Sequence record: SRR20825006_1783
Reading direction: 5' to 3' (one strand)
Length of the DNA stretch: 44,553 bases
Positions within the stretch are counted from its first letter, which is position 1. Every line of letters begins with the position of its first letter. Position numbers and translations under genes: made by a program. A model generated the notes under the pieces. It made no database searches, had not been told where the DNA came from, and worked only from the letters and a program-made list of their open reading frames with translations. Below, piece by piece: positions 1 through 44,553 of the stretch.

Positions 1-253
1 TGGAGCAGGAGCCACCCACCTCATCCGCTTTGTCCCGCATTGCAGACAGTGACCCACACCGCGCCTAAGGTCCGGGTAGGGGTCAGACCTGCATGACGGT
101 TGGCCCGATATTGCGTGACGCGGCCTGCTGATAGGATTCAGAAAGTCAGCCACATCGCGTCAAAGATGTTCGACATTCGACAATATGACTGCGCGTGTTG
201 TATGGGCTGGCTTCAAAAGGGCGGCAGTCAATGCCTCTTTTGTGGCTTGTGAA

Positions 254-272
254 TAGGTATTTAAAATACTAA
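254..272. promoter_or_regulatory. Candidate NsrR operator upstream of norE
   Basis: TAGGTATTTAAAATACTAA contains a perfect palindromic core GTATTT-A-AAATAC (257-269). It resembles the NsrR consensus gATGyAT-N5-ATrCATc and has a near twin at 1839-1851 next to nsrR. Confidence 0.6.
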
Positions 273-392
273 TACAAAAGAGGGAGCCGGACACAAGAGG
301 GCTGATAAGGGGGCTGACAAAATGATTTGGGAGACACAGAGCAAAATTGCCACCGTTTCGCATCTTTCACTCAGTGAAAGGATGCTGCCCGC

Positions 393-941
393 ATGACCGA
401 TAAAGATGCTTTAGACGCATTGCCCGGCGAATTGTTGATGTGGATTCTGATTGTCAGTGAAGTGCTCGTCTTCGGGGCGGGGCTGACCGTGTTCCTGTCT
501 GTTCGGATCACCGACCCCGAGGGCTTTGCCGCGGCACAGGACATGTTGGATCGCACGGCGGCGGGGATCAACACGATTGTCCTGATCACCAGTGGCTTTC
601 TTGCAGCCTTGGCCAATGCCTTGCGTCAGGGCGGCGCACGGACGAAAGCGCGGTTTTGTCTTGTTGCGGCGGCTTTGCTTGGCGTGGTGTTCCTGTGGAT
701 CAAAGGGGCGGAGTTTGCCTCCAAGGCCGCCAGTGGCATCGTTTGGGACACCCATGTCCTTTTCAATTTCTACTTCATGCTGACAGGATTTCATGCCGCG
801 CATGTCGCGGCCGGTGTCGTGCTGTTGTTGCTCGTTGCCTGGCGCGATCATGTTGACAATATAGAGGACGCCACGGCGTTTTGGCACATGGTTGACCTGA
901 TCTGGGTGCTGCTCTTTCCCGTGATCTATCTTTTGCAATGA
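393..941 (+). CDS. norE: Nitric oxide reductase accessory protein NorE (cytochrome c oxidase subunit III-like)
   Basis: 182 aa hydrophobic protein with COX3-like motifs (LPGELLMWILIVSE, LTGFHAAHV, FWHMVDLIWVLLFPVIY). SD AAGGA upstream; ATGA overlap with the next gene. Confidence 0.88.
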   Translation: MTDKDALDALPGELLMWILIVSEVLVFGAGLTVFLSVRITDPEGFAAAQDMLDRTAAGINTIVLITSGFLAALANALRQGGARTKARFCLVAAALLGVVFLWIKGAEFASKAASGIVWDTHVLFNFYFMLTGFHAAHVAAGVVLLLLVAWRDHVDNIEDATAFWHMVDLIWVLLFPVIYLLQ

Positions 942-1207
942 CACATCGGTCGCTTTATATCGCCTGGGCGCTGCTGGTGGCCCTCAGCTTTGGCTCAACA
1001 GCTCTGTCGGCATCGGGGATCTGGGCGCAATGGCCCGGTGTGGCGGGGGTGGCGGTGATGGCGCTGGCCTGGCAAAAAGCCCGGATCATCCTTGCCGACT
1101 ATATGGGATTGCAGCGGGCCCCAAGGTGGCGGCGCGGGTTCGATGTGTGCTTGACGGGACTATGCCTTCTCATGCTGGCGCTTTACGCCGCACCTCTCGT
1201 GCTGTGA
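938..1207 (+). CDS. norF: NorF (cytochrome c oxidase subunit IV-like small membrane protein)
   Basis: 89 aa, about 3 TM segments, KARIILADYMGL motif, translationally coupled to norE. Confidence 0.8.
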   Translation: MTHRSLYIAWALLVALSFGSTALSASGIWAQWPGVAGVAVMALAWQKARIILADYMGLQRAPRWRRGFDVCLTGLCLLMLALYAAPLVL

Positions 1208-1373
1208 ACGCCAAAGCGCTAAGGCGATCCGGGTAGATCCGAACCGCTTTTCGGAGCGGCATGCCCACGATGGTGACCGAGGCCGATATTCTGGCGGGCG
1301 CGTGCGAGTGGCGGACCGTCTGTGCCATGCCTCAGCGCCGCGCGGTCCGGGCGGTGGTCACGCTCTTGGTGTG

Positions 1374-1787
1374 TCAGAGGGTTTCAGGGCGGTACACACA
1401 ATCGGCCAATGTGCTGCGGTTGAGGTCGGCAACAAAGGCCGCCTCGGCTTGAGTCAGCCGCGCCTTCAACCGGCATTGCGGGGTCAGTGTGCAGGCGTTG
1501 CCGCTGGCCGCGAAGCATTCCACCAGGGCTTGGTCAGCTTCGAGTGTCGCGATCACGTCGCCCAGCCGGATGTTTTCGGGCGGACGGGCCAATGCCGCGC
1601 CTCCGCCCCCTCCGCGCCGGGTTTCCAGATAGCCTGCGGTGGCGAGGGCCGAAATCACCTTGGCCAAGTGATTGCGGGATATTTGGAACTCGTCGGCCAG
1701 GTCCGCCGTGGTGAAGGGTCGGTCAGGGTCGCCTGCCATGCGCATCAAGACGCGCAGGCCGTAGTCGGTGAAGGAGGTGAGGCGCAA
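1374..1787 (-). CDS. nsrR: Rrf2-family NO-sensing repressor, NsrR type
   Basis: N-terminus MRLTSFTDYGLRVLM, wHTH with ISRNHLAKV and RGGGGG, three Fe-S cysteines in LVECF..NACTLTPQCRL. Divergent from an RIC-like gene. TTG start. Confidence 0.82.
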   Translation of the reverse strand: MRLTSFTDYGLRVLMRMAGDPDRPFTTADLADEFQISRNHLAKVISALATAGYLETRRGGGGGAALARPPENIRLGDVIATLEADQALVECFAASGNACTLTPQCRLKARLTQAEAAFVADLNRSTLADCVYRPETL

Positions 1788-1835
1788 GGTCGCAGTCCTG
1801 ATTTGGTAATTGAAGTGCGTATTTGGGGAGTGATA

Positions 1836-1854
1836 TGCGTATTTTAGATACCAA
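1836..1854. promoter_or_regulatory. Candidate NsrR operator in the nsrR/ric divergent promoter
   Basis: TGCGTATTTTAGATACCAA = GTAT-N5-ATAC core, matching the site at 257-269. Half site TGCGTATTT is repeated 20 bp upstream at 1816-1824. Confidence 0.6.
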
Positions 1855-1906
1855 TTTGCTGCGGCCCGCGCAAGGGCTGGGCGATGAGCCTGAGAAAGGG
1901 CCTACG

Positions 1907-2389
1907 ATGAACACTCTTGCCGAAGCGGACGTCCCCCAGGAAACTGGCGCGCTAATCGATCATATTTTGACCCGGTATCATGAAATGCACCGCGCTGACT
2001 TTGCCGCGTTGATGTTGCTGGCGGAGCGGGTCGAGCACGTCCATGAGGGCGATGCGGAGGCGCCCGTGGGTTTGGCACAGGCCCTCGCAACGCTGGCGCA
2101 TGAGATGGAGGATCACATGACCAAGGAGGAAAGAATCCTGTTTCCGGCCATGCGAGACGGCGGGGGCGCGGGGATCGAGCATCCCATAGCGGTGATGCGG
2201 GCCGATCATGACGATCACGCTGAAAACATCGCGCTGATCCGGCAACTGACACACGATCTGACCCCTCCAGAGCATGCCTGCGGATCTTGGCGATCACTCT
2301 ATAGCGGCACGTTGACGCTGTTTGATGATATTGCCGCCCATATCGCGCTGGAAAACGACGTCCTTTTTCCGAGGTTCGAGCGAGCGTAA
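1907..2389 (+). CDS. Hemerythrin-domain di-iron protein, RIC/YtfE/DnrN-like (no N-terminal ScdA_N domain)
   Basis: Motifs LIDHILTRYHEMHR, HMTKEERILFP, PIAVMRADHDDH, PEHACGSWR.LY, HIALENDVLFPR. ATG at 1907 preceded by GAAAGGG; the ORF-track start at 1823 is an upstream extension. Confidence 0.85.
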   Translation: MNTLAEADVPQETGALIDHILTRYHEMHRADFAALMLLAERVEHVHEGDAEAPVGLAQALATLAHEMEDHMTKEERILFPAMRDGGGAGIEHPIAVMRADHDDHAENIALIRQLTHDLTPPEHACGSWRSLYSGTLTLFDDIAAHIALENDVLFPRFERA

Positions 2390-2480
2390 GGGCAATGATG
2401 ACGCTGACAGGCGTTTCGACGCAAGGACGCGGCGCGCGCGCTATCCCTCATGGTTTTCGACGCCCCCGTAACGTCTGTCC

Positions 2481-2650
2481 AAGCTGGCGGCACGGCGTCC
2501 AAAGCCCGGTGTCATCGGCACTGCGTTGTCCGCGACAGGTGATCACAATTCATCCGCACTTCCATCACCCACAACCCCATGGCATCCCGCTTGACCTGAT
2601 CGTGACCGAGACCAAGATCGTGACCAAGACCGGGCTGCTTGCAGAACGGA
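2481..2650 (+). pseudogene. Decayed C-terminal remnant of a 5-formyltetrahydrofolate cyclo-ligase-like gene
   Basis: One frame reads KLAARRPKPGVIGTALSA; after a frameshift the next reads TIHP(HFHHP)QPHGIPLDLIVTE(TKIVTK)TGLLAER, resembling the family C-terminus ..TLAA..P.P..IG......TI.PQPHDIP.D.IVTE.G. No start or N-terminal half; internal duplications. Confidence 0.55.
2598..2633 (+). repeat. 18-bp imperfect tandem duplication
   Basis: GATCGTGACCGAGACCAA followed by GATCGTGACCAAGACCGG. Confidence 0.8.
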
Positions 2651-2659
2651 CCCTTGATC

Positions 2660-3190
2660 ATGAGCATCCATGCAGATGTCAACACCCGCCCTCCGGGCCC
2701 CGGACGGACCGCCGCCGCGCGGCTGGCCTGTGTGCTGATACAGCCGTTTCTGTCCCGCGTCGTCCGTCGGACTGCCGCGCGGCACCCGTCGCTCTTTGCG
2801 CGGCTTGGGCCACACCAGACGACCGATTTCCTGATCGATCCGGTGGAACTGCCTTTCGCGCTGCACCTGCGCCCTGATCCAGAGGCGCTGGTGTTCCGCG
2901 CCGTGCCGCGTGATGCCGCGCCGCACACGGGTGCCGCGATCCGGGGGCGGTTTTTGTTGCTGCTGGAGTTGGTCGATGCCGAACAGGACGGCGACGCAGC
3001 CTTTTTTTCGCGCGATCTGGCGGTGAGCGGCGACACCGAGGCCGTGGTGCGGCTGCGGAATGCGCTCGACGATATCGACGGGTCTCTGGCCGAAGAAACG
3101 GCGGCGATGTTTGGAGCGCCGGGACGGGCCATTCTCGCACGGCTGCGGCGGGCCTATCTCAACGACACCAAAGGACAGGAGTGCATATAA
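2660..3190 (+). CDS. ubiT: SCP2-domain accessory factor for O2-independent ubiquinone biosynthesis
   Basis: HPSLFARLG, FLIDPVELPF, DGDAAFFSRDL.VSGDTEAVVRLRNALDD motifs; TAATG overlap with ubiU. Start taken at ATG 2660. Confidence 0.88.
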   Translation: MSIHADVNTRPPGPGRTAAARLACVLIQPFLSRVVRRTAARHPSLFARLGPHQTTDFLIDPVELPFALHLRPDPEALVFRAVPRDAAPHTGAAIRGRFLLLLELVDAEQDGDAAFFSRDLAVSGDTEAVVRLRNALDDIDGSLAEETAAMFGAPGRAILARLRRAYLNDTKGQECI

Positions 3191-4188
3191 TGAGCCTTGC
3201 CGAACTGATCTGCCCCGCTGGCACCCCCGCCGCGCTGCGGACGGCCGTGGATGCGGGTGCCGACGCCGTTTATTGCGGGTTTCAGGATGCGACCAACGCG
3301 CGCAACTTTCCGGGCCTGAATCTCACGCCTGACGAGCTTGCCGCATCGGTCGTCTATGCTCATGCCCGCGGCACGAAGGTTCTGTTGGCGCTCAATACTT
3401 ATCCGCCCGCTGGCAAGCTGGATCTGTGGCGGCATGCTGCGGATACCGGCGCTCGGTTGGGTGTGGATGCCTTTATCGTCGCCGACATGGGCGTGGCCGA
3501 TTACATCGCCCATGCTCACCCGCAGGTGCGGCTGCACTTGTCGGTGCAGGCTGCTGCCTCGTCGCCTGAGGCAATCCGCTACTATTGCGAAAGTTTCGGG
3601 GTAAAGCGCGTGGTTTTGCCGCGTATTCTGACGATCCCAGAAATCCGCCAGATCCGCAAGGAAATCCCCTGTGAGATCGAGACCTTCATCTTTGGGAACC
3701 ATGGTTTGATGGTCGAGGGACGGTGCAGCCTGACGAATTATCTCACCGGGCAATCGACGAACATGGACGGTGTCTGCTCGCCCGCCTCGGACGTGGAATA
3801 TGTGCGCGATGCCGACGGGTCGATGTCTTCGCAACTTGCGGGGTTCACCATCGACCGGTTCGGTCCAGACGAGAAGGCCGGGTATCCCACGATCTGCAAG
3901 GGGCGCTACACTGCGCCGCACCGACCCGAGGGGTACTATGCCTTTGAGGAACCGGTGAGCCTGAATCTCTCGCGGTTGCTGCCCGAATTGATTGAGGCCG
4001 GGGTCCATGCATTCAAGATTGAGGGACGACAGCGGTCGAAAAGCTATGTCCGGGGTGTTGTGCGGGCCTTTCGTGCGGCGGTGGATGATATCAAGGCGGG
4101 GCGCAAGGCGAATATCGCGGATCTTCTCGCGCTGACCGAGGGGCAGAAGCAGACCCAAGGTGCCTTCGAAACAAAGAAATGGCGGTGA
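3190..4188 (+). CDS. ubiU: U32-family Fe-S protein UbiU (O2-independent ubiquinone hydroxylation)
   Basis: ELICPAGTPAALRTAVDAGADAVYCG, TNARNFPGLN, LHLSVQA, RVVLPR, EGRC, GVCSP, YPTICKGRY, KIEGRQRS. The first canonical Cys appears replaced (see findings). Confidence 0.92.
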   Translation: MSLAELICPAGTPAALRTAVDAGADAVYCGFQDATNARNFPGLNLTPDELAASVVYAHARGTKVLLALNTYPPAGKLDLWRHAADTGARLGVDAFIVADMGVADYIAHAHPQVRLHLSVQAAASSPEAIRYYCESFGVKRVVLPRILTIPEIRQIRKEIPCEIETFIFGNHGLMVEGRCSLTNYLTGQSTNMDGVCSPASDVEYVRDADGSMSSQLAGFTIDRFGPDEKAGYPTICKGRYTAPHRPEGYYAFEEPVSLNLSRLLPELIEAGVHAFKIEGRQRSKSYVRGVVRAFRAAVDDIKAGRKANIADLLALTEGQKQTQGAFETKKWR

Positions 4189-4193
4189 CCAAC

Positions 4194-5105
4194 ATGACGA
4201 AATTGACACTCGGCCCCATCGCCTATCACTGGTCCGCCGAGGCGCGAAGCGACTTTTATGCCCGCATCGCTGACGAGGCCCCGGTGGACGACGTCTATCT
4301 GGGCGAAGTGATCTGTTCCAAGCGCGCGCCCTTTCACGAGGCCGAACTGCCCGCCACGATCGACCGGCTGGAGCGGGCGGGCAAGCGGGTGATCTTGTCC
4401 ACGCTGGCCGAAGTCATGCTCAAACGCGAGCGCAAGGCGACCGACGATCTGGCAGGGATCGACGCGCCTGAGATCGAAATCAACAATGCGGCGGGCCTCT
4501 TTGCGCGGGGCCGGCGTCCGCACCGCATCGGTCCGTTCATGAACGCCTATAACGAGGCAACCATCGGATGGATGGCCGCACAGGGCGCGACCCATGTCTG
4601 CCTGCCGTCCGAAATGCCAGCCCCGGCCATCGCCGTCGCGGCGCGTGCCGCAAGCGATTTGGGGCTTGGTGTTGAGGTACAGGTCTTTGGCCGCGTCTCA
4701 CTCGCCGTCTCAGCGCGCTGCTACCACGCCCGCGCCCATGGCCGGACCAAGGACAATTGCCAGTTCGTCTGCGAAGAAGATCCCGACGGTATGCCACTGC
4801 GCAGCCGTGATGATCGGCCAATCCTGCGGGTGAACGGCATTCAGACCCAGTCTGAGAGTTATCTTGACCTGTTGCCCGAAACCCCGCAACTGGTGGCCGA
4901 CAGGGTCACCCATCTTCGGCTGATGCCGCAGAGGGTGGACATGGTTGCGGTGGCGCAGGTGTTTCGCGACGCGGTGGACGGCAGGTTGTCGATGAGCGAA
5001 GCAGACGCGCGCCTCGCGGCGCTGAGCGGTGATGCGCGCCTCAGCAACGGCTTCTACCATGGTGCGGCGGGCTACCGGCGGATCGCCATGGCGGCACCGG
5101 TCTGA
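4194..5105 (+). CDS. ubiV: U32-family Fe-S protein UbiV
   Basis: LTLGPIAYHW, YLGEVICSKR, SARCYHAR, DNCQFVC, NGIQTQS, NGFYHG; all four cysteines present. Start could be 4179, 4185 or 4194. Confidence 0.92.
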   Translation: MTKLTLGPIAYHWSAEARSDFYARIADEAPVDDVYLGEVICSKRAPFHEAELPATIDRLERAGKRVILSTLAEVMLKRERKATDDLAGIDAPEIEINNAAGLFARGRRPHRIGPFMNAYNEATIGWMAAQGATHVCLPSEMPAPAIAVAARAASDLGLGVEVQVFGRVSLAVSARCYHARAHGRTKDNCQFVCEEDPDGMPLRSRDDRPILRVNGIQTQSESYLDLLPETPQLVADRVTHLRLMPQRVDMVAVAQVFRDAVDGRLSMSEADARLAALSGDARLSNGFYHGAAGYRRIAMAAPV

Positions 5106-5370
5106 CTGCGGGACGAAGTCCACAACTCGATCCCGGCCTTGGCGCAGATATGTGCCTGCACCGGTCCGCGTGCGGTGAATGGCCCACATCATCATGCCTG
5201 TCATGCGCAGAGCATCGACCGGCCCATCCCCCTTTTAACACCTATGCCCATTTCGCGGATTTTGCGCTTGGGTTCGGTGAACTTTATGCGTGCAATATCA
5301 ACTGAGCCCACTTTTCGCTAAGTGGTTATTGTAGACATAGACCCATTTTGCCGTTTAAAAATTCACCAAT

Positions 5371-5433
5371 TTTTACGTTAACTTTCATTTAAATTTGACA
5401 GAGCGAGTCAGTTGCGTCAAGTTTCACGTTAAC
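5371..5433 (+). promoter_or_regulatory. Sigma70-like promoter with flanking 12-bp direct repeats upstream of the aldehyde dehydrogenase
   Basis: Perfect TTGACA at 5395-5400, flanked by TTTTACGTTAAC (5371-5382) and TTTCACGTTAAC (5422-5433) in an AT-rich stretch. -10 element weak. Confidence 0.5.
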
Positions 5434-5501
5434 AATAACGCAAAAGCCAGAGATTCAATCGCTGGCGAAATAACGCACAACGCACCCCTTGGAGGTCAAA
5501 A

Positions 5502-7013
5502 ATGAAAATTGCTGTGCCAGACAGCGCAGTGGAGGCTATCCTCCCGGCTGTCGCCGACTTTTTGAGCGTGCCTAAGATGGTCGTGGGCGGCCAAAGCTGC
5601 GAGGCGCTTTCCGGCCAAACCTTTGCTGTCTACGATCCGGCAACAGGTGGAGAAATCGCTCAGGTGCCCGCGGGTGGTGTCGAAGATGTCAATGCGGCAG
5701 TGGCTGCCGCTCGCACGGCCTTTGAAGGCCCTTGGTCCAACATGAGCGCCATGGCGCGTCAGTCCCTGATGCTCAAGCTCGCGGATCTCATCGAGGAGAA
5801 TGGCGAAGAGTTGGCCCAGATCGAGACCTTGGAAAACGGTAAGAACGTGATGATTTCACGTCTCATCGAGGTGCAATCCTCCGCCGAATACATCCGCTAT
5901 ATGGCCGGTTGGGCGACCAAGATTTATGGACAGACCTTTGACGTGTCCATCGCCATCCCCGAGGGCACAAAATACCAGGCGCAGACCCGCAAAGAAGCCG
6001 TCGGCGTGGTTGCGGCGGTGACGCCGTGGAATTTCCCGCTCAACATGGCCGTCTGGAAAATCGCACCTGCATTGGCGGCGGGCTGTACCGTGGTGTTGAA
6101 GCCTGCCGAGGAAACACCGCTGACCTCGATGTATCTGGCGAAACTTTGCCTTGAGGCCGGGTTCCCTGAGGGGACGGTCAATGTCATTACCGGCACCGGT
6201 TCGGACGTGGGCGCGCCTTTGGTGGCGCATCCTGGGGTCGATAAAGTCACCTTTACCGGCTCGACAGAGACCGGAAAACTCATTGGCATTCAGGCGATGA
6301 AAGACATGAAGCCGGTGACATTGGAATTGGGCGGCAAAGCCCCGATGGTTATGTTCGACGATATGGATCTTGATCTGTTGGGCCCGGCAATCGGCATCGG
6401 TACGATGTTCAATTCCGGCCAAACCTGCACCTCGGGCACGCGGCTTTATATCCAAAAAGGCATCTACGAAAAGGCGCTCGACATCATCGCAGCCATCGCC
6501 GGGAGCCTGCCGATCGGTTCTGGGATGAACCCGGGCAATATGATCAATCCGCTGGTCTCAGCCAAACATCAGGCCCATGTCAAAGCCTGTATTTCCAAAG
6601 CGATCGAGCAAGGCGCAAAGCCCATTCTCAACGGGGCAGCCCCGAATGAGGGCTATTACGTTGCGCCGCAGATTTTTACCGAAACCACTCAAGACATGGC
6701 GATCATGCAGCAAGAGGTGTTTGGTCCGGTGATCTCAGTCACGCCGTTTGGCGACGCCGATGAGGCGATGACCATGGCCAACGATACGATCTATGGGCTT
6801 GGCGCGTCGATTTGGACCACGGATGTCAACAAAGTCATGCGCTACGTGCCGAAACTCAAAGCCGGAACAGTTTGGGTCAATGCCCACAACATCCCCGATC
6901 AAAACATGCCCTTTGGTGGCTTTAAACAATCGGGTGTAGGCCGTGAACATGGCGCAGGCGCACTTGAGAATTATCTCGAAACGAAATCGGTTTGCGTGGC
7001 GTATCCCGCGTAG
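5502..7013 (+). CDS. NAD-dependent aryl-acetaldehyde dehydrogenase (FeaB/StyD/TynC-like)
   Basis: PWNFP, GSTETG, catalytic Glu in TLELGGKAP, catalytic Cys in NSGQTCTSG. Segment YMAGWATKIYGQTFDVSIAIPEGTKYQAQTRKEAVGVV closely resembles phenylacetaldehyde dehydrogenases. SD GGAGG. Confidence 0.88.
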   Translation: MKIAVPDSAVEAILPAVADFLSVPKMVVGGQSCEALSGQTFAVYDPATGGEIAQVPAGGVEDVNAAVAAARTAFEGPWSNMSAMARQSLMLKLADLIEENGEELAQIETLENGKNVMISRLIEVQSSAEYIRYMAGWATKIYGQTFDVSIAIPEGTKYQAQTRKEAVGVVAAVTPWNFPLNMAVWKIAPALAAGCTVVLKPAEETPLTSMYLAKLCLEAGFPEGTVNVITGTGSDVGAPLVAHPGVDKVTFTGSTETGKLIGIQAMKDMKPVTLELGGKAPMVMFDDMDLDLLGPAIGIGTMFNSGQTCTSGTRLYIQKGIYEKALDIIAAIAGSLPIGSGMNPGNMINPLVSAKHQAHVKACISKAIEQGAKPILNGAAPNEGYYVAPQIFTETTQDMAIMQQEVFGPVISVTPFGDADEAMTMANDTIYGLGASIWTTDVNKVMRYVPKLKAGTVWVNAHNIPDQNMPFGGFKQSGVGREHGAGALENYLETKSVCVAYPA

Positions 7014-7020
7014 ACTGCAT

Positions 7021-7051
7021 GGCCCTGTCCCTTTCCCCGAGGGGCAGGGCC
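7021..7051 (+). terminator. GC-rich hairpin just after the aldehyde dehydrogenase stop (terminator or mRNA stabiliser)
   Basis: GGCCCTGTCCCT-N7-AGGGGCAGGGCC, no U-tract. Confidence 0.5.
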
Positions 7052-7256
7052 TAAAGATCCTGTGTGTCTGACACGCAGCTTACCCCGCGAAGCCCCCGCC
7101 ATAGAGGGGTCGCGACAACAGAGAGGAATGATCTGAAGATCGAGATGTACCCTCGGTCGGACGCCTTCCTTGTCACTGCAAAGCTCCCTCCCTCGTGTTG
7201 GCACCGCTGGCACGAACCGCTCTTTCTTTGTCCATTGCCAAGAGGCTCATCTCCCC

Positions 7257-8834
7257 ATGAATGCCCATACCTATCCTCAGCTCTCCGCCGATCTGAACGG
7301 CAAAACATTTGATTATATCATCTGTGGTGCCGGGTCCGCCGGCTGCGTGATCGCCGCGCGCCTGTCCGAGGACCCTGCGGTTTCCGTCCTTCTGGTGGAA
7401 GCAGGTCACGGTGACACGCCCGATATGGTCTCCACCCCGCTGCGGGTGATCGACATTTGGTTTTCCGATTACGATTGGGGCTTTTCGACGGTGCCGCAAA
7501 AACATGCCGGAAACCGCCAAGTCTATTGGCCGCGGGGCAAGGTCATGGGTGGCTGTTCGTCGATGAACGGCATGATCTATGTGCGCGGCCATCAGGCGGA
7601 TTATGACGCTTGGGCGCTTCAGGGCAATTATGGTTGGGATTGGAAATCTGTCCTGCCGTATTTCAAGAAAATCGAAGATTTTGAAGGCGGTGCGGATGAC
7701 TATCGTGCCACTGGTGGACCGCTACGTGTGATCAAGGACTACGAGCCGCACCCGGTGATGCAGGCTTTGGTCAAAGCCGGTGTCGAAGCAGGCATTCCCT
7801 ATAACGAAGATTACAATGGTGAGACCACTGACGGTATTTCGCGCATCCAGTTCAACATCAAAGAAGGTAGGCGCGCCTCAACGGCGGCGGGTTATATCGA
7901 CCCGATCCACAACCGCGCCAATCTGACGGTGATGAGCGGCGCGCGGGCCGAGAAGGTCTTGATCTCTGAGGGCGTTGTCACCGGGGTTCGACTTGCCACG
8001 GCTACGGGGTCGGTCACGCTCAATGCCGCCAAAGAGGTGGTGCTTTCTGCGGGGACTTTGGAAAGCCCGAAAATCCTCATGCTCTCAGGGATCGGTCCGA
8101 AAGAGCACTTGGCCGAACATGGCATTGGTTGCATCTGTGATCTGCCGGGCGTGGGCCAGAACCTGCATGACCACACCTTCCTGCCGATGGTCTATGAGAG
8201 TAAGCCGGACTACCCGTTCCCGACCGACCCGAACCTGCCACCGATGCAGGTGCATATGTTCACCAAATCGCATCCCGACATGGCGGTGCCGGACCTTCAG
8301 CCGCTGTTTTTCTCGGTGCCCGCCTATGCGCCGGGGCAGGAGGGGCCGATGAATGCCTTCACGCTCCACGCTGCGGGCATTCGTCCAACGTCGCGTGGTG
8401 AGATGCGGTTGACCGGGGCGTCGATCAACGACCCTGTCGCGCTCGATCCAAATCTTTTGTCGACCCAATATGACGTTGATTGCCTCGTCACCTCGATGAA
8501 GCAAATTCGCGATCTCACCTCTCAGCCTGCGCTCAAAGACTGGGTGACGCGCGAGGTCTATCCGGGGCCGGAAGTGCAAACGGATGAAGCGTTGGCAGAG
8601 TATGCCCGCTCTTTCGTAGGCAGCTATCACCATCAGGTTGGCACCTGCGCCATGGGCACCTCGGCCATGTCGGTCGTCGACCCTGAATTGCGGGTCTATG
8701 GCGTCAAAGGGCTGCGTGTGGCGGACGCCTCGATCATGCCCGCCGTGCCGTCCGGCAACACCAATGCTCCGGCCATCATGATCGGCGAAAAATGCGCTGA
8801 TCTTATCAAGTTCAACGTCTGTGCCAGCGTTTGA
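7257..8834 (+). CDS. GMC-family FAD oxidoreductase (choline dehydrogenase / aryl-alcohol dehydrogenase-like)
   Basis: DYIICGAGSAGC, WPRGKVMGGCSSMNGMIYVRG, GVGQNLHDH, His/Asn active-site pair in YHHQVGTC and SGNTNAP. ATG at 7257. Confidence 0.9.
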   Translation: MNAHTYPQLSADLNGKTFDYIICGAGSAGCVIAARLSEDPAVSVLLVEAGHGDTPDMVSTPLRVIDIWFSDYDWGFSTVPQKHAGNRQVYWPRGKVMGGCSSMNGMIYVRGHQADYDAWALQGNYGWDWKSVLPYFKKIEDFEGGADDYRATGGPLRVIKDYEPHPVMQALVKAGVEAGIPYNEDYNGETTDGISRIQFNIKEGRRASTAAGYIDPIHNRANLTVMSGARAEKVLISEGVVTGVRLATATGSVTLNAAKEVVLSAGTLESPKILMLSGIGPKEHLAEHGIGCICDLPGVGQNLHDHTFLPMVYESKPDYPFPTDPNLPPMQVHMFTKSHPDMAVPDLQPLFFSVPAYAPGQEGPMNAFTLHAAGIRPTSRGEMRLTGASINDPVALDPNLLSTQYDVDCLVTSMKQIRDLTSQPALKDWVTREVYPGPEVQTDEALAEYARSFVGSYHHQVGTCAMGTSAMSVVDPELRVYGVKGLRVADASIMPAVPSGNTNAPAIMIGEKCADLIKFNVCASV

Positions 8835-8859
8835 ACCGTGTGTTCCAAGGATATTCAAC

Positions 8860-10149
8860 ATGACAAAGCTCACCATGAATCGTCGTCACCTGATTAAATC
8901 CACCGCAGCGGCAACCCTGTTTGCGCCGTCGATCGTGTCTGCCCGCCGTGCCCATGCCGCGGGGGGCACCTTGCGGGTTGGGTATGTCTCTCCGCGCTCC
9001 GGCGCGTTGAGTCAAATCTCTGAAAGTGACGGCTTTGTCATTGACGCCGTGCGGGATACGTTGGGCGGTAAACTTGAGACGGCGGCAGGGGCGCTCGACA
9101 TCGAGATCATCGAAAAGGACACGCAGTCTGATCCGAACCGGGCGGGCGATATGGCCTCCGATTTGATCTACCAAGATGAGGTCGATCTTGTGCTCGTCGG
9201 GTCCACACCGGATACGACCAACCCGGTTGCGGACCTGTGTGAACTCAACGGCGTTCCATGCCTCTCTGCGGCCACCCCATGGCAGTCCTGGTACTTTGGC
9301 CGCGGTGGTGCGCCAATGGAGAAAAGCTTTACCTACACCAACCACTTCTTCTGGGGGTCTGAGGATCTTTTGGCGGTATATTTTGGCCTTTGGGCCGGAT
9401 TAGAAACGAATAAAGTCGTCGGCGCGCTTTGGCCAAACGACCCGGATGGGATCGCTTTTGCCGATCCGAATCTGGGTTTTCCGCCCGCTCTGTCTGAGGC
9501 TGGCTATACCCTTGTCGATCCGGGCCGCTACCAAAACCTGAAGGATGATTTCTCCGCCGAGATCAATGCGTTCAAATCCGCAGGGGTCGAAATCGTCACT
9601 GGTGTCATGCTTCCACCTGACTTGGCGACCTTCATGACACAGGCCAAACAGATGGGCTACACGCCGAAATTCGTCACTGTGGCCAAAGCTGCTTTGACTC
9701 CAAAAGGTGTTGAAAGTTTCCCGGATGGTTTGGGTGAAAACCTTTCCGGTGAATATTATTGGGGGCCACAATACCCCTATGTGTCGTCGCTCACCGGCCA
9801 ATCGACCGAGATGCTTTGTGCCGCTTACATGGAGGGCACAGGCAACCAATGGCTGCAAGGCACAGGCTATGTTCATGCCCTGTTCGAGGTGGCGGTGGAT
9901 CTGCTCAAGCGCACAGAAGATGTGACTCCCGAGGCCGTTGTGGCGGCGATGAATGCCACCGATTTGAACACCTGTGTTGGGCATATCAAATGGGGCGATT
10001 TCGCTTTGGCGCCAAACGTTGCCAAAACGCCGGTCGCAGGCGGGCAGTGGCAATCGGACGGTGAGGGGGGCTTTAAATTGGTCTGCACCTTTAACGATGT
10101 CGCGCCTGATATTGTGACCAACGGCACTTTGGAACCGAAGGTTTGGTAA
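8860..10149 (+). CDS. ABC transporter substrate-binding protein (LivK-like fold), Tat-exported
   Basis: Twin-arginine signal NRRHLIK...AHA; VGYVSPRSG, KDTQSDPNRA, TPDTTNPVAD motifs; followed by Liv-type ATPases and permeases. Confidence 0.88.
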   Translation: MTKLTMNRRHLIKSTAAATLFAPSIVSARRAHAAGGTLRVGYVSPRSGALSQISESDGFVIDAVRDTLGGKLETAAGALDIEIIEKDTQSDPNRAGDMASDLIYQDEVDLVLVGSTPDTTNPVADLCELNGVPCLSAATPWQSWYFGRGGAPMEKSFTYTNHFFWGSEDLLAVYFGLWAGLETNKVVGALWPNDPDGIAFADPNLGFPPALSEAGYTLVDPGRYQNLKDDFSAEINAFKSAGVEIVTGVMLPPDLATFMTQAKQMGYTPKFVTVAKAALTPKGVESFPDGLGENLSGEYYWGPQYPYVSSLTGQSTEMLCAAYMEGTGNQWLQGTGYVHALFEVAVDLLKRTEDVTPEAVVAAMNATDLNTCVGHIKWGDFALAPNVAKTPVAGGQWQSDGEGGFKLVCTFNDVAPDIVTNGTLEPKVW

Positions 10150-10916
10150 GTGCTGTGACTGAGGTATTTACTCCCTCGGGACCCGTGCTTGAGGCGCGGG
10201 CCCTGACCAAGCGCTACGGCGCTTTGACGGTCAATGATGCGGTGTCCTTTTCGCTCGCAGCGGGTGAGGCGCTTGGTGTGCTTGGTCCGAACGGTGCAGG
10301 TAAAACGACGCTGTTGAAAATGCTCGCGGGATCGACCGCCCCAAGCGCCGGACAGGTGCTCTATGACGGGCGCGATATGTCCGGGCTGACCGAACCCGCA
10401 CGCTGTCGCCAAGGCATTGTGCGGACCTCGCAAGTGCCGCAACCGTTTGAACAAATCTCGGTTTGGGAAAACGTTTTGACGGCGGCCTATCACGGCGGGG
10501 GCCATCATGGCGATGCGGCGGAAGAGGTGGCCTACACCGCGCTCAAGCGCACGGGACTTTTGGAACGCCACGATGAAATGGCCGGAGCGTTGTCATTGAT
10601 GGGGCGCAAACGGTTGGAATTGTCGCGGGCACTGGCCTGTGAACCCAAGGTGCTTTTGCTGGATGAAATCGCAGGCGGCTTGACCGATTTCGAGGTCCAC
10701 GACCTTGTTGCGCTGATCCAAGATATTCGTACCTCAGGTGTTTCGATCATCTGGATTGAGCATGTGGTGCATGCGCTTGTGGCTGTCGTGGATCGTCTCA
10801 TTGCCTTGGATTTCGGTCAATTGATTGCCGAAGGCACTCCCGACGAGGTGATGGAAGGCGAGGCCTTCAAACGCGCCTATTTTGGCGAGGATGCGATTTT
10901 AGAAGGGGCGCGCTGA
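10143..10916 (+). CDS. ABC ATP-binding subunit, LivG-like
   Basis: Walker A GPNGAGKTT, Walker B LLLDE, WIEH. True start may be GTG 10155 or later. Confidence 0.88.
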   Translation: MVSAVTEVFTPSGPVLEARALTKRYGALTVNDAVSFSLAAGEALGVLGPNGAGKTTLLKMLAGSTAPSAGQVLYDGRDMSGLTEPARCRQGIVRTSQVPQPFEQISVWENVLTAAYHGGGHHGDAAEEVAYTALKRTGLLERHDEMAGALSLMGRKRLELSRALACEPKVLLLDEIAGGLTDFEVHDLVALIQDIRTSGVSIIWIEHVVHALVAVVDRLIALDFGQLIAEGTPDEVMEGEAFKRAYFGEDAILEGAR

Positions 10917-11620
10917 TGGCTTTGCTTGAGGTTGAAAACCTATCCGCCGGATACGGATTGTTTCAGGCCCTTCGCGGAATTTCCTTGGCTGCTGAGGAAG
11001 GCGAAACCTTGGCCATCGTCGGGGCCAATGGTGCCGGCAAAACAACATTGCTGCGCACGATTTGTGGCGCGCTTCCGGCGATGACGGGTCGGGTGTCCTT
11101 TGACGGCACGTCGATTGAAAACAGTTCGGCGCATCAACTGGCCCGGCTTGGTATTTCGATGGTGCCAGAGGGGCGCAAACTGTTCCCAAGCCTCACGGTC
11201 GAAGACAATTTGATCATCGGCAGCTATCCAAAACGCAAAGGCTTTTGGACGGTGGAGCGCGTGTATGCGCTTTTCCCCGAATTGGTCAAACGCCGCAACA
11301 ATCGCGGGCTGGATCTGTCAGGCGGGGAGCAGCAAATGGTCGCGATTGGCCGGGCCCTGATGGCCAATCCCCGGTTGTTGTTGATGGATGAAATCTCCCT
11401 TGGCCTTGCGCCTATTGTGGTGAATCAAATTTACAAAAGCCTGCCGGAAATCAGCGGCCATGGCACCTCTATTGTCCTTGTTGAACAGGATTTGAACCGG
11501 GCACTGAGTGTTTCCAATCACGTCTATTGCCTGCTTGAAGGCCATGTTGAACTGTCCGGTCTTTCGGCCCAGATGGATCGCCAGGCCTTGATCGACGCTT
11601 ATTTTGGAGCAAATGCATGA
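10916..11620 (+). CDS. ABC ATP-binding subunit, LivF-like
   Basis: GANGAGKTT, VPEGRKLFP, LSGGEQQM, LLMDEISLGLAP, LVEQ. Confidence 0.92.
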   Translation: MALLEVENLSAGYGLFQALRGISLAAEEGETLAIVGANGAGKTTLLRTICGALPAMTGRVSFDGTSIENSSAHQLARLGISMVPEGRKLFPSLTVEDNLIIGSYPKRKGFWTVERVYALFPELVKRRNNRGLDLSGGEQQMVAIGRALMANPRLLLMDEISLGLAPIVVNQIYKSLPEISGHGTSIVLVEQDLNRALSVSNHVYCLLEGHVELSGLSAQMDRQALIDAYFGANA

Positions 11621-12489
11621 TTGCGACGTCTACCATGCTCAACGGTGTCCTTTTGGGCGGTCTTTATGCGCTTTACGGGCTGGGTCTGTCTTTGACATTC
11701 GGCATTATGCGCACCGTCAATCTCGCCCATGGGGACATCATTGTTCTCGCGACCTACCTCGCGCTTATAACCACGCAGGTGTTGGGGCTGACGCCTCTCA
11801 TGTCGCTCGCCGTGCTTGTTCCGGTGATGTTTTGTATCGGCTACGGGCTTCAACGCTTGATCCTCAATCGCACGCTGAAAGACGGGATGATGCCGGCGGT
11901 GATCATCACCTTTGGCCTGTCTTTTGTCATTCAGAACGGCTTGCTTTTGGGCTTTTCCGCGGATCGTCAGGTGCTGCGGCAGGGGGCGATTGAAACCATG
12001 GGGGTCACGCTCGCGCCCGGAGTGACCATCGGCGTGTTCCCGATTTTGACTTTGGCGGTTTTGTTGGTGATGATCTTTGCGCTTCAGGCCTTTATGGGGC
12101 GCACGCTTTTGGGGCGCGCGTTTCGTGCCACGTCAGATGACCCGGCAACGGCGGAGTTGATGGGCATCGACGGCAAGCGCATTTATGGCCTCGCGATGGG
12201 GCTGTCTTTTGCCATCATCGCGGTCACTGGCGTGGTGATGGGCATTCGCTCGAACTTCTCGCCGTTTGACGGCCCCGCGCGGCTTATTTTCGCTTTTGAG
12301 GTCATCATCATTGGCGGCATGGGGTCGATTTATGGCGTGCTTGCGGGTGGGTTGATCCTTGGCATCGCCCAGACGATTGGCGGCGCGATCAATCCCACAT
12401 TTTTCCAACTTGCGGGCCATCTCGTGACGCTTGGCATTCTTGTCGTGCGGCCGTCTGGTCTGTTTCCAGAGACCATAGAGAGGGACTGA
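11617..12489 (+). CDS. ABC permease, LivH-like
   Basis: NGVLLGGLYAL, VNLAHG, GRAFRATSDD...AELMGI, IIGGMGSIYG. Confidence 0.92.
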   Translation: MIATSTMLNGVLLGGLYALYGLGLSLTFGIMRTVNLAHGDIIVLATYLALITTQVLGLTPLMSLAVLVPVMFCIGYGLQRLILNRTLKDGMMPAVIITFGLSFVIQNGLLLGFSADRQVLRQGAIETMGVTLAPGVTIGVFPILTLAVLLVMIFALQAFMGRTLLGRAFRATSDDPATAELMGIDGKRIYGLAMGLSFAIIAVTGVVMGIRSNFSPFDGPARLIFAFEVIIIGGMGSIYGVLAGGLILGIAQTIGGAINPTFFQLAGHLVTLGILVVRPSGLFPETIERD

Positions 12490-12491
12490 TC

Positions 12492-13523
12492 ATGGCCGAG
12501 TCTCAGATCGTGCCCCCCCGCCTGTATGCGCGCACATCGTCTGCCGCGCTGCCACTCTTTGCCTTTGCCGTCATCTTGGCCGCGCTCATCACTTTGCCAT
12601 TTTGGGCCACGGGTTACACCCAGCGCTCGGTGTTGGAATTCCTGTATTTCCTCGCTCTTGCCCAAGCATGGAACCTGATGGCGGGCTATGCCGGGATGAT
12701 GTCCATCGGCCAACAGGCTTTTGTTGGCATCGGGGCTTATGGCCTTGTGGTCATGGCCGAAGACCTTGGCATAAACCCCTTTCTCACAGTGCCTCTTGCC
12801 GCCATTCTGGCCGTCATCCTTGCGGTCCCGGTGAGTTGGCTTTTGTTCCGACTGAAGGGCGCATATTTTGCCGTGGCCACATGGGTCATTGCCGAAACCG
12901 TGCGTCTGACGGTGAACGCCAATATTGATTGGCTCGGCGGTGGTCGCGGCCGCACCGTGCGGTCGCTGGGTCAATTTGACCGGCATCTGCGCGAAGACCT
13001 AGGCTATTGGGTGGCGCTTGCGCTCGCGATCATCGCGGTGTTCGGCGTGTTTTTCCTGTTGCGCTCCAAAACCGGGTTGGCGCTTCAGGCGATCCGCGAC
13101 ACCGAGAATGGCGCGCGCAGTGTGGGTGTTGAAACCCGGCGCACCAAACGCATCGTCTACCTTTTTGCCGCTGCCATTGCCGGGGCAACGGGAGCGCTGA
13201 TTTACATTGTTCAGATCAATGTGCGCCCGGATGCGGCCTTTTCGATCAACTGGGCGGCCTATGTGATTTTCATCGTGGTGATTGGCGGGATCGGCACCAT
13301 CGAAGGGCCGATCTTGGGCACGTTGGTGTTCTTTTTCCTGCGCGGCATGTTGGCCGATCTTGAGGCGTGGTCGATGCTGATCTTTGGTCTGATCGCCATC
13401 ATGATGATGCTCTTTGCTCCAAAAGGGCTCTGGGGTCTTTTGAACACCCATCGGCCTGTCCTTTTGTTTCGTACGGCGCGACGCCTTCCGGAGAGGTTCG
13501 CGCCCCAAAAAGAAGGTGAATAG
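12492..13523 (+). CDS. ABC permease, LivM-like
   Basis: WNLMAGYAGMMSIGQQAFVGIGAY, RLKGAYFAVATW, VIGGIGTIEGPILG. Confidence 0.92.
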   Translation: MAESQIVPPRLYARTSSAALPLFAFAVILAALITLPFWATGYTQRSVLEFLYFLALAQAWNLMAGYAGMMSIGQQAFVGIGAYGLVVMAEDLGINPFLTVPLAAILAVILAVPVSWLLFRLKGAYFAVATWVIAETVRLTVNANIDWLGGGRGRTVRSLGQFDRHLREDLGYWVALALAIIAVFGVFFLLRSKTGLALQAIRDTENGARSVGVETRRTKRIVYLFAAAIAGATGALIYIVQINVRPDAAFSINWAAYVIFIVVIGGIGTIEGPILGTLVFFFLRGMLADLEAWSMLIFGLIAIMMMLFAPKGLWGLLNTHRPVLLFRTARRLPERFAPQKEGE

Positions 13524-13525
13524 AC

Positions 13526-14632
13526 GTGACAAAACCAGTTTTTTATTTCGACGAAAAGACACTTTGGTTCACGGCGGGTCTCTCCGCATTGGTGCAGCCT
13601 GTTGGCGGCTGGGTTCAGCCTCCGGCGAGTGGCGGCCATGCCGACAGCCCAGATCCCAAACGGCGACTTAAATCTTTGATGGATGTCTCCGGGTTGACGC
13701 AGGCATTCGACGTCAAAACCGCAGCGCCTTTGACGGACGCGGAGCTACAGCGCATTCATCCCAAATCCTACCTTGAGGCATTCAAAGCCATGAGCGATGC
13801 GGGCGGTGGGGCACTGCATCCGACCGCGCCTTTTTCCGGTGGGAGTTATGAGATCGCGGCACTTTCTGCGGGGCTGGTGAGCCGCGCCGTTTTGGATGTG
13901 GCCGAAGGAGCGTGTCAGCGCGCCTATGCCATTTCGCGCCCCTCTGGCCATCATTGCTTGCCCGACACGCCAATGGGATTTTGCATGTTTGCCAATGTCG
14001 CCATTGCGGTGCGCTCCGCTCAGGAGGCTGGTATCGGGCGGATTGCGGTGCTCGATTGGGACGTGCATCACGGCAATGGCACAGAGGCCTGTTTTTACGA
14101 TGATCCGACGGTCTTGACGATCTCGATGCACCAAGAGGCCTGTTTTCCGCCCGGAAGTTCGGGCGCAGTGGAGGCCGCAGGAGAAGGGGCGGGGATCGGT
14201 GCAAATGTGAATGTCCCGATTTGGCCCGGCGCGGGGCACGCCGCCTATCTCTATGCCTTTGAGCGTATCGTTGCGCCGTCGATCACCGAGTTCGCGCCAG
14301 AGATGATCATCGTGGTCAACGGGTTGGATGCCAATGGTGTCGATCCTTTGGCGCGTATGTTGGCGCATAGCGAGACGTTTCGGGCCCTGACCAAGAGCGT
14401 GATGGCGCTTTCCGAAGTGCTCTGTGAGGGCCGTCTCGTGATCGTCCAAGAGGGCGGTTATGCCGAAAGCTATGTCCCGTTTTGCGCACTTGCCGTTCTC
14501 GAAGAACTTTCGGGTGCGCGCACCGAGGTTGAGGATCCCTTTCTCGATTTGCTCATCGAACAGCAACCCAGCACTGAGGCCGTCGCAGCACAGCTTGCGG
14601 CCTTGGCGCGACACCCACGACACGTCCCATAA
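13526..14632 (+). CDS. Zn-dependent histone-deacetylase-family amidohydrolase (class II HDAH-like)
   Basis: RPSGHH, GFCMF, DWDVHHGNGT, GLDANGVDPL and QEGGY catalytic/metal motifs all intact. GTG start with SD AAGGTG. Confidence 0.9.
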   Translation: MTKPVFYFDEKTLWFTAGLSALVQPVGGWVQPPASGGHADSPDPKRRLKSLMDVSGLTQAFDVKTAAPLTDAELQRIHPKSYLEAFKAMSDAGGGALHPTAPFSGGSYEIAALSAGLVSRAVLDVAEGACQRAYAISRPSGHHCLPDTPMGFCMFANVAIAVRSAQEAGIGRIAVLDWDVHHGNGTEACFYDDPTVLTISMHQEACFPPGSSGAVEAAGEGAGIGANVNVPIWPGAGHAAYLYAFERIVAPSITEFAPEMIIVVNGLDANGVDPLARMLAHSETFRALTKSVMALSEVLCEGRLVIVQEGGYAESYVPFCALAVLEELSGARTEVEDPFLDLLIEQQPSTEAVAAQLAALARHPRHVP

Positions 14633-14675
14633 ACACGGCCGGAAAGGTCGGAACACACTCAATAGGAGACAGCAA

Positions 14676-15710
14676 ATGAAGACGCACATCAAATCTCTGG
14701 TCACCTTGGCCGTCACGGTTTCCACACTGGTGGCCGCCCCGGTGATGGCCAAAGGGACCAGACTCGACATTCAAAGCGCATGGCCTTTAACCATGCCCGC
14801 AAGTGGCGCCAACGCGGCATATTTGGGTGAGACGCTCAATGAAAGCTCAGGTGGGTCGCTTGATGTGACTGTTTATGGCGCGGGCAAATTGGTGCCGTCG
14901 CTGCAAATTTTCGACGCGGTGCAACAGGGTACGTTGGACGCGGGTATCACCTCTCCGCTCTATGTCGCGGGTCGCTTTCCGGCTGTGCAATTGTTTGGCG
15001 GCATCCCCTTTGGCCCCGACGCAATCACCCACACGGCTTGGCTTTATGACGGTGGCGGGCGCGAAATCTGGTCCGAAATCTACGCCAAACAGGGGGTTGT
15101 AACCATCCCCTGTGGCCTGATGGATAGCGAAGCGGGTGGCTGGTACAATTTCGAGATCAACACGGTCGATGATTTCAAAGGCAAGAAGGTTCGGTTTGCC
15201 GGGCTGGCCGGCGAGGCGATGGTCAAGGTCGGTGCGTCCATCGTGCTTTTGCCGGGTGGTGAGATCTATCCGGGTCTTGAAAAAGGTCTGATTGATGGCA
15301 CTGAATTGTCCATGCCCGCCATCGACATCACTCTGGGTCTTCAGCAAGTGGGCAAATACTATTACCTCCCCGGTTGGCACCAACCCGCCGCGATGAATGA
15401 GTTGATCGTCAATCAGGCGAAATGGGACAGTTTGGACGCCAGCCAACAGGCTTTGATCGAAGAGAGCTGTAAGGCCGTGAACCTTGAGTCCATCACCTCG
15501 ACCATGGCGTTGAATGCCAAAGCCGTGGCCGAGTTTGAAGCCGCTGGTGTTGAGATCAAATCCTTCCCGCCGGAAGTCTTGGAGCATCTCCATGCCGCCT
15601 TTGACGAGGTGATCGCCGAACAAACTTCCAAAGACGCCGATTTCAAACGGGTCTGGGAGTCGCTGACCGCTTACCGCGCCTCTGTCGCACCTTGGGCGGA
15701 ACGCCGTTAA
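14676..15710 (+). CDS. dctP: TRAP transporter substrate-binding protein (DctP/TakP-like)
   Basis: Signal peptide; GAGKLVP, FDAVQQG, GGIPFG, YYYLPGWHQP motifs. SD AGGAG, ATG 14676. Confidence 0.9.
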   Translation: MKTHIKSLVTLAVTVSTLVAAPVMAKGTRLDIQSAWPLTMPASGANAAYLGETLNESSGGSLDVTVYGAGKLVPSLQIFDAVQQGTLDAGITSPLYVAGRFPAVQLFGGIPFGPDAITHTAWLYDGGGREIWSEIYAKQGVVTIPCGLMDSEAGGWYNFEINTVDDFKGKKVRFAGLAGEAMVKVGASIVLLPGGEIYPGLEKGLIDGTELSMPAIDITLGLQQVGKYYYLPGWHQPAAMNELIVNQAKWDSLDASQQALIEESCKAVNLESITSTMALNAKAVAEFEAAGVEIKSFPPEVLEHLHAAFDEVIAEQTSKDADFKRVWESLTAYRASVAPWAERR

Positions 15711-15717
15711 GCCATCT

Positions 15718-15742
15718 GCGCCGGGGGGGATACCTCCGGCGC
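15718..15742 (+). other. Intercistronic hairpin after dctP (probable mRNA stabiliser)
   Basis: GCGCCGGGGG-N5-CCTCCGGCGC, typical position after a solute-binding protein gene. Confidence 0.55.
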
Positions 15743-15763
15743 GCATTTGCAGGGAAGCACATC

Positions 15764-16276
15764 ATGCAAATCGTTATCGCGCTCATTGAGGGCTTCATCA
15801 TCCGGGTTGGTAAAATCGGCGCGTTGTTTTTACCGCTTTTGATGCTCACCATTCTGGTTAATGTCACCTCTCGATATGCCTTCGGCATTGGCTCGATCGA
15901 GTTGGAAGAACTGCAATGGCACCTCAATGCCGTGGCGGTGATGTCGTGTCTGGCATGGACCTATCAACAAGACGCTCATGTGCGCGTTGATGCGTTTCAC
16001 GTCAAAATGTCGGCCACGCAAAAGGCCATCGTCGAACTGTGCGGCGTGGTGTTTTTGTTGTTGCCGTTCCTTTGGTTTGTCACTGACAGCGCGTGGACGA
16101 TTTTTGGCTATTCTTGGCGCCTCAAAGAAGGCTCGCCCATGCCGTCGGGGTTGCCCGCGCGCTACATCATCAAGTTCGTGATGGCCGCTGGGCTCAGCCT
16201 TTTGGCGTTGCAGGCCGTGGCCATTGCTCTGAAATCCATCCTCTTTCTGTTTGGTCCCAAGACCTACAAAGACTAA
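15764..16276 (+). CDS. dctQ: TRAP small permease
   Basis: 4 TM; RYAFG, LEELQWHL, HVRVD, EGSPMPSGLP. Confidence 0.9.
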   Translation: MQIVIALIEGFIIRVGKIGALFLPLLMLTILVNVTSRYAFGIGSIELEELQWHLNAVAVMSCLAWTYQQDAHVRVDAFHVKMSATQKAIVELCGVVFLLLPFLWFVTDSAWTIFGYSWRLKEGSPMPSGLPARYIIKFVMAAGLSLLALQAVAIALKSILFLFGPKTYKD

Positions 16277-16285
16277 GGCGCAATC

Positions 16286-17611
16286 ATGGACATTCTCTTT
16301 GTTTTCCTTCTTTTCGCCTCCTTCATGGTGGTGATGTTCTCGGGCTTTCCGATTGCGTTTGTTTTGGGCGGTGTAGCAGTTCTGTTCGCGGCTTTGGGTA
16401 CTCTGCTTGATGCGTTTAGCGTAGACGCCGATATGGCCTCACTGCGGATGATCGGATTTGTTGCCAACCGCATCTTCGACACGCTCTCAAGCTACTCTCT
16501 CATCCCGATCTCCATGTTCGTCTTCATGGGCATGATGTTGGACAAATCTGGAGTTGCAGAGCGGCTTTTGACCCGGATGCACCAGGTGTTGCGGGTGGTT
16601 CCGGGGGGTATGGCGGTTTCTGTTGTGTTGATCGGCGTGGTACTTGCTGCCTCCACTGGCATCATCGGGGCCTCTGTCGTTTTGCTCGCCACAATTGCCA
16701 TGCCCGCGATGCGCGGCGCGGGTTACGATGACCGGCTTGGCCTTGGCGTTGTCGGGGCAACCGGGTGTTTGGGCATTCTTATCCCACCGTCGATCATGCT
16801 TATTGTCATGGGGGATCAGTTGCAGATCCCCGTCGGCGACTTGTTTCGTGGCGCGATGGTGCCGGGGCTGTTGTTGGCGCTGGCCTATGTGGCCTATGCC
16901 GTGTTTGTTGCACTGCGCTATCCAGATCGCGCTCCGGCCAAGCCGATTGAACCGGGGCGTGAGCTGCGCGAGGTCGTGCTTGATTTGATCGGCTCTCTGG
17001 TCGCGCCGTTGCTTTTGGTCATTGCGGTTTTGGGGTCCATTGTCTTTGGCATCGCCACGCCGACCGAGGCCTCTGGCGTCGGTGCGGCGGGGGCGACGTT
17101 GATCGCATTGATGTCGAAACGTCTCACGTGGTCGGGATTTCGGGAGGTGTGCGAAAGCACAGGTACAACCACCGCGTTTCTCTTTGCGTTGATCTTTGGT
17201 GCATCATGTTTTTCCGTCGTGCTGCGCGGATATGGTGGCGATGAATTGATCGAAAATGCGCTTCACGCCATCCCCTTGCCGCCGACCGGGACATTGATTT
17301 TGATCCTGTTCATCGTGTTCCTGTTAGGGTTCTTTCTAGACTGGATGGAGATCATTTTGATCGTTGCCCCTTTGGTTTTGCCGGTTTTGACCGCGTTGGG
17401 GCATGACCCCGCCTGGGTGGCCATTCTGATGGCGATTTGCCTGCAGACCTCGTTTTTGACCCCGCCGGTTGGGATGGCGTTGTTCTACCTCAAAAATGCG
17501 GTGCCGGATGTGGAGATCACCCACATCTATCGAGCGGTTCTGCCTTTCGTGGCAATGCAAATCGGGATTTTGGTACTCACGCTTCTGGTGCCAAAACTTG
17601 CCCTTTGGTGA
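16286..17611 (+). CDS. dctM: TRAP large permease
   Basis: SGFPIAFVLGG, AASTGIIGASV, LGILIPPSIMLI, QTSFLTPPVG. Confidence 0.92.
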   Translation: MDILFVFLLFASFMVVMFSGFPIAFVLGGVAVLFAALGTLLDAFSVDADMASLRMIGFVANRIFDTLSSYSLIPISMFVFMGMMLDKSGVAERLLTRMHQVLRVVPGGMAVSVVLIGVVLAASTGIIGASVVLLATIAMPAMRGAGYDDRLGLGVVGATGCLGILIPPSIMLIVMGDQLQIPVGDLFRGAMVPGLLLALAYVAYAVFVALRYPDRAPAKPIEPGRELREVVLDLIGSLVAPLLLVIAVLGSIVFGIATPTEASGVGAAGATLIALMSKRLTWSGFREVCESTGTTTAFLFALIFGASCFSVVLRGYGGDELIENALHAIPLPPTGTLILILFIVFLLGFFLDWMEIILIVAPLVLPVLTALGHDPAWVAILMAICLQTSFLTPPVGMALFYLKNAVPDVEITHIYRAVLPFVAMQIGILVLTLLVPKLALW

Positions 17612-17626
17612 GACGAGCAAACTGAA

Positions 17627-17652
17627 AAAGGGCGCCTGTTGGGGCGCCCTTT
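17627..17652. terminator. Bidirectional intrinsic terminator between convergent dctM and iacI-like gene
   Basis: AAAGGGCGCC-N6-GGCGCCCTTT with A and T flanks. Confidence 0.8.
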
Positions 17653-17673
17653 CGCGTGTGAGTCGCTGTGATT

Positions 17674-18240
17674 TCACGGTTTCATCAACACCGAGGCAGA
17701 GGGATAATCCGAGGCCCAAGTGGCAGGAAGAGGCGCAACAAAGACGTTTTCCGTGCGGTTGCGGGTGTAACGCCACGTGCCATCGTCACATTTTTTGAAC
17801 GCATTAAACAGGCGCGAAGAACGCAAAAGCGCTTTGCCGTCGGAGAACAGCCAAGGCTGCATATGGACCCATTGACCCGTTGCAGTCAGGCCGTCGGCGG
17901 CCACGTTGATCTGTTCCGAGGTCAGGTAGTGACAGTTGAGAATCAGCGCCGGATCGGTTTTGCCGCCCCAGAACCCTTCGAAGTGTTTACGCACGGCGGC
18001 TTTGCCTTCGGCGCGGCCAAACTGTCCGGTGTAATATTCGCCAACGCCTTCCCAAACGGCTTCTTCAGAGAAGAGTTCCATAATTAAATCAATACGCTCT
18101 GCATCATCTTTGACGCCATATTCGGGCATCGGCGTGTCGCAAAGAAACATGTAGCGGGATTGTACGCGGCGGACTTCAGCCTCGGCTTCGAGCAGTTCAA
18201 GCCGTTTGGTGAGGGCGGCGATGGTGTCAGAGTCGGTCAT
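17674..18240 (-). CDS. iacI: SnoaL/NTF2-like protein, probable IacI
   Basis: RLELLEAEAEVRRVQSRYMFLCD, LFSEEAVWEG, HYLTSEQI pattern of SnoaL_4/NTF2 proteins; divergent from iacH. Start ATG 18240 with SD GAAAGGA. Name is from context. Confidence 0.7.
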   Translation of the reverse strand: MTDSDTIAALTKRLELLEAEAEVRRVQSRYMFLCDTPMPEYGVKDDAERIDLIMELFSEEAVWEGVGEYYTGQFGRAEGKAAVRKHFEGFWGGKTDPALILNCHYLTSEQINVAADGLTATGQWVHMQPWLFSDGKALLRSSRLFNAFKKCDDGTWRYTRNRTENVFVAPLPATWASDYPSASVLMKP

Positions 18241-18338
18241 GTGCGTCCTTTCGGTTCGGCGCTGTGTCGCGCCTTGGATTTTGAGACAAACCTCGGGCAA
18301 AAATTGAGCTTTGCGGAGGAGTGTTGCCTGCAATTAAA

Positions 18339-18456
18339 GCAGTAAAATTACCGTAAATAGGTTTTACAGCACTCTCCATAAATGCGCAAAGAAATTGTTT
18401 CATCTTTCACTTGACCTGTGACGTAAATACATGAAGATTACTGTAACAGCGTCACG
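18339..18456. promoter_or_regulatory. iacI/iacH divergent promoter with repeated TTAC-N-GTAA palindromes
   Basis: ATTACCGTAA (18347-18356) and ATTACTGTAA (18437-18446); TTGACC -35-like hexamer at 18411-18416; GCAGTAAAA...TTTTACAGC inverted repeat 18339-18370. Confidence 0.5.
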
Positions 18457-18491
18457 CCAGATGACGCCAAAGCCCAAACAGGGACCAGAAA

Positions 18492-19652
18492 ATGAACGCA
18501 CACGCCACCAGCTCTCACGCGCTGGTCCAAGAGCTGTCTATGGGCGGCACTGGGCCAACCGTCGTGATCAAAGATTGCATCGACATTGCCGGCACAGTGA
18601 CGGGCTGTGGCTCGGAAGCCTTTGCTTCTGCCGCGCCAGCCCTTGAAAACGCCGTTGTGGTCGACGCCCTTCTGACGGCCGGATGCCGGATCATCGGCAA
18701 AGCCAATATGCACGAACTGGCCTTTGGAATGACGGGCGTGAATGGCTTTCACGGCACCCCTGTAAACCCCAATTGGCCGGACCGCATTCCCGGAGGATCG
18801 TCGTCCGGGTCCGCCGTCGCCGTGGCCTCGGGCCTATGCGACTTTGCTATTGGCACGGATACCGGCGGATCGGTGCGCCAGCCTGCGATTTGCTGTGGTG
18901 TGATCGGGATCAAGCCCACCTTTGGCCGGATCAGCCGCAAGGGTCTGTCGCCCAAGAACAGCTCGCTTGATTGTGTCGGGGCCTTCGCCCGCGACATGGA
19001 TATGATCGAGACCGCGATGGCGGCAATGGACCCGACCTTCACCCCCGAAACCCTTGTCAACGCTCCCAAATTGACTCGGATCAAATCTGATCCCGTGGCC
19101 GAAGTGGGGGACCCTTTGGTCTATGCCTTGATGGATGCCTATCCGGGCATGGGCTATGAGTGCCTCCCCCATTTTGAAGCGGCGTTTCAGGCTGGAATGA
19201 CGGTGATTTCCTATGAGACCGCCGCCGCGTTTGGGCATTTGCTCGACGAAGGCGCGCCGCTTGGCGCGGATATTCACAAGCGCCTGACGGCGGCACGCCA
19301 CGTGACCGAGGCGCAATTGGCCGAGGCCGAAGCAGTGCGCACCGCGTTTACCGCCGAAGTGGACGCGCTTTTGGAACAGTATGACGCGCTTGTGACGCCG
19401 GCTTTGCCGGTGATTCCGCCGACGCTGAGCGAGGCGCAAGATCCACAAACCATTCTGCCGCTGACGCGTTTTTTGCGTCCGTTTAACCTCAGCGGCCACC
19501 CCGCCATCACCTTGCCCGCGCGCACCAACTCCGGCTTGCCCATCGGGCTGCAATTGGTTGGGCGTAAAGGCGAAGAGGCCCGACTTTGCGCGATTGCGCG
19601 TTGGATCGTCTCCTGTGTTCCCGATTTTCAGTCAAAGGACCAAAGCCAATGA
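18492..19652 (+). CDS. iacH: Amidase-signature family hydrolase, IacH-like
   Basis: Ser-cisSer-Lys triad: VIKDCID, GGSSSGSA, GTDTGGSVRQPA. First gene of the iac operon. Confidence 0.82.
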   Translation: MNAHATSSHALVQELSMGGTGPTVVIKDCIDIAGTVTGCGSEAFASAAPALENAVVVDALLTAGCRIIGKANMHELAFGMTGVNGFHGTPVNPNWPDRIPGGSSSGSAVAVASGLCDFAIGTDTGGSVRQPAICCGVIGIKPTFGRISRKGLSPKNSSLDCVGAFARDMDMIETAMAAMDPTFTPETLVNAPKLTRIKSDPVAEVGDPLVYALMDAYPGMGYECLPHFEAAFQAGMTVISYETAAAFGHLLDEGAPLGADIHKRLTAARHVTEAQLAEAEAVRTAFTAEVDALLEQYDALVTPALPVIPPTLSEAQDPQTILPLTRFLRPFNLSGHPAITLPARTNSGLPIGLQLVGRKGEEARLCAIARWIVSCVPDFQSKDQSQ

Positions 19653-20800
19653 CCTCACTGTCCAAACTCTCCACAAATCAGGCAAATGATGCGCTCTACA
19701 TCTCCGTCTTAGATGAAATCCGTGCCCGTCGGGCCGAGTTTACTCAGCTGCGCCATGTGCCGCTGGATGTGGTGGAGCGGCTGCAACACATTGGCGTCTA
19801 TCGTTCTTTTGTGCCCGCCCGGTTTGGCGGCGATGAGAAAACCCCCGCCGAGTTTTGCCGTCTGATCGAAGACGTCTCTGCCGCGGATGCCTCCACCGGC
19901 TGGGTTGCAAGTTTTGGTGTCTCCGCCACCTATTTGGCGGCGTTGCCGTCGCAGACCTATGCGGAAATCTACGGCAAAGACCCAAACACCGTGTTCGCGG
20001 GCGCAATGTTCCCGCCGCAAAAAGCCGACAAAGTCGATGGCGGGTTCAGGGTCAAAGGCCGCTGGCCGTGGTGCTCTGGCATCATGGGGGCCTCGCTGGT
20101 TGGCGCGGGCATCAAGGTCGAAGGCGATGACACACCGCTGCCTCGTGTGGCCGTGCTGCCCCGCAACAAGGTGTTTGTCGATGAGACATGGAACACCATT
20201 GGCTTGTCTGCGACCGGATCGCATGACGCGGTGGTCGAAGATGTCGTGGTTGCCCCTGAGTGGACCTTTATCCGCGGCGGCAAACCCGAGATGGACGATC
20301 TGATTTTCAAATACCCGGCGATGGCTTTGGCGTCACAGGTTTTGGCCGTCGTGGCCTTGGGCGCCGCACGCGAAGCACTTGATTTCTTGGTGAAAGACGC
20401 TGCCGAGCGTGCCTCGATTACCGGCGCACCGAACCCGGGCGCACGTCCTTATGTGCAGGCCGAATTCGCTAAGGCGCAGGGCATCTTGATGGGCGCACGC
20501 GCCGCGTTTTACGACACGATTGAGGCGGCTTGGGAGCAACTCAAGACCACCGGAGATGTGTCGCAGGACATGAAAATTCGCCTGCGTCTGGTCGCCACAA
20601 AAGCCGCCCGCGATGGCGCAGAGGCGGCCCGTATTGCCTTTGTCATCGGCGGCTCGGGCGTGATGGAAACCGGCCATACCTTGGGCCGTTGCATGGTGGA
20701 CGCGGCTTGTGTCGCGCAACACGCCTTTATGGGCGAAGGCACCTGGACCGCCGCGGGGGCCGGTTTTTTCGACCAACCGACCATGCCTGGCTACCCCTAA
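19649..20800 (+). CDS. iacA: Flavin-dependent indole-3-acetate monooxygenase (acyl-CoA dehydrogenase fold)
   Basis: GVYRSFVP.RFGG, ADASTGWVASFG, VFAGAMFPPQ, GL.ATGSHD, DAACVAQHAFMGEGTW...G; followed by iacB; partner reductase at 24767. Confidence 0.88.
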   Translation: MTSLSKLSTNQANDALYISVLDEIRARRAEFTQLRHVPLDVVERLQHIGVYRSFVPARFGGDEKTPAEFCRLIEDVSAADASTGWVASFGVSATYLAALPSQTYAEIYGKDPNTVFAGAMFPPQKADKVDGGFRVKGRWPWCSGIMGASLVGAGIKVEGDDTPLPRVAVLPRNKVFVDETWNTIGLSATGSHDAVVEDVVVAPEWTFIRGGKPEMDDLIFKYPAMALASQVLAVVALGAAREALDFLVKDAAERASITGAPNPGARPYVQAEFAKAQGILMGARAAFYDTIEAAWEQLKTTGDVSQDMKIRLRLVATKAARDGAEAARIAFVIGGSGVMETGHTLGRCMVDAACVAQHAFMGEGTWTAAGAGFFDQPTMPGYP

Positions 20801-20846
20801 AACACCCAACTGATTGCACGAAATATTTCCGAAAGAGGACGACCCC

Positions 20847-21209
20847 ATGAGCGACCAAAAGCCGATCCGCACTCTGTTGTGCTTTAACAACCATCCGACA
20901 TTTTTCAGCCTGCCGTTTGACCAAATCGGCCCGGTTTGGAAAGCCACCCAAGAGTTGATGTCCGGCATTGACCAGATGGAGGGCGTCGAAATCGTCGGGA
21001 CGTTTGACGACGATCAGACCATGGTGGGGGCTTCCTCTGGCTTTCCATTCACATGGTACATGCTCTGTGATTTCCCGACCCGCGAAGACGTTATGGCCGC
21101 GTGTAACCTGCTGCGCACCATCGTGGTGGGTGAGGGCAATGACCGCCTTTGGAAATACATGACCGTCGAGGCGCGCATGGGCCGCGCTTTGGAAATCCCG
21201 CAACTTTAA
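20847..21209 (+). CDS. iacB: IacB protein
   Basis: 120 aa with the family-specific G.FDDDQTMVG.S.GFP.T.Y.L.D, AACNL.R...VG.G..RLWKY..VEAR.GR.L pattern. SD GAGGA. Confidence 0.88.
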   Translation: MSDQKPIRTLLCFNNHPTFFSLPFDQIGPVWKATQELMSGIDQMEGVEIVGTFDDDQTMVGASSGFPFTWYMLCDFPTREDVMAACNLLRTIVVGEGNDRLWKYMTVEARMGRALEIPQL

Positions 21210-21264
21210 TTTTCCGGGGTGCGCGGTTTCGACGCCATCCTGATGCCACTGAGAAGGAGCTAAC

Positions 21265-22542
21265 ATGTCTCTTGATATGCCAAAGTTCAGTGACCTTGAC
21301 GCACTCTACGACGAAGAGAATGCGCTGGTCGGAACCGCCATGTACGAAGATCCTGATCTCTTTGACGAAGAGATGGAAAAGATTTTCAAAAACACCTGGG
21401 TCTGGATCGCACATGAAAGCGAATTCCCTGACAAAGGCTCGTTCAAACTCTCCAACGTCGGTCTTGAGCCGGTGATCGTGGTGCGCGACCGCAAGGGAAA
21501 AATCCATTGCATGGTCAACCGGTGTCGTCACCGGGCCGCCACCGTCTGTGAAGTCAAAAAGGGCAAGACCTCGTCGTTCCAATGCCCGTATCACGGCTGG
21601 GGCTATGGGCTTGACGGCTCTTTGCGCGCGCTGCCTTACCCGGAACAGTACGGCGATGATTTCGACAAGGCTCAGCATGGTCTGTTGAAACTGCGCACCG
21701 AATCCTACAACGGCATGGTCTTTGCGACCTTCAAAGAGGACATGGAACCGCTCGAAGAGTTTCTGGGCGAGGCCGTGTGTCGCTACATCGACCTGTTCAT
21801 GAAACAGGGCGGTGGCTTCCCGGTCAAAGTGTTGGGCGAGCATCAGTTCACCGTGCCGATGAACTGGAAAGTGCAGTTGGAAAACACCACCGACGCCTAT
21901 CATTTCCCGGTCGTGCACAAGAGCTTTATGCAAACGCTCGACGGCCAGACCGAAGAGATGTTCGACTTTCTCGACAAGGGCAAAGGCTGGGTTGAGGATC
22001 TGGGCAATGGTCACTCGATCATGATGATGATCCCGGAGCTTGAAGACCTCGACGCCAACCTCGGCGCACCGATCCCGGCCCGTTTTGAAGAGCTGGCACA
22101 AGAAATCCGTGACGAAGGCTATCCCGAGGATCAGGTCAAGAAAATCGTCCGCGCCGTGGGCGGGGCGGGGTTCAACCTCAACCTTTTCCCCAACGTGTCC
22201 TTCTCCTTGGCGTTCTTTCGTGTGCTTACGCCGATCTCGGTTGAGCAAACCGACATTCGTCACATCGCCATCGGCATGGACGGCGGCCCGGATGCCGCCA
22301 ACCAAGCGCGGATTCGTCTGCACGAGCATTTCCAAGGGCCGATGGGCTTTGGCTCGCCGGATGACGCCGAAGTGTGGGAGCGCATTCAGCGCGGCACCAA
22401 AGGCGGCGAAGACCTCAAGATCCTCGTGAACCGCGGCATGGTCGATGAGGTCGACGGGCCGAATGGTCCGCGTGGTCACATCTCCGCTGAGACCGGCATG
22501 CGTGCCGCTTACAAAATGTGGAAAGGCTTGATGGCACAATGA
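21265..22542 (+). CDS. iacC: Rieske ring-hydroxylating oxygenase alpha subunit, IacC
   Basis: Rieske motif NRCRH...CPYHGW; mononuclear Fe motif ENTTDAYHFPVVH; GFNLNLFPN, HEHFQGPMGFGSPDD. SD AAGGAG. Confidence 0.9.
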   Translation: MSLDMPKFSDLDALYDEENALVGTAMYEDPDLFDEEMEKIFKNTWVWIAHESEFPDKGSFKLSNVGLEPVIVVRDRKGKIHCMVNRCRHRAATVCEVKKGKTSSFQCPYHGWGYGLDGSLRALPYPEQYGDDFDKAQHGLLKLRTESYNGMVFATFKEDMEPLEEFLGEAVCRYIDLFMKQGGGFPVKVLGEHQFTVPMNWKVQLENTTDAYHFPVVHKSFMQTLDGQTEEMFDFLDKGKGWVEDLGNGHSIMMMIPELEDLDANLGAPIPARFEELAQEIRDEGYPEDQVKKIVRAVGGAGFNLNLFPNVSFSLAFFRVLTPISVEQTDIRHIAIGMDGGPDAANQARIRLHEHFQGPMGFGSPDDAEVWERIQRGTKGGEDLKILVNRGMVDEVDGPNGPRGHISAETGMRAAYKMWKGLMAQ

Positions 22543-23033
22543 CTGAGATGAGCAAAATCGACACCAAATCCCTGTTGGCCGATGTCACAGCTTTCATCTG
22601 GGCCGAAGGCGCGATGCTGGACGCGCGCGAATATGACGAGTGGCTCGACCTGTGGACCGATGACGGCCTCTACATCATGCCGATCGGCGACACGGTGGAT
22701 TTCAAAAACAGCGTCAACCTGTGTTATGACAACGCCAAAATGCGCAAAGATCGCATTGGTCGTTTTCACCAAGGGTTCTCCATCTCGTCCGCGCCACCCG
22801 CTTTGACGGTGCGCACGTTGTCGCGGTTTCGGATCGAGGGCACAGAAGGCGACTTGGTCACCGTGACCTGCGCCGAGCATGTGATCGAGGACAAATTTGG
22901 CCGCCAACGTACTTGGGCGGGCAATATCGCATACACTCTCAAATCCACCGAGGGCGGGTTCAAATTGCACCAAAAGATCATCCGTCTTTTGAACTCTGAT
23001 GGGATGCTGAATTCGTTCAGCTATCTGTTCTGA
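22539..23033 (+). CDS. iacD: Ring-hydroxylating oxygenase beta subunit, IacD
   Basis: FIWAEGAMLD..EYDEWLDLW..DGLYIMPI, YDN..MR..R; ATGA overlap with iacC. Confidence 0.88.
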   Translation: MTEMSKIDTKSLLADVTAFIWAEGAMLDAREYDEWLDLWTDDGLYIMPIGDTVDFKNSVNLCYDNAKMRKDRIGRFHQGFSISSAPPALTVRTLSRFRIEGTEGDLVTVTCAEHVIEDKFGRQRTWAGNIAYTLKSTEGGFKLHQKIIRLLNSDGMLNSFSYLF

Positions 23034-23794
23034 TGAGCGCGCCTCTTCCAGAAAAAATCTCGACCGCAGTGGTCACGGGCGGCGCGCGTGGTTTTGGCGC
23101 GCAGGCGGTCCGGGCACTGCACAAGGCGGGCTACCGTGTGATCATTACCGACGTAAATCCCGGTGAGGAGGCCAAAGCCTTGGCCTCCGAATTGGACCTT
23201 GCTGGGGACACCGCGATCACCGCGACATTGGATGTTTCCAAGCCTGAGGATTTCCAAACCGTGCTCGACAAATGTATCGAACGCTATGGCTCGGTCGAGG
23301 TCCTGGTCAACAACGCCGCGCGCACCGCTGTGCAAAATGTGCTCGACATTGATCCCGCATTTTTCAACGAGGTCATGGCGACAAACGCTGGCGGTACTTT
23401 TGCGGGCTGCCAGATTTTTGGCCGCTATTTCAAAGCGCAAGGCTACGGTCGTATGATCAATATGGCCTCTTTGGCCGGTCAAAACGGCGGCACCGCCACG
23501 GGCGCGCATTATGCCGCCTCCAAAGGTGCGATCCTGACGCTGACCAAAATCTTTGCCCGCGATCTCGCGCCGTTTGGCGTGACCTGCAATGCCATCGCGC
23601 CGGGTCCGATGGACACGCCAATGGTGCGCGCGGTTTTGGGCGACACTATCGACAACGCCATTGCGGGCATCCCGGTCAAAAAACTCGGCGATCCCGACTT
23701 TGTTGCCAAGATGGTTGTCATGTTGGCGGGCCCCGATGCGGGCTTTGTCAACGGCGCCTGTTGGGACGTCAATGGCGGGCTGTATGTGAGGTAA
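23033..23794 (+). CDS. iacE: Short-chain dehydrogenase, IacE
   Basis: TGGARGFG, LVNNAA, SLAGQNGGTATGAHYAASKG, WDVNGG. Confidence 0.88.
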   Translation: MSAPLPEKISTAVVTGGARGFGAQAVRALHKAGYRVIITDVNPGEEAKALASELDLAGDTAITATLDVSKPEDFQTVLDKCIERYGSVEVLVNNAARTAVQNVLDIDPAFFNEVMATNAGGTFAGCQIFGRYFKAQGYGRMINMASLAGQNGGTATGAHYAASKGAILTLTKIFARDLAPFGVTCNAIAPGPMDTPMVRAVLGDTIDNAIAGIPVKKLGDPDFVAKMVVMLAGPDAGFVNGACWDVNGGLYVR

Positions 23795-24762
23795 TGATGA
23801 CCGAAAACAACGCACAAAAGCTAAAGGTCAGCGCCCGAATGGATGACCGTGGCGGGATTTCCCGCATTCGGTTCGTGCCGGAAAACGGCGGGGACATTCT
23901 CCCGTTTGCGGCTGGTGCGCATCTTGATCTCTATTTGCCTGACCTCGATATGTGGCGGCAATATTCGCTCTGCTCCGATCCTGCGGAAACCGGGTTTTAC
24001 GAAATCGGGGTTCTCAAAGACCCGAACAGTCGCGGTGGTTCGCTTAAAGTCCATGAAACGGCTGTGGAGGGCGCGGTGTTCACCGTTGAAGGTCCGCGCA
24101 ATCACTTTCCGTTGGATGAAACGGCCCAGACCACCGTGCTTTTGGGAGGGGGCATTGGCATCACGCCGATGATCGCCATGGCCAAGCGGTTGCACGCCAT
24201 CGGTAAGGACTTCACACTGCATTATTGTACCCGCTCGGCGGATGTGACGGCCTTTCGCGACGCGCTTGAGAGCTGTGGGTTTGCCGACAAGGTGGTGTTT
24301 CACTTTGACGACCAAGACCCCGCACAACGGCTTGATCTCACGCGTGATCTTCCCGCGCCGTCTGCGGCGACCCATCTTTATGTCTGTGGCCCGCAAGGGT
24401 TCATGGATTGGGTCATCGAAACGGCGGAAGCCGCCGGCCATGCCAGTGCCAATGTGCATCGCGAATATTTCTCGGCGGATGTGGACCTCTCGGGCGATAG
24501 CTTTGAAGTCGAGTGCCGCGAAAGTGGCGTGACGCTGACCGTCGGGTCCGATGACACCATCGCCAAAGCTCTGGCGCGTGCGGGCATCAAGGTCGAAGTC
24601 AAATGCGAAGAGGGTGTTTGTGGCACCTGTCTGACGGATGTTCTTGAGGGCGAGATTGATCACCGCGATCAGTTTTTGACCGAAGAGGAACGCGAAGATG
24701 GCGACGTGATGTGCGTCTGTTGCTCGCGGGCCAAAGGTCCAAAACTGGTGCTGGATATTTAA
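23794..24762 (+). CDS. iacF: PDR/VanB-type FMN/[2Fe-2S] reductase, IacF
   Basis: RQYSLCS, SRGGS, GGIGITP, YVCGP.GFM, C-terminal ferredoxin CEEGVCGTC...CCSR. Confidence 0.9.
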   Translation: MMTENNAQKLKVSARMDDRGGISRIRFVPENGGDILPFAAGAHLDLYLPDLDMWRQYSLCSDPAETGFYEIGVLKDPNSRGGSLKVHETAVEGAVFTVEGPRNHFPLDETAQTTVLLGGGIGITPMIAMAKRLHAIGKDFTLHYCTRSADVTAFRDALESCGFADKVVFHFDDQDPAQRLDLTRDLPAPSAATHLYVCGPQGFMDWVIETAEAAGHASANVHREYFSADVDLSGDSFEVECRESGVTLTVGSDDTIAKALARAGIKVEVKCEEGVCGTCLTDVLEGEIDHRDQFLTEEEREDGDVMCVCCSRAKGPKLVLDI

Positions 24763-24766
24763 GGGG

Positions 24767-25276
24767 ATGATGATGGATTTGACTCAAACCCAACAGGATT
24801 TTCGCGAAGGCATGAGCCGCCTTGGTGCCGCTGTGAACCTGATCACCACCGACGGCCCGGCGGGTAAGCATGGCATCACCGCTTCGGCTGTGTGCTCCGT
24901 CACGGACAATCCGCCGACGCTGTTAGTCTGCATCAACACCCGCGCATTTGCCCATGATAAATTCGTGGAAAACGGCGTGCTTGCGGTCAATGTTTTGGCT
25001 GCCGAACACCAAGAGCTTTCGGGCATTTTCGCCCGCTTTGTCGAAGGCGTGGACCGGTTTTCCTTTGGCGATTGGGAGGCGGGTCCTACCGGCGCGCCGA
25101 TGCTGACGGATGCCAATGTCGCGTTCGATTGCCGCATCACCGGCCGCCAAGAAGAGGGCACGCATTCGGTGTTTTTCTGTCAGGTCGAAGAGGTCCGCAT
25201 GAGCGCCAAAGCGCGTCATGGGCTGGTGTGGTTTAGCCGGGATTTCCATCATCTTGTGGCGGAGGAGCAGGCGTGA
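24767..25276 (+). CDS. iacG: Flavin reductase (HpaC/RutF-like), IacG
   Basis: FREGMSRLGAAVNLITTDGPAG, SVTDNPPTLLVC, GTHSVFF. Three consecutive ATGs at the start. Confidence 0.88.
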   Translation: MMMDLTQTQQDFREGMSRLGAAVNLITTDGPAGKHGITASAVCSVTDNPPTLLVCINTRAFAHDKFVENGVLAVNVLAAEHQELSGIFARFVEGVDRFSFGDWEAGPTGAPMLTDANVAFDCRITGRQEEGTHSVFFCQVEEVRMSAKARHGLVWFSRDFHHLVAEEQA

Positions 25277-25290
25277 ACCTCACCTTGAAC

Positions 25291-25761
25291 TCAGATAATC
25301 CGGCCGAGATCCGTTGTGATCTTTTCAAGGATGGTGTTCAGGGTTTTGATCTCTGCGGGCGTGACGTTGTGAAAACTTTCGTCGCGAATGCGGTAAACCT
25401 CATTGAGCGCCTTGGCGCGCAGATCATCACCCTTTTCGGTCAGGCAGACTTCGGTCACGCGCCCGTCCGTGGGGCGCACGCGGGTCTCAACCAAACCATC
25501 GACGATCATGCGCTGAACGATCTTTGTGGTGGTGTTGAGTTTGAGGGTGGAAAAATCCGCAACCTCGGAGACCGACATGTAGTCCTGTTGGTACAGCGAG
25601 ATCAGAACGCGCCAGCGTGGCGCATCGACACCCAGGGGTTTGAGCCGTCTTTCGAGTGCGCGCGTGTAAAAGGCGTTGACCCGGTTGATCCAAAAATAGG
25701 GCCATGTATCACGGAAATGATCGGGTTTTTGGGACTCTTCGGGGGGCGCTATTTTTGTCAT
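25291..25761 (-). CDS. iacR: MarR-family repressor, IacR-like
   Basis: WPYFWINRV..FYTRALERRLKPLGVD.PRWRVL, TTTKIVQRM..DGLV, DGRVTEV.LT. ATG 25761 preceded by SD GGAGAG. Confidence 0.82.
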   Translation of the reverse strand: MTKIAPPEESQKPDHFRDTWPYFWINRVNAFYTRALERRLKPLGVDAPRWRVLISLYQQDYMSVSEVADFSTLKLNTTTKIVQRMIVDGLVETRVRPTDGRVTEVCLTEKGDDLRAKALNEVYRIRDESFHNVTPAEIKTLNTILEKITTDLGRII

Positions 25762-25907
25762 TATCGGTCTCTCCAAGTCCCGTTTTCGTCGCGTGGATTA
25801 TAGAATAACACATATGTATCAGTATGATGCGGTGATTTTTCCAATAACTAAAGAACTCCCCGCGAAGGGCGTCATACCATCAAAATGCACCAATAGGGAA
25901 TGTGAAA

Positions 25908-26930
25908 ATGAACATGAAACTTAAAAAGATCGCCGCCACGGCGACAACCATCGCACTCTTCTCTGGCGCGGCGTTTGCCGACACGGTTCTCACCATGAAC
26001 AGCTGGCTGCCCCCGACCCATCCGCAAGTGGCGGAGTTGTTCGTGCCATGGGCGTCGGACATTGAAAAAGTCACCGAAGGTCGCGTTAAAATCAACATCT
26101 TGCCCGCTCCGCTTGGCCCGCCCCCCGCGGCGTTTGATTTGGCCAAAAACGGCATCGCCGACATCACGTATTCGGTGCATGGCTACACGCCGGGTCGGTT
26201 TAAGACCTCCGTTTTGGGGGAGATGCCGTTCCTTTCCGATGATGCCGTGGCCACGTCTGTTGCCTTTTGGAGGGTTCAAGACGCGATGCTGAAAGACGCG
26301 GGCGAATACGACGGCGTTAAGGTTTTGACCGTGTTCACCCATGGCCCTGGCGAGATTTTCTCGCGCAAACCCATTGAGACCGCAGAAGATGTGTCGGGTC
26401 AAAAAATCCGTATCGGGTCCACTATGGCGCATGACATTGCGACCAATCTGGGGGCGGTTCCGGTCGAAGGCCCGTCGTCCAAAGCCTATGAGCTTTTGAG
26501 CCAAGGTGTCGCGGACGGGATTTTCTTTCCCTTTGAAACAGTAACCTTTTTTAGCCTCGAAGACATCTTGGACTATGGCTACACCGTGAAAGGCGGGCTT
26601 TATAATTCCGCCATGTTCGTGGTCATGAATGAAGCCAAATGGAACAGCATTTCGGCTGAGGACCAGGCCCTCATCGAACCTCTTTTGGGCGAAGCTTTCG
26701 CGCGTCGTGCGGGCGAAATGTGGAATGCTGCCGACGCCAAGGGTCGGGCTGAGATGGAGGGAAAAATCACCATCAAAGCTGCCTCTGACGAGGAGGTAGC
26801 CGCGCTCAAGACCCGTCTTGCGCCGATTGTGGAAGAGCGGATCGCGCAGATCACAGAAGCGGGTGTCGATGGTCAAGCGGCCTATGACATGATGCTGTCC
26901 GAGATCGCTAAAATCGAGTCTGAAAAATGA
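25908..26930 (+). CDS. dctP: TRAP substrate-binding protein (aromatic-acid type)
   Basis: Signal peptide; SWLPPTHP, TEGRVKI, GYTPGRF, HGPG, KIRIG, YELLSQGVADG. Divergent from iacR. Confidence 0.9.
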   Translation: MNMKLKKIAATATTIALFSGAAFADTVLTMNSWLPPTHPQVAELFVPWASDIEKVTEGRVKINILPAPLGPPPAAFDLAKNGIADITYSVHGYTPGRFKTSVLGEMPFLSDDAVATSVAFWRVQDAMLKDAGEYDGVKVLTVFTHGPGEIFSRKPIETAEDVSGQKIRIGSTMAHDIATNLGAVPVEGPSSKAYELLSQGVADGIFFPFETVTFFSLEDILDYGYTVKGGLYNSAMFVVMNEAKWNSISAEDQALIEPLLGEAFARRAGEMWNAADAKGRAEMEGKITIKAASDEEVAALKTRLAPIVEERIAQITEAGVDGQAAYDMMLSEIAKIESEK

Positions 26931-27448
26931 TGAACCTGTCCGAACTCATTGCCGGGCATCACGAGGATGGGCTGCCGCGCGCGGTGGCCCGACCTTTTCA
27001 CCATGTGATTGCTTGGCTTTGCGCCGTGCTGTTGATCCTGATGATGGGCTTGACCGTCTTCGACGTGTTGGGGCGCTATTTGGTGAATGCGCCGGTGCCG
27101 GGGTCGACGGAACTGACCGAAATGCTCTTGGCCGCGATCATTTTTTTGGGTCTCCCGGCGGCGAGCCTTGACCGGGAACATGTGACGGTCGATCTCTTTA
27201 TTGACCGCCTGCCGGATTGGATCAATCGGCTGCGTGAACCTGTGGTTTTGCTGATGTCGGCGGGTGTGCTTGGCGTCATTGCCTGGCGTCTTTGGATCAC
27301 TGCGGCTCAGGTCGCCAGCTATGGCGGCACCACTGCGACATTGGAACTGCCCGTGGCCCCCATCGGGTATCTTGCCTCTTCCCTGACTTGGGTCGCGGTG
27401 GCACTCACCCTAGCCGAAGTCTTTTATCGCCCGAAAAAGGAGGCCTGA
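26927..27448 (+). CDS. dctQ: TRAP small permease
   Basis: DVLGRY..NAPVPGS.ELTE, HVTVDLF; 4 TM. Confidence 0.9.
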   Translation: MMNLSELIAGHHEDGLPRAVARPFHHVIAWLCAVLLILMMGLTVFDVLGRYLVNAPVPGSTELTEMLLAAIIFLGLPAASLDREHVTVDLFIDRLPDWINRLREPVVLLMSAGVLGVIAWRLWITAAQVASYGGTTATLELPVAPIGYLASSLTWVAVALTLAEVFYRPKKEA

Positions 27449-28752
27449 TGATGGCTCAACTTATGGCCCATTGGGAATTCGGGACGCTTGTCCTCTTTAT
27501 CCTGTTGTTTCTTGGCGTTCCGATTTCCTTTGCCTTGGCTCTGATCGGCACGGCGGGCACGGCGGCCATCATTGGCTGGTCCCCATCTTTTTCGCTTTTG
27601 GGGCAAACCTATTTCGAACACAGCCGCAGCTATTCGCTGTCGATCCTGCCGCTGTTTTTGATGATGGGGAATTTCGTGGTGCAATCGGGCATCGCGCGCG
27701 ATCTCTATTCTGCGGCTTACGCATGGCTTCGCCATCGCAAGGGCGGGTTGGCCGTGGCGACCGTTGTGGCCTGTGGTGGGTTTTCGTCGGTCTGCGGATC
27801 GTCCTTGGCGACCGCGTCGACCATGGCAAAAATCGCCCTGCCGAACATGCGTAAATTTGGTTACCCGGACAGTCTTTCGACCGCCTCCATCGCGGCGGGG
27901 GGCACCTTGGGCATCCTGATTCCGCCGTCCGTGATCTTGGTGTTTTACGGCATCATGACCCAGCAAGACATCGGCAAGCTGTTCCTCGCGGGCATCCTTC
28001 CGGGCATTTTGGGGGTGATCCTATATGCGCTTGCGGTTCGGATTTCGGTCCATTTTGGCAAGTTTGATTTGCCGATTGAGGCCAAGCTTCCGCTTAAGGA
28101 TCGCGTCATCGCCCTCAAAGGGGTCGCTGGGGCGCTTGGGCTGTTTGCCTTTGTCATGGGTGGCATTTATTTTGGCGTGTTCACCCCAACGGAAAGTGCC
28201 GGTATGGGGGCTGGGGGTGCGTTCCTTTTGGTGCTGTTGCAAGGGCGCCTGACCGTGACCAAAACGCTTGTCACCCTTTATGAGACGGCCAAAACCACAG
28301 CGATGATGTTCTTCATCCTGTTTGGCGCGCTCACATTCGCCAACTACGTCAACCTGTCCGGGATGAGCCGCGACATTCAGGTCTTGGTCACCTCCGTGGG
28401 CGATCACCCTTTGGCGGTGATTGGGATCATCACGGTGATTTACCTGATCCTTGGCTGTGTCCTTGAGGGCCTGTCGATGATCACGCTCACCGTCCCGATC
28501 TTTTATCCCATCGTCGCTGCGCAAGGGTTCGATCTGATTTGGTTTGGCATCTATGTCGTGATCGTCACTGAGGTGAGCTATATCACCCCGCCCGTTGGCC
28601 TAAACGCTTTCGTCCTCAAATCCGTGGTCAAAGACGTGCAGCTCAGCACGATCTTTCGCGGTCTTGGGCCTTTCCTTTTGGTGGATGTGTTGCGCGTGAT
28701 CTTGATCCTCGCGTTTCCGGCGCTCGTCTTGTTCGTTCCCAACATGATGTAG
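27448..28752 (+). CDS. dctM: TRAP large permease
   Basis: LGVPISFAL, CGSSLATASTM, AAGGTLGILIPPS, ITPPVGLN. SD AAGGAGG. Confidence 0.92.
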   Translation: MMAQLMAHWEFGTLVLFILLFLGVPISFALALIGTAGTAAIIGWSPSFSLLGQTYFEHSRSYSLSILPLFLMMGNFVVQSGIARDLYSAAYAWLRHRKGGLAVATVVACGGFSSVCGSSLATASTMAKIALPNMRKFGYPDSLSTASIAAGGTLGILIPPSVILVFYGIMTQQDIGKLFLAGILPGILGVILYALAVRISVHFGKFDLPIEAKLPLKDRVIALKGVAGALGLFAFVMGGIYFGVFTPTESAGMGAGGAFLLVLLQGRLTVTKTLVTLYETAKTTAMMFFILFGALTFANYVNLSGMSRDIQVLVTSVGDHPLAVIGIITVIYLILGCVLEGLSMITLTVPIFYPIVAAQGFDLIWFGIYVVIVTEVSYITPPVGLNAFVLKSVVKDVQLSTIFRGLGPFLLVDVLRVILILAFPALVLFVPNMM

Positions 28753-28767
28753 TGCGCTCACACCAAC

Positions 28768-28805
28768 TGCGGCGGGTCGTCCGGCAAGAGGCCCGCCGCA
28801 TTTTT
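28768..28805 (+). terminator. Intrinsic terminator-like hairpin after the second TRAP operon
   Basis: TGCGGCGGGTC-N11-GGCCCGCCGCA followed by TTTTT. Confidence 0.7.
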
Positions 28806-28839
28806 CTGTGCACTTGCCGTCCTGAGAGTTTGAAAATCC

Positions 28840-29898
28840 ATGAAAGACTTCACCTATCTGTCTCATCCGCGCCGTGTCCTTTTTGCGTCGGGCGCGCGCC
28901 GATCTCTTGGGGATGAACTCGATCGGTTGGGGATCACGCATCCGCTGATTTTGACCACACCACATCAAGAAAACGCCGTCGATGATCTGACTGAGGGGCT
29001 CATGGGGCGGAACTGGTCGCAGTTTTCCGGTGCTGCCATGCACACGCCGATAGAGGTCACCAAAGAGGCGCTGCGCAGCTATGAAAAGAGCAGCGCGGAT
29101 GGGGTTGTCTCCATCGGCGGCGGGTCGACCATCGGTTTGGGCAAAGCGCTTGCGGTGCGCCAAGGCTGTGCACACATCAGCCTGCCGACGACCTATTCCG
29201 GTTCTGAGATGACCGACATTTTGGGCGAAACCGATGGTGGTCAGAAAGTGACCCGTCGCGATGCCAAAATCCGTCCCGATACGGTGATTTATGATGTCGA
29301 TTTGACGCTGGGGCTGCCGGTCGGGCTTTCGGGGCTTTCGGGGATAAACGCCATGGCCCACGCGGTTGAGGCACTTTATGCCCCGGATGCCAATCCGGTC
29401 AGCGACCTCATGGCGCTGGAGGCCATCGGCGTTTTGGCCGAGGCGCTGCCAAAGCTCGCGGATGCGCCGCGAGACGCCGATATCCGCGCTCAATTGTTCT
29501 ACGGTTCGTGGCTCTGCGGTCTTTGTCTTGATAGCGCGGCGATGTCTCTGCACCACAAGATTTGCCACACGCTGGGTGGCAGTTTTGATTTGCCCCATGC
29601 CGAAACGCATACGGTCATGTTGCCGCATTCGCTTGCCTATAACGCCCCGGCGATTGCTCCGGTGATGGCGCGTTTGACATCTGTGCTTGGGGCCGATCCG
29701 GCACAGGCAATTTTTGATCTGTCCGGTCGTTTGGGGGCGCCACGCGCGCTGTCCGATCTGGGGATGCCCGAAAGTGGGATCGGCAAAGCGGCGCAGGTGG
29801 CGCTGAAAAGCCCCTATGCCAATCCTCGTCCGCTCGAAGAGGCGGCTTTGAGCGCGATGTTGACGCGCGCCTGGCATGGCGAGGCCCCGCAGTCATAA
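28840..29898 (+). CDS. Maleylacetate reductase (iron-containing alcohol dehydrogenase family)
   Basis: AAMHTP, GGGSTIGLGKA, PTTYSGSEMT, SGINAMAHAVEALY, MSLHHKICHTLGGSFDLPHAETHT, PYANPRP are MAR signature motifs. Confidence 0.92.
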   Translation: MKDFTYLSHPRRVLFASGARRSLGDELDRLGITHPLILTTPHQENAVDDLTEGLMGRNWSQFSGAAMHTPIEVTKEALRSYEKSSADGVVSIGGGSTIGLGKALAVRQGCAHISLPTTYSGSEMTDILGETDGGQKVTRRDAKIRPDTVIYDVDLTLGLPVGLSGLSGINAMAHAVEALYAPDANPVSDLMALEAIGVLAEALPKLADAPRDADIRAQLFYGSWLCGLCLDSAAMSLHHKICHTLGGSFDLPHAETHTVMLPHSLAYNAPAIAPVMARLTSVLGADPAQAIFDLSGRLGAPRALSDLGMPESGIGKAAQVALKSPYANPRPLEEAALSAMLTRAWHGEAPQS

Positions 29899-29922
29899 CC
29901 AAGTTTGGGAGGAGACGCTGAT

Positions 29923-30762
29923 ATGAGTGGCTATTTTGAAGAGAGTAAATCCGTAGAGGTGGTGAACGGCCGTATGGGCACGGATGTGCCGGAGCGGTTG
30001 GCCACGGTGATGCGCGCGCTGGTTGCGCATCTGCACGCGTTTGTCAAAGACGTGGAGCTGACCGAAGAGGAATGGGGCAAGGCGATCGAATTCCTCACCA
30101 GCACGGGCCAAATTTGTTCCGGTGAACGCCAGGAATTCATCCTGCTGTCGGATGTTTTGGGCGTGTCGATGTTGGTTGACGCGATCCAGAACCGCAAACC
30201 AAAGGGTGCGACGCCCTCCACCGTGTTTGGTCCGTTTCACGTTGAAGGCGCGCCAGAGCGTCCTATGGGCTTTGACATTTCACTGGACGGAAAAGGGGAA
30301 CGATGCCTGTTTGAAGGTCGGATTCTGGACATCGACGGCACTCCGATTGAGGGGGCTGTGATTGACGTGTGGTCCGACAATGCGGAGGGCTTTTACGATG
30401 TGCAACAGCCCGATATTCAGCCCAAATGGAACAATCGCGGGGTGTTTAAAACCGGGCCCGATGGGCGCTACTGGTTCTACGGGATCAAGCCGGTGTCCTA
30501 TCCGATCCCTGATGACGGCCCGGTTGGGCAAATGCTGGGCCATATCGGGCGGCATCCGTTCCGCCCGGCGCACACCCATTTTCGCGTGGTGGCGGAGGGC
30601 TATAAGCCGTTGATCACCCATACATTTGTGGCGGGCGACCCCTATCTTGAGGGCGATACGGTTTTTGGCGTGAAAGGCGATCTGATCGTTGATTTCGTCC
30701 AAGAGGATGAAGGCGAACGGACCGGAGAGTGGACGGCGCGGTTTGATTTTGTTTTGGTCTGA
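29923..30762 (+). CDS. Intradiol ring-cleavage dioxygenase, hydroxyquinol 1,2-dioxygenase type
   Basis: Fe ligands in FYDVQ, YPIP, RPAHTH. HQD-type residues RQEFILLSDVLG, TVFGPF, LITH, DTVFGVK. SD GGAGGAG, ATG 29923. Confidence 0.88.
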   Translation: MSGYFEESKSVEVVNGRMGTDVPERLATVMRALVAHLHAFVKDVELTEEEWGKAIEFLTSTGQICSGERQEFILLSDVLGVSMLVDAIQNRKPKGATPSTVFGPFHVEGAPERPMGFDISLDGKGERCLFEGRILDIDGTPIEGAVIDVWSDNAEGFYDVQQPDIQPKWNNRGVFKTGPDGRYWFYGIKPVSYPIPDDGPVGQMLGHIGRHPFRPAHTHFRVVAEGYKPLITHTFVAGDPYLEGDTVFGVKGDLIVDFVQEDEGERTGEWTARFDFVLV

Positions 30763-30785
30763 TCCAGAGCGACAGTTTCCACGAC

Positions 30786-30812
30786 AAAGGGGCGCCGTAA
30801 GGCGCCCCTTTT
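30786..30812. terminator. Bidirectional intrinsic terminator between the dioxygenase and tctA
   Basis: Perfect AAAGGGGCGCC-GTAA-GGCGCCCCTTT. Confidence 0.88.
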
Positions 30813-30829
30813 GCATTTCAGCTCAGTCT

Positions 30830-32314
30830 TTAATGCGCTATTTTCAAGCGATGATTTTGGATGGCCGCGCGGATTGAGGAGGCGATGATCACCACGATAA
30901 CGATGGCAAGGAACGCCGCAATCGGTCGGTCTACAAAGTCCAGCGGGCTGGTGACGCGGGCCATGGCGGCGCGGAGTTTGACCTCCATGATATTGCCCAA
31001 AACCATGCCAAGGATGATCGGAACCACCGGAAGGTGGAGCCGTTTGAGGATCAGCCCAAGCACCCCGAAGGCGGCGGCAATGGCGCAATCCACGGCGGAG
31101 TTGCGCAGCGAATAGACGCCGACAAAACTCAGCATCAGGATCATCATCCCCAAGAACCGCGTGGGGATGCGGATCAACCGGATCAGCCAGTTGGAGGAGA
31201 CCAGCATAAACAGAATGACGATCACGTTGAGCGCCAAAAGCGCGATGTAGAGCGCGTAGATAAAGTCGATATGATCGCGGAACAGCGCCGGGCCGGGCAC
31301 CACGTTGTGGACGTAGAACACCGACAACATCATCGCGGTCAACGCCTCGCCGGGGATGCCAAGCGCCAAAAGCGGGATCATCGCGGCGGCGGGCACGGCG
31401 TTGTTGGCGGATTCGGAGGCGACGAGGCCTTCTTCGGAGCCTTTTCCGAATTTTTCAGGCGTCTTGGACCGTTTGCGTGCCAGAGTGTAGCTCATGAATT
31501 GCGCGGTGAATTCGCCGACGCCGGGGATCATCCCCATAACCACACCAAAGAATGATCCGGTGGCGGCAACGCGTTTGTATTTGAGCACGCCGAGCATCTC
31601 TTTGCCCATGCCGCCTTTGACCGGGGCGGCGTCTGGGGCGCTTTCTGGATCGACGAGTAAGGAGAAGGCCTGAGAGATCGCGAACAGACCCAAAACCACC
31701 ACAATCAGGTCGAGACCAGAGGTCAGCCAGTCTTGGCCAAAGGTGAAGCGCATGGTGTATTTCACCGGCTCCATGCCAACGGATTGCAATAAAATCCCCA
31801 GACCTGCCATCATGCCCGCCGCCGCGATCTGGCCGCGGTGAGCGACGATGACCAAAACGATGCCAAGCAGGGCCGCAAGGAAGATTTCGCGCGCGCCAAA
31901 CATCGGGGCGATTTTGGCCAAGAGCGGCGACAACAGGATCAAGGCGAGGATCGATAGGATGCCGCTGAAAAATGACGCGCCATAGGCAAGGCCGAGCGCT
32001 TTGGTCGCCTCGCCGCGTTGGGTCATCGGGTAACCGTCATAGGTGGTCAGTGCGTTCACCGCCGTACCCGGCGTGTTGATCAAAACGGCGGGCAGCGATC
32101 CCCCAAACATCGAAGACCCGTAAATCCCCAACAGCATCACCAACCCAACCAGCGGCGGCAAGGCAAAGGTGGCGGGGAGTAGGATTGCGATCGCCACAGC
32201 GGGGCCAACGCCCGGAATGGCCCCGATGACCACGCCGCCAATGGAACCAATCATGAGGGCCACCAAGACGTCGAAACTCATCAGGAGGGAAAGACCGGAA
32301 AGAAGCGCATCCAT
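30830..32314 (-). CDS. tctA: Tripartite tricarboxylate transporter large permease
   Basis: GAIPGVGP, INTPGT..N.LTTYDGYPM, FGKGSEEGL.ASESANNA, PLLALGIPG. Confidence 0.92.
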   Translation of the reverse strand: MDALLSGLSLLMSFDVLVALMIGSIGGVVIGAIPGVGPAVAIAILLPATFALPPLVGLVMLLGIYGSSMFGGSLPAVLINTPGTAVNALTTYDGYPMTQRGEATKALGLAYGASFFSGILSILALILLSPLLAKIAPMFGAREIFLAALLGIVLVIVAHRGQIAAAGMMAGLGILLQSVGMEPVKYTMRFTFGQDWLTSGLDLIVVVLGLFAISQAFSLLVDPESAPDAAPVKGGMGKEMLGVLKYKRVAATGSFFGVVMGMIPGVGEFTAQFMSYTLARKRSKTPEKFGKGSEEGLVASESANNAVPAAAMIPLLALGIPGEALTAMMLSVFYVHNVVPGPALFRDHIDFIYALYIALLALNVIVILFMLVSSNWLIRLIRIPTRFLGMMILMLSFVGVYSLRNSAVDCAIAAAFGVLGLILKRLHLPVVPIILGMVLGNIMEVKLRAAMARVTSPLDFVDRPIAAFLAIVIVVIIASSIRAAIQNHRLKIAH

Positions 32315-32325
32315 TTCGGAAACCT

Positions 32326-32865
32326 TTAGAAATTGACCATCATGAAGGTGCGGATGCTGTCGGGAAGATAGGCATACAGCGCGCCTGAGGGCACTTTGAC
32401 ATTGAGGCCGGCCTTAAACACGGCGACGACTGCGAAGCCGAAGACGGCGGCAAGGGCGAAGCTTTGTGCGCTGCGATAGCCAAGACGCCAGACCAGCAGT
32501 ACGGAGAAGAGAATGGAGGCGGGCAGGTACCCGATCACGGGCACGGCGAGCACATAGGCCAAAAACCACGCCACGAATTCCAGCGACCGCGCCCAATAGA
32601 GCACCTCTTTGCCACGCCCCGGACTGCGTTCAGAGGCGATTGAGCCGATCAAATGTATTGCGCCGAACCCGACCATCATGAAAACTCCCACAGCAGGCCA
32701 GAATGCGGGCTGGGCAAACAGCGGGGTTTTTTCGACCCAGCGGGTTTCTTGCGGCAAAAGCATCAGGCTTACGAGGGCGAAGACCATGAAAGCCGTGGCA
32801 AACACGAAATCGCCGGGGCGACGTTGACGCTGAAACAGCTCAACAAAGGATTTTAGGCGCTCCAT
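32326..32865 (-). CDS. tctB: TTT small permease
   Basis: Small 4-5 TM protein between tctC and tctA; QPAFWP, GYLPASILF. Confidence 0.85.
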   Translation of the reverse strand: MERLKSFVELFQRQRRPGDFVFATAFMVFALVSLMLLPQETRWVEKTPLFAQPAFWPAVGVFMMVGFGAIHLIGSIASERSPGRGKEVLYWARSLEFVAWFLAYVLAVPVIGYLPASILFSVLLVWRLGYRSAQSFALAAVFGFAVVAVFKAGLNVKVPSGALYAYLPDSIRTFMMVNF

Positions 32866-32955
32866 GGCGTGGCTCCTAAGGCATGAAGAAGAGACGGGAC
32901 CCGAGCAGCCCCGTCGTCAGTATATGAGAGCAGTGATGTCATCGCAGGCGTGTGA

Positions 32956-33891
32956 TCAGTCAATGTAATCGCTGATCCGTTGAAGCGTTGCGGTATCTTT
33001 GAGCATCTGTGCTTCGGACGCATCAATGTCGAGCCAATAGATTTCGGCGCCTGTGTCTGCGGCAATTTGTTGTGCGGCATCAGAGTGGATCACTTTCTCA
33101 GCGATGGCCGCGATTTTGTCGCGGGCCACTTGCGGTGTGTCCTTATGCACGAACAGGCCATTCCATGTGGAGAACGGCAGGTCCGCTGCGATCTCTCCGG
33201 CTGTTGGGACATCCGGCAAAAGCGGAATGCGATTGTTGGTCACCGACATCAGAATGTTGAGATCATCCAGACAAGGACGGATCAATTGCAGTGTGGTGTT
33301 GATGACATCGGCGTCCCCGGAGGCGAGTGTGTTGCAATCGAGCGCATCGAAGGCCGCATCAGAAGCGTAGGAAAAGCCGAGCTCTTTGGCGAGAGCAAGC
33401 GTGTGACGCGCGGGGCTTGTTTCGGAGCCGAAATGGCCCAAAGCGACGTCGTGATCTTTGGCGTAGGCGGCAAGCTCTGCCATGGTGGTGTAGGGCGCGT
33501 CACCCGCTGCGGCGACGACGAACGGATAGCTCAAGAAAATGCCAACAGGCTCAAACGGGTTGGGGTCAAGCGGACCGATGCCAATGTATGGACCGACCAT
33601 GGGCACGTCGATCACGAAGGAGCCGACAGTGTAACCATCCGCCGGAGCCAGCGCCACGTCAACCGCACCGGGGAAGGGGCCACCGCCGCCGCCGGGTTTG
33701 TTCACCACGGCTGCGGGCACGCCGTAGGTGGCCTGAAATTCGTCCGCGATCATGCGGGTCAGGATGTCCTCCAAATCGCCGGGCGGAAAGGGAACGACAA
33801 ACTCAACGGGTTTTTCGGGATATTCGGCCGAAGCTGCCAAAGGCATAGCGGCAAGCACGGCGGCGGAGCCGATTTTCAAAAGCGTGGTCAT
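32956..33891 (-). CDS. tctC: TTT substrate-binding protein (TctC/Bug)
   Basis: Signal peptide, YPEKPVEFVVPFPPG, VVNKPGGGG, APADGYT, LPDVPT, WNGLFV. SD AGGAG. Confidence 0.9.
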   Translation of the reverse strand: MTTLLKIGSAAVLAAMPLAASAEYPEKPVEFVVPFPPGDLEDILTRMIADEFQATYGVPAAVVNKPGGGGGPFPGAVDVALAPADGYTVGSFVIDVPMVGPYIGIGPLDPNPFEPVGIFLSYPFVVAAAGDAPYTTMAELAAYAKDHDVALGHFGSETSPARHTLALAKELGFSYASDAAFDALDCNTLASGDADVINTTLQLIRPCLDDLNILMSVTNNRIPLLPDVPTAGEIAADLPFSTWNGLFVHKDTPQVARDKIAAIAEKVIHSDAAQQIAADTGAEIYWLDIDASEAQMLKDTATLQRISDYID

Positions 33892-34034
33892 AGTTTCTCC
33901 TGTCGAGCGTATCAGCGACTTTGTAGGCCGGTATTTGTTTTTATATGCGATGTACCGCCATCCAATGAGTCTGTGAGAGCATCAGAGGTCAGTTTCACTT
34001 TGCCCCCTAAACATGTCATCCACCCAGTTTTCCG

Positions 34035-34073
34035 CCATTGCAAAACGCGCCAAAAAAGCGATAATTTGCGCAA
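34035..34073 (-). promoter_or_regulatory. Candidate AraC-family activator site upstream of tctC
   Basis: Minus strand TTGCGCAAATTATCGCTTTTTTGGCGCGTTTTGCAATGG; 25 of 39 positions identical to the site at 35358-35396; half-sites 21 bp apart. Confidence 0.65.
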
Positions 34074-34106
34074 GTTCCTTTTCCAAACAGATGGAAATTT
34101 AAACAG

Positions 34107-35135
34107 ATGGCAGATGCGACGCACGGCCATGCAGCAATTCGCAGTACGGTGCTTGGATCCGTTCTTGATCGTTTGATTGCGCGAGGCGTTTCGACTCAGC
34201 CGCTTTTATCGAAACATGGAATGAGCCTTGATATATTGAAGGATCCCTATGCGCGACTTTCAGTGATGGAATACGCGGGATTTATGGAAAGTGCCGCCGC
34301 TCTATCCGGGGACGAGCATATCGGGGCCCGGATCGGAAGCGACATTCGTGCCGGGGATCTTGGTCCAATGGGCATCCTTTTGTCCCTTTCGCGGTCAATT
34401 TATGTCGGAATTGATCGGATTGTGCGGTCTACGCGGTCGCTTCAAACAGGCACCGAAGTTGCGCTCATCGAAAATGGCGATGATGTGTTTTGGTCCTATC
34501 GTTTGGTCGATGGCCACATCTGGCCCCGCAGGCAAGATGCGGAATTCACCCTTGTCGCAACCACGCAGGTGATCCGCGACAATTTTATCAGTCGCTGGGC
34601 GCCACAACAGGTTCATTTCGAACATGTGGAGCCAGAAAGCGCACAGTTTTTACGTCGATATTTTGGGTGCCCGGTGCTTTACGGTCAGGCGACAAACCGG
34701 CTGGTGATGGATCGTGGCCCGATGTTGGAGATTTACCGTGCGGAGGACACTGCGTTGGTGTCTATGTTGGAACGTCACATCGCGGATTTGATCGAGAAGA
34801 CACCGCGACGCTCCACGCTTACGGAAGCGACGCGCTCCATCGTCTCTTCGTCTCTCGGGTTGCGGCCCGTGTCGGTTGAGCGGGTGGCAGAAACCCTAGG
34901 CCTGTCCTCACGCAACCTTCAGCGCAAGCTGGCGGAAGAAGGCACAAGCGTTCGGATTTTACTTGATGAAATCCGGCGAACGCGAGCCGAAATGCTCTTG
35001 CAGGAAGGCACGCAAAGTGTTGGCCGCATTGCGACGGCATTGGGATACGCCGACGGCACAGCCTTTTGGCGCGCCCATAAACGATGGTCCGAACATTCGC
35101 CGCGCCAAGTGAAGGCATCGGGGTCGTCGCTATGA
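34107..35135 (+). CDS. AraC-family transcriptional regulator with N-terminal ligand-binding domain (OruR-like architecture)
   Basis: VHFEH, YFGCPVLYGQ.TNRL; C-terminal double HTH VAETLGLSSRNLQRKL..EG and IATALGYADGTAFWRAHKRW. Confidence 0.9.
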   Translation: MADATHGHAAIRSTVLGSVLDRLIARGVSTQPLLSKHGMSLDILKDPYARLSVMEYAGFMESAAALSGDEHIGARIGSDIRAGDLGPMGILLSLSRSIYVGIDRIVRSTRSLQTGTEVALIENGDDVFWSYRLVDGHIWPRRQDAEFTLVATTQVIRDNFISRWAPQQVHFEHVEPESAQFLRRYFGCPVLYGQATNRLVMDRGPMLEIYRAEDTALVSMLERHIADLIEKTPRRSTLTEATRSIVSSSLGLRPVSVERVAETLGLSSRNLQRKLAEEGTSVRILLDEIRRTRAEMLLQEGTQSVGRIATALGYADGTAFWRAHKRWSEHSPRQVKASGSSL

Positions 35136-35357
35136 CCGAGGGTGTTTTGCGCGACATGCGGGCAATCTGATCATGTGTGCCGCGCGGGGATTCGCTATGG
35201 GTGGCCATGGAAAATGCGCCACAACATCAAAGCGCTTAAATTTCGCGCAGACCTTAGAAAAACCCGCACAGAGATTGGAATCCTTGAAGATAAAGGGGTT
35301 CCGCGATGGCTGCGCCTAAATTGAAAATGCCGCTGCAGCGTGTGGATAAGGCTCGGA

Positions 35358-35396
35358 TGGCGTAAACTATCGGAAAAATGACGCGCCGCGCAATGG
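35358..35396 (+). promoter_or_regulatory. Candidate AraC-family activator site upstream of tynB-like gene
   Basis: TGGCGTAAACTATCGGAAAAATGACGCGCCGCGCAATGG; twin of the tctC site; half-sites TGGCG and TGACG 21 bp apart. Confidence 0.65.
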
Positions 35397-35494
35397 GCAA
35401 ACCTGTCTGCAATCTCGTTTCTGGTCATCAGATCGTCGCCCGTGTTCATTCGGAACCATGGCGGCCCATGACACAGCGACCAAAAGAGAGCCCT

Positions 35495-36634
35495 ATGACA
35501 GACTTGCCCAAAATCGATTTCATCTACCTCAATGAACAAGACATGATCAAAGCAGGCGTGACCGATATGGCCGGTTGCGTGGATGCCATGGAGGACATGT
35601 TCGTCCTGCTGCACAAAGGCGATTATCGCATGGCGGGCGCGAACAATGACAGCCACGGTGCGATGGTGGTTTTTCCCGAAAATTCGCCCTTTCCCAACAT
35701 GCCAAAACCCACGGCGGATCGCCGTTTCATGGCGATGCCGGCCTATCTTGGTGGCGCGTATGGCACCACCGGTGTGAAATGGTATGGCTCCAACATTGCC
35801 AACCGGGACAAGGGCCTGCCGCGGTCCATTCTGATGTTCACGCTCAACGATACCGATACGGGTGCGCCGCTGGCGATCATGTCGGCAAACCTGTTGTCGG
35901 CTTACCGCACGGGCGCGGTGCCGGGGGTCGGCGCCCGTCATCTGGCACGCAAAGACTCGAAAGTGGTGGCGGTCTATGGTCCCGGCGTGATGGGCAAAAC
36001 CTCCCTTGCGGCTTTCATGGTGGCGTGTCCGGGCATTGACACTTTGAAAATTCAGGGCCGGGGCCAAAAGAGCCTCGACAGTTTCATCTCCTGGACCAAA
36101 GAGACCTATCCGCAGATCACCAACATCGAGATCGTCACCGACATCGAAACCCTCGTGCGCGGTTCTGACATTGTGACCTATTGCGCCTCTGGCGAGACCG
36201 GTGACGTGTCGAAATACCCGATTGTGAAACGCGACTGGCTCAAACCCGGTGCGTTTCTGTCGATGCCCGCGTCCTGCGAAATTGACGAGGGCATGGAGCA
36301 AAAAGACGTGCGCAAGGTGATGGATAACATCGGCCTCTATGAGGCGTGGTTCGAAGAGCTGCCGAAACCCGCCCACGTCCACGTTCCGGTCATTGGTGTG
36401 CGGTTCATGGACATGATCCATGAGGGTAAAATGACCCATGATGATCTCGAAGACCTCGGTGATATTTGTGCGGGGGCCACTCCGGGTCGGCAAAATGATG
36501 AGGAGATCATCATGCTCTCCGTTGGCGGGATGCCGGTCGAAGATGTGGCTTGGGGTACAACCGTTTACCGCACTGCGATCGCCAAAGGCATCGGCACCAA
36601 GCTCAACCTGTGGGACGTGCCTGTTCTGCGTTGA
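35495..36634 (+). CDS. tynB: Ornithine cyclodeaminase/mu-crystallin family protein, tyramine oxidase subunit B (TynB)-like
   Basis: IDFIYLNEQDMI.AGV.DM..C, GDYRMAGANNDSHG, RFMAMPAYLGG, KWYGSN, MSANLLSAYRTGA, GPGVMG, SVGGMPVEDVAW. ATG 35495 with SD GAGAG. Confidence 0.8.
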   Translation: MTDLPKIDFIYLNEQDMIKAGVTDMAGCVDAMEDMFVLLHKGDYRMAGANNDSHGAMVVFPENSPFPNMPKPTADRRFMAMPAYLGGAYGTTGVKWYGSNIANRDKGLPRSILMFTLNDTDTGAPLAIMSANLLSAYRTGAVPGVGARHLARKDSKVVAVYGPGVMGKTSLAAFMVACPGIDTLKIQGRGQKSLDSFISWTKETYPQITNIEIVTDIETLVRGSDIVTYCASGETGDVSKYPIVKRDWLKPGAFLSMPASCEIDEGMEQKDVRKVMDNIGLYEAWFEELPKPAHVHVPVIGVRFMDMIHEGKMTHDDLEDLGDICAGATPGRQNDEEIIMLSVGGMPVEDVAWGTTVYRTAIAKGIGTKLNLWDVPVLR

Positions 36635-36667
36635 TTTGAGTATCCATTTGAAACAGAAAGAAAAAAC

Positions 36668-37090
36668 ATGACAAAAATTGTCAAAGTTAAAACCGGTGCC
36701 AAGCTGGAACAGCTCAGCAGCTATTCCCGCATTGTGATGGTCGACAACTGGATTTCGGTGTCGAACACCGCCGGGCGCAACCCGCAGACCAAAGAGATTC
36801 CCGAAGACCTGCGCGAACAGACGCTTCAGGTGTTTGAGAATATCGAAAATGCGCTCAAAGCCGTGGGATCGGGACTTGAGGATGTGATCTCGACCCGCGT
36901 GTTCATCCAAACGCCCAGCGACACCCCGGCTGTGATGGAGATTTTCGGCGAAAAATTTCGTGGCGTTGATCCAACCACCACGGTGACCTGTCCGCCGCTT
37001 GGCTCCTCTGTCTACAAAGTTGAGATCGAGGTCAGCGCCTACCGCGGCGCGTCCAAAGCCGAGATCGAATACATCGACACGTCGCTTTGA
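36668..37090 (+). CDS. Rid (YjgF/YER057c/UK114) family protein, non-RidA subfamily
   Basis: YSRIVMVDNWISVSNTAG, EQT.QVFENIE.AL, LEDV, KVEIEVSA. The catalytic Arg position appears to be Thr. Confidence 0.85.
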   Translation: MTKIVKVKTGAKLEQLSSYSRIVMVDNWISVSNTAGRNPQTKEIPEDLREQTLQVFENIENALKAVGSGLEDVISTRVFIQTPSDTPAVMEIFGEKFRGVDPTTTVTCPPLGSSVYKVEIEVSAYRGASKAEIEYIDTSL

Positions 37091-37123
37091 TCGCTCCACA
37101 TCCCCTCTTTCAAGGACTGCCCC

Positions 37124-38416
37124 ATGGCCCCCAAAACCGCCCCCGTCCAAACCGCCACTGAGGCACCTAAATCCACCTCTGTTGTCATCATCGGCGGTGG
37201 AATTGTCGGGGTGACGGCGGCTTTGACCCTCGCGGAGCGCGGGGTCTCCGTCACCGTTTTGGAAAAGGGCCGGGTCGCGGGCGAACAATCCTCGCGCAAT
37301 TTGGGCTGGATTCGGAAAACATCGCGTGCGCCGAAAGATGTGCCGATGTCTTTGGCCTCGGATGCGCTTTGGGCGACGATGGCGCAGCGTACGGGCGTGG
37401 ATGTCGGGTATCGGCAAGAGGGCATTTTATTCGCCGCCAAAACTGAGGCAGAAATGGAGATGCATCGCGCATGGCTTGCCTCGGTGGCGGAGTATAACCT
37501 CGACAGTCGGATGGTGACGGACAAAGAGATTGCGGAGCTGGTTCCGGGGGGAGGGACGTCTTGGGCCGGGGGGATTTACACCCCCTCGGATGGCTACGCC
37601 GAACCGACGATTGCCCCGATCGCCATTGCAAATGCCGCCGTCGCCAAAGGGGCTGTGATCGTCGACAACTGCGCGGTGCGCACACTGGTGCGGTCTGCCG
37701 GGAAAGTCAGCGGTGTGGTGACGGAAAAAGGCGAAGTCTCCTGTGATCATGTCATCCTCGCGGCTGGGCTTTGGTCGCGCAAATTCTTGGGCAATATGGG
37801 GGTCTCTTTCCCGACTTTGCCTTTGGTCTGTTACGCCATTCGCACCGCGCCCATGGAGGGGCCGACACATATCGCCGTGGGGACGCCGGATATGTCGTTC
37901 CGCAAGCGGATGGATGGGGGCTTTACGGTCTGTCAACGCGGTGCGGTGGGGTCGCCTTTGGTTCTTGACCATGCGCTTTTGGGGATGAAATACCTGCCGA
38001 TGTTCAAACATGGCCGCAACATGTTGCGTATTTCTTTGGGGCGAGAGTTTATCGAAGATTTCAAACTCGCGCGGCGCTGGTCGCCTGATCGCATGTCGCC
38101 ATTCGAGAAAGTGCGTACCATGGACCCGCGTGTGAATACCGGTATCAATGCCGAAGCGATGGCCAATATCAAAACCTACTGGCCAGCTTTTGCGGAGATC
38201 AAATCCGCTGAAGAATGGGGCGGCACGATGGATATCACGCCGGATTCGCTACCCGTCATTGGTGGGATCGACGGGGTTGGAGGGCTCACGCTTGCCACGG
38301 GTTTTTCAGGCCATGGGTTTGGCACTTCGCCTGCGGCAGGGCAACTTGCCGCCGATTTGGTGATGGGCGTCCCACCGATTATTGACCCAAGCCCCTATCG
38401 GTTTGATCGGTTTTGA
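37124..38416 (+). CDS. FAD-dependent oxidoreductase of the DadA/DAO family (TynA-like amine or amino-acid dehydrogenase)
   Basis: VVIIGGGIVG, EKGRVAGEQSSRNLGWIR, WGG.MDITPDSLPVI, ATGFSGHGFG.SPAAG. Confidence 0.85.
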   Translation: MAPKTAPVQTATEAPKSTSVVIIGGGIVGVTAALTLAERGVSVTVLEKGRVAGEQSSRNLGWIRKTSRAPKDVPMSLASDALWATMAQRTGVDVGYRQEGILFAAKTEAEMEMHRAWLASVAEYNLDSRMVTDKEIAELVPGGGTSWAGGIYTPSDGYAEPTIAPIAIANAAVAKGAVIVDNCAVRTLVRSAGKVSGVVTEKGEVSCDHVILAAGLWSRKFLGNMGVSFPTLPLVCYAIRTAPMEGPTHIAVGTPDMSFRKRMDGGFTVCQRGAVGSPLVLDHALLGMKYLPMFKHGRNMLRISLGREFIEDFKLARRWSPDRMSPFEKVRTMDPRVNTGINAEAMANIKTYWPAFAEIKSAEEWGGTMDITPDSLPVIGGIDGVGGLTLATGFSGHGFGTSPAAGQLAADLVMGVPPIIDPSPYRFDRF

Positions 38417-38504
38417 GACTCAAATCCCACCGGGGCGGCGATTTTGGACTGGGTGCATTTTCGAAACGATGTACGGCCAAATATGTCGACGGTGGGGCAG
38501 GGGG

Positions 38505-39284
38505 CTATTCCGTCTCTCGTTCAAGCCGGCTCACATGTATTTGGGTCGCCCACATCGCACACAGGTCTTCCAAAGGGCGAGGGACCGGCGCGTCGGTAAA
38601 GAAGTCGTCGATCTCCGAGAGGGAGGCGATCCGGGCAGGGGCGGTACGTTTGAGCTTGGTGTGATCCGCAACCAACATGGTGCGGCGAGACTGATGCAGG
38701 ATCGTTTGACTGACGCCGACTTCGCGCAGATCAAAGTCCAAAATGTCGCCGTCTTGATCAATGGCGGAACACCCGATGACACCGATGTCGAACTTGAATT
38801 GCCGGATCGCGGCGGTTGTGATGTCCCCGATCAGCCCGCCATCGGATTGGCGCAGTGATCCTCCGGTCACAAGCACCTCACAATCTGGGTTTCGAGTCAA
38901 AATATTGGCCACGTTCATGTTATTGGTGACAACCATGAGATTGCGATGATGCAGCAACTCAGCCGCGACCGCCTCCGTACTTGTTCCTATGTTGAGGAAA
39001 ATCGCACAGTTTTCGGGGATCATCGCGGCACAGGCCTGTGCCATGGCGATCTTTCCTCCCGCATTCAGCCGCCGCCGCTCTTGATAAGCGATGTTGACCG
39101 TGCCGGACGGCAACACCGCGCCGCCGTGAACACGCTCCAACCTCCCGGCATTGGCCAACTCGCTCAGATCGCGGCGGATCGTTTGTAATGTGACGCCAAG
39201 ATGCTCCGCAAGATGTTCGACCGTCACTTTCCCGTCCCGTCGGGCAATATCAAGGATCTCAGGGAAGCGGATGTTTTGCGACAT
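38505..39284 (-). CDS. glpR: DeoR/GlpR-family repressor of the glycerol locus
   Basis: HTH LAEHLGVTLQTIRRDL, RVHGGA, NIGTSTEAVA, VTNNMNVA. Divergent from glpD. ATG 39284. Confidence 0.88.
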   Translation of the reverse strand: MSQNIRFPEILDIARRDGKVTVEHLAEHLGVTLQTIRRDLSELANAGRLERVHGGAVLPSGTVNIAYQERRRLNAGGKIAMAQACAAMIPENCAIFLNIGTSTEAVAAELLHHRNLMVVTNNMNVANILTRNPDCEVLVTGGSLRQSDGGLIGDITTAAIRQFKFDIGVIGCSAIDQDGDILDFDLREVGVSQTILHQSRRTMLVADHTKLKRTAPARIASLSEIDDFFTDAPVPRPLEDLCAMWATQIHVSRLERETE

Positions 39285-39574
39285 AAAGAGGCTTTCGGTT
39301 TGGTGTGAGGCGATCCTGCTTTGCAATTGTCCTGTGCGGCGGAATCAAAGGGCTGAATGGCCATTGAGCTCAGGCTCGGCCATGTTCGTTTCTGCGTGGT
39401 TTTAGCATCTATCGTTTATTTCTACGATAAAATGCGCAATTCTCAATTCTTTTTCTCTGTAAATTCAGGGCGTTTTCGCAATTTTTACAAAAACCGAAAA
39501 AAATCGAAAATAAACATTTTCTTTTTAGCGCGACTTTGTCACAGTGCTGTCATCAGGGTTTGGGAGGATCCAAC

Positions 39575-41158
39575 GTGAGCGAGAATGCGCAGATCTGCGA
39601 TTTGCTGGTGATTGGCGGCGGCATCAATGGCTGTGGAATTGCCCGTGACGCCGCAGGTCGCGGATTAAGTGTGACGCTGGCCGAAATGTCGGATCTGGCC
39701 TCTGCGACCTCTTCCGCCTCGACCAAACTGTTTCATGGTGGGTTGCGGTATCTTGAGTATTTCGAATTTCGTTTGGTCCGCGAGGCATTGATCGAACGCG
39801 AAACCCTTTTGCGGGCAATGCCACATATCAGTTGGCCGATGCGGTTTGTTTTGCCGTACCAAAAGGATATGCGGTTTGAGAGTGACACGCCCACCTCAAA
39901 ACTGCTGTCCCTGTTCATGCCATGGATGAAAGGGCGTCGCCCGGCTTGGCTGATCCGGCTTGGGTTGTTGATGTACGACACTTTGGGGGGGCGGCAAATC
40001 CTCCCCGGCACCAAAACGCTTGATCTCAAGCATGGACCAGAAGGCGCACCACTCAAACCCCTCTTTGCCAAGGCCTATGAATATAGCGATTGCTGGGTCG
40101 AGGATTCACGCCTTGTGGTTTTGAACGCGCGCGACGCGGTGGCGCGGGGTGCCAAAATCCTCCCTCGGACCAAAGTTGTGTCCGCCAAATCCGAGGGTGG
40201 CATCTGGACCGTGACGCTCAAAGATGTCGAAACCGGAGGCACTCACGAGATGCGCGCCCGTATGGTTGTCAACGCGGGCGGCCCATGGGTCGGTCAAATC
40301 TTGCGTCAACAAATCGGCTCCAACAGCACCGACAATATTCGCCTTGTGCGCGGCAGCCACATCGTCACCAAGCGTTTGTTTGATCATGACAAATGCTATT
40401 TTTTCCAAGGCACGGACGGGCGGATCATGTTCGCGATCCCCTATGAGACGGATTTCACCCTGATCGGCACCACCGACAATGAGCATAGCGACCTGTCGCA
40501 AAATCCGGTCTGCACGCCCGAAGAAAAGCGCTACATGATTGAGTTTGTGAACGCCTATTTGAAAGAGCCAATCCGCGACGAGGACATCGTCTGGACCTAT
40601 TCCGGTGTGCGCCCGCTTTATGATGATGGTGCGAGTTCTGCGACGGCGGCGACGCGTGATTACACCCTTAAGATCGACGACAGTGCTGGCGCACCGGCGC
40701 TTCATATTTTTGGCGGCAAGATCACGACCTACCGCCGCCTCGCCGAAAGCGCGCTTGAAAAAATCGGCACCCGTCTGACCGTGGCGCAAGGCCCATGGAC
40801 CGCAGGGGTTGCCATGCCCGGTGGGGATTTTCCCGTCGATGGGGTCGAACCTCTTATCACCGATCTGCGTCACATCTATCCCTTCCTCGATGATCGCTGG
40901 GCGCGCCGTCTCATCCGCGCCTATGGCACCGAGGCCCGCGATGTTTTGGGCGCGGCCAAAACGATTGAGGATCTTGGCCAGGATTTCGGTGCAACATTGA
41001 CCGCCGCAGAGGTCAACTGGCTTATGGACCGCGAATTTGCCCGGACCGCAGAGGATGTTCTGTGGCGGCGCAGCAAATTGGGCCTGCGCAGCGTAGAGGC
41101 CAGTGCCCTCGAAACCTACATGACCGAGCGCCGCGCACACGCAAAGGACATTGCATGA
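39575..41158 (+). CDS. glpD: FAD-dependent glycerol-3-phosphate dehydrogenase
   Basis: IGGGINGCGIARDAAGRG, TSSASTKLFHGGLRYLE, YSGVRPL, GGKITTYR, WRRSKLGL. GTG start with SD GGAGG. Confidence 0.95.
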   Translation: MSENAQICDLLVIGGGINGCGIARDAAGRGLSVTLAEMSDLASATSSASTKLFHGGLRYLEYFEFRLVREALIERETLLRAMPHISWPMRFVLPYQKDMRFESDTPTSKLLSLFMPWMKGRRPAWLIRLGLLMYDTLGGRQILPGTKTLDLKHGPEGAPLKPLFAKAYEYSDCWVEDSRLVVLNARDAVARGAKILPRTKVVSAKSEGGIWTVTLKDVETGGTHEMRARMVVNAGGPWVGQILRQQIGSNSTDNIRLVRGSHIVTKRLFDHDKCYFFQGTDGRIMFAIPYETDFTLIGTTDNEHSDLSQNPVCTPEEKRYMIEFVNAYLKEPIRDEDIVWTYSGVRPLYDDGASSATAATRDYTLKIDDSAGAPALHIFGGKITTYRRLAESALEKIGTRLTVAQGPWTAGVAMPGGDFPVDGVEPLITDLRHIYPFLDDRWARRLIRAYGTEARDVLGAAKTIEDLGQDFGATLTAAEVNWLMDREFARTAEDVLWRRSKLGLRSVEASALETYMTERRAHAKDIA

Positions 41159-42243
41159 CACTTGAACTTGATGACGTCAGCTATGTTGCTGGCGGCAAGA
41201 CCTTTATCTACCCAACCAATCTGACGCTTGAAAACGGCACAATGAACGTGCTGTTGGGGCCAACCTCGTCGGGTAAAACGACCTTGATGCGCCTGATGGC
41301 GGGGCTCGATGTGCCGACCAAGGGGCGCATTCGCTGGAACGGTGAGGATGTAACCGGACAACGCGTCCAGGATCGCAAAATCGCGATGGTCTATCAGCAA
41401 TTCATCAACTACCCGGCGATGACGGTTTACGACAACATTGCCTCGCCGATGAAGCTGATGGGGCTTGAGACAGCAGAGATTGACAGTCGTGTGCGCAAGA
41501 CGGCGGAGTTGATGCAACTGACCCCGATGCTGGATCGCAAGCCGCTTGAACTCTCGGGCGGTCAGCAACAGCGCTGTGCTTTGGCACGGGCCTTGGTCAA
41601 AAATGCCGGTCTGGTGTTGCTTGATGAACCCCTTGCGAACTTGGATTACAAATTGCGCGAAGAGTTGCGCGCCGAAATCCCGCGCATCTTTGCAGAAGCC
41701 GGGTCGATTTTTGTCTATGCCACCACGGAGCCGGAAGAAGCCCTGTTGCTGGGCGGCAATTGCGCGACCCTTTGGGAGGGCCGGATGACACAATTCGGCC
41801 CGACGGCTCAAGTCTATCGTAACCCGAAGGATGCCACGACCGCACGCGTATTTTCCGATCCGCCGATGAATTTCCTGCATGTGGAAAAACGCGGCGATTT
41901 GATGCATTTTGGTCATCAAGAAAGCATCCCTGCGGTGGGCGAACATGTCGCCGACGGCAAATATATGCTCGGGTTTCGGCCCAACCACCTTTCGTTGGAG
42001 CCGGGCGACGGCAAGCTTGGTTTTGATGCGACGCTTGGCGTGATGGAACTTACCGGCTCGGAAACCTTTGTGCATCTGTCGCATTTTGACGCGAAATGGG
42101 TCGGTTTGATCCATGGTGTGCGCGATCTGAAGCCGGGTCAAAAGCTGCCCGTCTATCTCGATACATCGCGGATTTATCTGTTTGCTGAGGACGGCACGCT
42201 TGTCGCCTCTGCCCCTTATGCGGAGACGGTGTCACATGGCTAA
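41155..42243 (+). CDS. Glycerol ABC transporter ATP-binding subunit (rhizobial GlpS-like)
   Basis: GPTSSGKTT, MVYQQFINYP, LSGGQQQR, DEPLANLDYKLREELR; ATGA overlap with glpD. Confidence 0.9.
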   Translation: MTLELDDVSYVAGGKTFIYPTNLTLENGTMNVLLGPTSSGKTTLMRLMAGLDVPTKGRIRWNGEDVTGQRVQDRKIAMVYQQFINYPAMTVYDNIASPMKLMGLETAEIDSRVRKTAELMQLTPMLDRKPLELSGGQQQRCALARALVKNAGLVLLDEPLANLDYKLREELRAEIPRIFAEAGSIFVYATTEPEEALLLGGNCATLWEGRMTQFGPTAQVYRNPKDATTARVFSDPPMNFLHVEKRGDLMHFGHQESIPAVGEHVADGKYMLGFRPNHLSLEPGDGKLGFDATLGVMELTGSETFVHLSHFDAKWVGLIHGVRDLKPGQKLPVYLDTSRIYLFAEDGTLVASAPYAETVSHG

Positions 42244-43318
42244 GATCACACTTGAGAACCTTGCGCATTCCTATTTGCCGGACCCAAAGAGTGAAAACGA
42301 CTTTGCGCTCAAAGAGTTGAACCATGATTGGGCCGATGGTGAGGCCTATGCGCTTTTGGGCTCATCCGGCTGCGGCAAGTCCACGCTTTTGAACATCATT
42401 TCCGGCCTGTTGATCCCCTCACAAGGTCGGGTGTTGTTCGATGGCACCGATGTGACGATGTCGCCCACGGCAGACCGCAACATCGCGCAGGTGTTTCAGT
42501 TCCCTGTTGTTTACGACACGATGACTGTGCGGCAAAACCTTGCGTTCCCGCTAAAAAACCGGGGTATGGACGCAGCCGAGATCAAACGTCGCGTGCAGCG
42601 CGTCGGTAAGATGATTGATATGGAAGCGGAGCTGGATCACAAAGCGCGCGGCCTGACGGCAGATGCAAAACAAAAGATTTCGCTTGGGCGCGGCATGGTG
42701 CGCGAGGACGTTAATGCGCTCTTGTTTGATGAACCCCTGACCGTGATTGACCCGCATATGAAATGGGAATTGCGCACCCAACTCAAGCAACTGCATCAGG
42801 ATTTCGGGCACACAATGATCTATGTGACCCACGACCAAACCGAGGCGCTGACCTTTGCGGATAAGGTCGTCGTTATGTATGACGGTCGCGTCGTTCAAAT
42901 TGGCACGCCACAAGACCTGTTCGAACGCCCTGCACATACTTTTGTGGGCTATTTTATCGGATCGCCCGGCATGAACCTGTTTGAGGCCATAATTGAGGGC
43001 GCCACGGCCCGCGTTGGCGATACCACTGTCGAGCTGGGGGGCACCTATGTGGCAAGCGGCAAAACACAGCTTGGCGTGCGCCCTGAATTCATCCGGCTGA
43101 GCGCGGGCGGCACGGGTATTCCTGCGCAGATCAACCGCGTCGAAGATGTCGGGCGTCACAAGATTGTCCGCCTGACCGTCGAGGGGCGCGAAACCAACGC
43201 GGTCATCGGGGAGGGGGTCGACATTCCCGCAGGGACGGACCGGATCAGTTTTGCGCCCGAAGGGATCAATGTTTACGCCAATGACTGGCGCATCAGTGCA
43301 AAAGGGGACGCCGCATGA
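42236..43318 (+). CDS. Glycerol ABC transporter ATP-binding subunit 2 (rhizobial GlpT-like)
   Basis: GSSGCGKST, QVFQFPVVYDTM, degenerate signature LTADAKQKISLGRG, DEPLTVIDPH. Confidence 0.9.
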   Translation: MAKITLENLAHSYLPDPKSENDFALKELNHDWADGEAYALLGSSGCGKSTLLNIISGLLIPSQGRVLFDGTDVTMSPTADRNIAQVFQFPVVYDTMTVRQNLAFPLKNRGMDAAEIKRRVQRVGKMIDMEAELDHKARGLTADAKQKISLGRGMVREDVNALLFDEPLTVIDPHMKWELRTQLKQLHQDFGHTMIYVTHDQTEALTFADKVVVMYDGRVVQIGTPQDLFERPAHTFVGYFIGSPGMNLFEAIIEGATARVGDTTVELGGTYVASGKTQLGVRPEFIRLSAGGTGIPAQINRVEDVGRHKIVRLTVEGRETNAVIGEGVDIPAGTDRISFAPEGINVYANDWRISAKGDAA

Positions 43319-44187
43319 ACAAGACCGTCAATCAAAAAGCATGGTTCCTTGTCCTGCCCGTGCTGATCTTGGTCGCCTTTTCCGCCGTCATCCCATTGAT
43401 GACCGTGGTGAACTATTCTGTCCAAGACACGTTCGGCAACAATCAGTTCTTCTGGGCGGGCCTCGATTGGTTTGATGACATGTTGCATTCGGATCGGATG
43501 TGGAACGCGCTTGGGCGTCAGCTGATGTTCTCCGGCATCATTTTGGCCATTGAAGTGCCGCTGGGGATTTATGTCGCGCTGCACATGCCGAAAAAGGGCT
43601 TTTGGTCCTCGTTCTGTCTTGTGTTGATGTCGCTGCCTTTGTTGATCCCGTGGAACGTGGTGGGCACCATTTGGCAAATCTTTGGCCGCGTCGACATTGG
43701 GCTTTTGGGCCACGCGCTGGACGCGCTGGGTGTGGATTACAACTACACCCAAGATACGATGGACGCGTGGATCACTGTGATCGTGATGGACGTCTGGCAC
43801 TGGACCTCGCTCGTGGCGCTTCTGGCCTATGCTGGTCTGCGGTCGATCCCTGATGCCTATTATCAAGCGGCTAAAATCGACCAAGCCAGCCGCTGGGCCG
43901 TGTTTCGCTACATCGAATTGCCCAAGATGGCGGGCGTGTTGATGATTGCGATCCTGCTGCGCTTTATGGACAGCTTTATGATCTACACCGAGCCTTTCGT
44001 TTTGACCGGGGGCGGTCCGGGCAATGCGACCACCTTCCTCTCCATCGACCTTGTGAAAATGGCCTTGGGGCAATTTGATCTTGGACCCGCTGCTGCCTTT
44101 AGCCTGATGTATTTCCTGACGATTATGGCGATCAGCTGGGTGTTCTACACGGTGATGACCACGATTGACAAAAGGGATGGCAAGTAA
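43315..44187 (+). CDS. Glycerol ABC transporter permease (rhizobial GlpP-like)
   Basis: MNKTVNQKAWFLVLP, PLMTVVNYSVQDTF, MDVWHWT, LRFMDSF. Confidence 0.9.
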   Translation: MNKTVNQKAWFLVLPVLILVAFSAVIPLMTVVNYSVQDTFGNNQFFWAGLDWFDDMLHSDRMWNALGRQLMFSGIILAIEVPLGIYVALHMPKKGFWSSFCLVLMSLPLLIPWNVVGTIWQIFGRVDIGLLGHALDALGVDYNYTQDTMDAWITVIVMDVWHWTSLVALLAYAGLRSIPDAYYQAAKIDQASRWAVFRYIELPKMAGVLMIAILLRFMDSFMIYTEPFVLTGGGPGNATTFLSIDLVKMALGQFDLGPAAAFSLMYFLTIMAISWVFYTVMTTIDKRDGK

Positions 44188-44553
44188 ATGACCGAGACCG
44201 CAATTCCAGAAATCGTCAGCCGGACGGGCAAGATGAAAATTGAAAAACCGCGCACCCCGTCCAAGCGGATGCGCCCCTCTGGCGGGGCCGTGGTGATGGG
44301 TCTGTACCTGCTGTTCTTGATGCTGCCGATCTATTGGCTGCTCAATATGAGCCTCAAGACCAACTCTGAAATCCTTGGTGCCTTTAGCCTGTGGCCGCGC
44401 AATTTGACCTTCGCAAACTATGCGACCATCCTCACCGACCCGAGTTGGTACATGGGCTATGTCAACTCCCTGATCTATGTGGTGATGAACACAACCATCA
44501 GCCTCGCCGTCGCGCTACCGGCTGCCTATGCGTTCAGCCGCTACAGCTTCATG
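44188..44553 (+). CDS. Glycerol ABC transporter permease 2 (rhizobial GlpQ-like), truncated by window end
   Basis: Open frame from ATG 44188 to the end, absent from the ORF track: ...LYLLFLMLPIYWLLNMSLKTNSEI...WYMGYVNSLIYV...PAAYAFSRYSFM. Confidence 0.88.
   Translation, partial: MTETAIPEIVSRTGKMKIEKPRTPSKRMRPSGGAVVMGLYLLFLMLPIYWLLNMSLKTNSEILGAFSLWPRNLTFANYATILTDPSWYMGYVNSLIYVVMNTTISLAVALPAAYAFSRYSFM

Follow-up and report, generated by a model that had tools for sequence, protein, structure and literature searches.

The DNA analysed here, a window of 44,553 nt from record SRR20825006_1783 of a marine Celeribacter, carries at positions 5502–38416 an island that joins genes for indole-3-acetate (IAA) breakdown (iac) to genes for amine, alcohol and amide processing and for trihydroxybenzene ring opening (Table 1). 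Genes were called by Pfam and NCBIfam profile searches and by sequence searches of the PDB, which recovered, with some corrections, all the parts that a sequence-only reading of the same DNA had named. The four importers it had claimed were borne out (a Liv-type ABC system, TRAP 1, TRAP 2 and a TTT system), as was the full iac cluster, to which we add an IacI-like gene and a MarR gene that it had missed. At least four transcription units are present, on both strands, together with three regulators of the MarR, AraC and DeoR families, the last encoded just outside the island. An open reading frame at 25273–25803 (+) was rejected as a gene, being the antisense shadow of the MarR gene.

Table 1. 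Features of the island, their positions in the window and the evidence for each call
Feature	Position	Strand	Evidence
Arylacetaldehyde-dehydrogenase-like ALDH (FeaB/StyD-like)	5502–7013	+	Pfam Aldedh, 555 bits
GMC-family alcohol oxidoreductase	7170–8834	+	Pfam GMC_oxred_N, GMC_oxred_C
Liv/Urt-type ABC importer (binding protein, two ATPases, two permeases)	8821–13523	+	Pfam Peripla_BP_6, ABC_tran x2, BPD_transp_2 x2
HDAC-family amidohydrolase, candidate small-molecule deacylase	13526–14632	+	Pfam Hist_deacetyl, 259 bits
TRAP importer 1 (DctP, DctQ, DctM)	14460–17611	+	Pfam DctP/DctQ/DctM
IacI-like NTF2/SnoaL protein	17674–18240	-	Pfam SnoaL_4, 49.5 bits; divergent from iacH
iacH, amidase	18492–19652	+	Pfam Amidase, 247 bits; heads conserved iacHABCDEFG row
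iacA, flavin-dependent monooxygenase	19649–20800	+	Pfam Acyl-CoA_dh_2
iacB, small protein	20847–21209	+	Position between iacA and iacC
iacC and iacD, Rieske dioxygenase alpha and beta	21265–23033	+	Pfam Rieske, Ring_hydroxyl_A, Ring_hydroxyl_B
iacE (SDR), iacF (ferredoxin reductase), iacG (flavin reductase)	23033–25276	+	Pfam adh_short; Fer2/NAD_binding_1; Flavin_Reduct
MarR-family regulator, IacR-like	25291–25776	-	Pfam MarR, 35.7 bits; divergent from TRAP2-MAR-HQD operon
TRAP importer 2	25902–28752	+	Pfam DctP/Q/M
Maleylacetate reductase (MAR)	28840–29898	+	PDB 3hl0, 3w5s (named maleylacetate reductase), 359–362 bits, full length
Hydroxyquinol 1,2-dioxygenase-type intradiol dioxygenase (HQD)	29905–30762	+	PDB matches; likely start ATG 29923
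TTT importer (TctA, TctB, TctC)	30830–33891	-	Pfam TctA/TctB/TctC
AraC-family regulator, QhpR-like	34107–35135	+	NCBIfam QhpR, 235 bits (below cut-off, 250)
TynB (OCD/mu-crystallin family)	35378–36634	+	NF004848 'tyramine oxidase subunit B', 706 bits (above cut-off, 362)
Rid-family protein	36668–37090	+	Pfam Ribonuc_L-PSP
FAD oxidoreductase (flavoprotein)	37124–38416	+	Pfam DAO

Candidate feeder genes

The top NCBIfam model for the ALDH is phenylacetaldehyde dehydrogenase StyD (663 bits, below the cut-off of 850), and among PDB chains it matches 4qyj and 4o5h best, of which 4o5h bears the name phenylacetaldehyde dehydrogenase; orthologues with 68–76% identity adjoin iac or HQD in eight other loci. 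The GMC enzyme reaches 506 bits with the choline dehydrogenase model, below the cut-off of 605, and has an orthologue (72%) at the same position in Martelella, where the ALDH and GMC genes are followed by the same five ABC importer genes. The HDAC-family protein matches bacterial HDAC-like amidohydrolases over its full length (423–453 bits), its top PDB chains being of the HDAH/PA3774 type (5li3/5g0x) or named dimethoate hydrolase and propanil hydrolase. Its orthologue in Martelella (65%) lies directly before the IacI-like gene, and this kept position between the ABC importer and iac suggests that the substrate is a small-molecule amide related to indoles. The sequence-only reading had gone further and proposed an N-deacetylation step, for which the only evidence is the HDAC family, the position and near relatives named amide hydrolases; this was overstated, and N-deacetylation of acetylated indoleamines by this protein is a guess. 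The binding protein of TRAP 1, whose true start probably lies after 14632, has as its top PDB chains TakP/SmoM 2hzk and the 'ketoacid-binding protein' 7ug8, a likeness to keto-acid binders that the pathway proposed below leaves unexplained. TRAP 1 orthologues (70–73%) lie beside AraC-TynB in Martelella.

The genes downstream of the AraC regulator had been read as a TynB/TynA-like pair; TynB stands, and its partner was corrected to a Rid-family protein and a flavoprotein. The trio, a candidate arylethylamine-deaminating module (35378–38416), is kept as a unit in Martelella, Gemmobacter, two Azospirillum species and Shinella, and in Martelella, Gemmobacter, Shinella and Sagittula the amine module has an AraC gene (40–45% identity) nearby. 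The tyn genes of P. putida U and TynA/FeaB/FeaR of E. coli follow the same logic, an AraC-type activator governing the conversion of the amine through the aldehyde to the arylacetate; TynB of the island scores above its curated cut-off and the ALDH is of the phenylacetaldehyde dehydrogenase type. The island differs in its L-amino-acid-deaminase-like flavoprotein and in the linkage of the trio to iac, not to hpa genes. The trio may match the P. putida U tyn genes one for one, in which case the Rid protein might correspond to TynA. In E. coli, TynA belongs to the copper amine oxidases and is unrelated to TynB. Among PDB chains, the flavoprotein matches Proteus L-amino acid deaminase best (5fjm, 264 bits). 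That this relative acts on amino acids, not amines, counts against the proposed pathway, as do the scores of the ALDH, GMC and AraC proteins, each below the curated cut-off of its best named model.

The trio, the aminotransferases of other loci and the ALDH could instead act on tyramine, phenylethylamine or dopamine, with the arylacetates leaving to pathways elsewhere and the neighbouring Iac proteins handling IAA only. Such substrates would fit the NCBIfam name of TynB, the top models of the ALDH (phenylacetaldehyde dehydrogenases), a paaZ gene at the edge of the Sagittula locus and TynB homologues on Klebsiella, Pantoea and Rahnella plasmids. However, TynB lies approximately 5–25 kb from iac in the window, C. 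baekdonensis, Martelella, Gemmobacter, Shinella and both Azospirillum records, Pfam and NCBIfam searches found no homoprotocatechuate or homogentisate genes in the island, and the dioxygenase and reductase would be left without a hydroxyquinol source. We thus regard this explanation as improbable.

The iac cluster and the linked ring-fission genes

The iac genes occupy 18492–25276 in the order iacH, A, B, C, D, E, F, G, which is that of the published iacHAB(I)CDEFG (PMC12502551). Three relatives of iacA (65–67% identity) carry the JGI name indole-3-acetate monooxygenase, and the NCBIfam models related to iacC/iacD include anthranilate 1,2-dioxygenase. Pfam and NCBIfam searches with iacB gave zero matches; the gene is kept (42–97%) between iacA and iacC in 18 of the 18 loci with that position in view. 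The clusters of P. putida 1290, Paraburkholderia phytofirmans PsJN, Acinetobacter (iacR-iacHABICDEFG) and Marinomonas have the same genes in the same order and likewise include a MarR regulator and an IacI-type NTF2 gene, although the latter is found between iacB and iacC in the published clusters and upstream of iacH, in divergent orientation, in the island. In 10 loci, an orthologue of the IacI-like gene (72–82%) is likewise divergent and similarly placed, relatives with 32–42% identity lie between iacB and iacC in five, and Thioclava has an NTF2 gene annotated at the iacI position. In the published accounts, catechol is the end product and the clusters lie near catABC, whereas the ring-fission genes linked in the island are those for HQD and MAR, and amine, alcohol and amide feeder genes are attached.

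Martelella has a MarR annotation at the corresponding place; in the window, the coordinates leave a 126-bp gap between it and the start of TRAP 2. This importer, whose binding protein has 4p56 as its top PDB chain (235 bits), follows or adjoins iac in 14 of the 18 other loci seen and is a candidate for indoleacetate uptake as a system that travels with iac.

The five top PDB chains for the HQD are all of the hydroxyquinol type (225–434 bits), with 8r2x, a 6-chlorohydroxyquinol 1,2-dioxygenase, at 434 bits, PnpC at 262 and 1tmx at 245, while (chloro)catechol enzymes score at most 145. Both HQD and MAR are full-length close relatives of solved members of the hydroxyquinol branch of the 3-oxoadipate pathway (PnpC, Nocardioides 1tmx, the GraC-type reductase 3w5s). 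In a tree of 91 rows, the nine iac-linked HQDs lie on one side of one branch (SH-aLRT 99), and three other Celeribacter dioxygenases are placed elsewhere. Few positions are specific to the iac-linked clade: fixed differences from 77 other hydroxyquinol dioxygenases occur at only 2 of 285, and the iac-linked HQD therefore looks like an ordinary hydroxyquinol enzyme. Known feeders of hydroxyquinol are hydroxylases acting on resorcinol, nitrophenol or chlorophenols; in the island, by contrast, only the Iac system is a candidate for this role, with a hydroxylated indoleacetate as its substrate. TTT orthologues (75–80%) are found between HQD and ALDH in Sagittula.

Linkage across iac loci and genomes

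We examined 21 iac loci, taking as linked those with a hydroxyquinol-type dioxygenase within ~10 kb of iac. Ten loci are linked, with differing gene orders: the window, C. baekdonensis, Celeribacter HF31, the Rhodobacteraceae genomes G432 and G674, Sagittula E-37, Martelella AD-3, Shinella PSBB067, Azospirillum B510 and A. lipoferum 4B. Within the stretches seen, eight of these have an amine module (the TynB trio in six, a class-III aminotransferase instead in G432 and Sagittula), as opposed to 1 of the 11 loci lacking HQD, that of Gemmobacter, which has the module and an ALDH with iac. Eight of the 10 have the ALDH next to iac or HQD; in the other two, it was out of view. Two loci count against the pathway proposed below: Gemmobacter lacks the dioxygenase, and in Martelella no reductase accompanies it in the 50 kb seen. 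Martelella, Shinella, A. lipoferum and G432 have adjacent cat genes. Overall, iac, ALDH, amine module and HQD/MAR are repeatedly linked in several Alphaproteobacteria orders.

Among 401 Rhodobacteraceae genomes, iacC is present in 9, the dioxygenase in 57 and both in 3, only modestly above the ~1.3 expected (9 x 57/401), and the argument for a pathway rests on physical linkage, found within ~10 kb in all three, and on the tree. All 10 linked loci fall inside one 14-row clade of the IacC tree and are therefore related, not independent events; block horizontal transfer followed by shuffling could produce the same picture. Clustering of the island parts exceeds chance: other genera also have these parts beside iac, differently arranged.

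An alternative view, that unrelated catabolic cassettes have accumulated as a mosaic in a variable genomic region and form no integrated pathway, would account for the multiple transcription units, strands and regulators of the island, for the location of the HF31 TynB gene on another contig and for the second Celeribacter genome, G569, in which iac has a different context without these modules. It is very improbable given that the same module combinations recur across genera and that the dioxygenase and IacC trees are concordant.

Less easily set aside, if still unlikely, is that the island handles tryptamine, tryptophol and IAA only, via catechol, the HQD and reductase serving some other hydroxyquinol-yielding compound as mere neighbours of iac. 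Indeed, HQD is common without iac (in the family sample above, and in 77 of 79 loci around close homologues), a separate cat-type cluster in the nearest genome, G001, could take catechol, and in Gemmobacter and Novosphingobium iac is accompanied by amine- or cat-type genes but by no hydroxyquinol enzyme. Yet the linkage spans varied gene orders and several bacterial orders, the iac-linked dioxygenases form a single clade, and the conserved set has no other hydroxyquinol-forming enzyme. The window has HQD, reductase and the iac-associated TRAP importer in one operon beside MarR; in Sagittula, the aminotransferase and ALDH genes flank those for HQD and reductase, all on one strand.

A proposed route for indole-ethylamines

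Our preferred reading, to which we give a probability of roughly 0.55, takes the island for a catabolic supercluster that is centred on Iac, has two ring-fission exits and handles indole-ethylamines, the related acids and alcohols and perhaps N-acyl forms. The TynB/Rid/flavoprotein module, under the AraC regulator, would convert an arylethylamine to the aldehyde, the GMC enzyme would oxidise the corresponding alcohol, and the StyD/FeaB-like ALDH, as its family suggests, would yield indole-3-acetate. IacA of C. glathei does not oxidise tryptamine (PMC7225977), and such an amine-to-acid feeder would therefore be needed. IacA, IacE, IacCD and the other Iac proteins would then remove the pyrrole ring. 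Unsubstituted IAA would give catechol, destined for a cat-type cluster elsewhere in the genome, and an indoleacetate with a hydroxyl at position 5 or 6 (for example, 5-HIAA derived from serotonin) would give hydroxyquinol, which the dioxygenase and reductase of the TRAP 2 operon would take to 3-oxoadipate. In the weakest step, the HDAC-family enzyme and the ABC importer may free the amine from N-acetylated forms.

Removal of the pyrrole ring by Iac is known for IAA in other bacteria. Apart from the Iac enzymes, the conserved set has no oxygenases, and for this reason a 5- or 6-hydroxy indole would explain a hydroxyquinol product. The hydroxyl at C5 or C6 becomes the third hydroxyl of 1,2,4-trihydroxybenzene; this chemistry is sound. 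It matches the hypothesis of the authors of PMC12502551 that Iac converts substituted IAA to substituted catechols, 5-Cl-IAA blocking growth of iac-carrying Acinetobacter only during growth on IAA. A literature search found no paper linking iac to hydroxyquinol and, within the portions of the sources it covered, no report of 5-hydroxy-IAA conversion by Iac enzymes.

The toxicity of 5-Cl-IAA makes substituted IAA a real hazard (PMC12502551), and the hydroxyquinol exit might serve other ring-substituted indoles (marine halogenated hydroxyindoles, 6-hydroxy compounds), or act as a safety valve against toxic substituted catechols, in place of serotonin-type substrates. The name of the closest solved HQD relative and the marine genera among the hosts are consistent with such a role. 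However, chlorocatechol routes require a cycloisomerase and a dienelactone hydrolase, both lacking in the island, the regular partners (amine modules and arylacetaldehyde dehydrogenase) point to an ethylamine side chain, and the same set occurs in plant-associated Azospirillum and Shinella. Serotonin and 5-HIAA are, moreover, the commonest known natural 5-hydroxyindoles. We consider this role unlikely.

The earlier interpretation is thus partly supported, by comparison across genomes. Its 'complete' pathway with 'no missing step' was too strong: the TynB step is an inference, the catechol branch lies outside the island, and so do the steps beyond 3-oxoadipate, the island's last product, with pcaF, pcaI-family genes and the cat-type cluster found outside it in G001. 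The choice of serotonin/5-HIAA as candidate substrate is a supported inference, and the supercluster probably also serves unsubstituted tryptamine/IAA. The recurrence of this combination in distant bacteria would fit an undescribed route for consuming serotonin-like compounds.

Gene content and layout of the Celeribacter island

The window comes from a Celeribacter (Rhodobacteraceae), and among named records it is nearest to C. baekdonensis DSM 27375 and Celeribacter sp. HF31. The same island is present in the nearest genome, G001, which encodes proteins 99-100% identical to those of the window and was used for comparison. Genes were mapped from an ORF listing and from family scans (Pfam, NCBIfam), with the choice of ORFs in relatives guided by GC3. 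Every item of the parts list that the sequence-only reading had drawn up for the island was recovered as a real gene in this manner; two genes had been overlooked, those encoding the MarR regulator and an IacI-like NTF2 protein.

Features of the island and of its flanks (strand stated where the gene lies on minus)
Feature	Coordinates	Strand	Remark
ubiT/U/V	2639-5105		
ALDH	5502-7013		
GMC oxidoreductase	7170-8834		
Liv-type ABC importer	8821-13523		
HDAC-family amidohydrolase	13526-14632		
TRAP importer 1	14460-17611		
NTF2/SnoaL gene (IacI-like)	17674-18240	minus	
iacH, A, B, C, D, E, F, G	18492-25276		
MarR gene	25291-25776	minus	
TRAP importer 2	25902-28752		
Maleylacetate reductase	28840-29898		
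Intradiol dioxygenase	29905-30762		
TTT importer	30830-33891	minus	
AraC regulator	34107-35135		
TynB	35378-36634		
Rid-family protein	36668-37090		
FAD oxidoreductase	37124-38416		
Right flank: glpR (minus), glpD, ugpC-like ABC system	38505-44553		Glycerol-3-phosphate use

The glpR, glpD and ugp-like genes of the right flank lie outside the island. The left flank (393-5105) encodes a protein like cytochrome oxidase subunit III and a di-iron repair protein of the YtfE/RIC type. It also carries ubiT-ubiU-ubiV, the genes of oxygen-independent ubiquinone synthesis, each of which scores above cut-off (UbiT 53.1 versus 46.9, NCBIfam). G+C is higher in the left flank (0.62-0.63) than in the island (0.55-0.59). 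For an empty-site comparison of the edges, UbiV was searched for and not found in two other Celeribacter genomes, G569 and HF31, and we therefore draw no island borders.

Domain scans identified iacA (an ACAD-like flavin monooxygenase), iacB, iacCD (Rieske dioxygenase), iacE (SDR), iacF (reductase), iacG (flavin reductase) and iacH (amidase), as well as the IacI-like NTF2 gene and a MarR gene of the iacR type. The iac genes form a single co-directional row, iacHABCDEFG, which agrees with the published order iacHAB(I)CDEFG and identifies the row as an iac cluster. Three relatives of IacA, at 65-67% identity, carry the JGI name indole-3-acetate monooxygenase. While an IacI-type gene lies between iacB and iacC in clusters elsewhere, the IacI-like gene of the window has moved upstream; its relatives (32-42% identity) are found between iacB and iacC in other clusters, and in Thioclava an annotated NTF2 gene occupies the iacI position. 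By homology, the NTF2 gene of the window corresponds to IacI.

The MarR gene is arranged tail-to-tail with iacG, and a divergent gap of 126 bp separates it from the genes of TRAP importer 2, reductase and dioxygenase, which follow one another with intergenic gaps of 88 and 7 bp. This spacing, together with the position of the MarR gene, indicates that the ring-fission genes share an operon with an importer that travels with iac, beside a regulator of the iac type. Inverted repeats of at least 10 bases were absent from the five intergenic regions searched, and for this reason no operator is proposed. A familyless ORF of 176 aa ('orf176', 25273-25803, plus strand) was rejected as an antisense shadow of the MarR gene. 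When used in tblastn it hits the MarR gene in other loci (30-93% identity), a trap for ORF-based annotation at such GC.

Candidate enzymes of ring fission and of amine, aldehyde and amide conversion

On sequence grounds, the island dioxygenase is of the hydroxyquinol type. Its top five PDB chains are all hydroxyquinol or chlorohydroxyquinol enzymes (225-434 bits, versus at most 145 bits for catechol and chlorocatechol enzymes), and none of the NCBIfam catechol and chlorocatechol models attains its cut-off. The alignment to 8r2x is full-length and keeps the His-x-His motif (RPAHTHF against RPAHMHF/RPAHLHF), whose histidines we take to be iron ligands. Just 2 of 285 positions are fixed and different when the iac-linked enzymes are compared with 77 other hydroxyquinol dioxygenases, and the iac-linked enzymes thus probably keep the ordinary substrate. 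The adjacent reductase aligns over its full length with 3hl0, 3w5s and 3jzd at 351-362 bits; named alcohol dehydrogenases score no higher than 112 bits, which places the reductase among the maleylacetate reductases of the Fe-ADH superfamily. Together, hydroxyquinol dioxygenase and maleylacetate reductase lead to 3-oxoadipate. Two other ring-fission routes were considered and rejected: for a chlorocatechol route, the island contains no cycloisomerase or dienelactone hydrolase, and for a homoprotocatechuate route it holds no such genes.

TynB scores 706 bits (709 for the G001 copy) against a cut-off of 362 for NF004848, 'tyramine oxidase subunit B'. It is accompanied by a Rid-family protein (TIGR00004, 52.8 bits, below the cut-off of 106) and by an FAD oxidoreductase, which among PDB entries is closest to Proteus L-amino acid deaminase; no TynA model was among the NCBIfam matches, and the literature searched on tynB offered nothing mechanistic. 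Plasmids of Klebsiella pneumoniae, Rahnella, Pantoea and Chimaeribacter also carry TynB homologues, at 70-74% identity (records H17, H18, H21, H23 and H25).

The ALDH likely works like the phenylacetaldehyde dehydrogenase StyD/FeaB: StyD is its top model (663 bits, below the equivalog cut-off of 850), and phenylacetaldehyde dehydrogenases are also its best structural matches. The GMC enzyme remains under the cut-offs for choline dehydrogenase BetA (506 versus 605 and 436 versus 732 bits), leaving membership of the GMC family as the assignment that holds. A role of the GMC enzyme and the ALDH in choline/betaine use was rejected, since both score below cut-off and their context is conserved with iac. 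The HDAC-family protein covers positions 7-297 of the 298 of the Hist_deacetyl profile (259 bits, Pfam) and matches 5li3 and 5g0x at approximately 453 bits, as well as chains named dimethoate hydrolase and propanil hydrolase; with a full domain and its likeness to bacterial HDAH, it belongs to the class II HDAC-family amidohydrolases. The binding protein of TRAP importer 1 (14700-15710) is closest to TakP/SmoM and to a chain named 'ketoacid-binding protein', which suggests an alpha-keto acid ligand, a compound that has no place in the pathway proposed below. Its orthologues, at 70-73% identity, lie beside the TynB module in Martelella.

Linkage of hydroxyquinol genes to iac across genomes

Hydroxyquinol dioxygenase is otherwise common without iac linkage: among 79 loci around the closest homologues of the island enzyme, iac was found only in the two Celeribacter loci. 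In 401 Rhodobacteraceae genomes, iacC was present in 9 and the dioxygenase in 57; the three that carry both (G001, G432 and G674) have them at a distance of about 10 kb or less, and the best dioxygenase match of the remaining six iac carriers is at most 44% identical, or there is none. A class-level sample (iacC in 3 of 401 genomes) was set aside as too sparse. Further loci were added from plasmid records of Sagittula stellata E-37, Martelella sp. AD-3, Shinella sp. PSBB067, Azospirillum sp. B510, A. lipoferum 4B, Gemmobacter fulvus, Novosphingobium sp. EMRT-2 and a Thioclava.

The sequence-only reading had called for a synteny search on whether the modules co-occur across genomes, and in a subset of iac loci they do. 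The dioxygenase lies beside iac in 10 of 21 iac loci. Nine of these ten also carry the reductase (Martelella is without it in the 50 kb seen), and an amine-removing module is present in 8 of the 10 within the stretch seen; the loci are kin, and such counts, like those of tree rows, do not represent independent events. The window, C. baekdonensis, Martelella, Shinella and both Azospirillum have the TynB-Rid-flavoprotein trio as this module, and Sagittula and G432, both of which are without TynB above cut-off, have a class-III aminotransferase. Of the other two, G674 was covered by a stretch too short to show the module, and in HF31 TynB lies on a separate contig. Among the 11 loci without dioxygenase, the amine module occurs in Gemmobacter only. 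Wherever the relevant side of the locus is visible, the dioxygenase has a StyD-like ALDH with it, often in the order reductase-dioxygenase-ALDH, and in Martelella an ALDH-GMC-ABC-HDAC row immediately precedes the IacI-like gene, with a decayed version in Gemmobacter. Gene order varies among genera, indicating that the linkage is not one frozen block.

In a 91-row dioxygenase tree (quick IQ-TREE), a branch with SH-aLRT 99 separates the nine iac-linked rows from all others, and three other Celeribacter dioxygenases place elsewhere. The iac-linked reductases cluster less cleanly in a FastTree tree, together with three unlinked Celeribacter rows, a result compatible with one origin as well as with more than one. 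All ten dioxygenase-linked loci fall in one 14-row clade of the 19-row IacC tree (support 92), a pattern that fits one gain and two losses.

Several other gene sets were observed at these loci. In six iac loci without hydroxyquinol enzymes (L099-L103 and the Thioclava locus, L118:10336-12118), a class II aldolase follows iac-TRAP2, preceded in five by an ApbA/PanE-type reductase; in L103 the aldolase alone was seen. The pair is found in none of the ten dioxygenase-linked loci, an apparent mutual exclusion. For Marinomonas, too, the literature mentions an 'aldolase, reductase' set of this kind. In Sagittula (L107:21969-26421) and G674 (L096:2564-7049), a cytochrome P450, a glutamine-synthetase-like protein that weakly matches gamma-glutamylputrescine synthetase, and a second AraC gene lie downstream of iac-TRAP2, with a glutamine amidotransferase annotated in Sagittula only; this set may serve to process an amine by gamma-glutamylation. 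A small Dabb (stress-responsive A/B barrel) protein, encoded at L098:7719-8078 and with relatives of 56-69% identity in loci L112, L114, L115 and L116, precedes the dioxygenase in Martelella or the reductase-dioxygenase pair in G432, Shinella and both Azospirillum, and is absent from the window.

Relatives of the island were also detected in RNA libraries. Two seawater libraries of one study contain contigs of a relative, approximately 93% identical, that cover all of 18450-38440 with gene order preserved; genes of both strands are found on one 13-kb contig, so that DNA carry-over is possible, and two other libraries gave short low-depth pieces only. These contigs report the presence of relatives, not expression or co-transcription, and a close relative that shares the island arrangement was abundant in that seawater sample.

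A candidate route for indoleamines with a hydroxyquinol exit

In the proposed pathway, an indole-ethylamine would be converted to the aldehyde and then to the indoleacetate by the amine module and the ALDH, with the alcohol fed in by the GMC enzyme, and Iac would strip the pyrrole ring. The conserved set contains no oxygenase besides Iac, and the third hydroxyl of hydroxyquinol would thus have to come from the substrate. By ring numbering, the catechol carbons derive from C7a and C3a, with C5 para to C7a, and this hydroxyl corresponds to indole position 5 or 6. Serotonin and 5-HIAA are the commonest such hydroxyindoles. Iac would turn 5-HIAA into hydroxyquinol, which would pass through maleylacetate to 3-oxoadipate. 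An HDAC-family aryl-acylamidase could, in some members, open amides of the N-acetylserotonin/melatonin type as an entry; this N-deacetylation step is a guess from conserved position and amide-hydrolase relatives.

The Iac route is described as leading from IAA through 2-oxo-IAA and DOAA to catechol, and C. glathei IacA is reported not to oxidise tryptamine (PMC7225977). That Iac carries ring substituents into the catechol has been proposed for 5-chloro-IAA (PMC12502551). Unsubstituted tryptamine and IAA would exit as catechol. A cat-type cluster lies elsewhere in the G001 genome, which also contains pcaF and pcaI-family genes, and cat-type genes adjoin iac in Martelella, Shinella, A. lipoferum and G432. 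A second intradiol dioxygenase of G001 (G001:C1:314000-318000; L006:6340-10646) is 41% identical to that of the island and below all curated cut-offs. It neighbours a muconate cycloisomerase (over cut-off), a 129-aa ORF, an alpha/beta hydrolase and a LysR gene, relatives of this locus (66, 56 and 74% identity) adjoin iac in Shinella, and it is probably the catechol exit.

The sequence-only reading had taken the island as a candidate complete pathway from N-acetylserotonin and serotonin through 5-HIAA and hydroxyquinol to 3-oxoadipate. Gene families, layout and clade-specific linkage over several Alphaproteobacteria orders speak for the course from indoleamine to hydroxyquinol, the deacetylation step being the most conjectural part, and a proposed Iac pathway with amine entry and hydroxyquinol exit is partly supported. 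We give a probability of roughly 0.4 to the joint reading that this iac lineage, spanning marine Celeribacter and Sagittula and soil- or plant-associated Azospirillum, Shinella and Martelella, is a dedicated growth pathway for serotonin/5-HIAA as well as tryptamine/IAA, with amine entry, hydroxyquinol exit and, in some members, HDAC entry. The idea is directly testable, since cultured and non-pathogenic strains carry the set (C. baekdonensis DSM 27375, Sagittula stellata E-37, Azospirillum sp. B510 and Martelella sp. AD-3).

Serotonin, tryptamine and their acids are signals in animals, plants and probably algae. In the main texts searched, no work joined iac to hydroxyquinol, maleylacetate, serotonin or 5-HIAA catabolism, and no genetically defined bacterial route for consuming serotonin, tryptamine or their acids was found. 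If true, the proposed pathway would be the first such route for serotonin mineralisation, and the iac lineage, the dioxygenase clade and the amine module would together provide a marker set for serotonin-consuming bacteria in marine, plant and gut settings. It would also place the TynB/Rid/flavoprotein module, which is poorly understood, and a bacterial HDAC-like enzyme in a physiological context, explain how iac carriers escape poisoning by ring-substituted indoleacetates, and extend the reach of the Iac pathway beyond auxin.

Follow-up and report, generated by a model that had tools for sequence, protein, structure and literature searches.

Gene content of the locus

The window analysed here is a 44,553-nucleotide stretch of DNA from sequence record SRR20825006_1783. 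It carries an iac gene cluster and a TRAP transporter, with genes for a maleylacetate reductase (MAR) and a hydroxyquinol-type dioxygenase (HQD), both named by similarity, on the same strand. The features are listed below.

5502-7013, plus strand: predicted aryl-acetaldehyde dehydrogenase, StyD-like (NF045735, phenylacetaldehyde dehydrogenase StyD, 663 bits, cut-off 850)
7170-8834, plus strand: GMC-family oxidoreductase adjoining the aldehyde dehydrogenase (Pfam GMC_oxred_N, GMC_oxred_C)
17674-18333, minus strand: SnoaL_4-domain protein, divergent from iacH (Pfam SnoaL_4, 48.9 bits)
18492-19652, plus strand: iacH, amidase-signature family (NCBIfam amidase PRK08310, 288 bits, below cut-off)
19586-20800, plus strand: iacA, flavin-dependent monooxygenase with acyl-CoA-dehydrogenase fold (HsaA-type monooxygenase, 154.8 bits; Pfam Acyl-CoA_dh_2)
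20814-21209, plus strand: iacB-like small protein, by homology only
21265-22542, plus strand: iacC, Rieske dioxygenase alpha subunit (NCBIfam HcaE, 212 bits; anthranilate 1,2-dioxygenase large subunit, 205 bits; all nearest families below cut-off)
22518-23033, plus strand: iacD, Rieske dioxygenase beta subunit (NCBIfam small-subunit families, all below cut-off)
23033-23794, plus strand: iacE, SDR
23761-24762, plus strand: iacF, ferredoxin reductase
24767-25276, plus strand: iacG, flavin reductase
25273-25803, plus strand: 176-residue open reading frame, function unassigned, with copies at the same position in related loci
25902-26930, plus strand: TRAP DctP
26927-27448, plus strand: TRAP DctQ
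27292-28752, plus strand: open reading frame of TRAP DctM, homology from residue 72
28768-28805, plus strand: GC-rich, terminator-like hairpin with T-run, in the gap from the DctM stop to the MAR start
28840-29898, plus strand: MAR (PDB similarity; Pfam Fe-ADH, ADH_Fe_C)
29905-30762, plus strand: hydroxyquinol-type intradiol dioxygenase, HQD (Pfam Dioxygenase_N, Dioxygenase_C; PDB similarity)
30786-30815, no strand assigned: strong hairpin with T-run where HQD and tctA converge (-30.6 kcal/mol, z -3.27)
30830-32314, minus strand: TctA (Pfam TctA)
32326-32865, minus strand: TctB (Pfam TctB)
32956-33891, minus strand: TctC (Pfam TctC)
34107-35135, plus strand: AraC-family regulator (QhpR-like, 235 bits, cut-off 250)

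By tblastn, the nine iac genes have 37-67% identical homologues in two Pseudomonas loci, L107 and L108 (iacH 49-50%; iacA 51-52%; the iacB-like gene that follows iacA 46-49%; iacE, iacF and iacG 46-55%). The coordinates of iacA are those of the listed open reading frame, and its homology begins near residue 40. The iacB-like protein matched no Pfam or NCBIfam family and is 78-90% identical in many alphaproteobacterial loci. The 176-residue frame after iacG had no Pfam or NCBIfam match even at E = 1 and fell only into unnamed clusters of a protein atlas; many related loci have a 30-93% identical copy at this position. The TRAP assignment comes from NF037995 (72 bits, cut-off 50) and TIGR00786 (294.8 bits, cut-off 268), and TRAP genes lie downstream of iac in 13 of 13 other loci of the genus.

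MAR starts 88 nt after DctM on the same strand as the iac and TRAP genes, and HQD follows MAR by 7-24 nt. The probable HQD start is the ATG at 29923, behind GGGAGGAG, with a good ribosome-binding site. The hairpin at 30786-30815 is predicted to be the end of the transcription unit.

The dioxygenase and its partner

The product of 28840-29898 is, by similarity, a maleylacetate reductase. It aligns over its full length with solved MARs in the PDB (3hl0, 362 bits; 3w5s, 359 bits; 3jzd, about 350-351 bits), as the original prediction of a MAR partner would have it. The next match is 3iv7 at 247 bits, and other iron-containing alcohol dehydrogenases reach at most 112 bits. It is the sole MAR orthologue in G001, a genome near-identical to the window.

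The dioxygenase at 29905-30762 is, on the same kind of evidence, clearly hydroxyquinol-type. It scores 434 bits against PDB 8r2x, a 6-chlorohydroxyquinol 1,2-dioxygenase, 262 against PnpC (3n9t) and 245 against 1tmx, versus 111-145 bits against chlorocatechol and catechol 1,2-dioxygenases. Its pocket residues match 1TMX. The residue strings on which this class had been proposed, EFILLSD, TVFGPF, LITH and DTVFG, were all found in its alignments.

Routes for ring cleavage

The pair had been described as the only ring-cleavage genes near iac, with no muconate cycloisomerase beside them, and the searches of the window agree with this. In the window, tblastn with a second dioxygenase as the query matched only HQD, and no catB homologue was found. 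MAR has no role after muconate.

Elsewhere in the genome the picture is mixed. In G001 a second intradiol dioxygenase adjoins a muconate-cycloisomerase-family gene, and therefore a catechol route may exist. catC, looked for only in G001, was not found. No dioxygenase of G001 reaches the NCBIfam catechol 1,2-dioxygenase cut-off. G033 (96% complete) carries iac with the MAR/HQD pair, its other intradiol genes are two adjacent pcaHG-looking matches only, and a search of it for a cycloisomerase gave no match.

Recurrence across IacC loci

MAR and HQD lie within about 10 kb of iac, in the flanks fetched, in 27 of 88 other IacC loci examined. MAR is incomplete in two of these, at the locus edge in L034 and in pieces in L082. 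The linked loci span several orders of bacteria and show five gene orders, found in the Celeribacter group, Sagittula-type roseobacters, Rhizobiaceae, Azospirillum and Halomonadaceae. In the last, iac, SnoaL, MAR and HQD follow each other on one strand. The pairing itself is confirmed and the association exceeds chance, on counts that are small and confounded by taxonomy. One set of 80 loci consists of the best 80 among 560 confirmed matches and was thus not drawn at random.

The IacC tree (a quick LG+G4 search, midpoint-rooted) contains 87 of the other loci, and the linked ones fall on the window's side of it, 26 of 59 versus 0 of 28 on the other side (27 of 60 with the window counted). The SH-aLRT support for this two-side split is only 77%. 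The HQD tree is broadly congruent with it. The expectation that linked IacC copies would form a distinct clade was borne out insofar as all lie on one side, but the linkage label changes at least 11 times there and no clean clade emerges. Some loci with the pair encode nearly the same IacC as loci that lack it, L058 and L052 being one such case, and there is therefore no sign that the Iac enzymes diverged for another substrate. Together, the one-sided tree and the five gene orders make a good comparative case for the pair acting with iac clusters of this type.

For unlinked clusters of the same branch, a 57-69% identical dioxygenase was found elsewhere in 5 of 5 genomes; at 50% identity or more, one was found in 0 of 5 genomes of the other branch. 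Within the window's branch, five loci adjoin the other dioxygenase type, with a cycloisomerase, instead of HQD. The linked loci showed no hydroxylase apart from the standard Iac enzymes, and no hydroxyquinol-producing hydroxylase was seen among the window ORFs scanned.

Distribution within the genus

Among the 14 iac-bearing genomes of the genus, the pair sits beside iac in only five. The HQD type (85-100% identical) is present in five genus genomes and adjoins iac in all five; a 66-69% identical dioxygenase paralogue with its own MAR sits elsewhere. No hydroxyquinol-type dioxygenase was found at E <= 1e-30 in five of the 14 (G003, G009, G019, G020, G024), and the three of these searched for a MAR orthologue (G003, G024, G019) lack one, with best matches of 32-36% identity. 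All five retain the SnoaL_4 gene and an 81-91% identical IacC. In other genus members the slot after TRAP is variable: 5 genomes have an ApbA-family reductase there, in some cases with a class II aldolase, and 4 have unrelated genes.

The hairpin between DctM and MAR has a fold of -35.6 kcal/mol (z -1.97) and was not picked up by a simple consensus terminator scan. It is kept in four other linked loci of the genus, with a weak T-run in two. Contigs from seawater RNA libraries (two runs of one study), from a relative about 93% identical, span this gap, which shows the same gene order, though not a single transcript. The linkage in 5 of 14 genomes, the terminator-like hairpin and the second dioxygenase beside a cycloisomerase in G001 all speak against an obligatory link.

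Accessory genes

The SnoaL_4 protein appears to be IacI-like in a clade-specific form. Loci on the window's side of the IacC tree encode 65-88% identical versions, whereas identity to the gene that separates iacB from iacC in other loci is only 31-41%. In Halomonadaceae its gene neighbours MAR-HQD on the same strand, at 23-105 nt from MAR; in Azospirillum the strand is also shared, with about 1.3-1.6 kb between SnoaL and MAR.

In L033, L034, L035 and L086, HQD and the aldehyde dehydrogenase flank Tct homologues (TctC and TctA 76-79% identical, TctB 53-54%), all on one strand. AraC genes 41-45% identical to the window's adjoin MAR or the aldehyde dehydrogenase in Rhizobiaceae (L052, L054, L056, L058, L061, L096). 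With no MarR found among the scanned ORFs, the window's AraC gene is a candidate regulator.

The StyD-like dehydrogenase (PDB 4qyj, 535 bits; 4o5h, 513 bits) probably performs a feeder step from an aldehyde to an indole-3-acetate-type acid. Its 67-74% identical homologues lie directly beside MAR-HQD or SnoaL in Rhizobiaceae, Azospirillum, Paracoccus and Sagittula-type loci. The GMC oxidoreductase (choline-dehydrogenase subfamily, 506 bits, below the cut-off of 605) has homologues beside iac in L039 and L056 and possibly catalyses an alcohol-to-aldehyde step.

Comparison with known systems

The hydroxyquinol lower pathways of resorcinol, 4-nitrophenol and chlorophenol degradation use the same HQD and MAR enzyme pair as the window. 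In those systems a phenol hydroxylase adjoining the pair makes the hydroxyquinol, whereas the window's sole upstream oxygenases are the Iac enzymes.

Every gene from iacA to iacI of the canonical iac cluster (Pseudomonas putida 1290 type, indole-3-acetate (IAA) to catechol) has a homologue in the window. The early chemistry is presumably the same, namely, as passages of PMC9613470 give it, IAA to oxindole-acetate to dioxindole-acetate and then a Rieske step; the same passages report catechol as the product of the studied clusters. Unlike the canonical cluster, the window has no MarR-type IacR among the scanned ORFs and an AraC gene nearby, its SnoaL-like gene is divergent and displaced, and TRAP and Tct transporters are present. 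In P. putida 1290, according to an excerpt of PMC6624763, catechol genes lie near iac, where the window has MAR and HQD.

The iac cluster of Marinomonas MWYL1 / NFXS50 is also marine and has extra uncharacterised genes (PMC11373566). These include an ApbA-family 2-dehydropantoate reductase and a class II aldolase (Table 1 there), families that follow TRAP in five (reductase) and two (aldolase) relatives within the genus; the window has MAR and HQD in the slot where relatives carry the reductase. Genes for catechol 1,2-dioxygenase, muconolactone isomerase and muconate cycloisomerase lie elsewhere in the Marinomonas chromosome, and that paper mentions no MAR or hydroxyquinol gene. The iad locus of Variovorax and Bradyrhizobium (IAA to anthranilate) shares an IacC/D-like Rieske enzyme and aerobic IAA degradation, as far as passages of PMC9613470 describe it; the window differs in its iac-type set, including iacA, iacB and iacE, and lacks the MarR pair and the anthranilate route. 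No published description of iac-MAR/HQD linkage, and no published experiments on organisms with these loci, were found in the literature.

Proposed pathway and alternatives

The original interpretation of the coupling, a ring-oxygenated substrate or an added hydroxylation, is partly supported. The reading given somewhat better than even chances is that MAR and HQD are functionally linked to iac, as the lower-pathway module of a distinct branch of these clusters (Rhodobacterales, Rhizobiaceae, Azospirillum, Halomonadaceae), with the extra hydroxyl coming from a ring-hydroxylated substrate. The aryl-acetaldehyde dehydrogenase, perhaps with the GMC oxidoreductase, would supply an indole-3-acetate-type acid. 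By homology, IacA/G, IacE/B, IacCDF, IacH and the SnoaL-like protein would then clear the benzene ring of its heterocycle and side chain, as in known iac clusters, and a ring with an extra hydroxyl would leave as 1,2,4-trihydroxybenzene. Judging from solved enzymes, HQD would open this to maleylacetate and MAR would reduce it to 3-oxoadipate, which CoA-transferase-family genes, present elsewhere in the genome, may pass to central metabolism. The third hydroxyl most likely comes from the substrate, for example 5- or 6-hydroxy-indole-3-acetate, taken by promiscuous Iac enzymes; 5-/6-hydroxy-IAA or a methoxy form would be a chemically consistent substrate. Passages of PMC12502551 hypothesise that Iac enzymes accept ring-substituted IAA and give substituted catechols, and a wide substrate scope is reported for IacA and IacE in part of PMC7225977. 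Plain IAA would still go to catechol and on to the second intradiol dioxygenase/cycloisomerase locus.

It is unlikely that this branch instead converts IAA itself to hydroxyquinol, with an Iac component (IacA or the SnoaL_4 protein) adding the ring hydroxyl and the pair, rather than catechol, forming the main exit. Linkage on early branches of that tree side (Azospirillum, Halomonadaceae, Allorhizobium, Paracoccus L044) would fit, as would the SnoaL_4 gene's place by MAR-HQD and its distance from the IacI-position gene, the lack in G033 of any other candidate route save the pcaHG-looking matches, the sub-threshold dioxygenases of G001, and the nearest named families of IacA, the phenol-to-catechol hydroxylases HsaA and HPA hydroxylase. 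However, the five genus genomes without the HQD type keep SnoaL_4 and a similar IacC, five same-branch loci are tied to the other dioxygenase type together with a cycloisomerase, there is no additional oxygenase gene, and catechol is the reported product of studied clusters (PMC9613470, in part). A catechol 1,2-dioxygenase role for HQD in the canonical pathway, with MAR doing something else, is very improbable: no dioxygenase of the genome passes the NCBIfam cut-offs for catechol 1,2-dioxygenase, but HQD is 2-3 times closer by bit score to solved hydroxyquinol enzymes than to catechol ones, has the 1TMX pocket, is always paired with MAR and has no cycloisomerase nearby in the window by tblastn.

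There may also be no functional link, the pair serving an unrelated hydroxyquinol source (resorcinol, hydroxybenzoates) and travelling with iac in a mobile aromatic-catabolism block; this too is doubtful. The hairpin ahead of MAR, the patchiness among close relatives, the variable slot after TRAP and recent gain or loss without Iac protein change (L052 versus L058) are what it would predict. IacC is up to 84% identical between Halomonadaceae and alphaproteobacteria, which indicates horizontal transfer of the block, so that many linked loci may share one ancestral arrangement. It sits poorly with five different gene orders, including MAR-HQD inserted inside an operon-like iac row in Halomonadaceae, with the absence of linked loci on the other tree side, with an HQD type that in the genus occurs next to iac only (5 of 5), and with the lack of a hydroxyquinol-producing hydroxylase among the scanned ORFs.

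If MAR and HQD are a linked module, the pair would widen the range of compounds that the iac cluster fully mineralises, and the catechol route would not be replaced. The recurrent pairing hints that the auxin-degradation pathway of a marine bacterium has an end route or a substrate not described before.

Hydroxyquinol-type genes at the end of an iac-like cluster

The window carries a cluster that resembles iac, the gene set for catabolism of the auxin indole-3-acetate (IAA), and is followed by a predicted maleylacetate reductase (MAR) and a dioxygenase of the hydroxyquinol type (HQD).

Genes of the iac region, plus strand, 18492-30762, in order
Amidase, iacH (a SnoaL_4 protein, assigned with Pfam, is divergent from it)
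Acyl-CoA-dehydrogenase-fold monooxygenase, iacA
Small iacB-like protein without a family
Rieske dioxygenase alpha subunit, iacC
Rieske dioxygenase beta subunit, iacD
Short-chain dehydrogenase/reductase (SDR), iacE
Ferredoxin reductase, iacF
Flavin reductase, iacG
176-aa ORF without a family
TRAP transporter, DctPQM
Fe-ADH-family protein (MAR), 28840-29898
Intradiol dioxygenase (HQD), ending at 30762

The proteins of the cluster were compared by tblastn with two Pseudomonas loci of ordinary iac gene content (L107 and L108). Identities were 51-52% for iacA, 46-49% for iacB, 66-67% for iacC, 44-45% for iacD, 46-48% for iacE, 52-55% for iacF, 49% for iacG, 49-50% for iacH and 37-38% for the SnoaL protein (IacI). 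Counterparts of all nine genes from iacA to iacI are thus clustered in the window, and this gene content justifies the name iac-like cluster. The cluster may convert IAA to catechol; experiments on this organism or on other loci linked to the pair did not turn up in the literature searched. No match to the MarR-family repressor IacR was found among the window ORFs scanned, which do not cover every small ORF; an AraC-family gene (34107-35135) lies 3.3 kb downstream. GC content is 54-63% throughout the window, with no compositional break at the iac/MAR/HQD region.

For the 176-aa ORF the protein atlas returned unnamed clusters only, and Pfam gave zero matches even at E = 1. On the minus strand (35195-38011), beside the AraC-family gene, two neighbouring ORFs (740 and 194 aa) have no Pfam or NCBIfam match at that threshold either. 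Homologues of the 740-aa ORF (38-57% identical) adjoin an AraC gene near iac in four other loci (L037, L038, L039 and L096), and homologues of the 194-aa ORF (32-40% identical) are found in L037 and L039. The two ORFs may form an unknown two-protein system tied to the window's iac branch. Elsewhere in the window, a branched-chain-type ABC transporter (8821-13523) sits between a GMC oxidoreductase and the first TRAP system; it is missing from a close relative (G032), in which the GMC and TRAP DctP genes are immediate neighbours.

Identity of the two enzymes

The best matches of the Fe-ADH-family protein are three solved maleylacetate reductases, each aligned over its full length (residues 1-351): 362 bits to 3hl0, 359 to 3w5s and 351 to 3jzd. 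The next best match is 3iv7 at 247 bits, other Fe-ADHs score 112 bits or less, and no NCBIfam model reaches its cut-off. On these alignments the protein is predicted to be a maleylacetate reductase, which would convert maleylacetate to 3-oxoadipate with NAD(P)H.

The dioxygenase has both Pfam domains of its family (Dioxygenase_N, 109 bits; Dioxygenase_C, 131 bits). It scores 434 bits against 8r2x, deposited as a 6-chlorohydroxyquinol 1,2-dioxygenase, and 262 against 3n9t (PnpC), 245 against 1tmx (the Nocardioides hydroxyquinol enzyme), 235 against 8r2v and 225 against 8r2w. Against chlorocatechol and catechol 1,2-dioxygenases it reaches only 111-145 bits, and it falls under the cut-off of all three NCBIfam models for those enzymes. 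When aligned to 1tmx, the iron ligands Y164, Y199, H223 and H225 are identical, as are 11 pocket residues (L80, D83, V107, F108, G109, P110, F111, I201, P202, R220 and V253), which we take to be those that set 1TMX apart from catechol dioxygenases in its structure paper. The enzyme thus appears to belong to the hydroxyquinol 1,2-dioxygenase subgroup, with a preference for hydroxyquinol over catechol predicted from that placement.

The original prediction, that a hydroxyquinol-type dioxygenase and a MAR lie near iac, is borne out by the bit scores, the 1tmx pocket residues and the matches to solved MARs. All of the motifs that it named in the dioxygenase (EFILLSD, TVFGPF, LITH and DTVFG) are present, and it was right that the window has no muconate cycloisomerase (zero tblastn matches).

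Transcription of the pair

The likely start of HQD is the ATG at 29923, which stands behind a GGGAGGAG ribosome-binding site and 24 nt past the MAR stop; with so short a gap and this ribosome-binding site, MAR and HQD form a close pair. On the 3' side of HQD, ahead of the convergent tctA, stands a strong hairpin with a T-run. Another hairpin, rich in GC and followed by ATTTTTCT, separates DctM (stop at 28752) from MAR (start at 28840), which suggests that transcription may end, at least partly, ahead of MAR. Both hairpins were detected by folding. A consensus promoter and terminator scan gave sites no commoner than in shuffled sequence and missed the hairpin before MAR. That hairpin is kept in the four other genus genomes bearing the pair, with a weak T-run in two.

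Two seawater RNA-library runs from one study (X3 and X4) gave assembled contigs of a relative, about 93% identical, that cover the whole cluster (18000-31000). These contigs bridge the gap between DctM and MAR and show that a wild relative shares this gene order, although contigs are not proof of transcript ends, of a single transcript or of transcription. Contig depths in these two runs differ several-fold between pieces, and two other runs (X5 and X7) held scattered short pieces only.

The pair within the genus

Full-length IacC orthologues (81-100% identical) were found in 14 of 33 genomes of the window's genus, most probably one of the Celeribacter group of roseobacters, and in 0 of 28 genomes sampled from farther away. 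The 13 iac loci of the genus besides the window share one core, SnoaL followed by iacHABCDEFG and then the TRAP genes, and in 11 of them the small 176-aa ORF keeps its place. The slot behind the TRAP genes is variable: it holds MAR and HQD in 5 of 14 (the window's own type counted), an ApbA-family reductase in 5 (with a class II aldolase next in 2) and unrelated genes in 4.

The ApbA/ketopantoate-reductase-family gene comes right after DctM in L018, L021, L026, L027 and L028. Table 1 of PMC11373566 includes an ApbA-family reductase and a class II aldolase among the genes of the Marinomonas iac cluster that lack an explanation, and the same two families occupy the post-TRAP slot in these genus relatives.

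The iac-adjacent type of HQD (85-100% identical) occurs in five genomes and lies beside iac in all five. A paralogue, 66-69% identical, is found in eight genus genomes (L111-L118) independently of iac. Seven of these loci also carry a MAR of the paralogue's own (50-53%): four have the layout MAR-ABC-HQD, with a branched-chain-type ABC transporter in between, and in three the MAR is about 7.5 kb off on the other strand. Of the genus genomes, 9 of the 14 with iac and 2 of the 19 without it have some dioxygenase of the hydroxyquinol type; these genomes are kin, so the comparison is not a statistical test.

Single genomes illustrate the range. One that is 96% complete (G033) has iac and the pair but neither a dioxygenase of the other type nor any cycloisomerase match. 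Another, 99% complete (G003), has iac, and neither a hydroxyquinol dioxygenase nor a MAR orthologue nor a cycloisomerase above cut-off. MAR orthologues were likewise not found in G024 and G019.

Partial iac sets were also seen. Second loci in two genus genomes (L029 and L030) hold iacC (63%), iacD, iacF, iacG, SnoaL (87-88%), iacH (49%) and a distant iacA-like gene (37-38%), with iacB and iacE homologues absent. The otherwise complete genome G016 has only an IacC fragment (contig 1, 384754-385284; residues 28-204, 88% identical), probably the remnant of a lost cluster.

The pair beyond the genus

A profile was made from ten aligned IacC proteins and one genome per species was scanned with it, giving 560 confirmed matches, of which the best 80 were taken with 10-kb flanks. 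With the genus loci added and five duplicates of these dropped, there were 88 loci besides the window. Among these (best 80 of 560 plus genus loci), MAR and a 58-72% identical HQD lie in the flanks of 27, a state we call linked; the MAR is cut at the locus edge in L034 and in pieces in L082. The other dioxygenase type is found instead in 5 of the 88, and neither type in 56. The linked loci show five gene orders.

Gene orders of the linked loci
Order 1: iac-TRAP-MAR-HQD (the window's genus)
Order 2: MAR-HQD-TctCBA-aldehyde dehydrogenase on one strand, then SnoaL and iac (Litorisediminicola, Tropicibacter, Sagittula, Phaeobacter)
Order 3: MAR-HQD-aldehyde dehydrogenase, then SnoaL and iac (Rhizobium, Allorhizobium, Ciceribacter, one Paracoccus)
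Order 4: the genes of order 3, on the strand opposite iac (Azospirillum)
Order 5: iacHABCDEF(G)-SnoaL-MAR-HQD in a single row (Halomonas, Larsenimonas)

Parts of the other orders are also present in the window. Its Tct transporter, convergent with HQD, is a homologue of that in order 2 (TctC and TctA 76-79%, TctB 53-54%), and its aldehyde dehydrogenase (5502-7013) is 67-74% identical to its homologue in orders 2 to 4. The latter most resembles phenylacetaldehyde dehydrogenases, which fits a feeder step; it would take an aryl-acetaldehyde to the acid.

An IacC tree of 88 rows was built with a quick IQ-TREE search (LG+G4, SH-aLRT support only, midpoint root), omitting L082 for its split IacC match. 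All 27 linked rows, the window included, fall in one group of 60, and there are none among the other 28 (best 80 of 560 plus genus). Those 28 form two groups, a Pseudooceanicola-type one (13 rows, support 97) and one of betaproteobacteria and Pseudomonas (15 rows, support 100); the split between the two sides of the tree has a support of 77 only. On the window's side early branches (Azospirillum, Halomonadaceae, Allorhizobium) are linked. Whether linked IacC copies form a distinct clade, as the original prediction had raised, has a mixed answer: they keep to one side of the tree, but they are not a clean clade, since within the 60 rows the linkage label needs at least 11 changes and near-identical IacC proteins occur with the pair (L058, L061) and without it (L052, L056, L096). 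About 6 of the 29 unlinked loci on this side have incomplete flanks.

A tree of the dioxygenases (42 rows) agrees in broad outline with that of IacC. In it the window's HQD is sister to Sagittula-type iac-linked enzymes, with weak support (83). Since the unlinked HQD paralogue of the genus falls within the iac-linked enzymes, these do not make up a special subfamily. Genomes with an unlinked cluster on the window's side had a 57-69% identical dioxygenase elsewhere in 5 of 5, while in five genomes of the other side the best matches were 35-43% identical, both in a small and taxonomically confounded sample.

Other ring-cleavage genes in the nearest genome

The near-identical genome G001 (4.3 Mb, 100% complete) contains the 12.3-kb region of the finding at 100% identity, and was used to look for cat genes outside the window. 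It has four intradiol-family genes: two adjacent pcaHG-like matches, the iac-adjacent HQD, and a second enzyme on contig 1. The locus of the second enzyme is

L015 (G001 contig 1, 303000-322999), positions 10340-14646: second dioxygenase with a cycloisomerase-family gene, a 129-aa protein, an alpha/beta hydrolase and a LysR gene

The muconate/chloromuconate-cycloisomerase-family gene (G001 contig 1, 315521-316624) scores 380 bits against TIGR02534 (cut-off 335). The hydrolase has a weak likeness to enol-lactonases, and the 129-aa protein beside it has an SCP2-like look, unlike CatC. The muconolactone isomerase model TIGR03221 has no match in this complete genome. The second dioxygenase scores about 200 bits against solved hydroxyquinol enzymes and 93-116 bits against catechol enzymes, is below all NCBIfam cut-offs, and shares all but one of the 11 pocket residues, the exception being L in place of F108. 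We had considered the locus as an ordinary cat operon and withdrew that reading, given the lack of CatC, the SCP2-like neighbour and the hydroxyquinol-like pocket. The search for cat genes elsewhere in the genome thus gave a catB-like gene and no muconolactone isomerase, and the dioxygenase beside the catB-like gene is nearer the hydroxyquinol enzymes. The iac-adjacent MAR is the sole MAR of G001, which has several CoA-transferase genes of the pcaI/scoA family.

The second type of dioxygenase itself adjoins iac in L036, L038, L045, L053 and L093. Its neighbours there include the 129-aa protein and the hydrolase (L036, L038, L093), the cycloisomerase-family gene (L038, L045, L053, L093) and a LysR gene (four of the five).

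What the pair may do

The pair and iac could share a neighbourhood only, with no functional link. We think this unlikely: the arrangement recurs in five architectures and several orders and is absent from the 28 rows of the other branch, which makes chance or a single hitch-hiking event improbable and argues that the pair works with iac. That MAR and HQD function with these iac clusters is, in our judgement, quite likely. Hydroxyquinol dioxygenase and maleylacetate reductase make up a complete route from 1,2,4-trihydroxybenzene to 3-oxoadipate. Catechol cleavage leaves nothing for the two to act on, so some source of a trihydroxybenzene is required. If the Iac Rieske step strips nitrogen and side chain from neighbouring ring carbons, as is supposed, a hydroxyl at position 5 or 6 of the indole would end up para or meta to those carbons, and such a substrate would yield exactly 1,2,4-trihydroxybenzene. 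Promiscuity of Iac toward substituted substrates is supported in two papers, as a hypothesis in PMC12502551 and through the scope of IacA and IacE in PMC7225977.

Near-identical Iac proteins with or without the pair, iac genomes without a hydroxyquinol route and the second cleavage locus of G001 suggest an accessory. We therefore lean, by a little, towards a pair that extends the iac cluster to ring-hydroxylated substrates and is not its sole exit. Trihydroxybenzene would also be supplied if the branch made hydroxyquinol from IAA itself, perhaps with its own SnoaL_4 protein or IacA, which seems improbable to us. A broader proposal, which we regard as doubtful, is that the whole iac branch (Rhodobacterales, Rhizobiaceae, Azospirillum, Halomonadaceae) ends in hydroxyquinol and maleylacetate and not in catechol, by way of hydroxylated indole-acetates or a branch-specific hydroxylation (SnoaL_4, for example). 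Candidate substrates under that broader proposal would be 5-hydroxy-indole-acetate from serotonin-type amines and 6-hydroxy-IAA from plants.

Significance for auxin catabolism

Two aerobic auxin routes are described in PMC9613470, iac to catechol and iad to anthranilate. No link of iac to maleylacetate reductase or hydroxyquinol cleavage was found in the literature searched, a set outside which lie the main review and the locus tables, where the linkage may be drawn without comment. The linkage is of real interest to the auxin-catabolism field, and offers a way into the poorly understood conversion of dioxindole-acetate to the ring product. A hydroxyquinol exit, if true, would be the third aerobic exit of bacterial auxin catabolism. 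If a large branch of iac clusters, associated with plants and algae, is wired to hydroxyquinol cleavage, then either its natural substrates include hydroxylated auxin-like molecules or its late Iac steps differ, and the outcome would alter the interpretation of iac genes in metagenomes from the rhizosphere and the sea.
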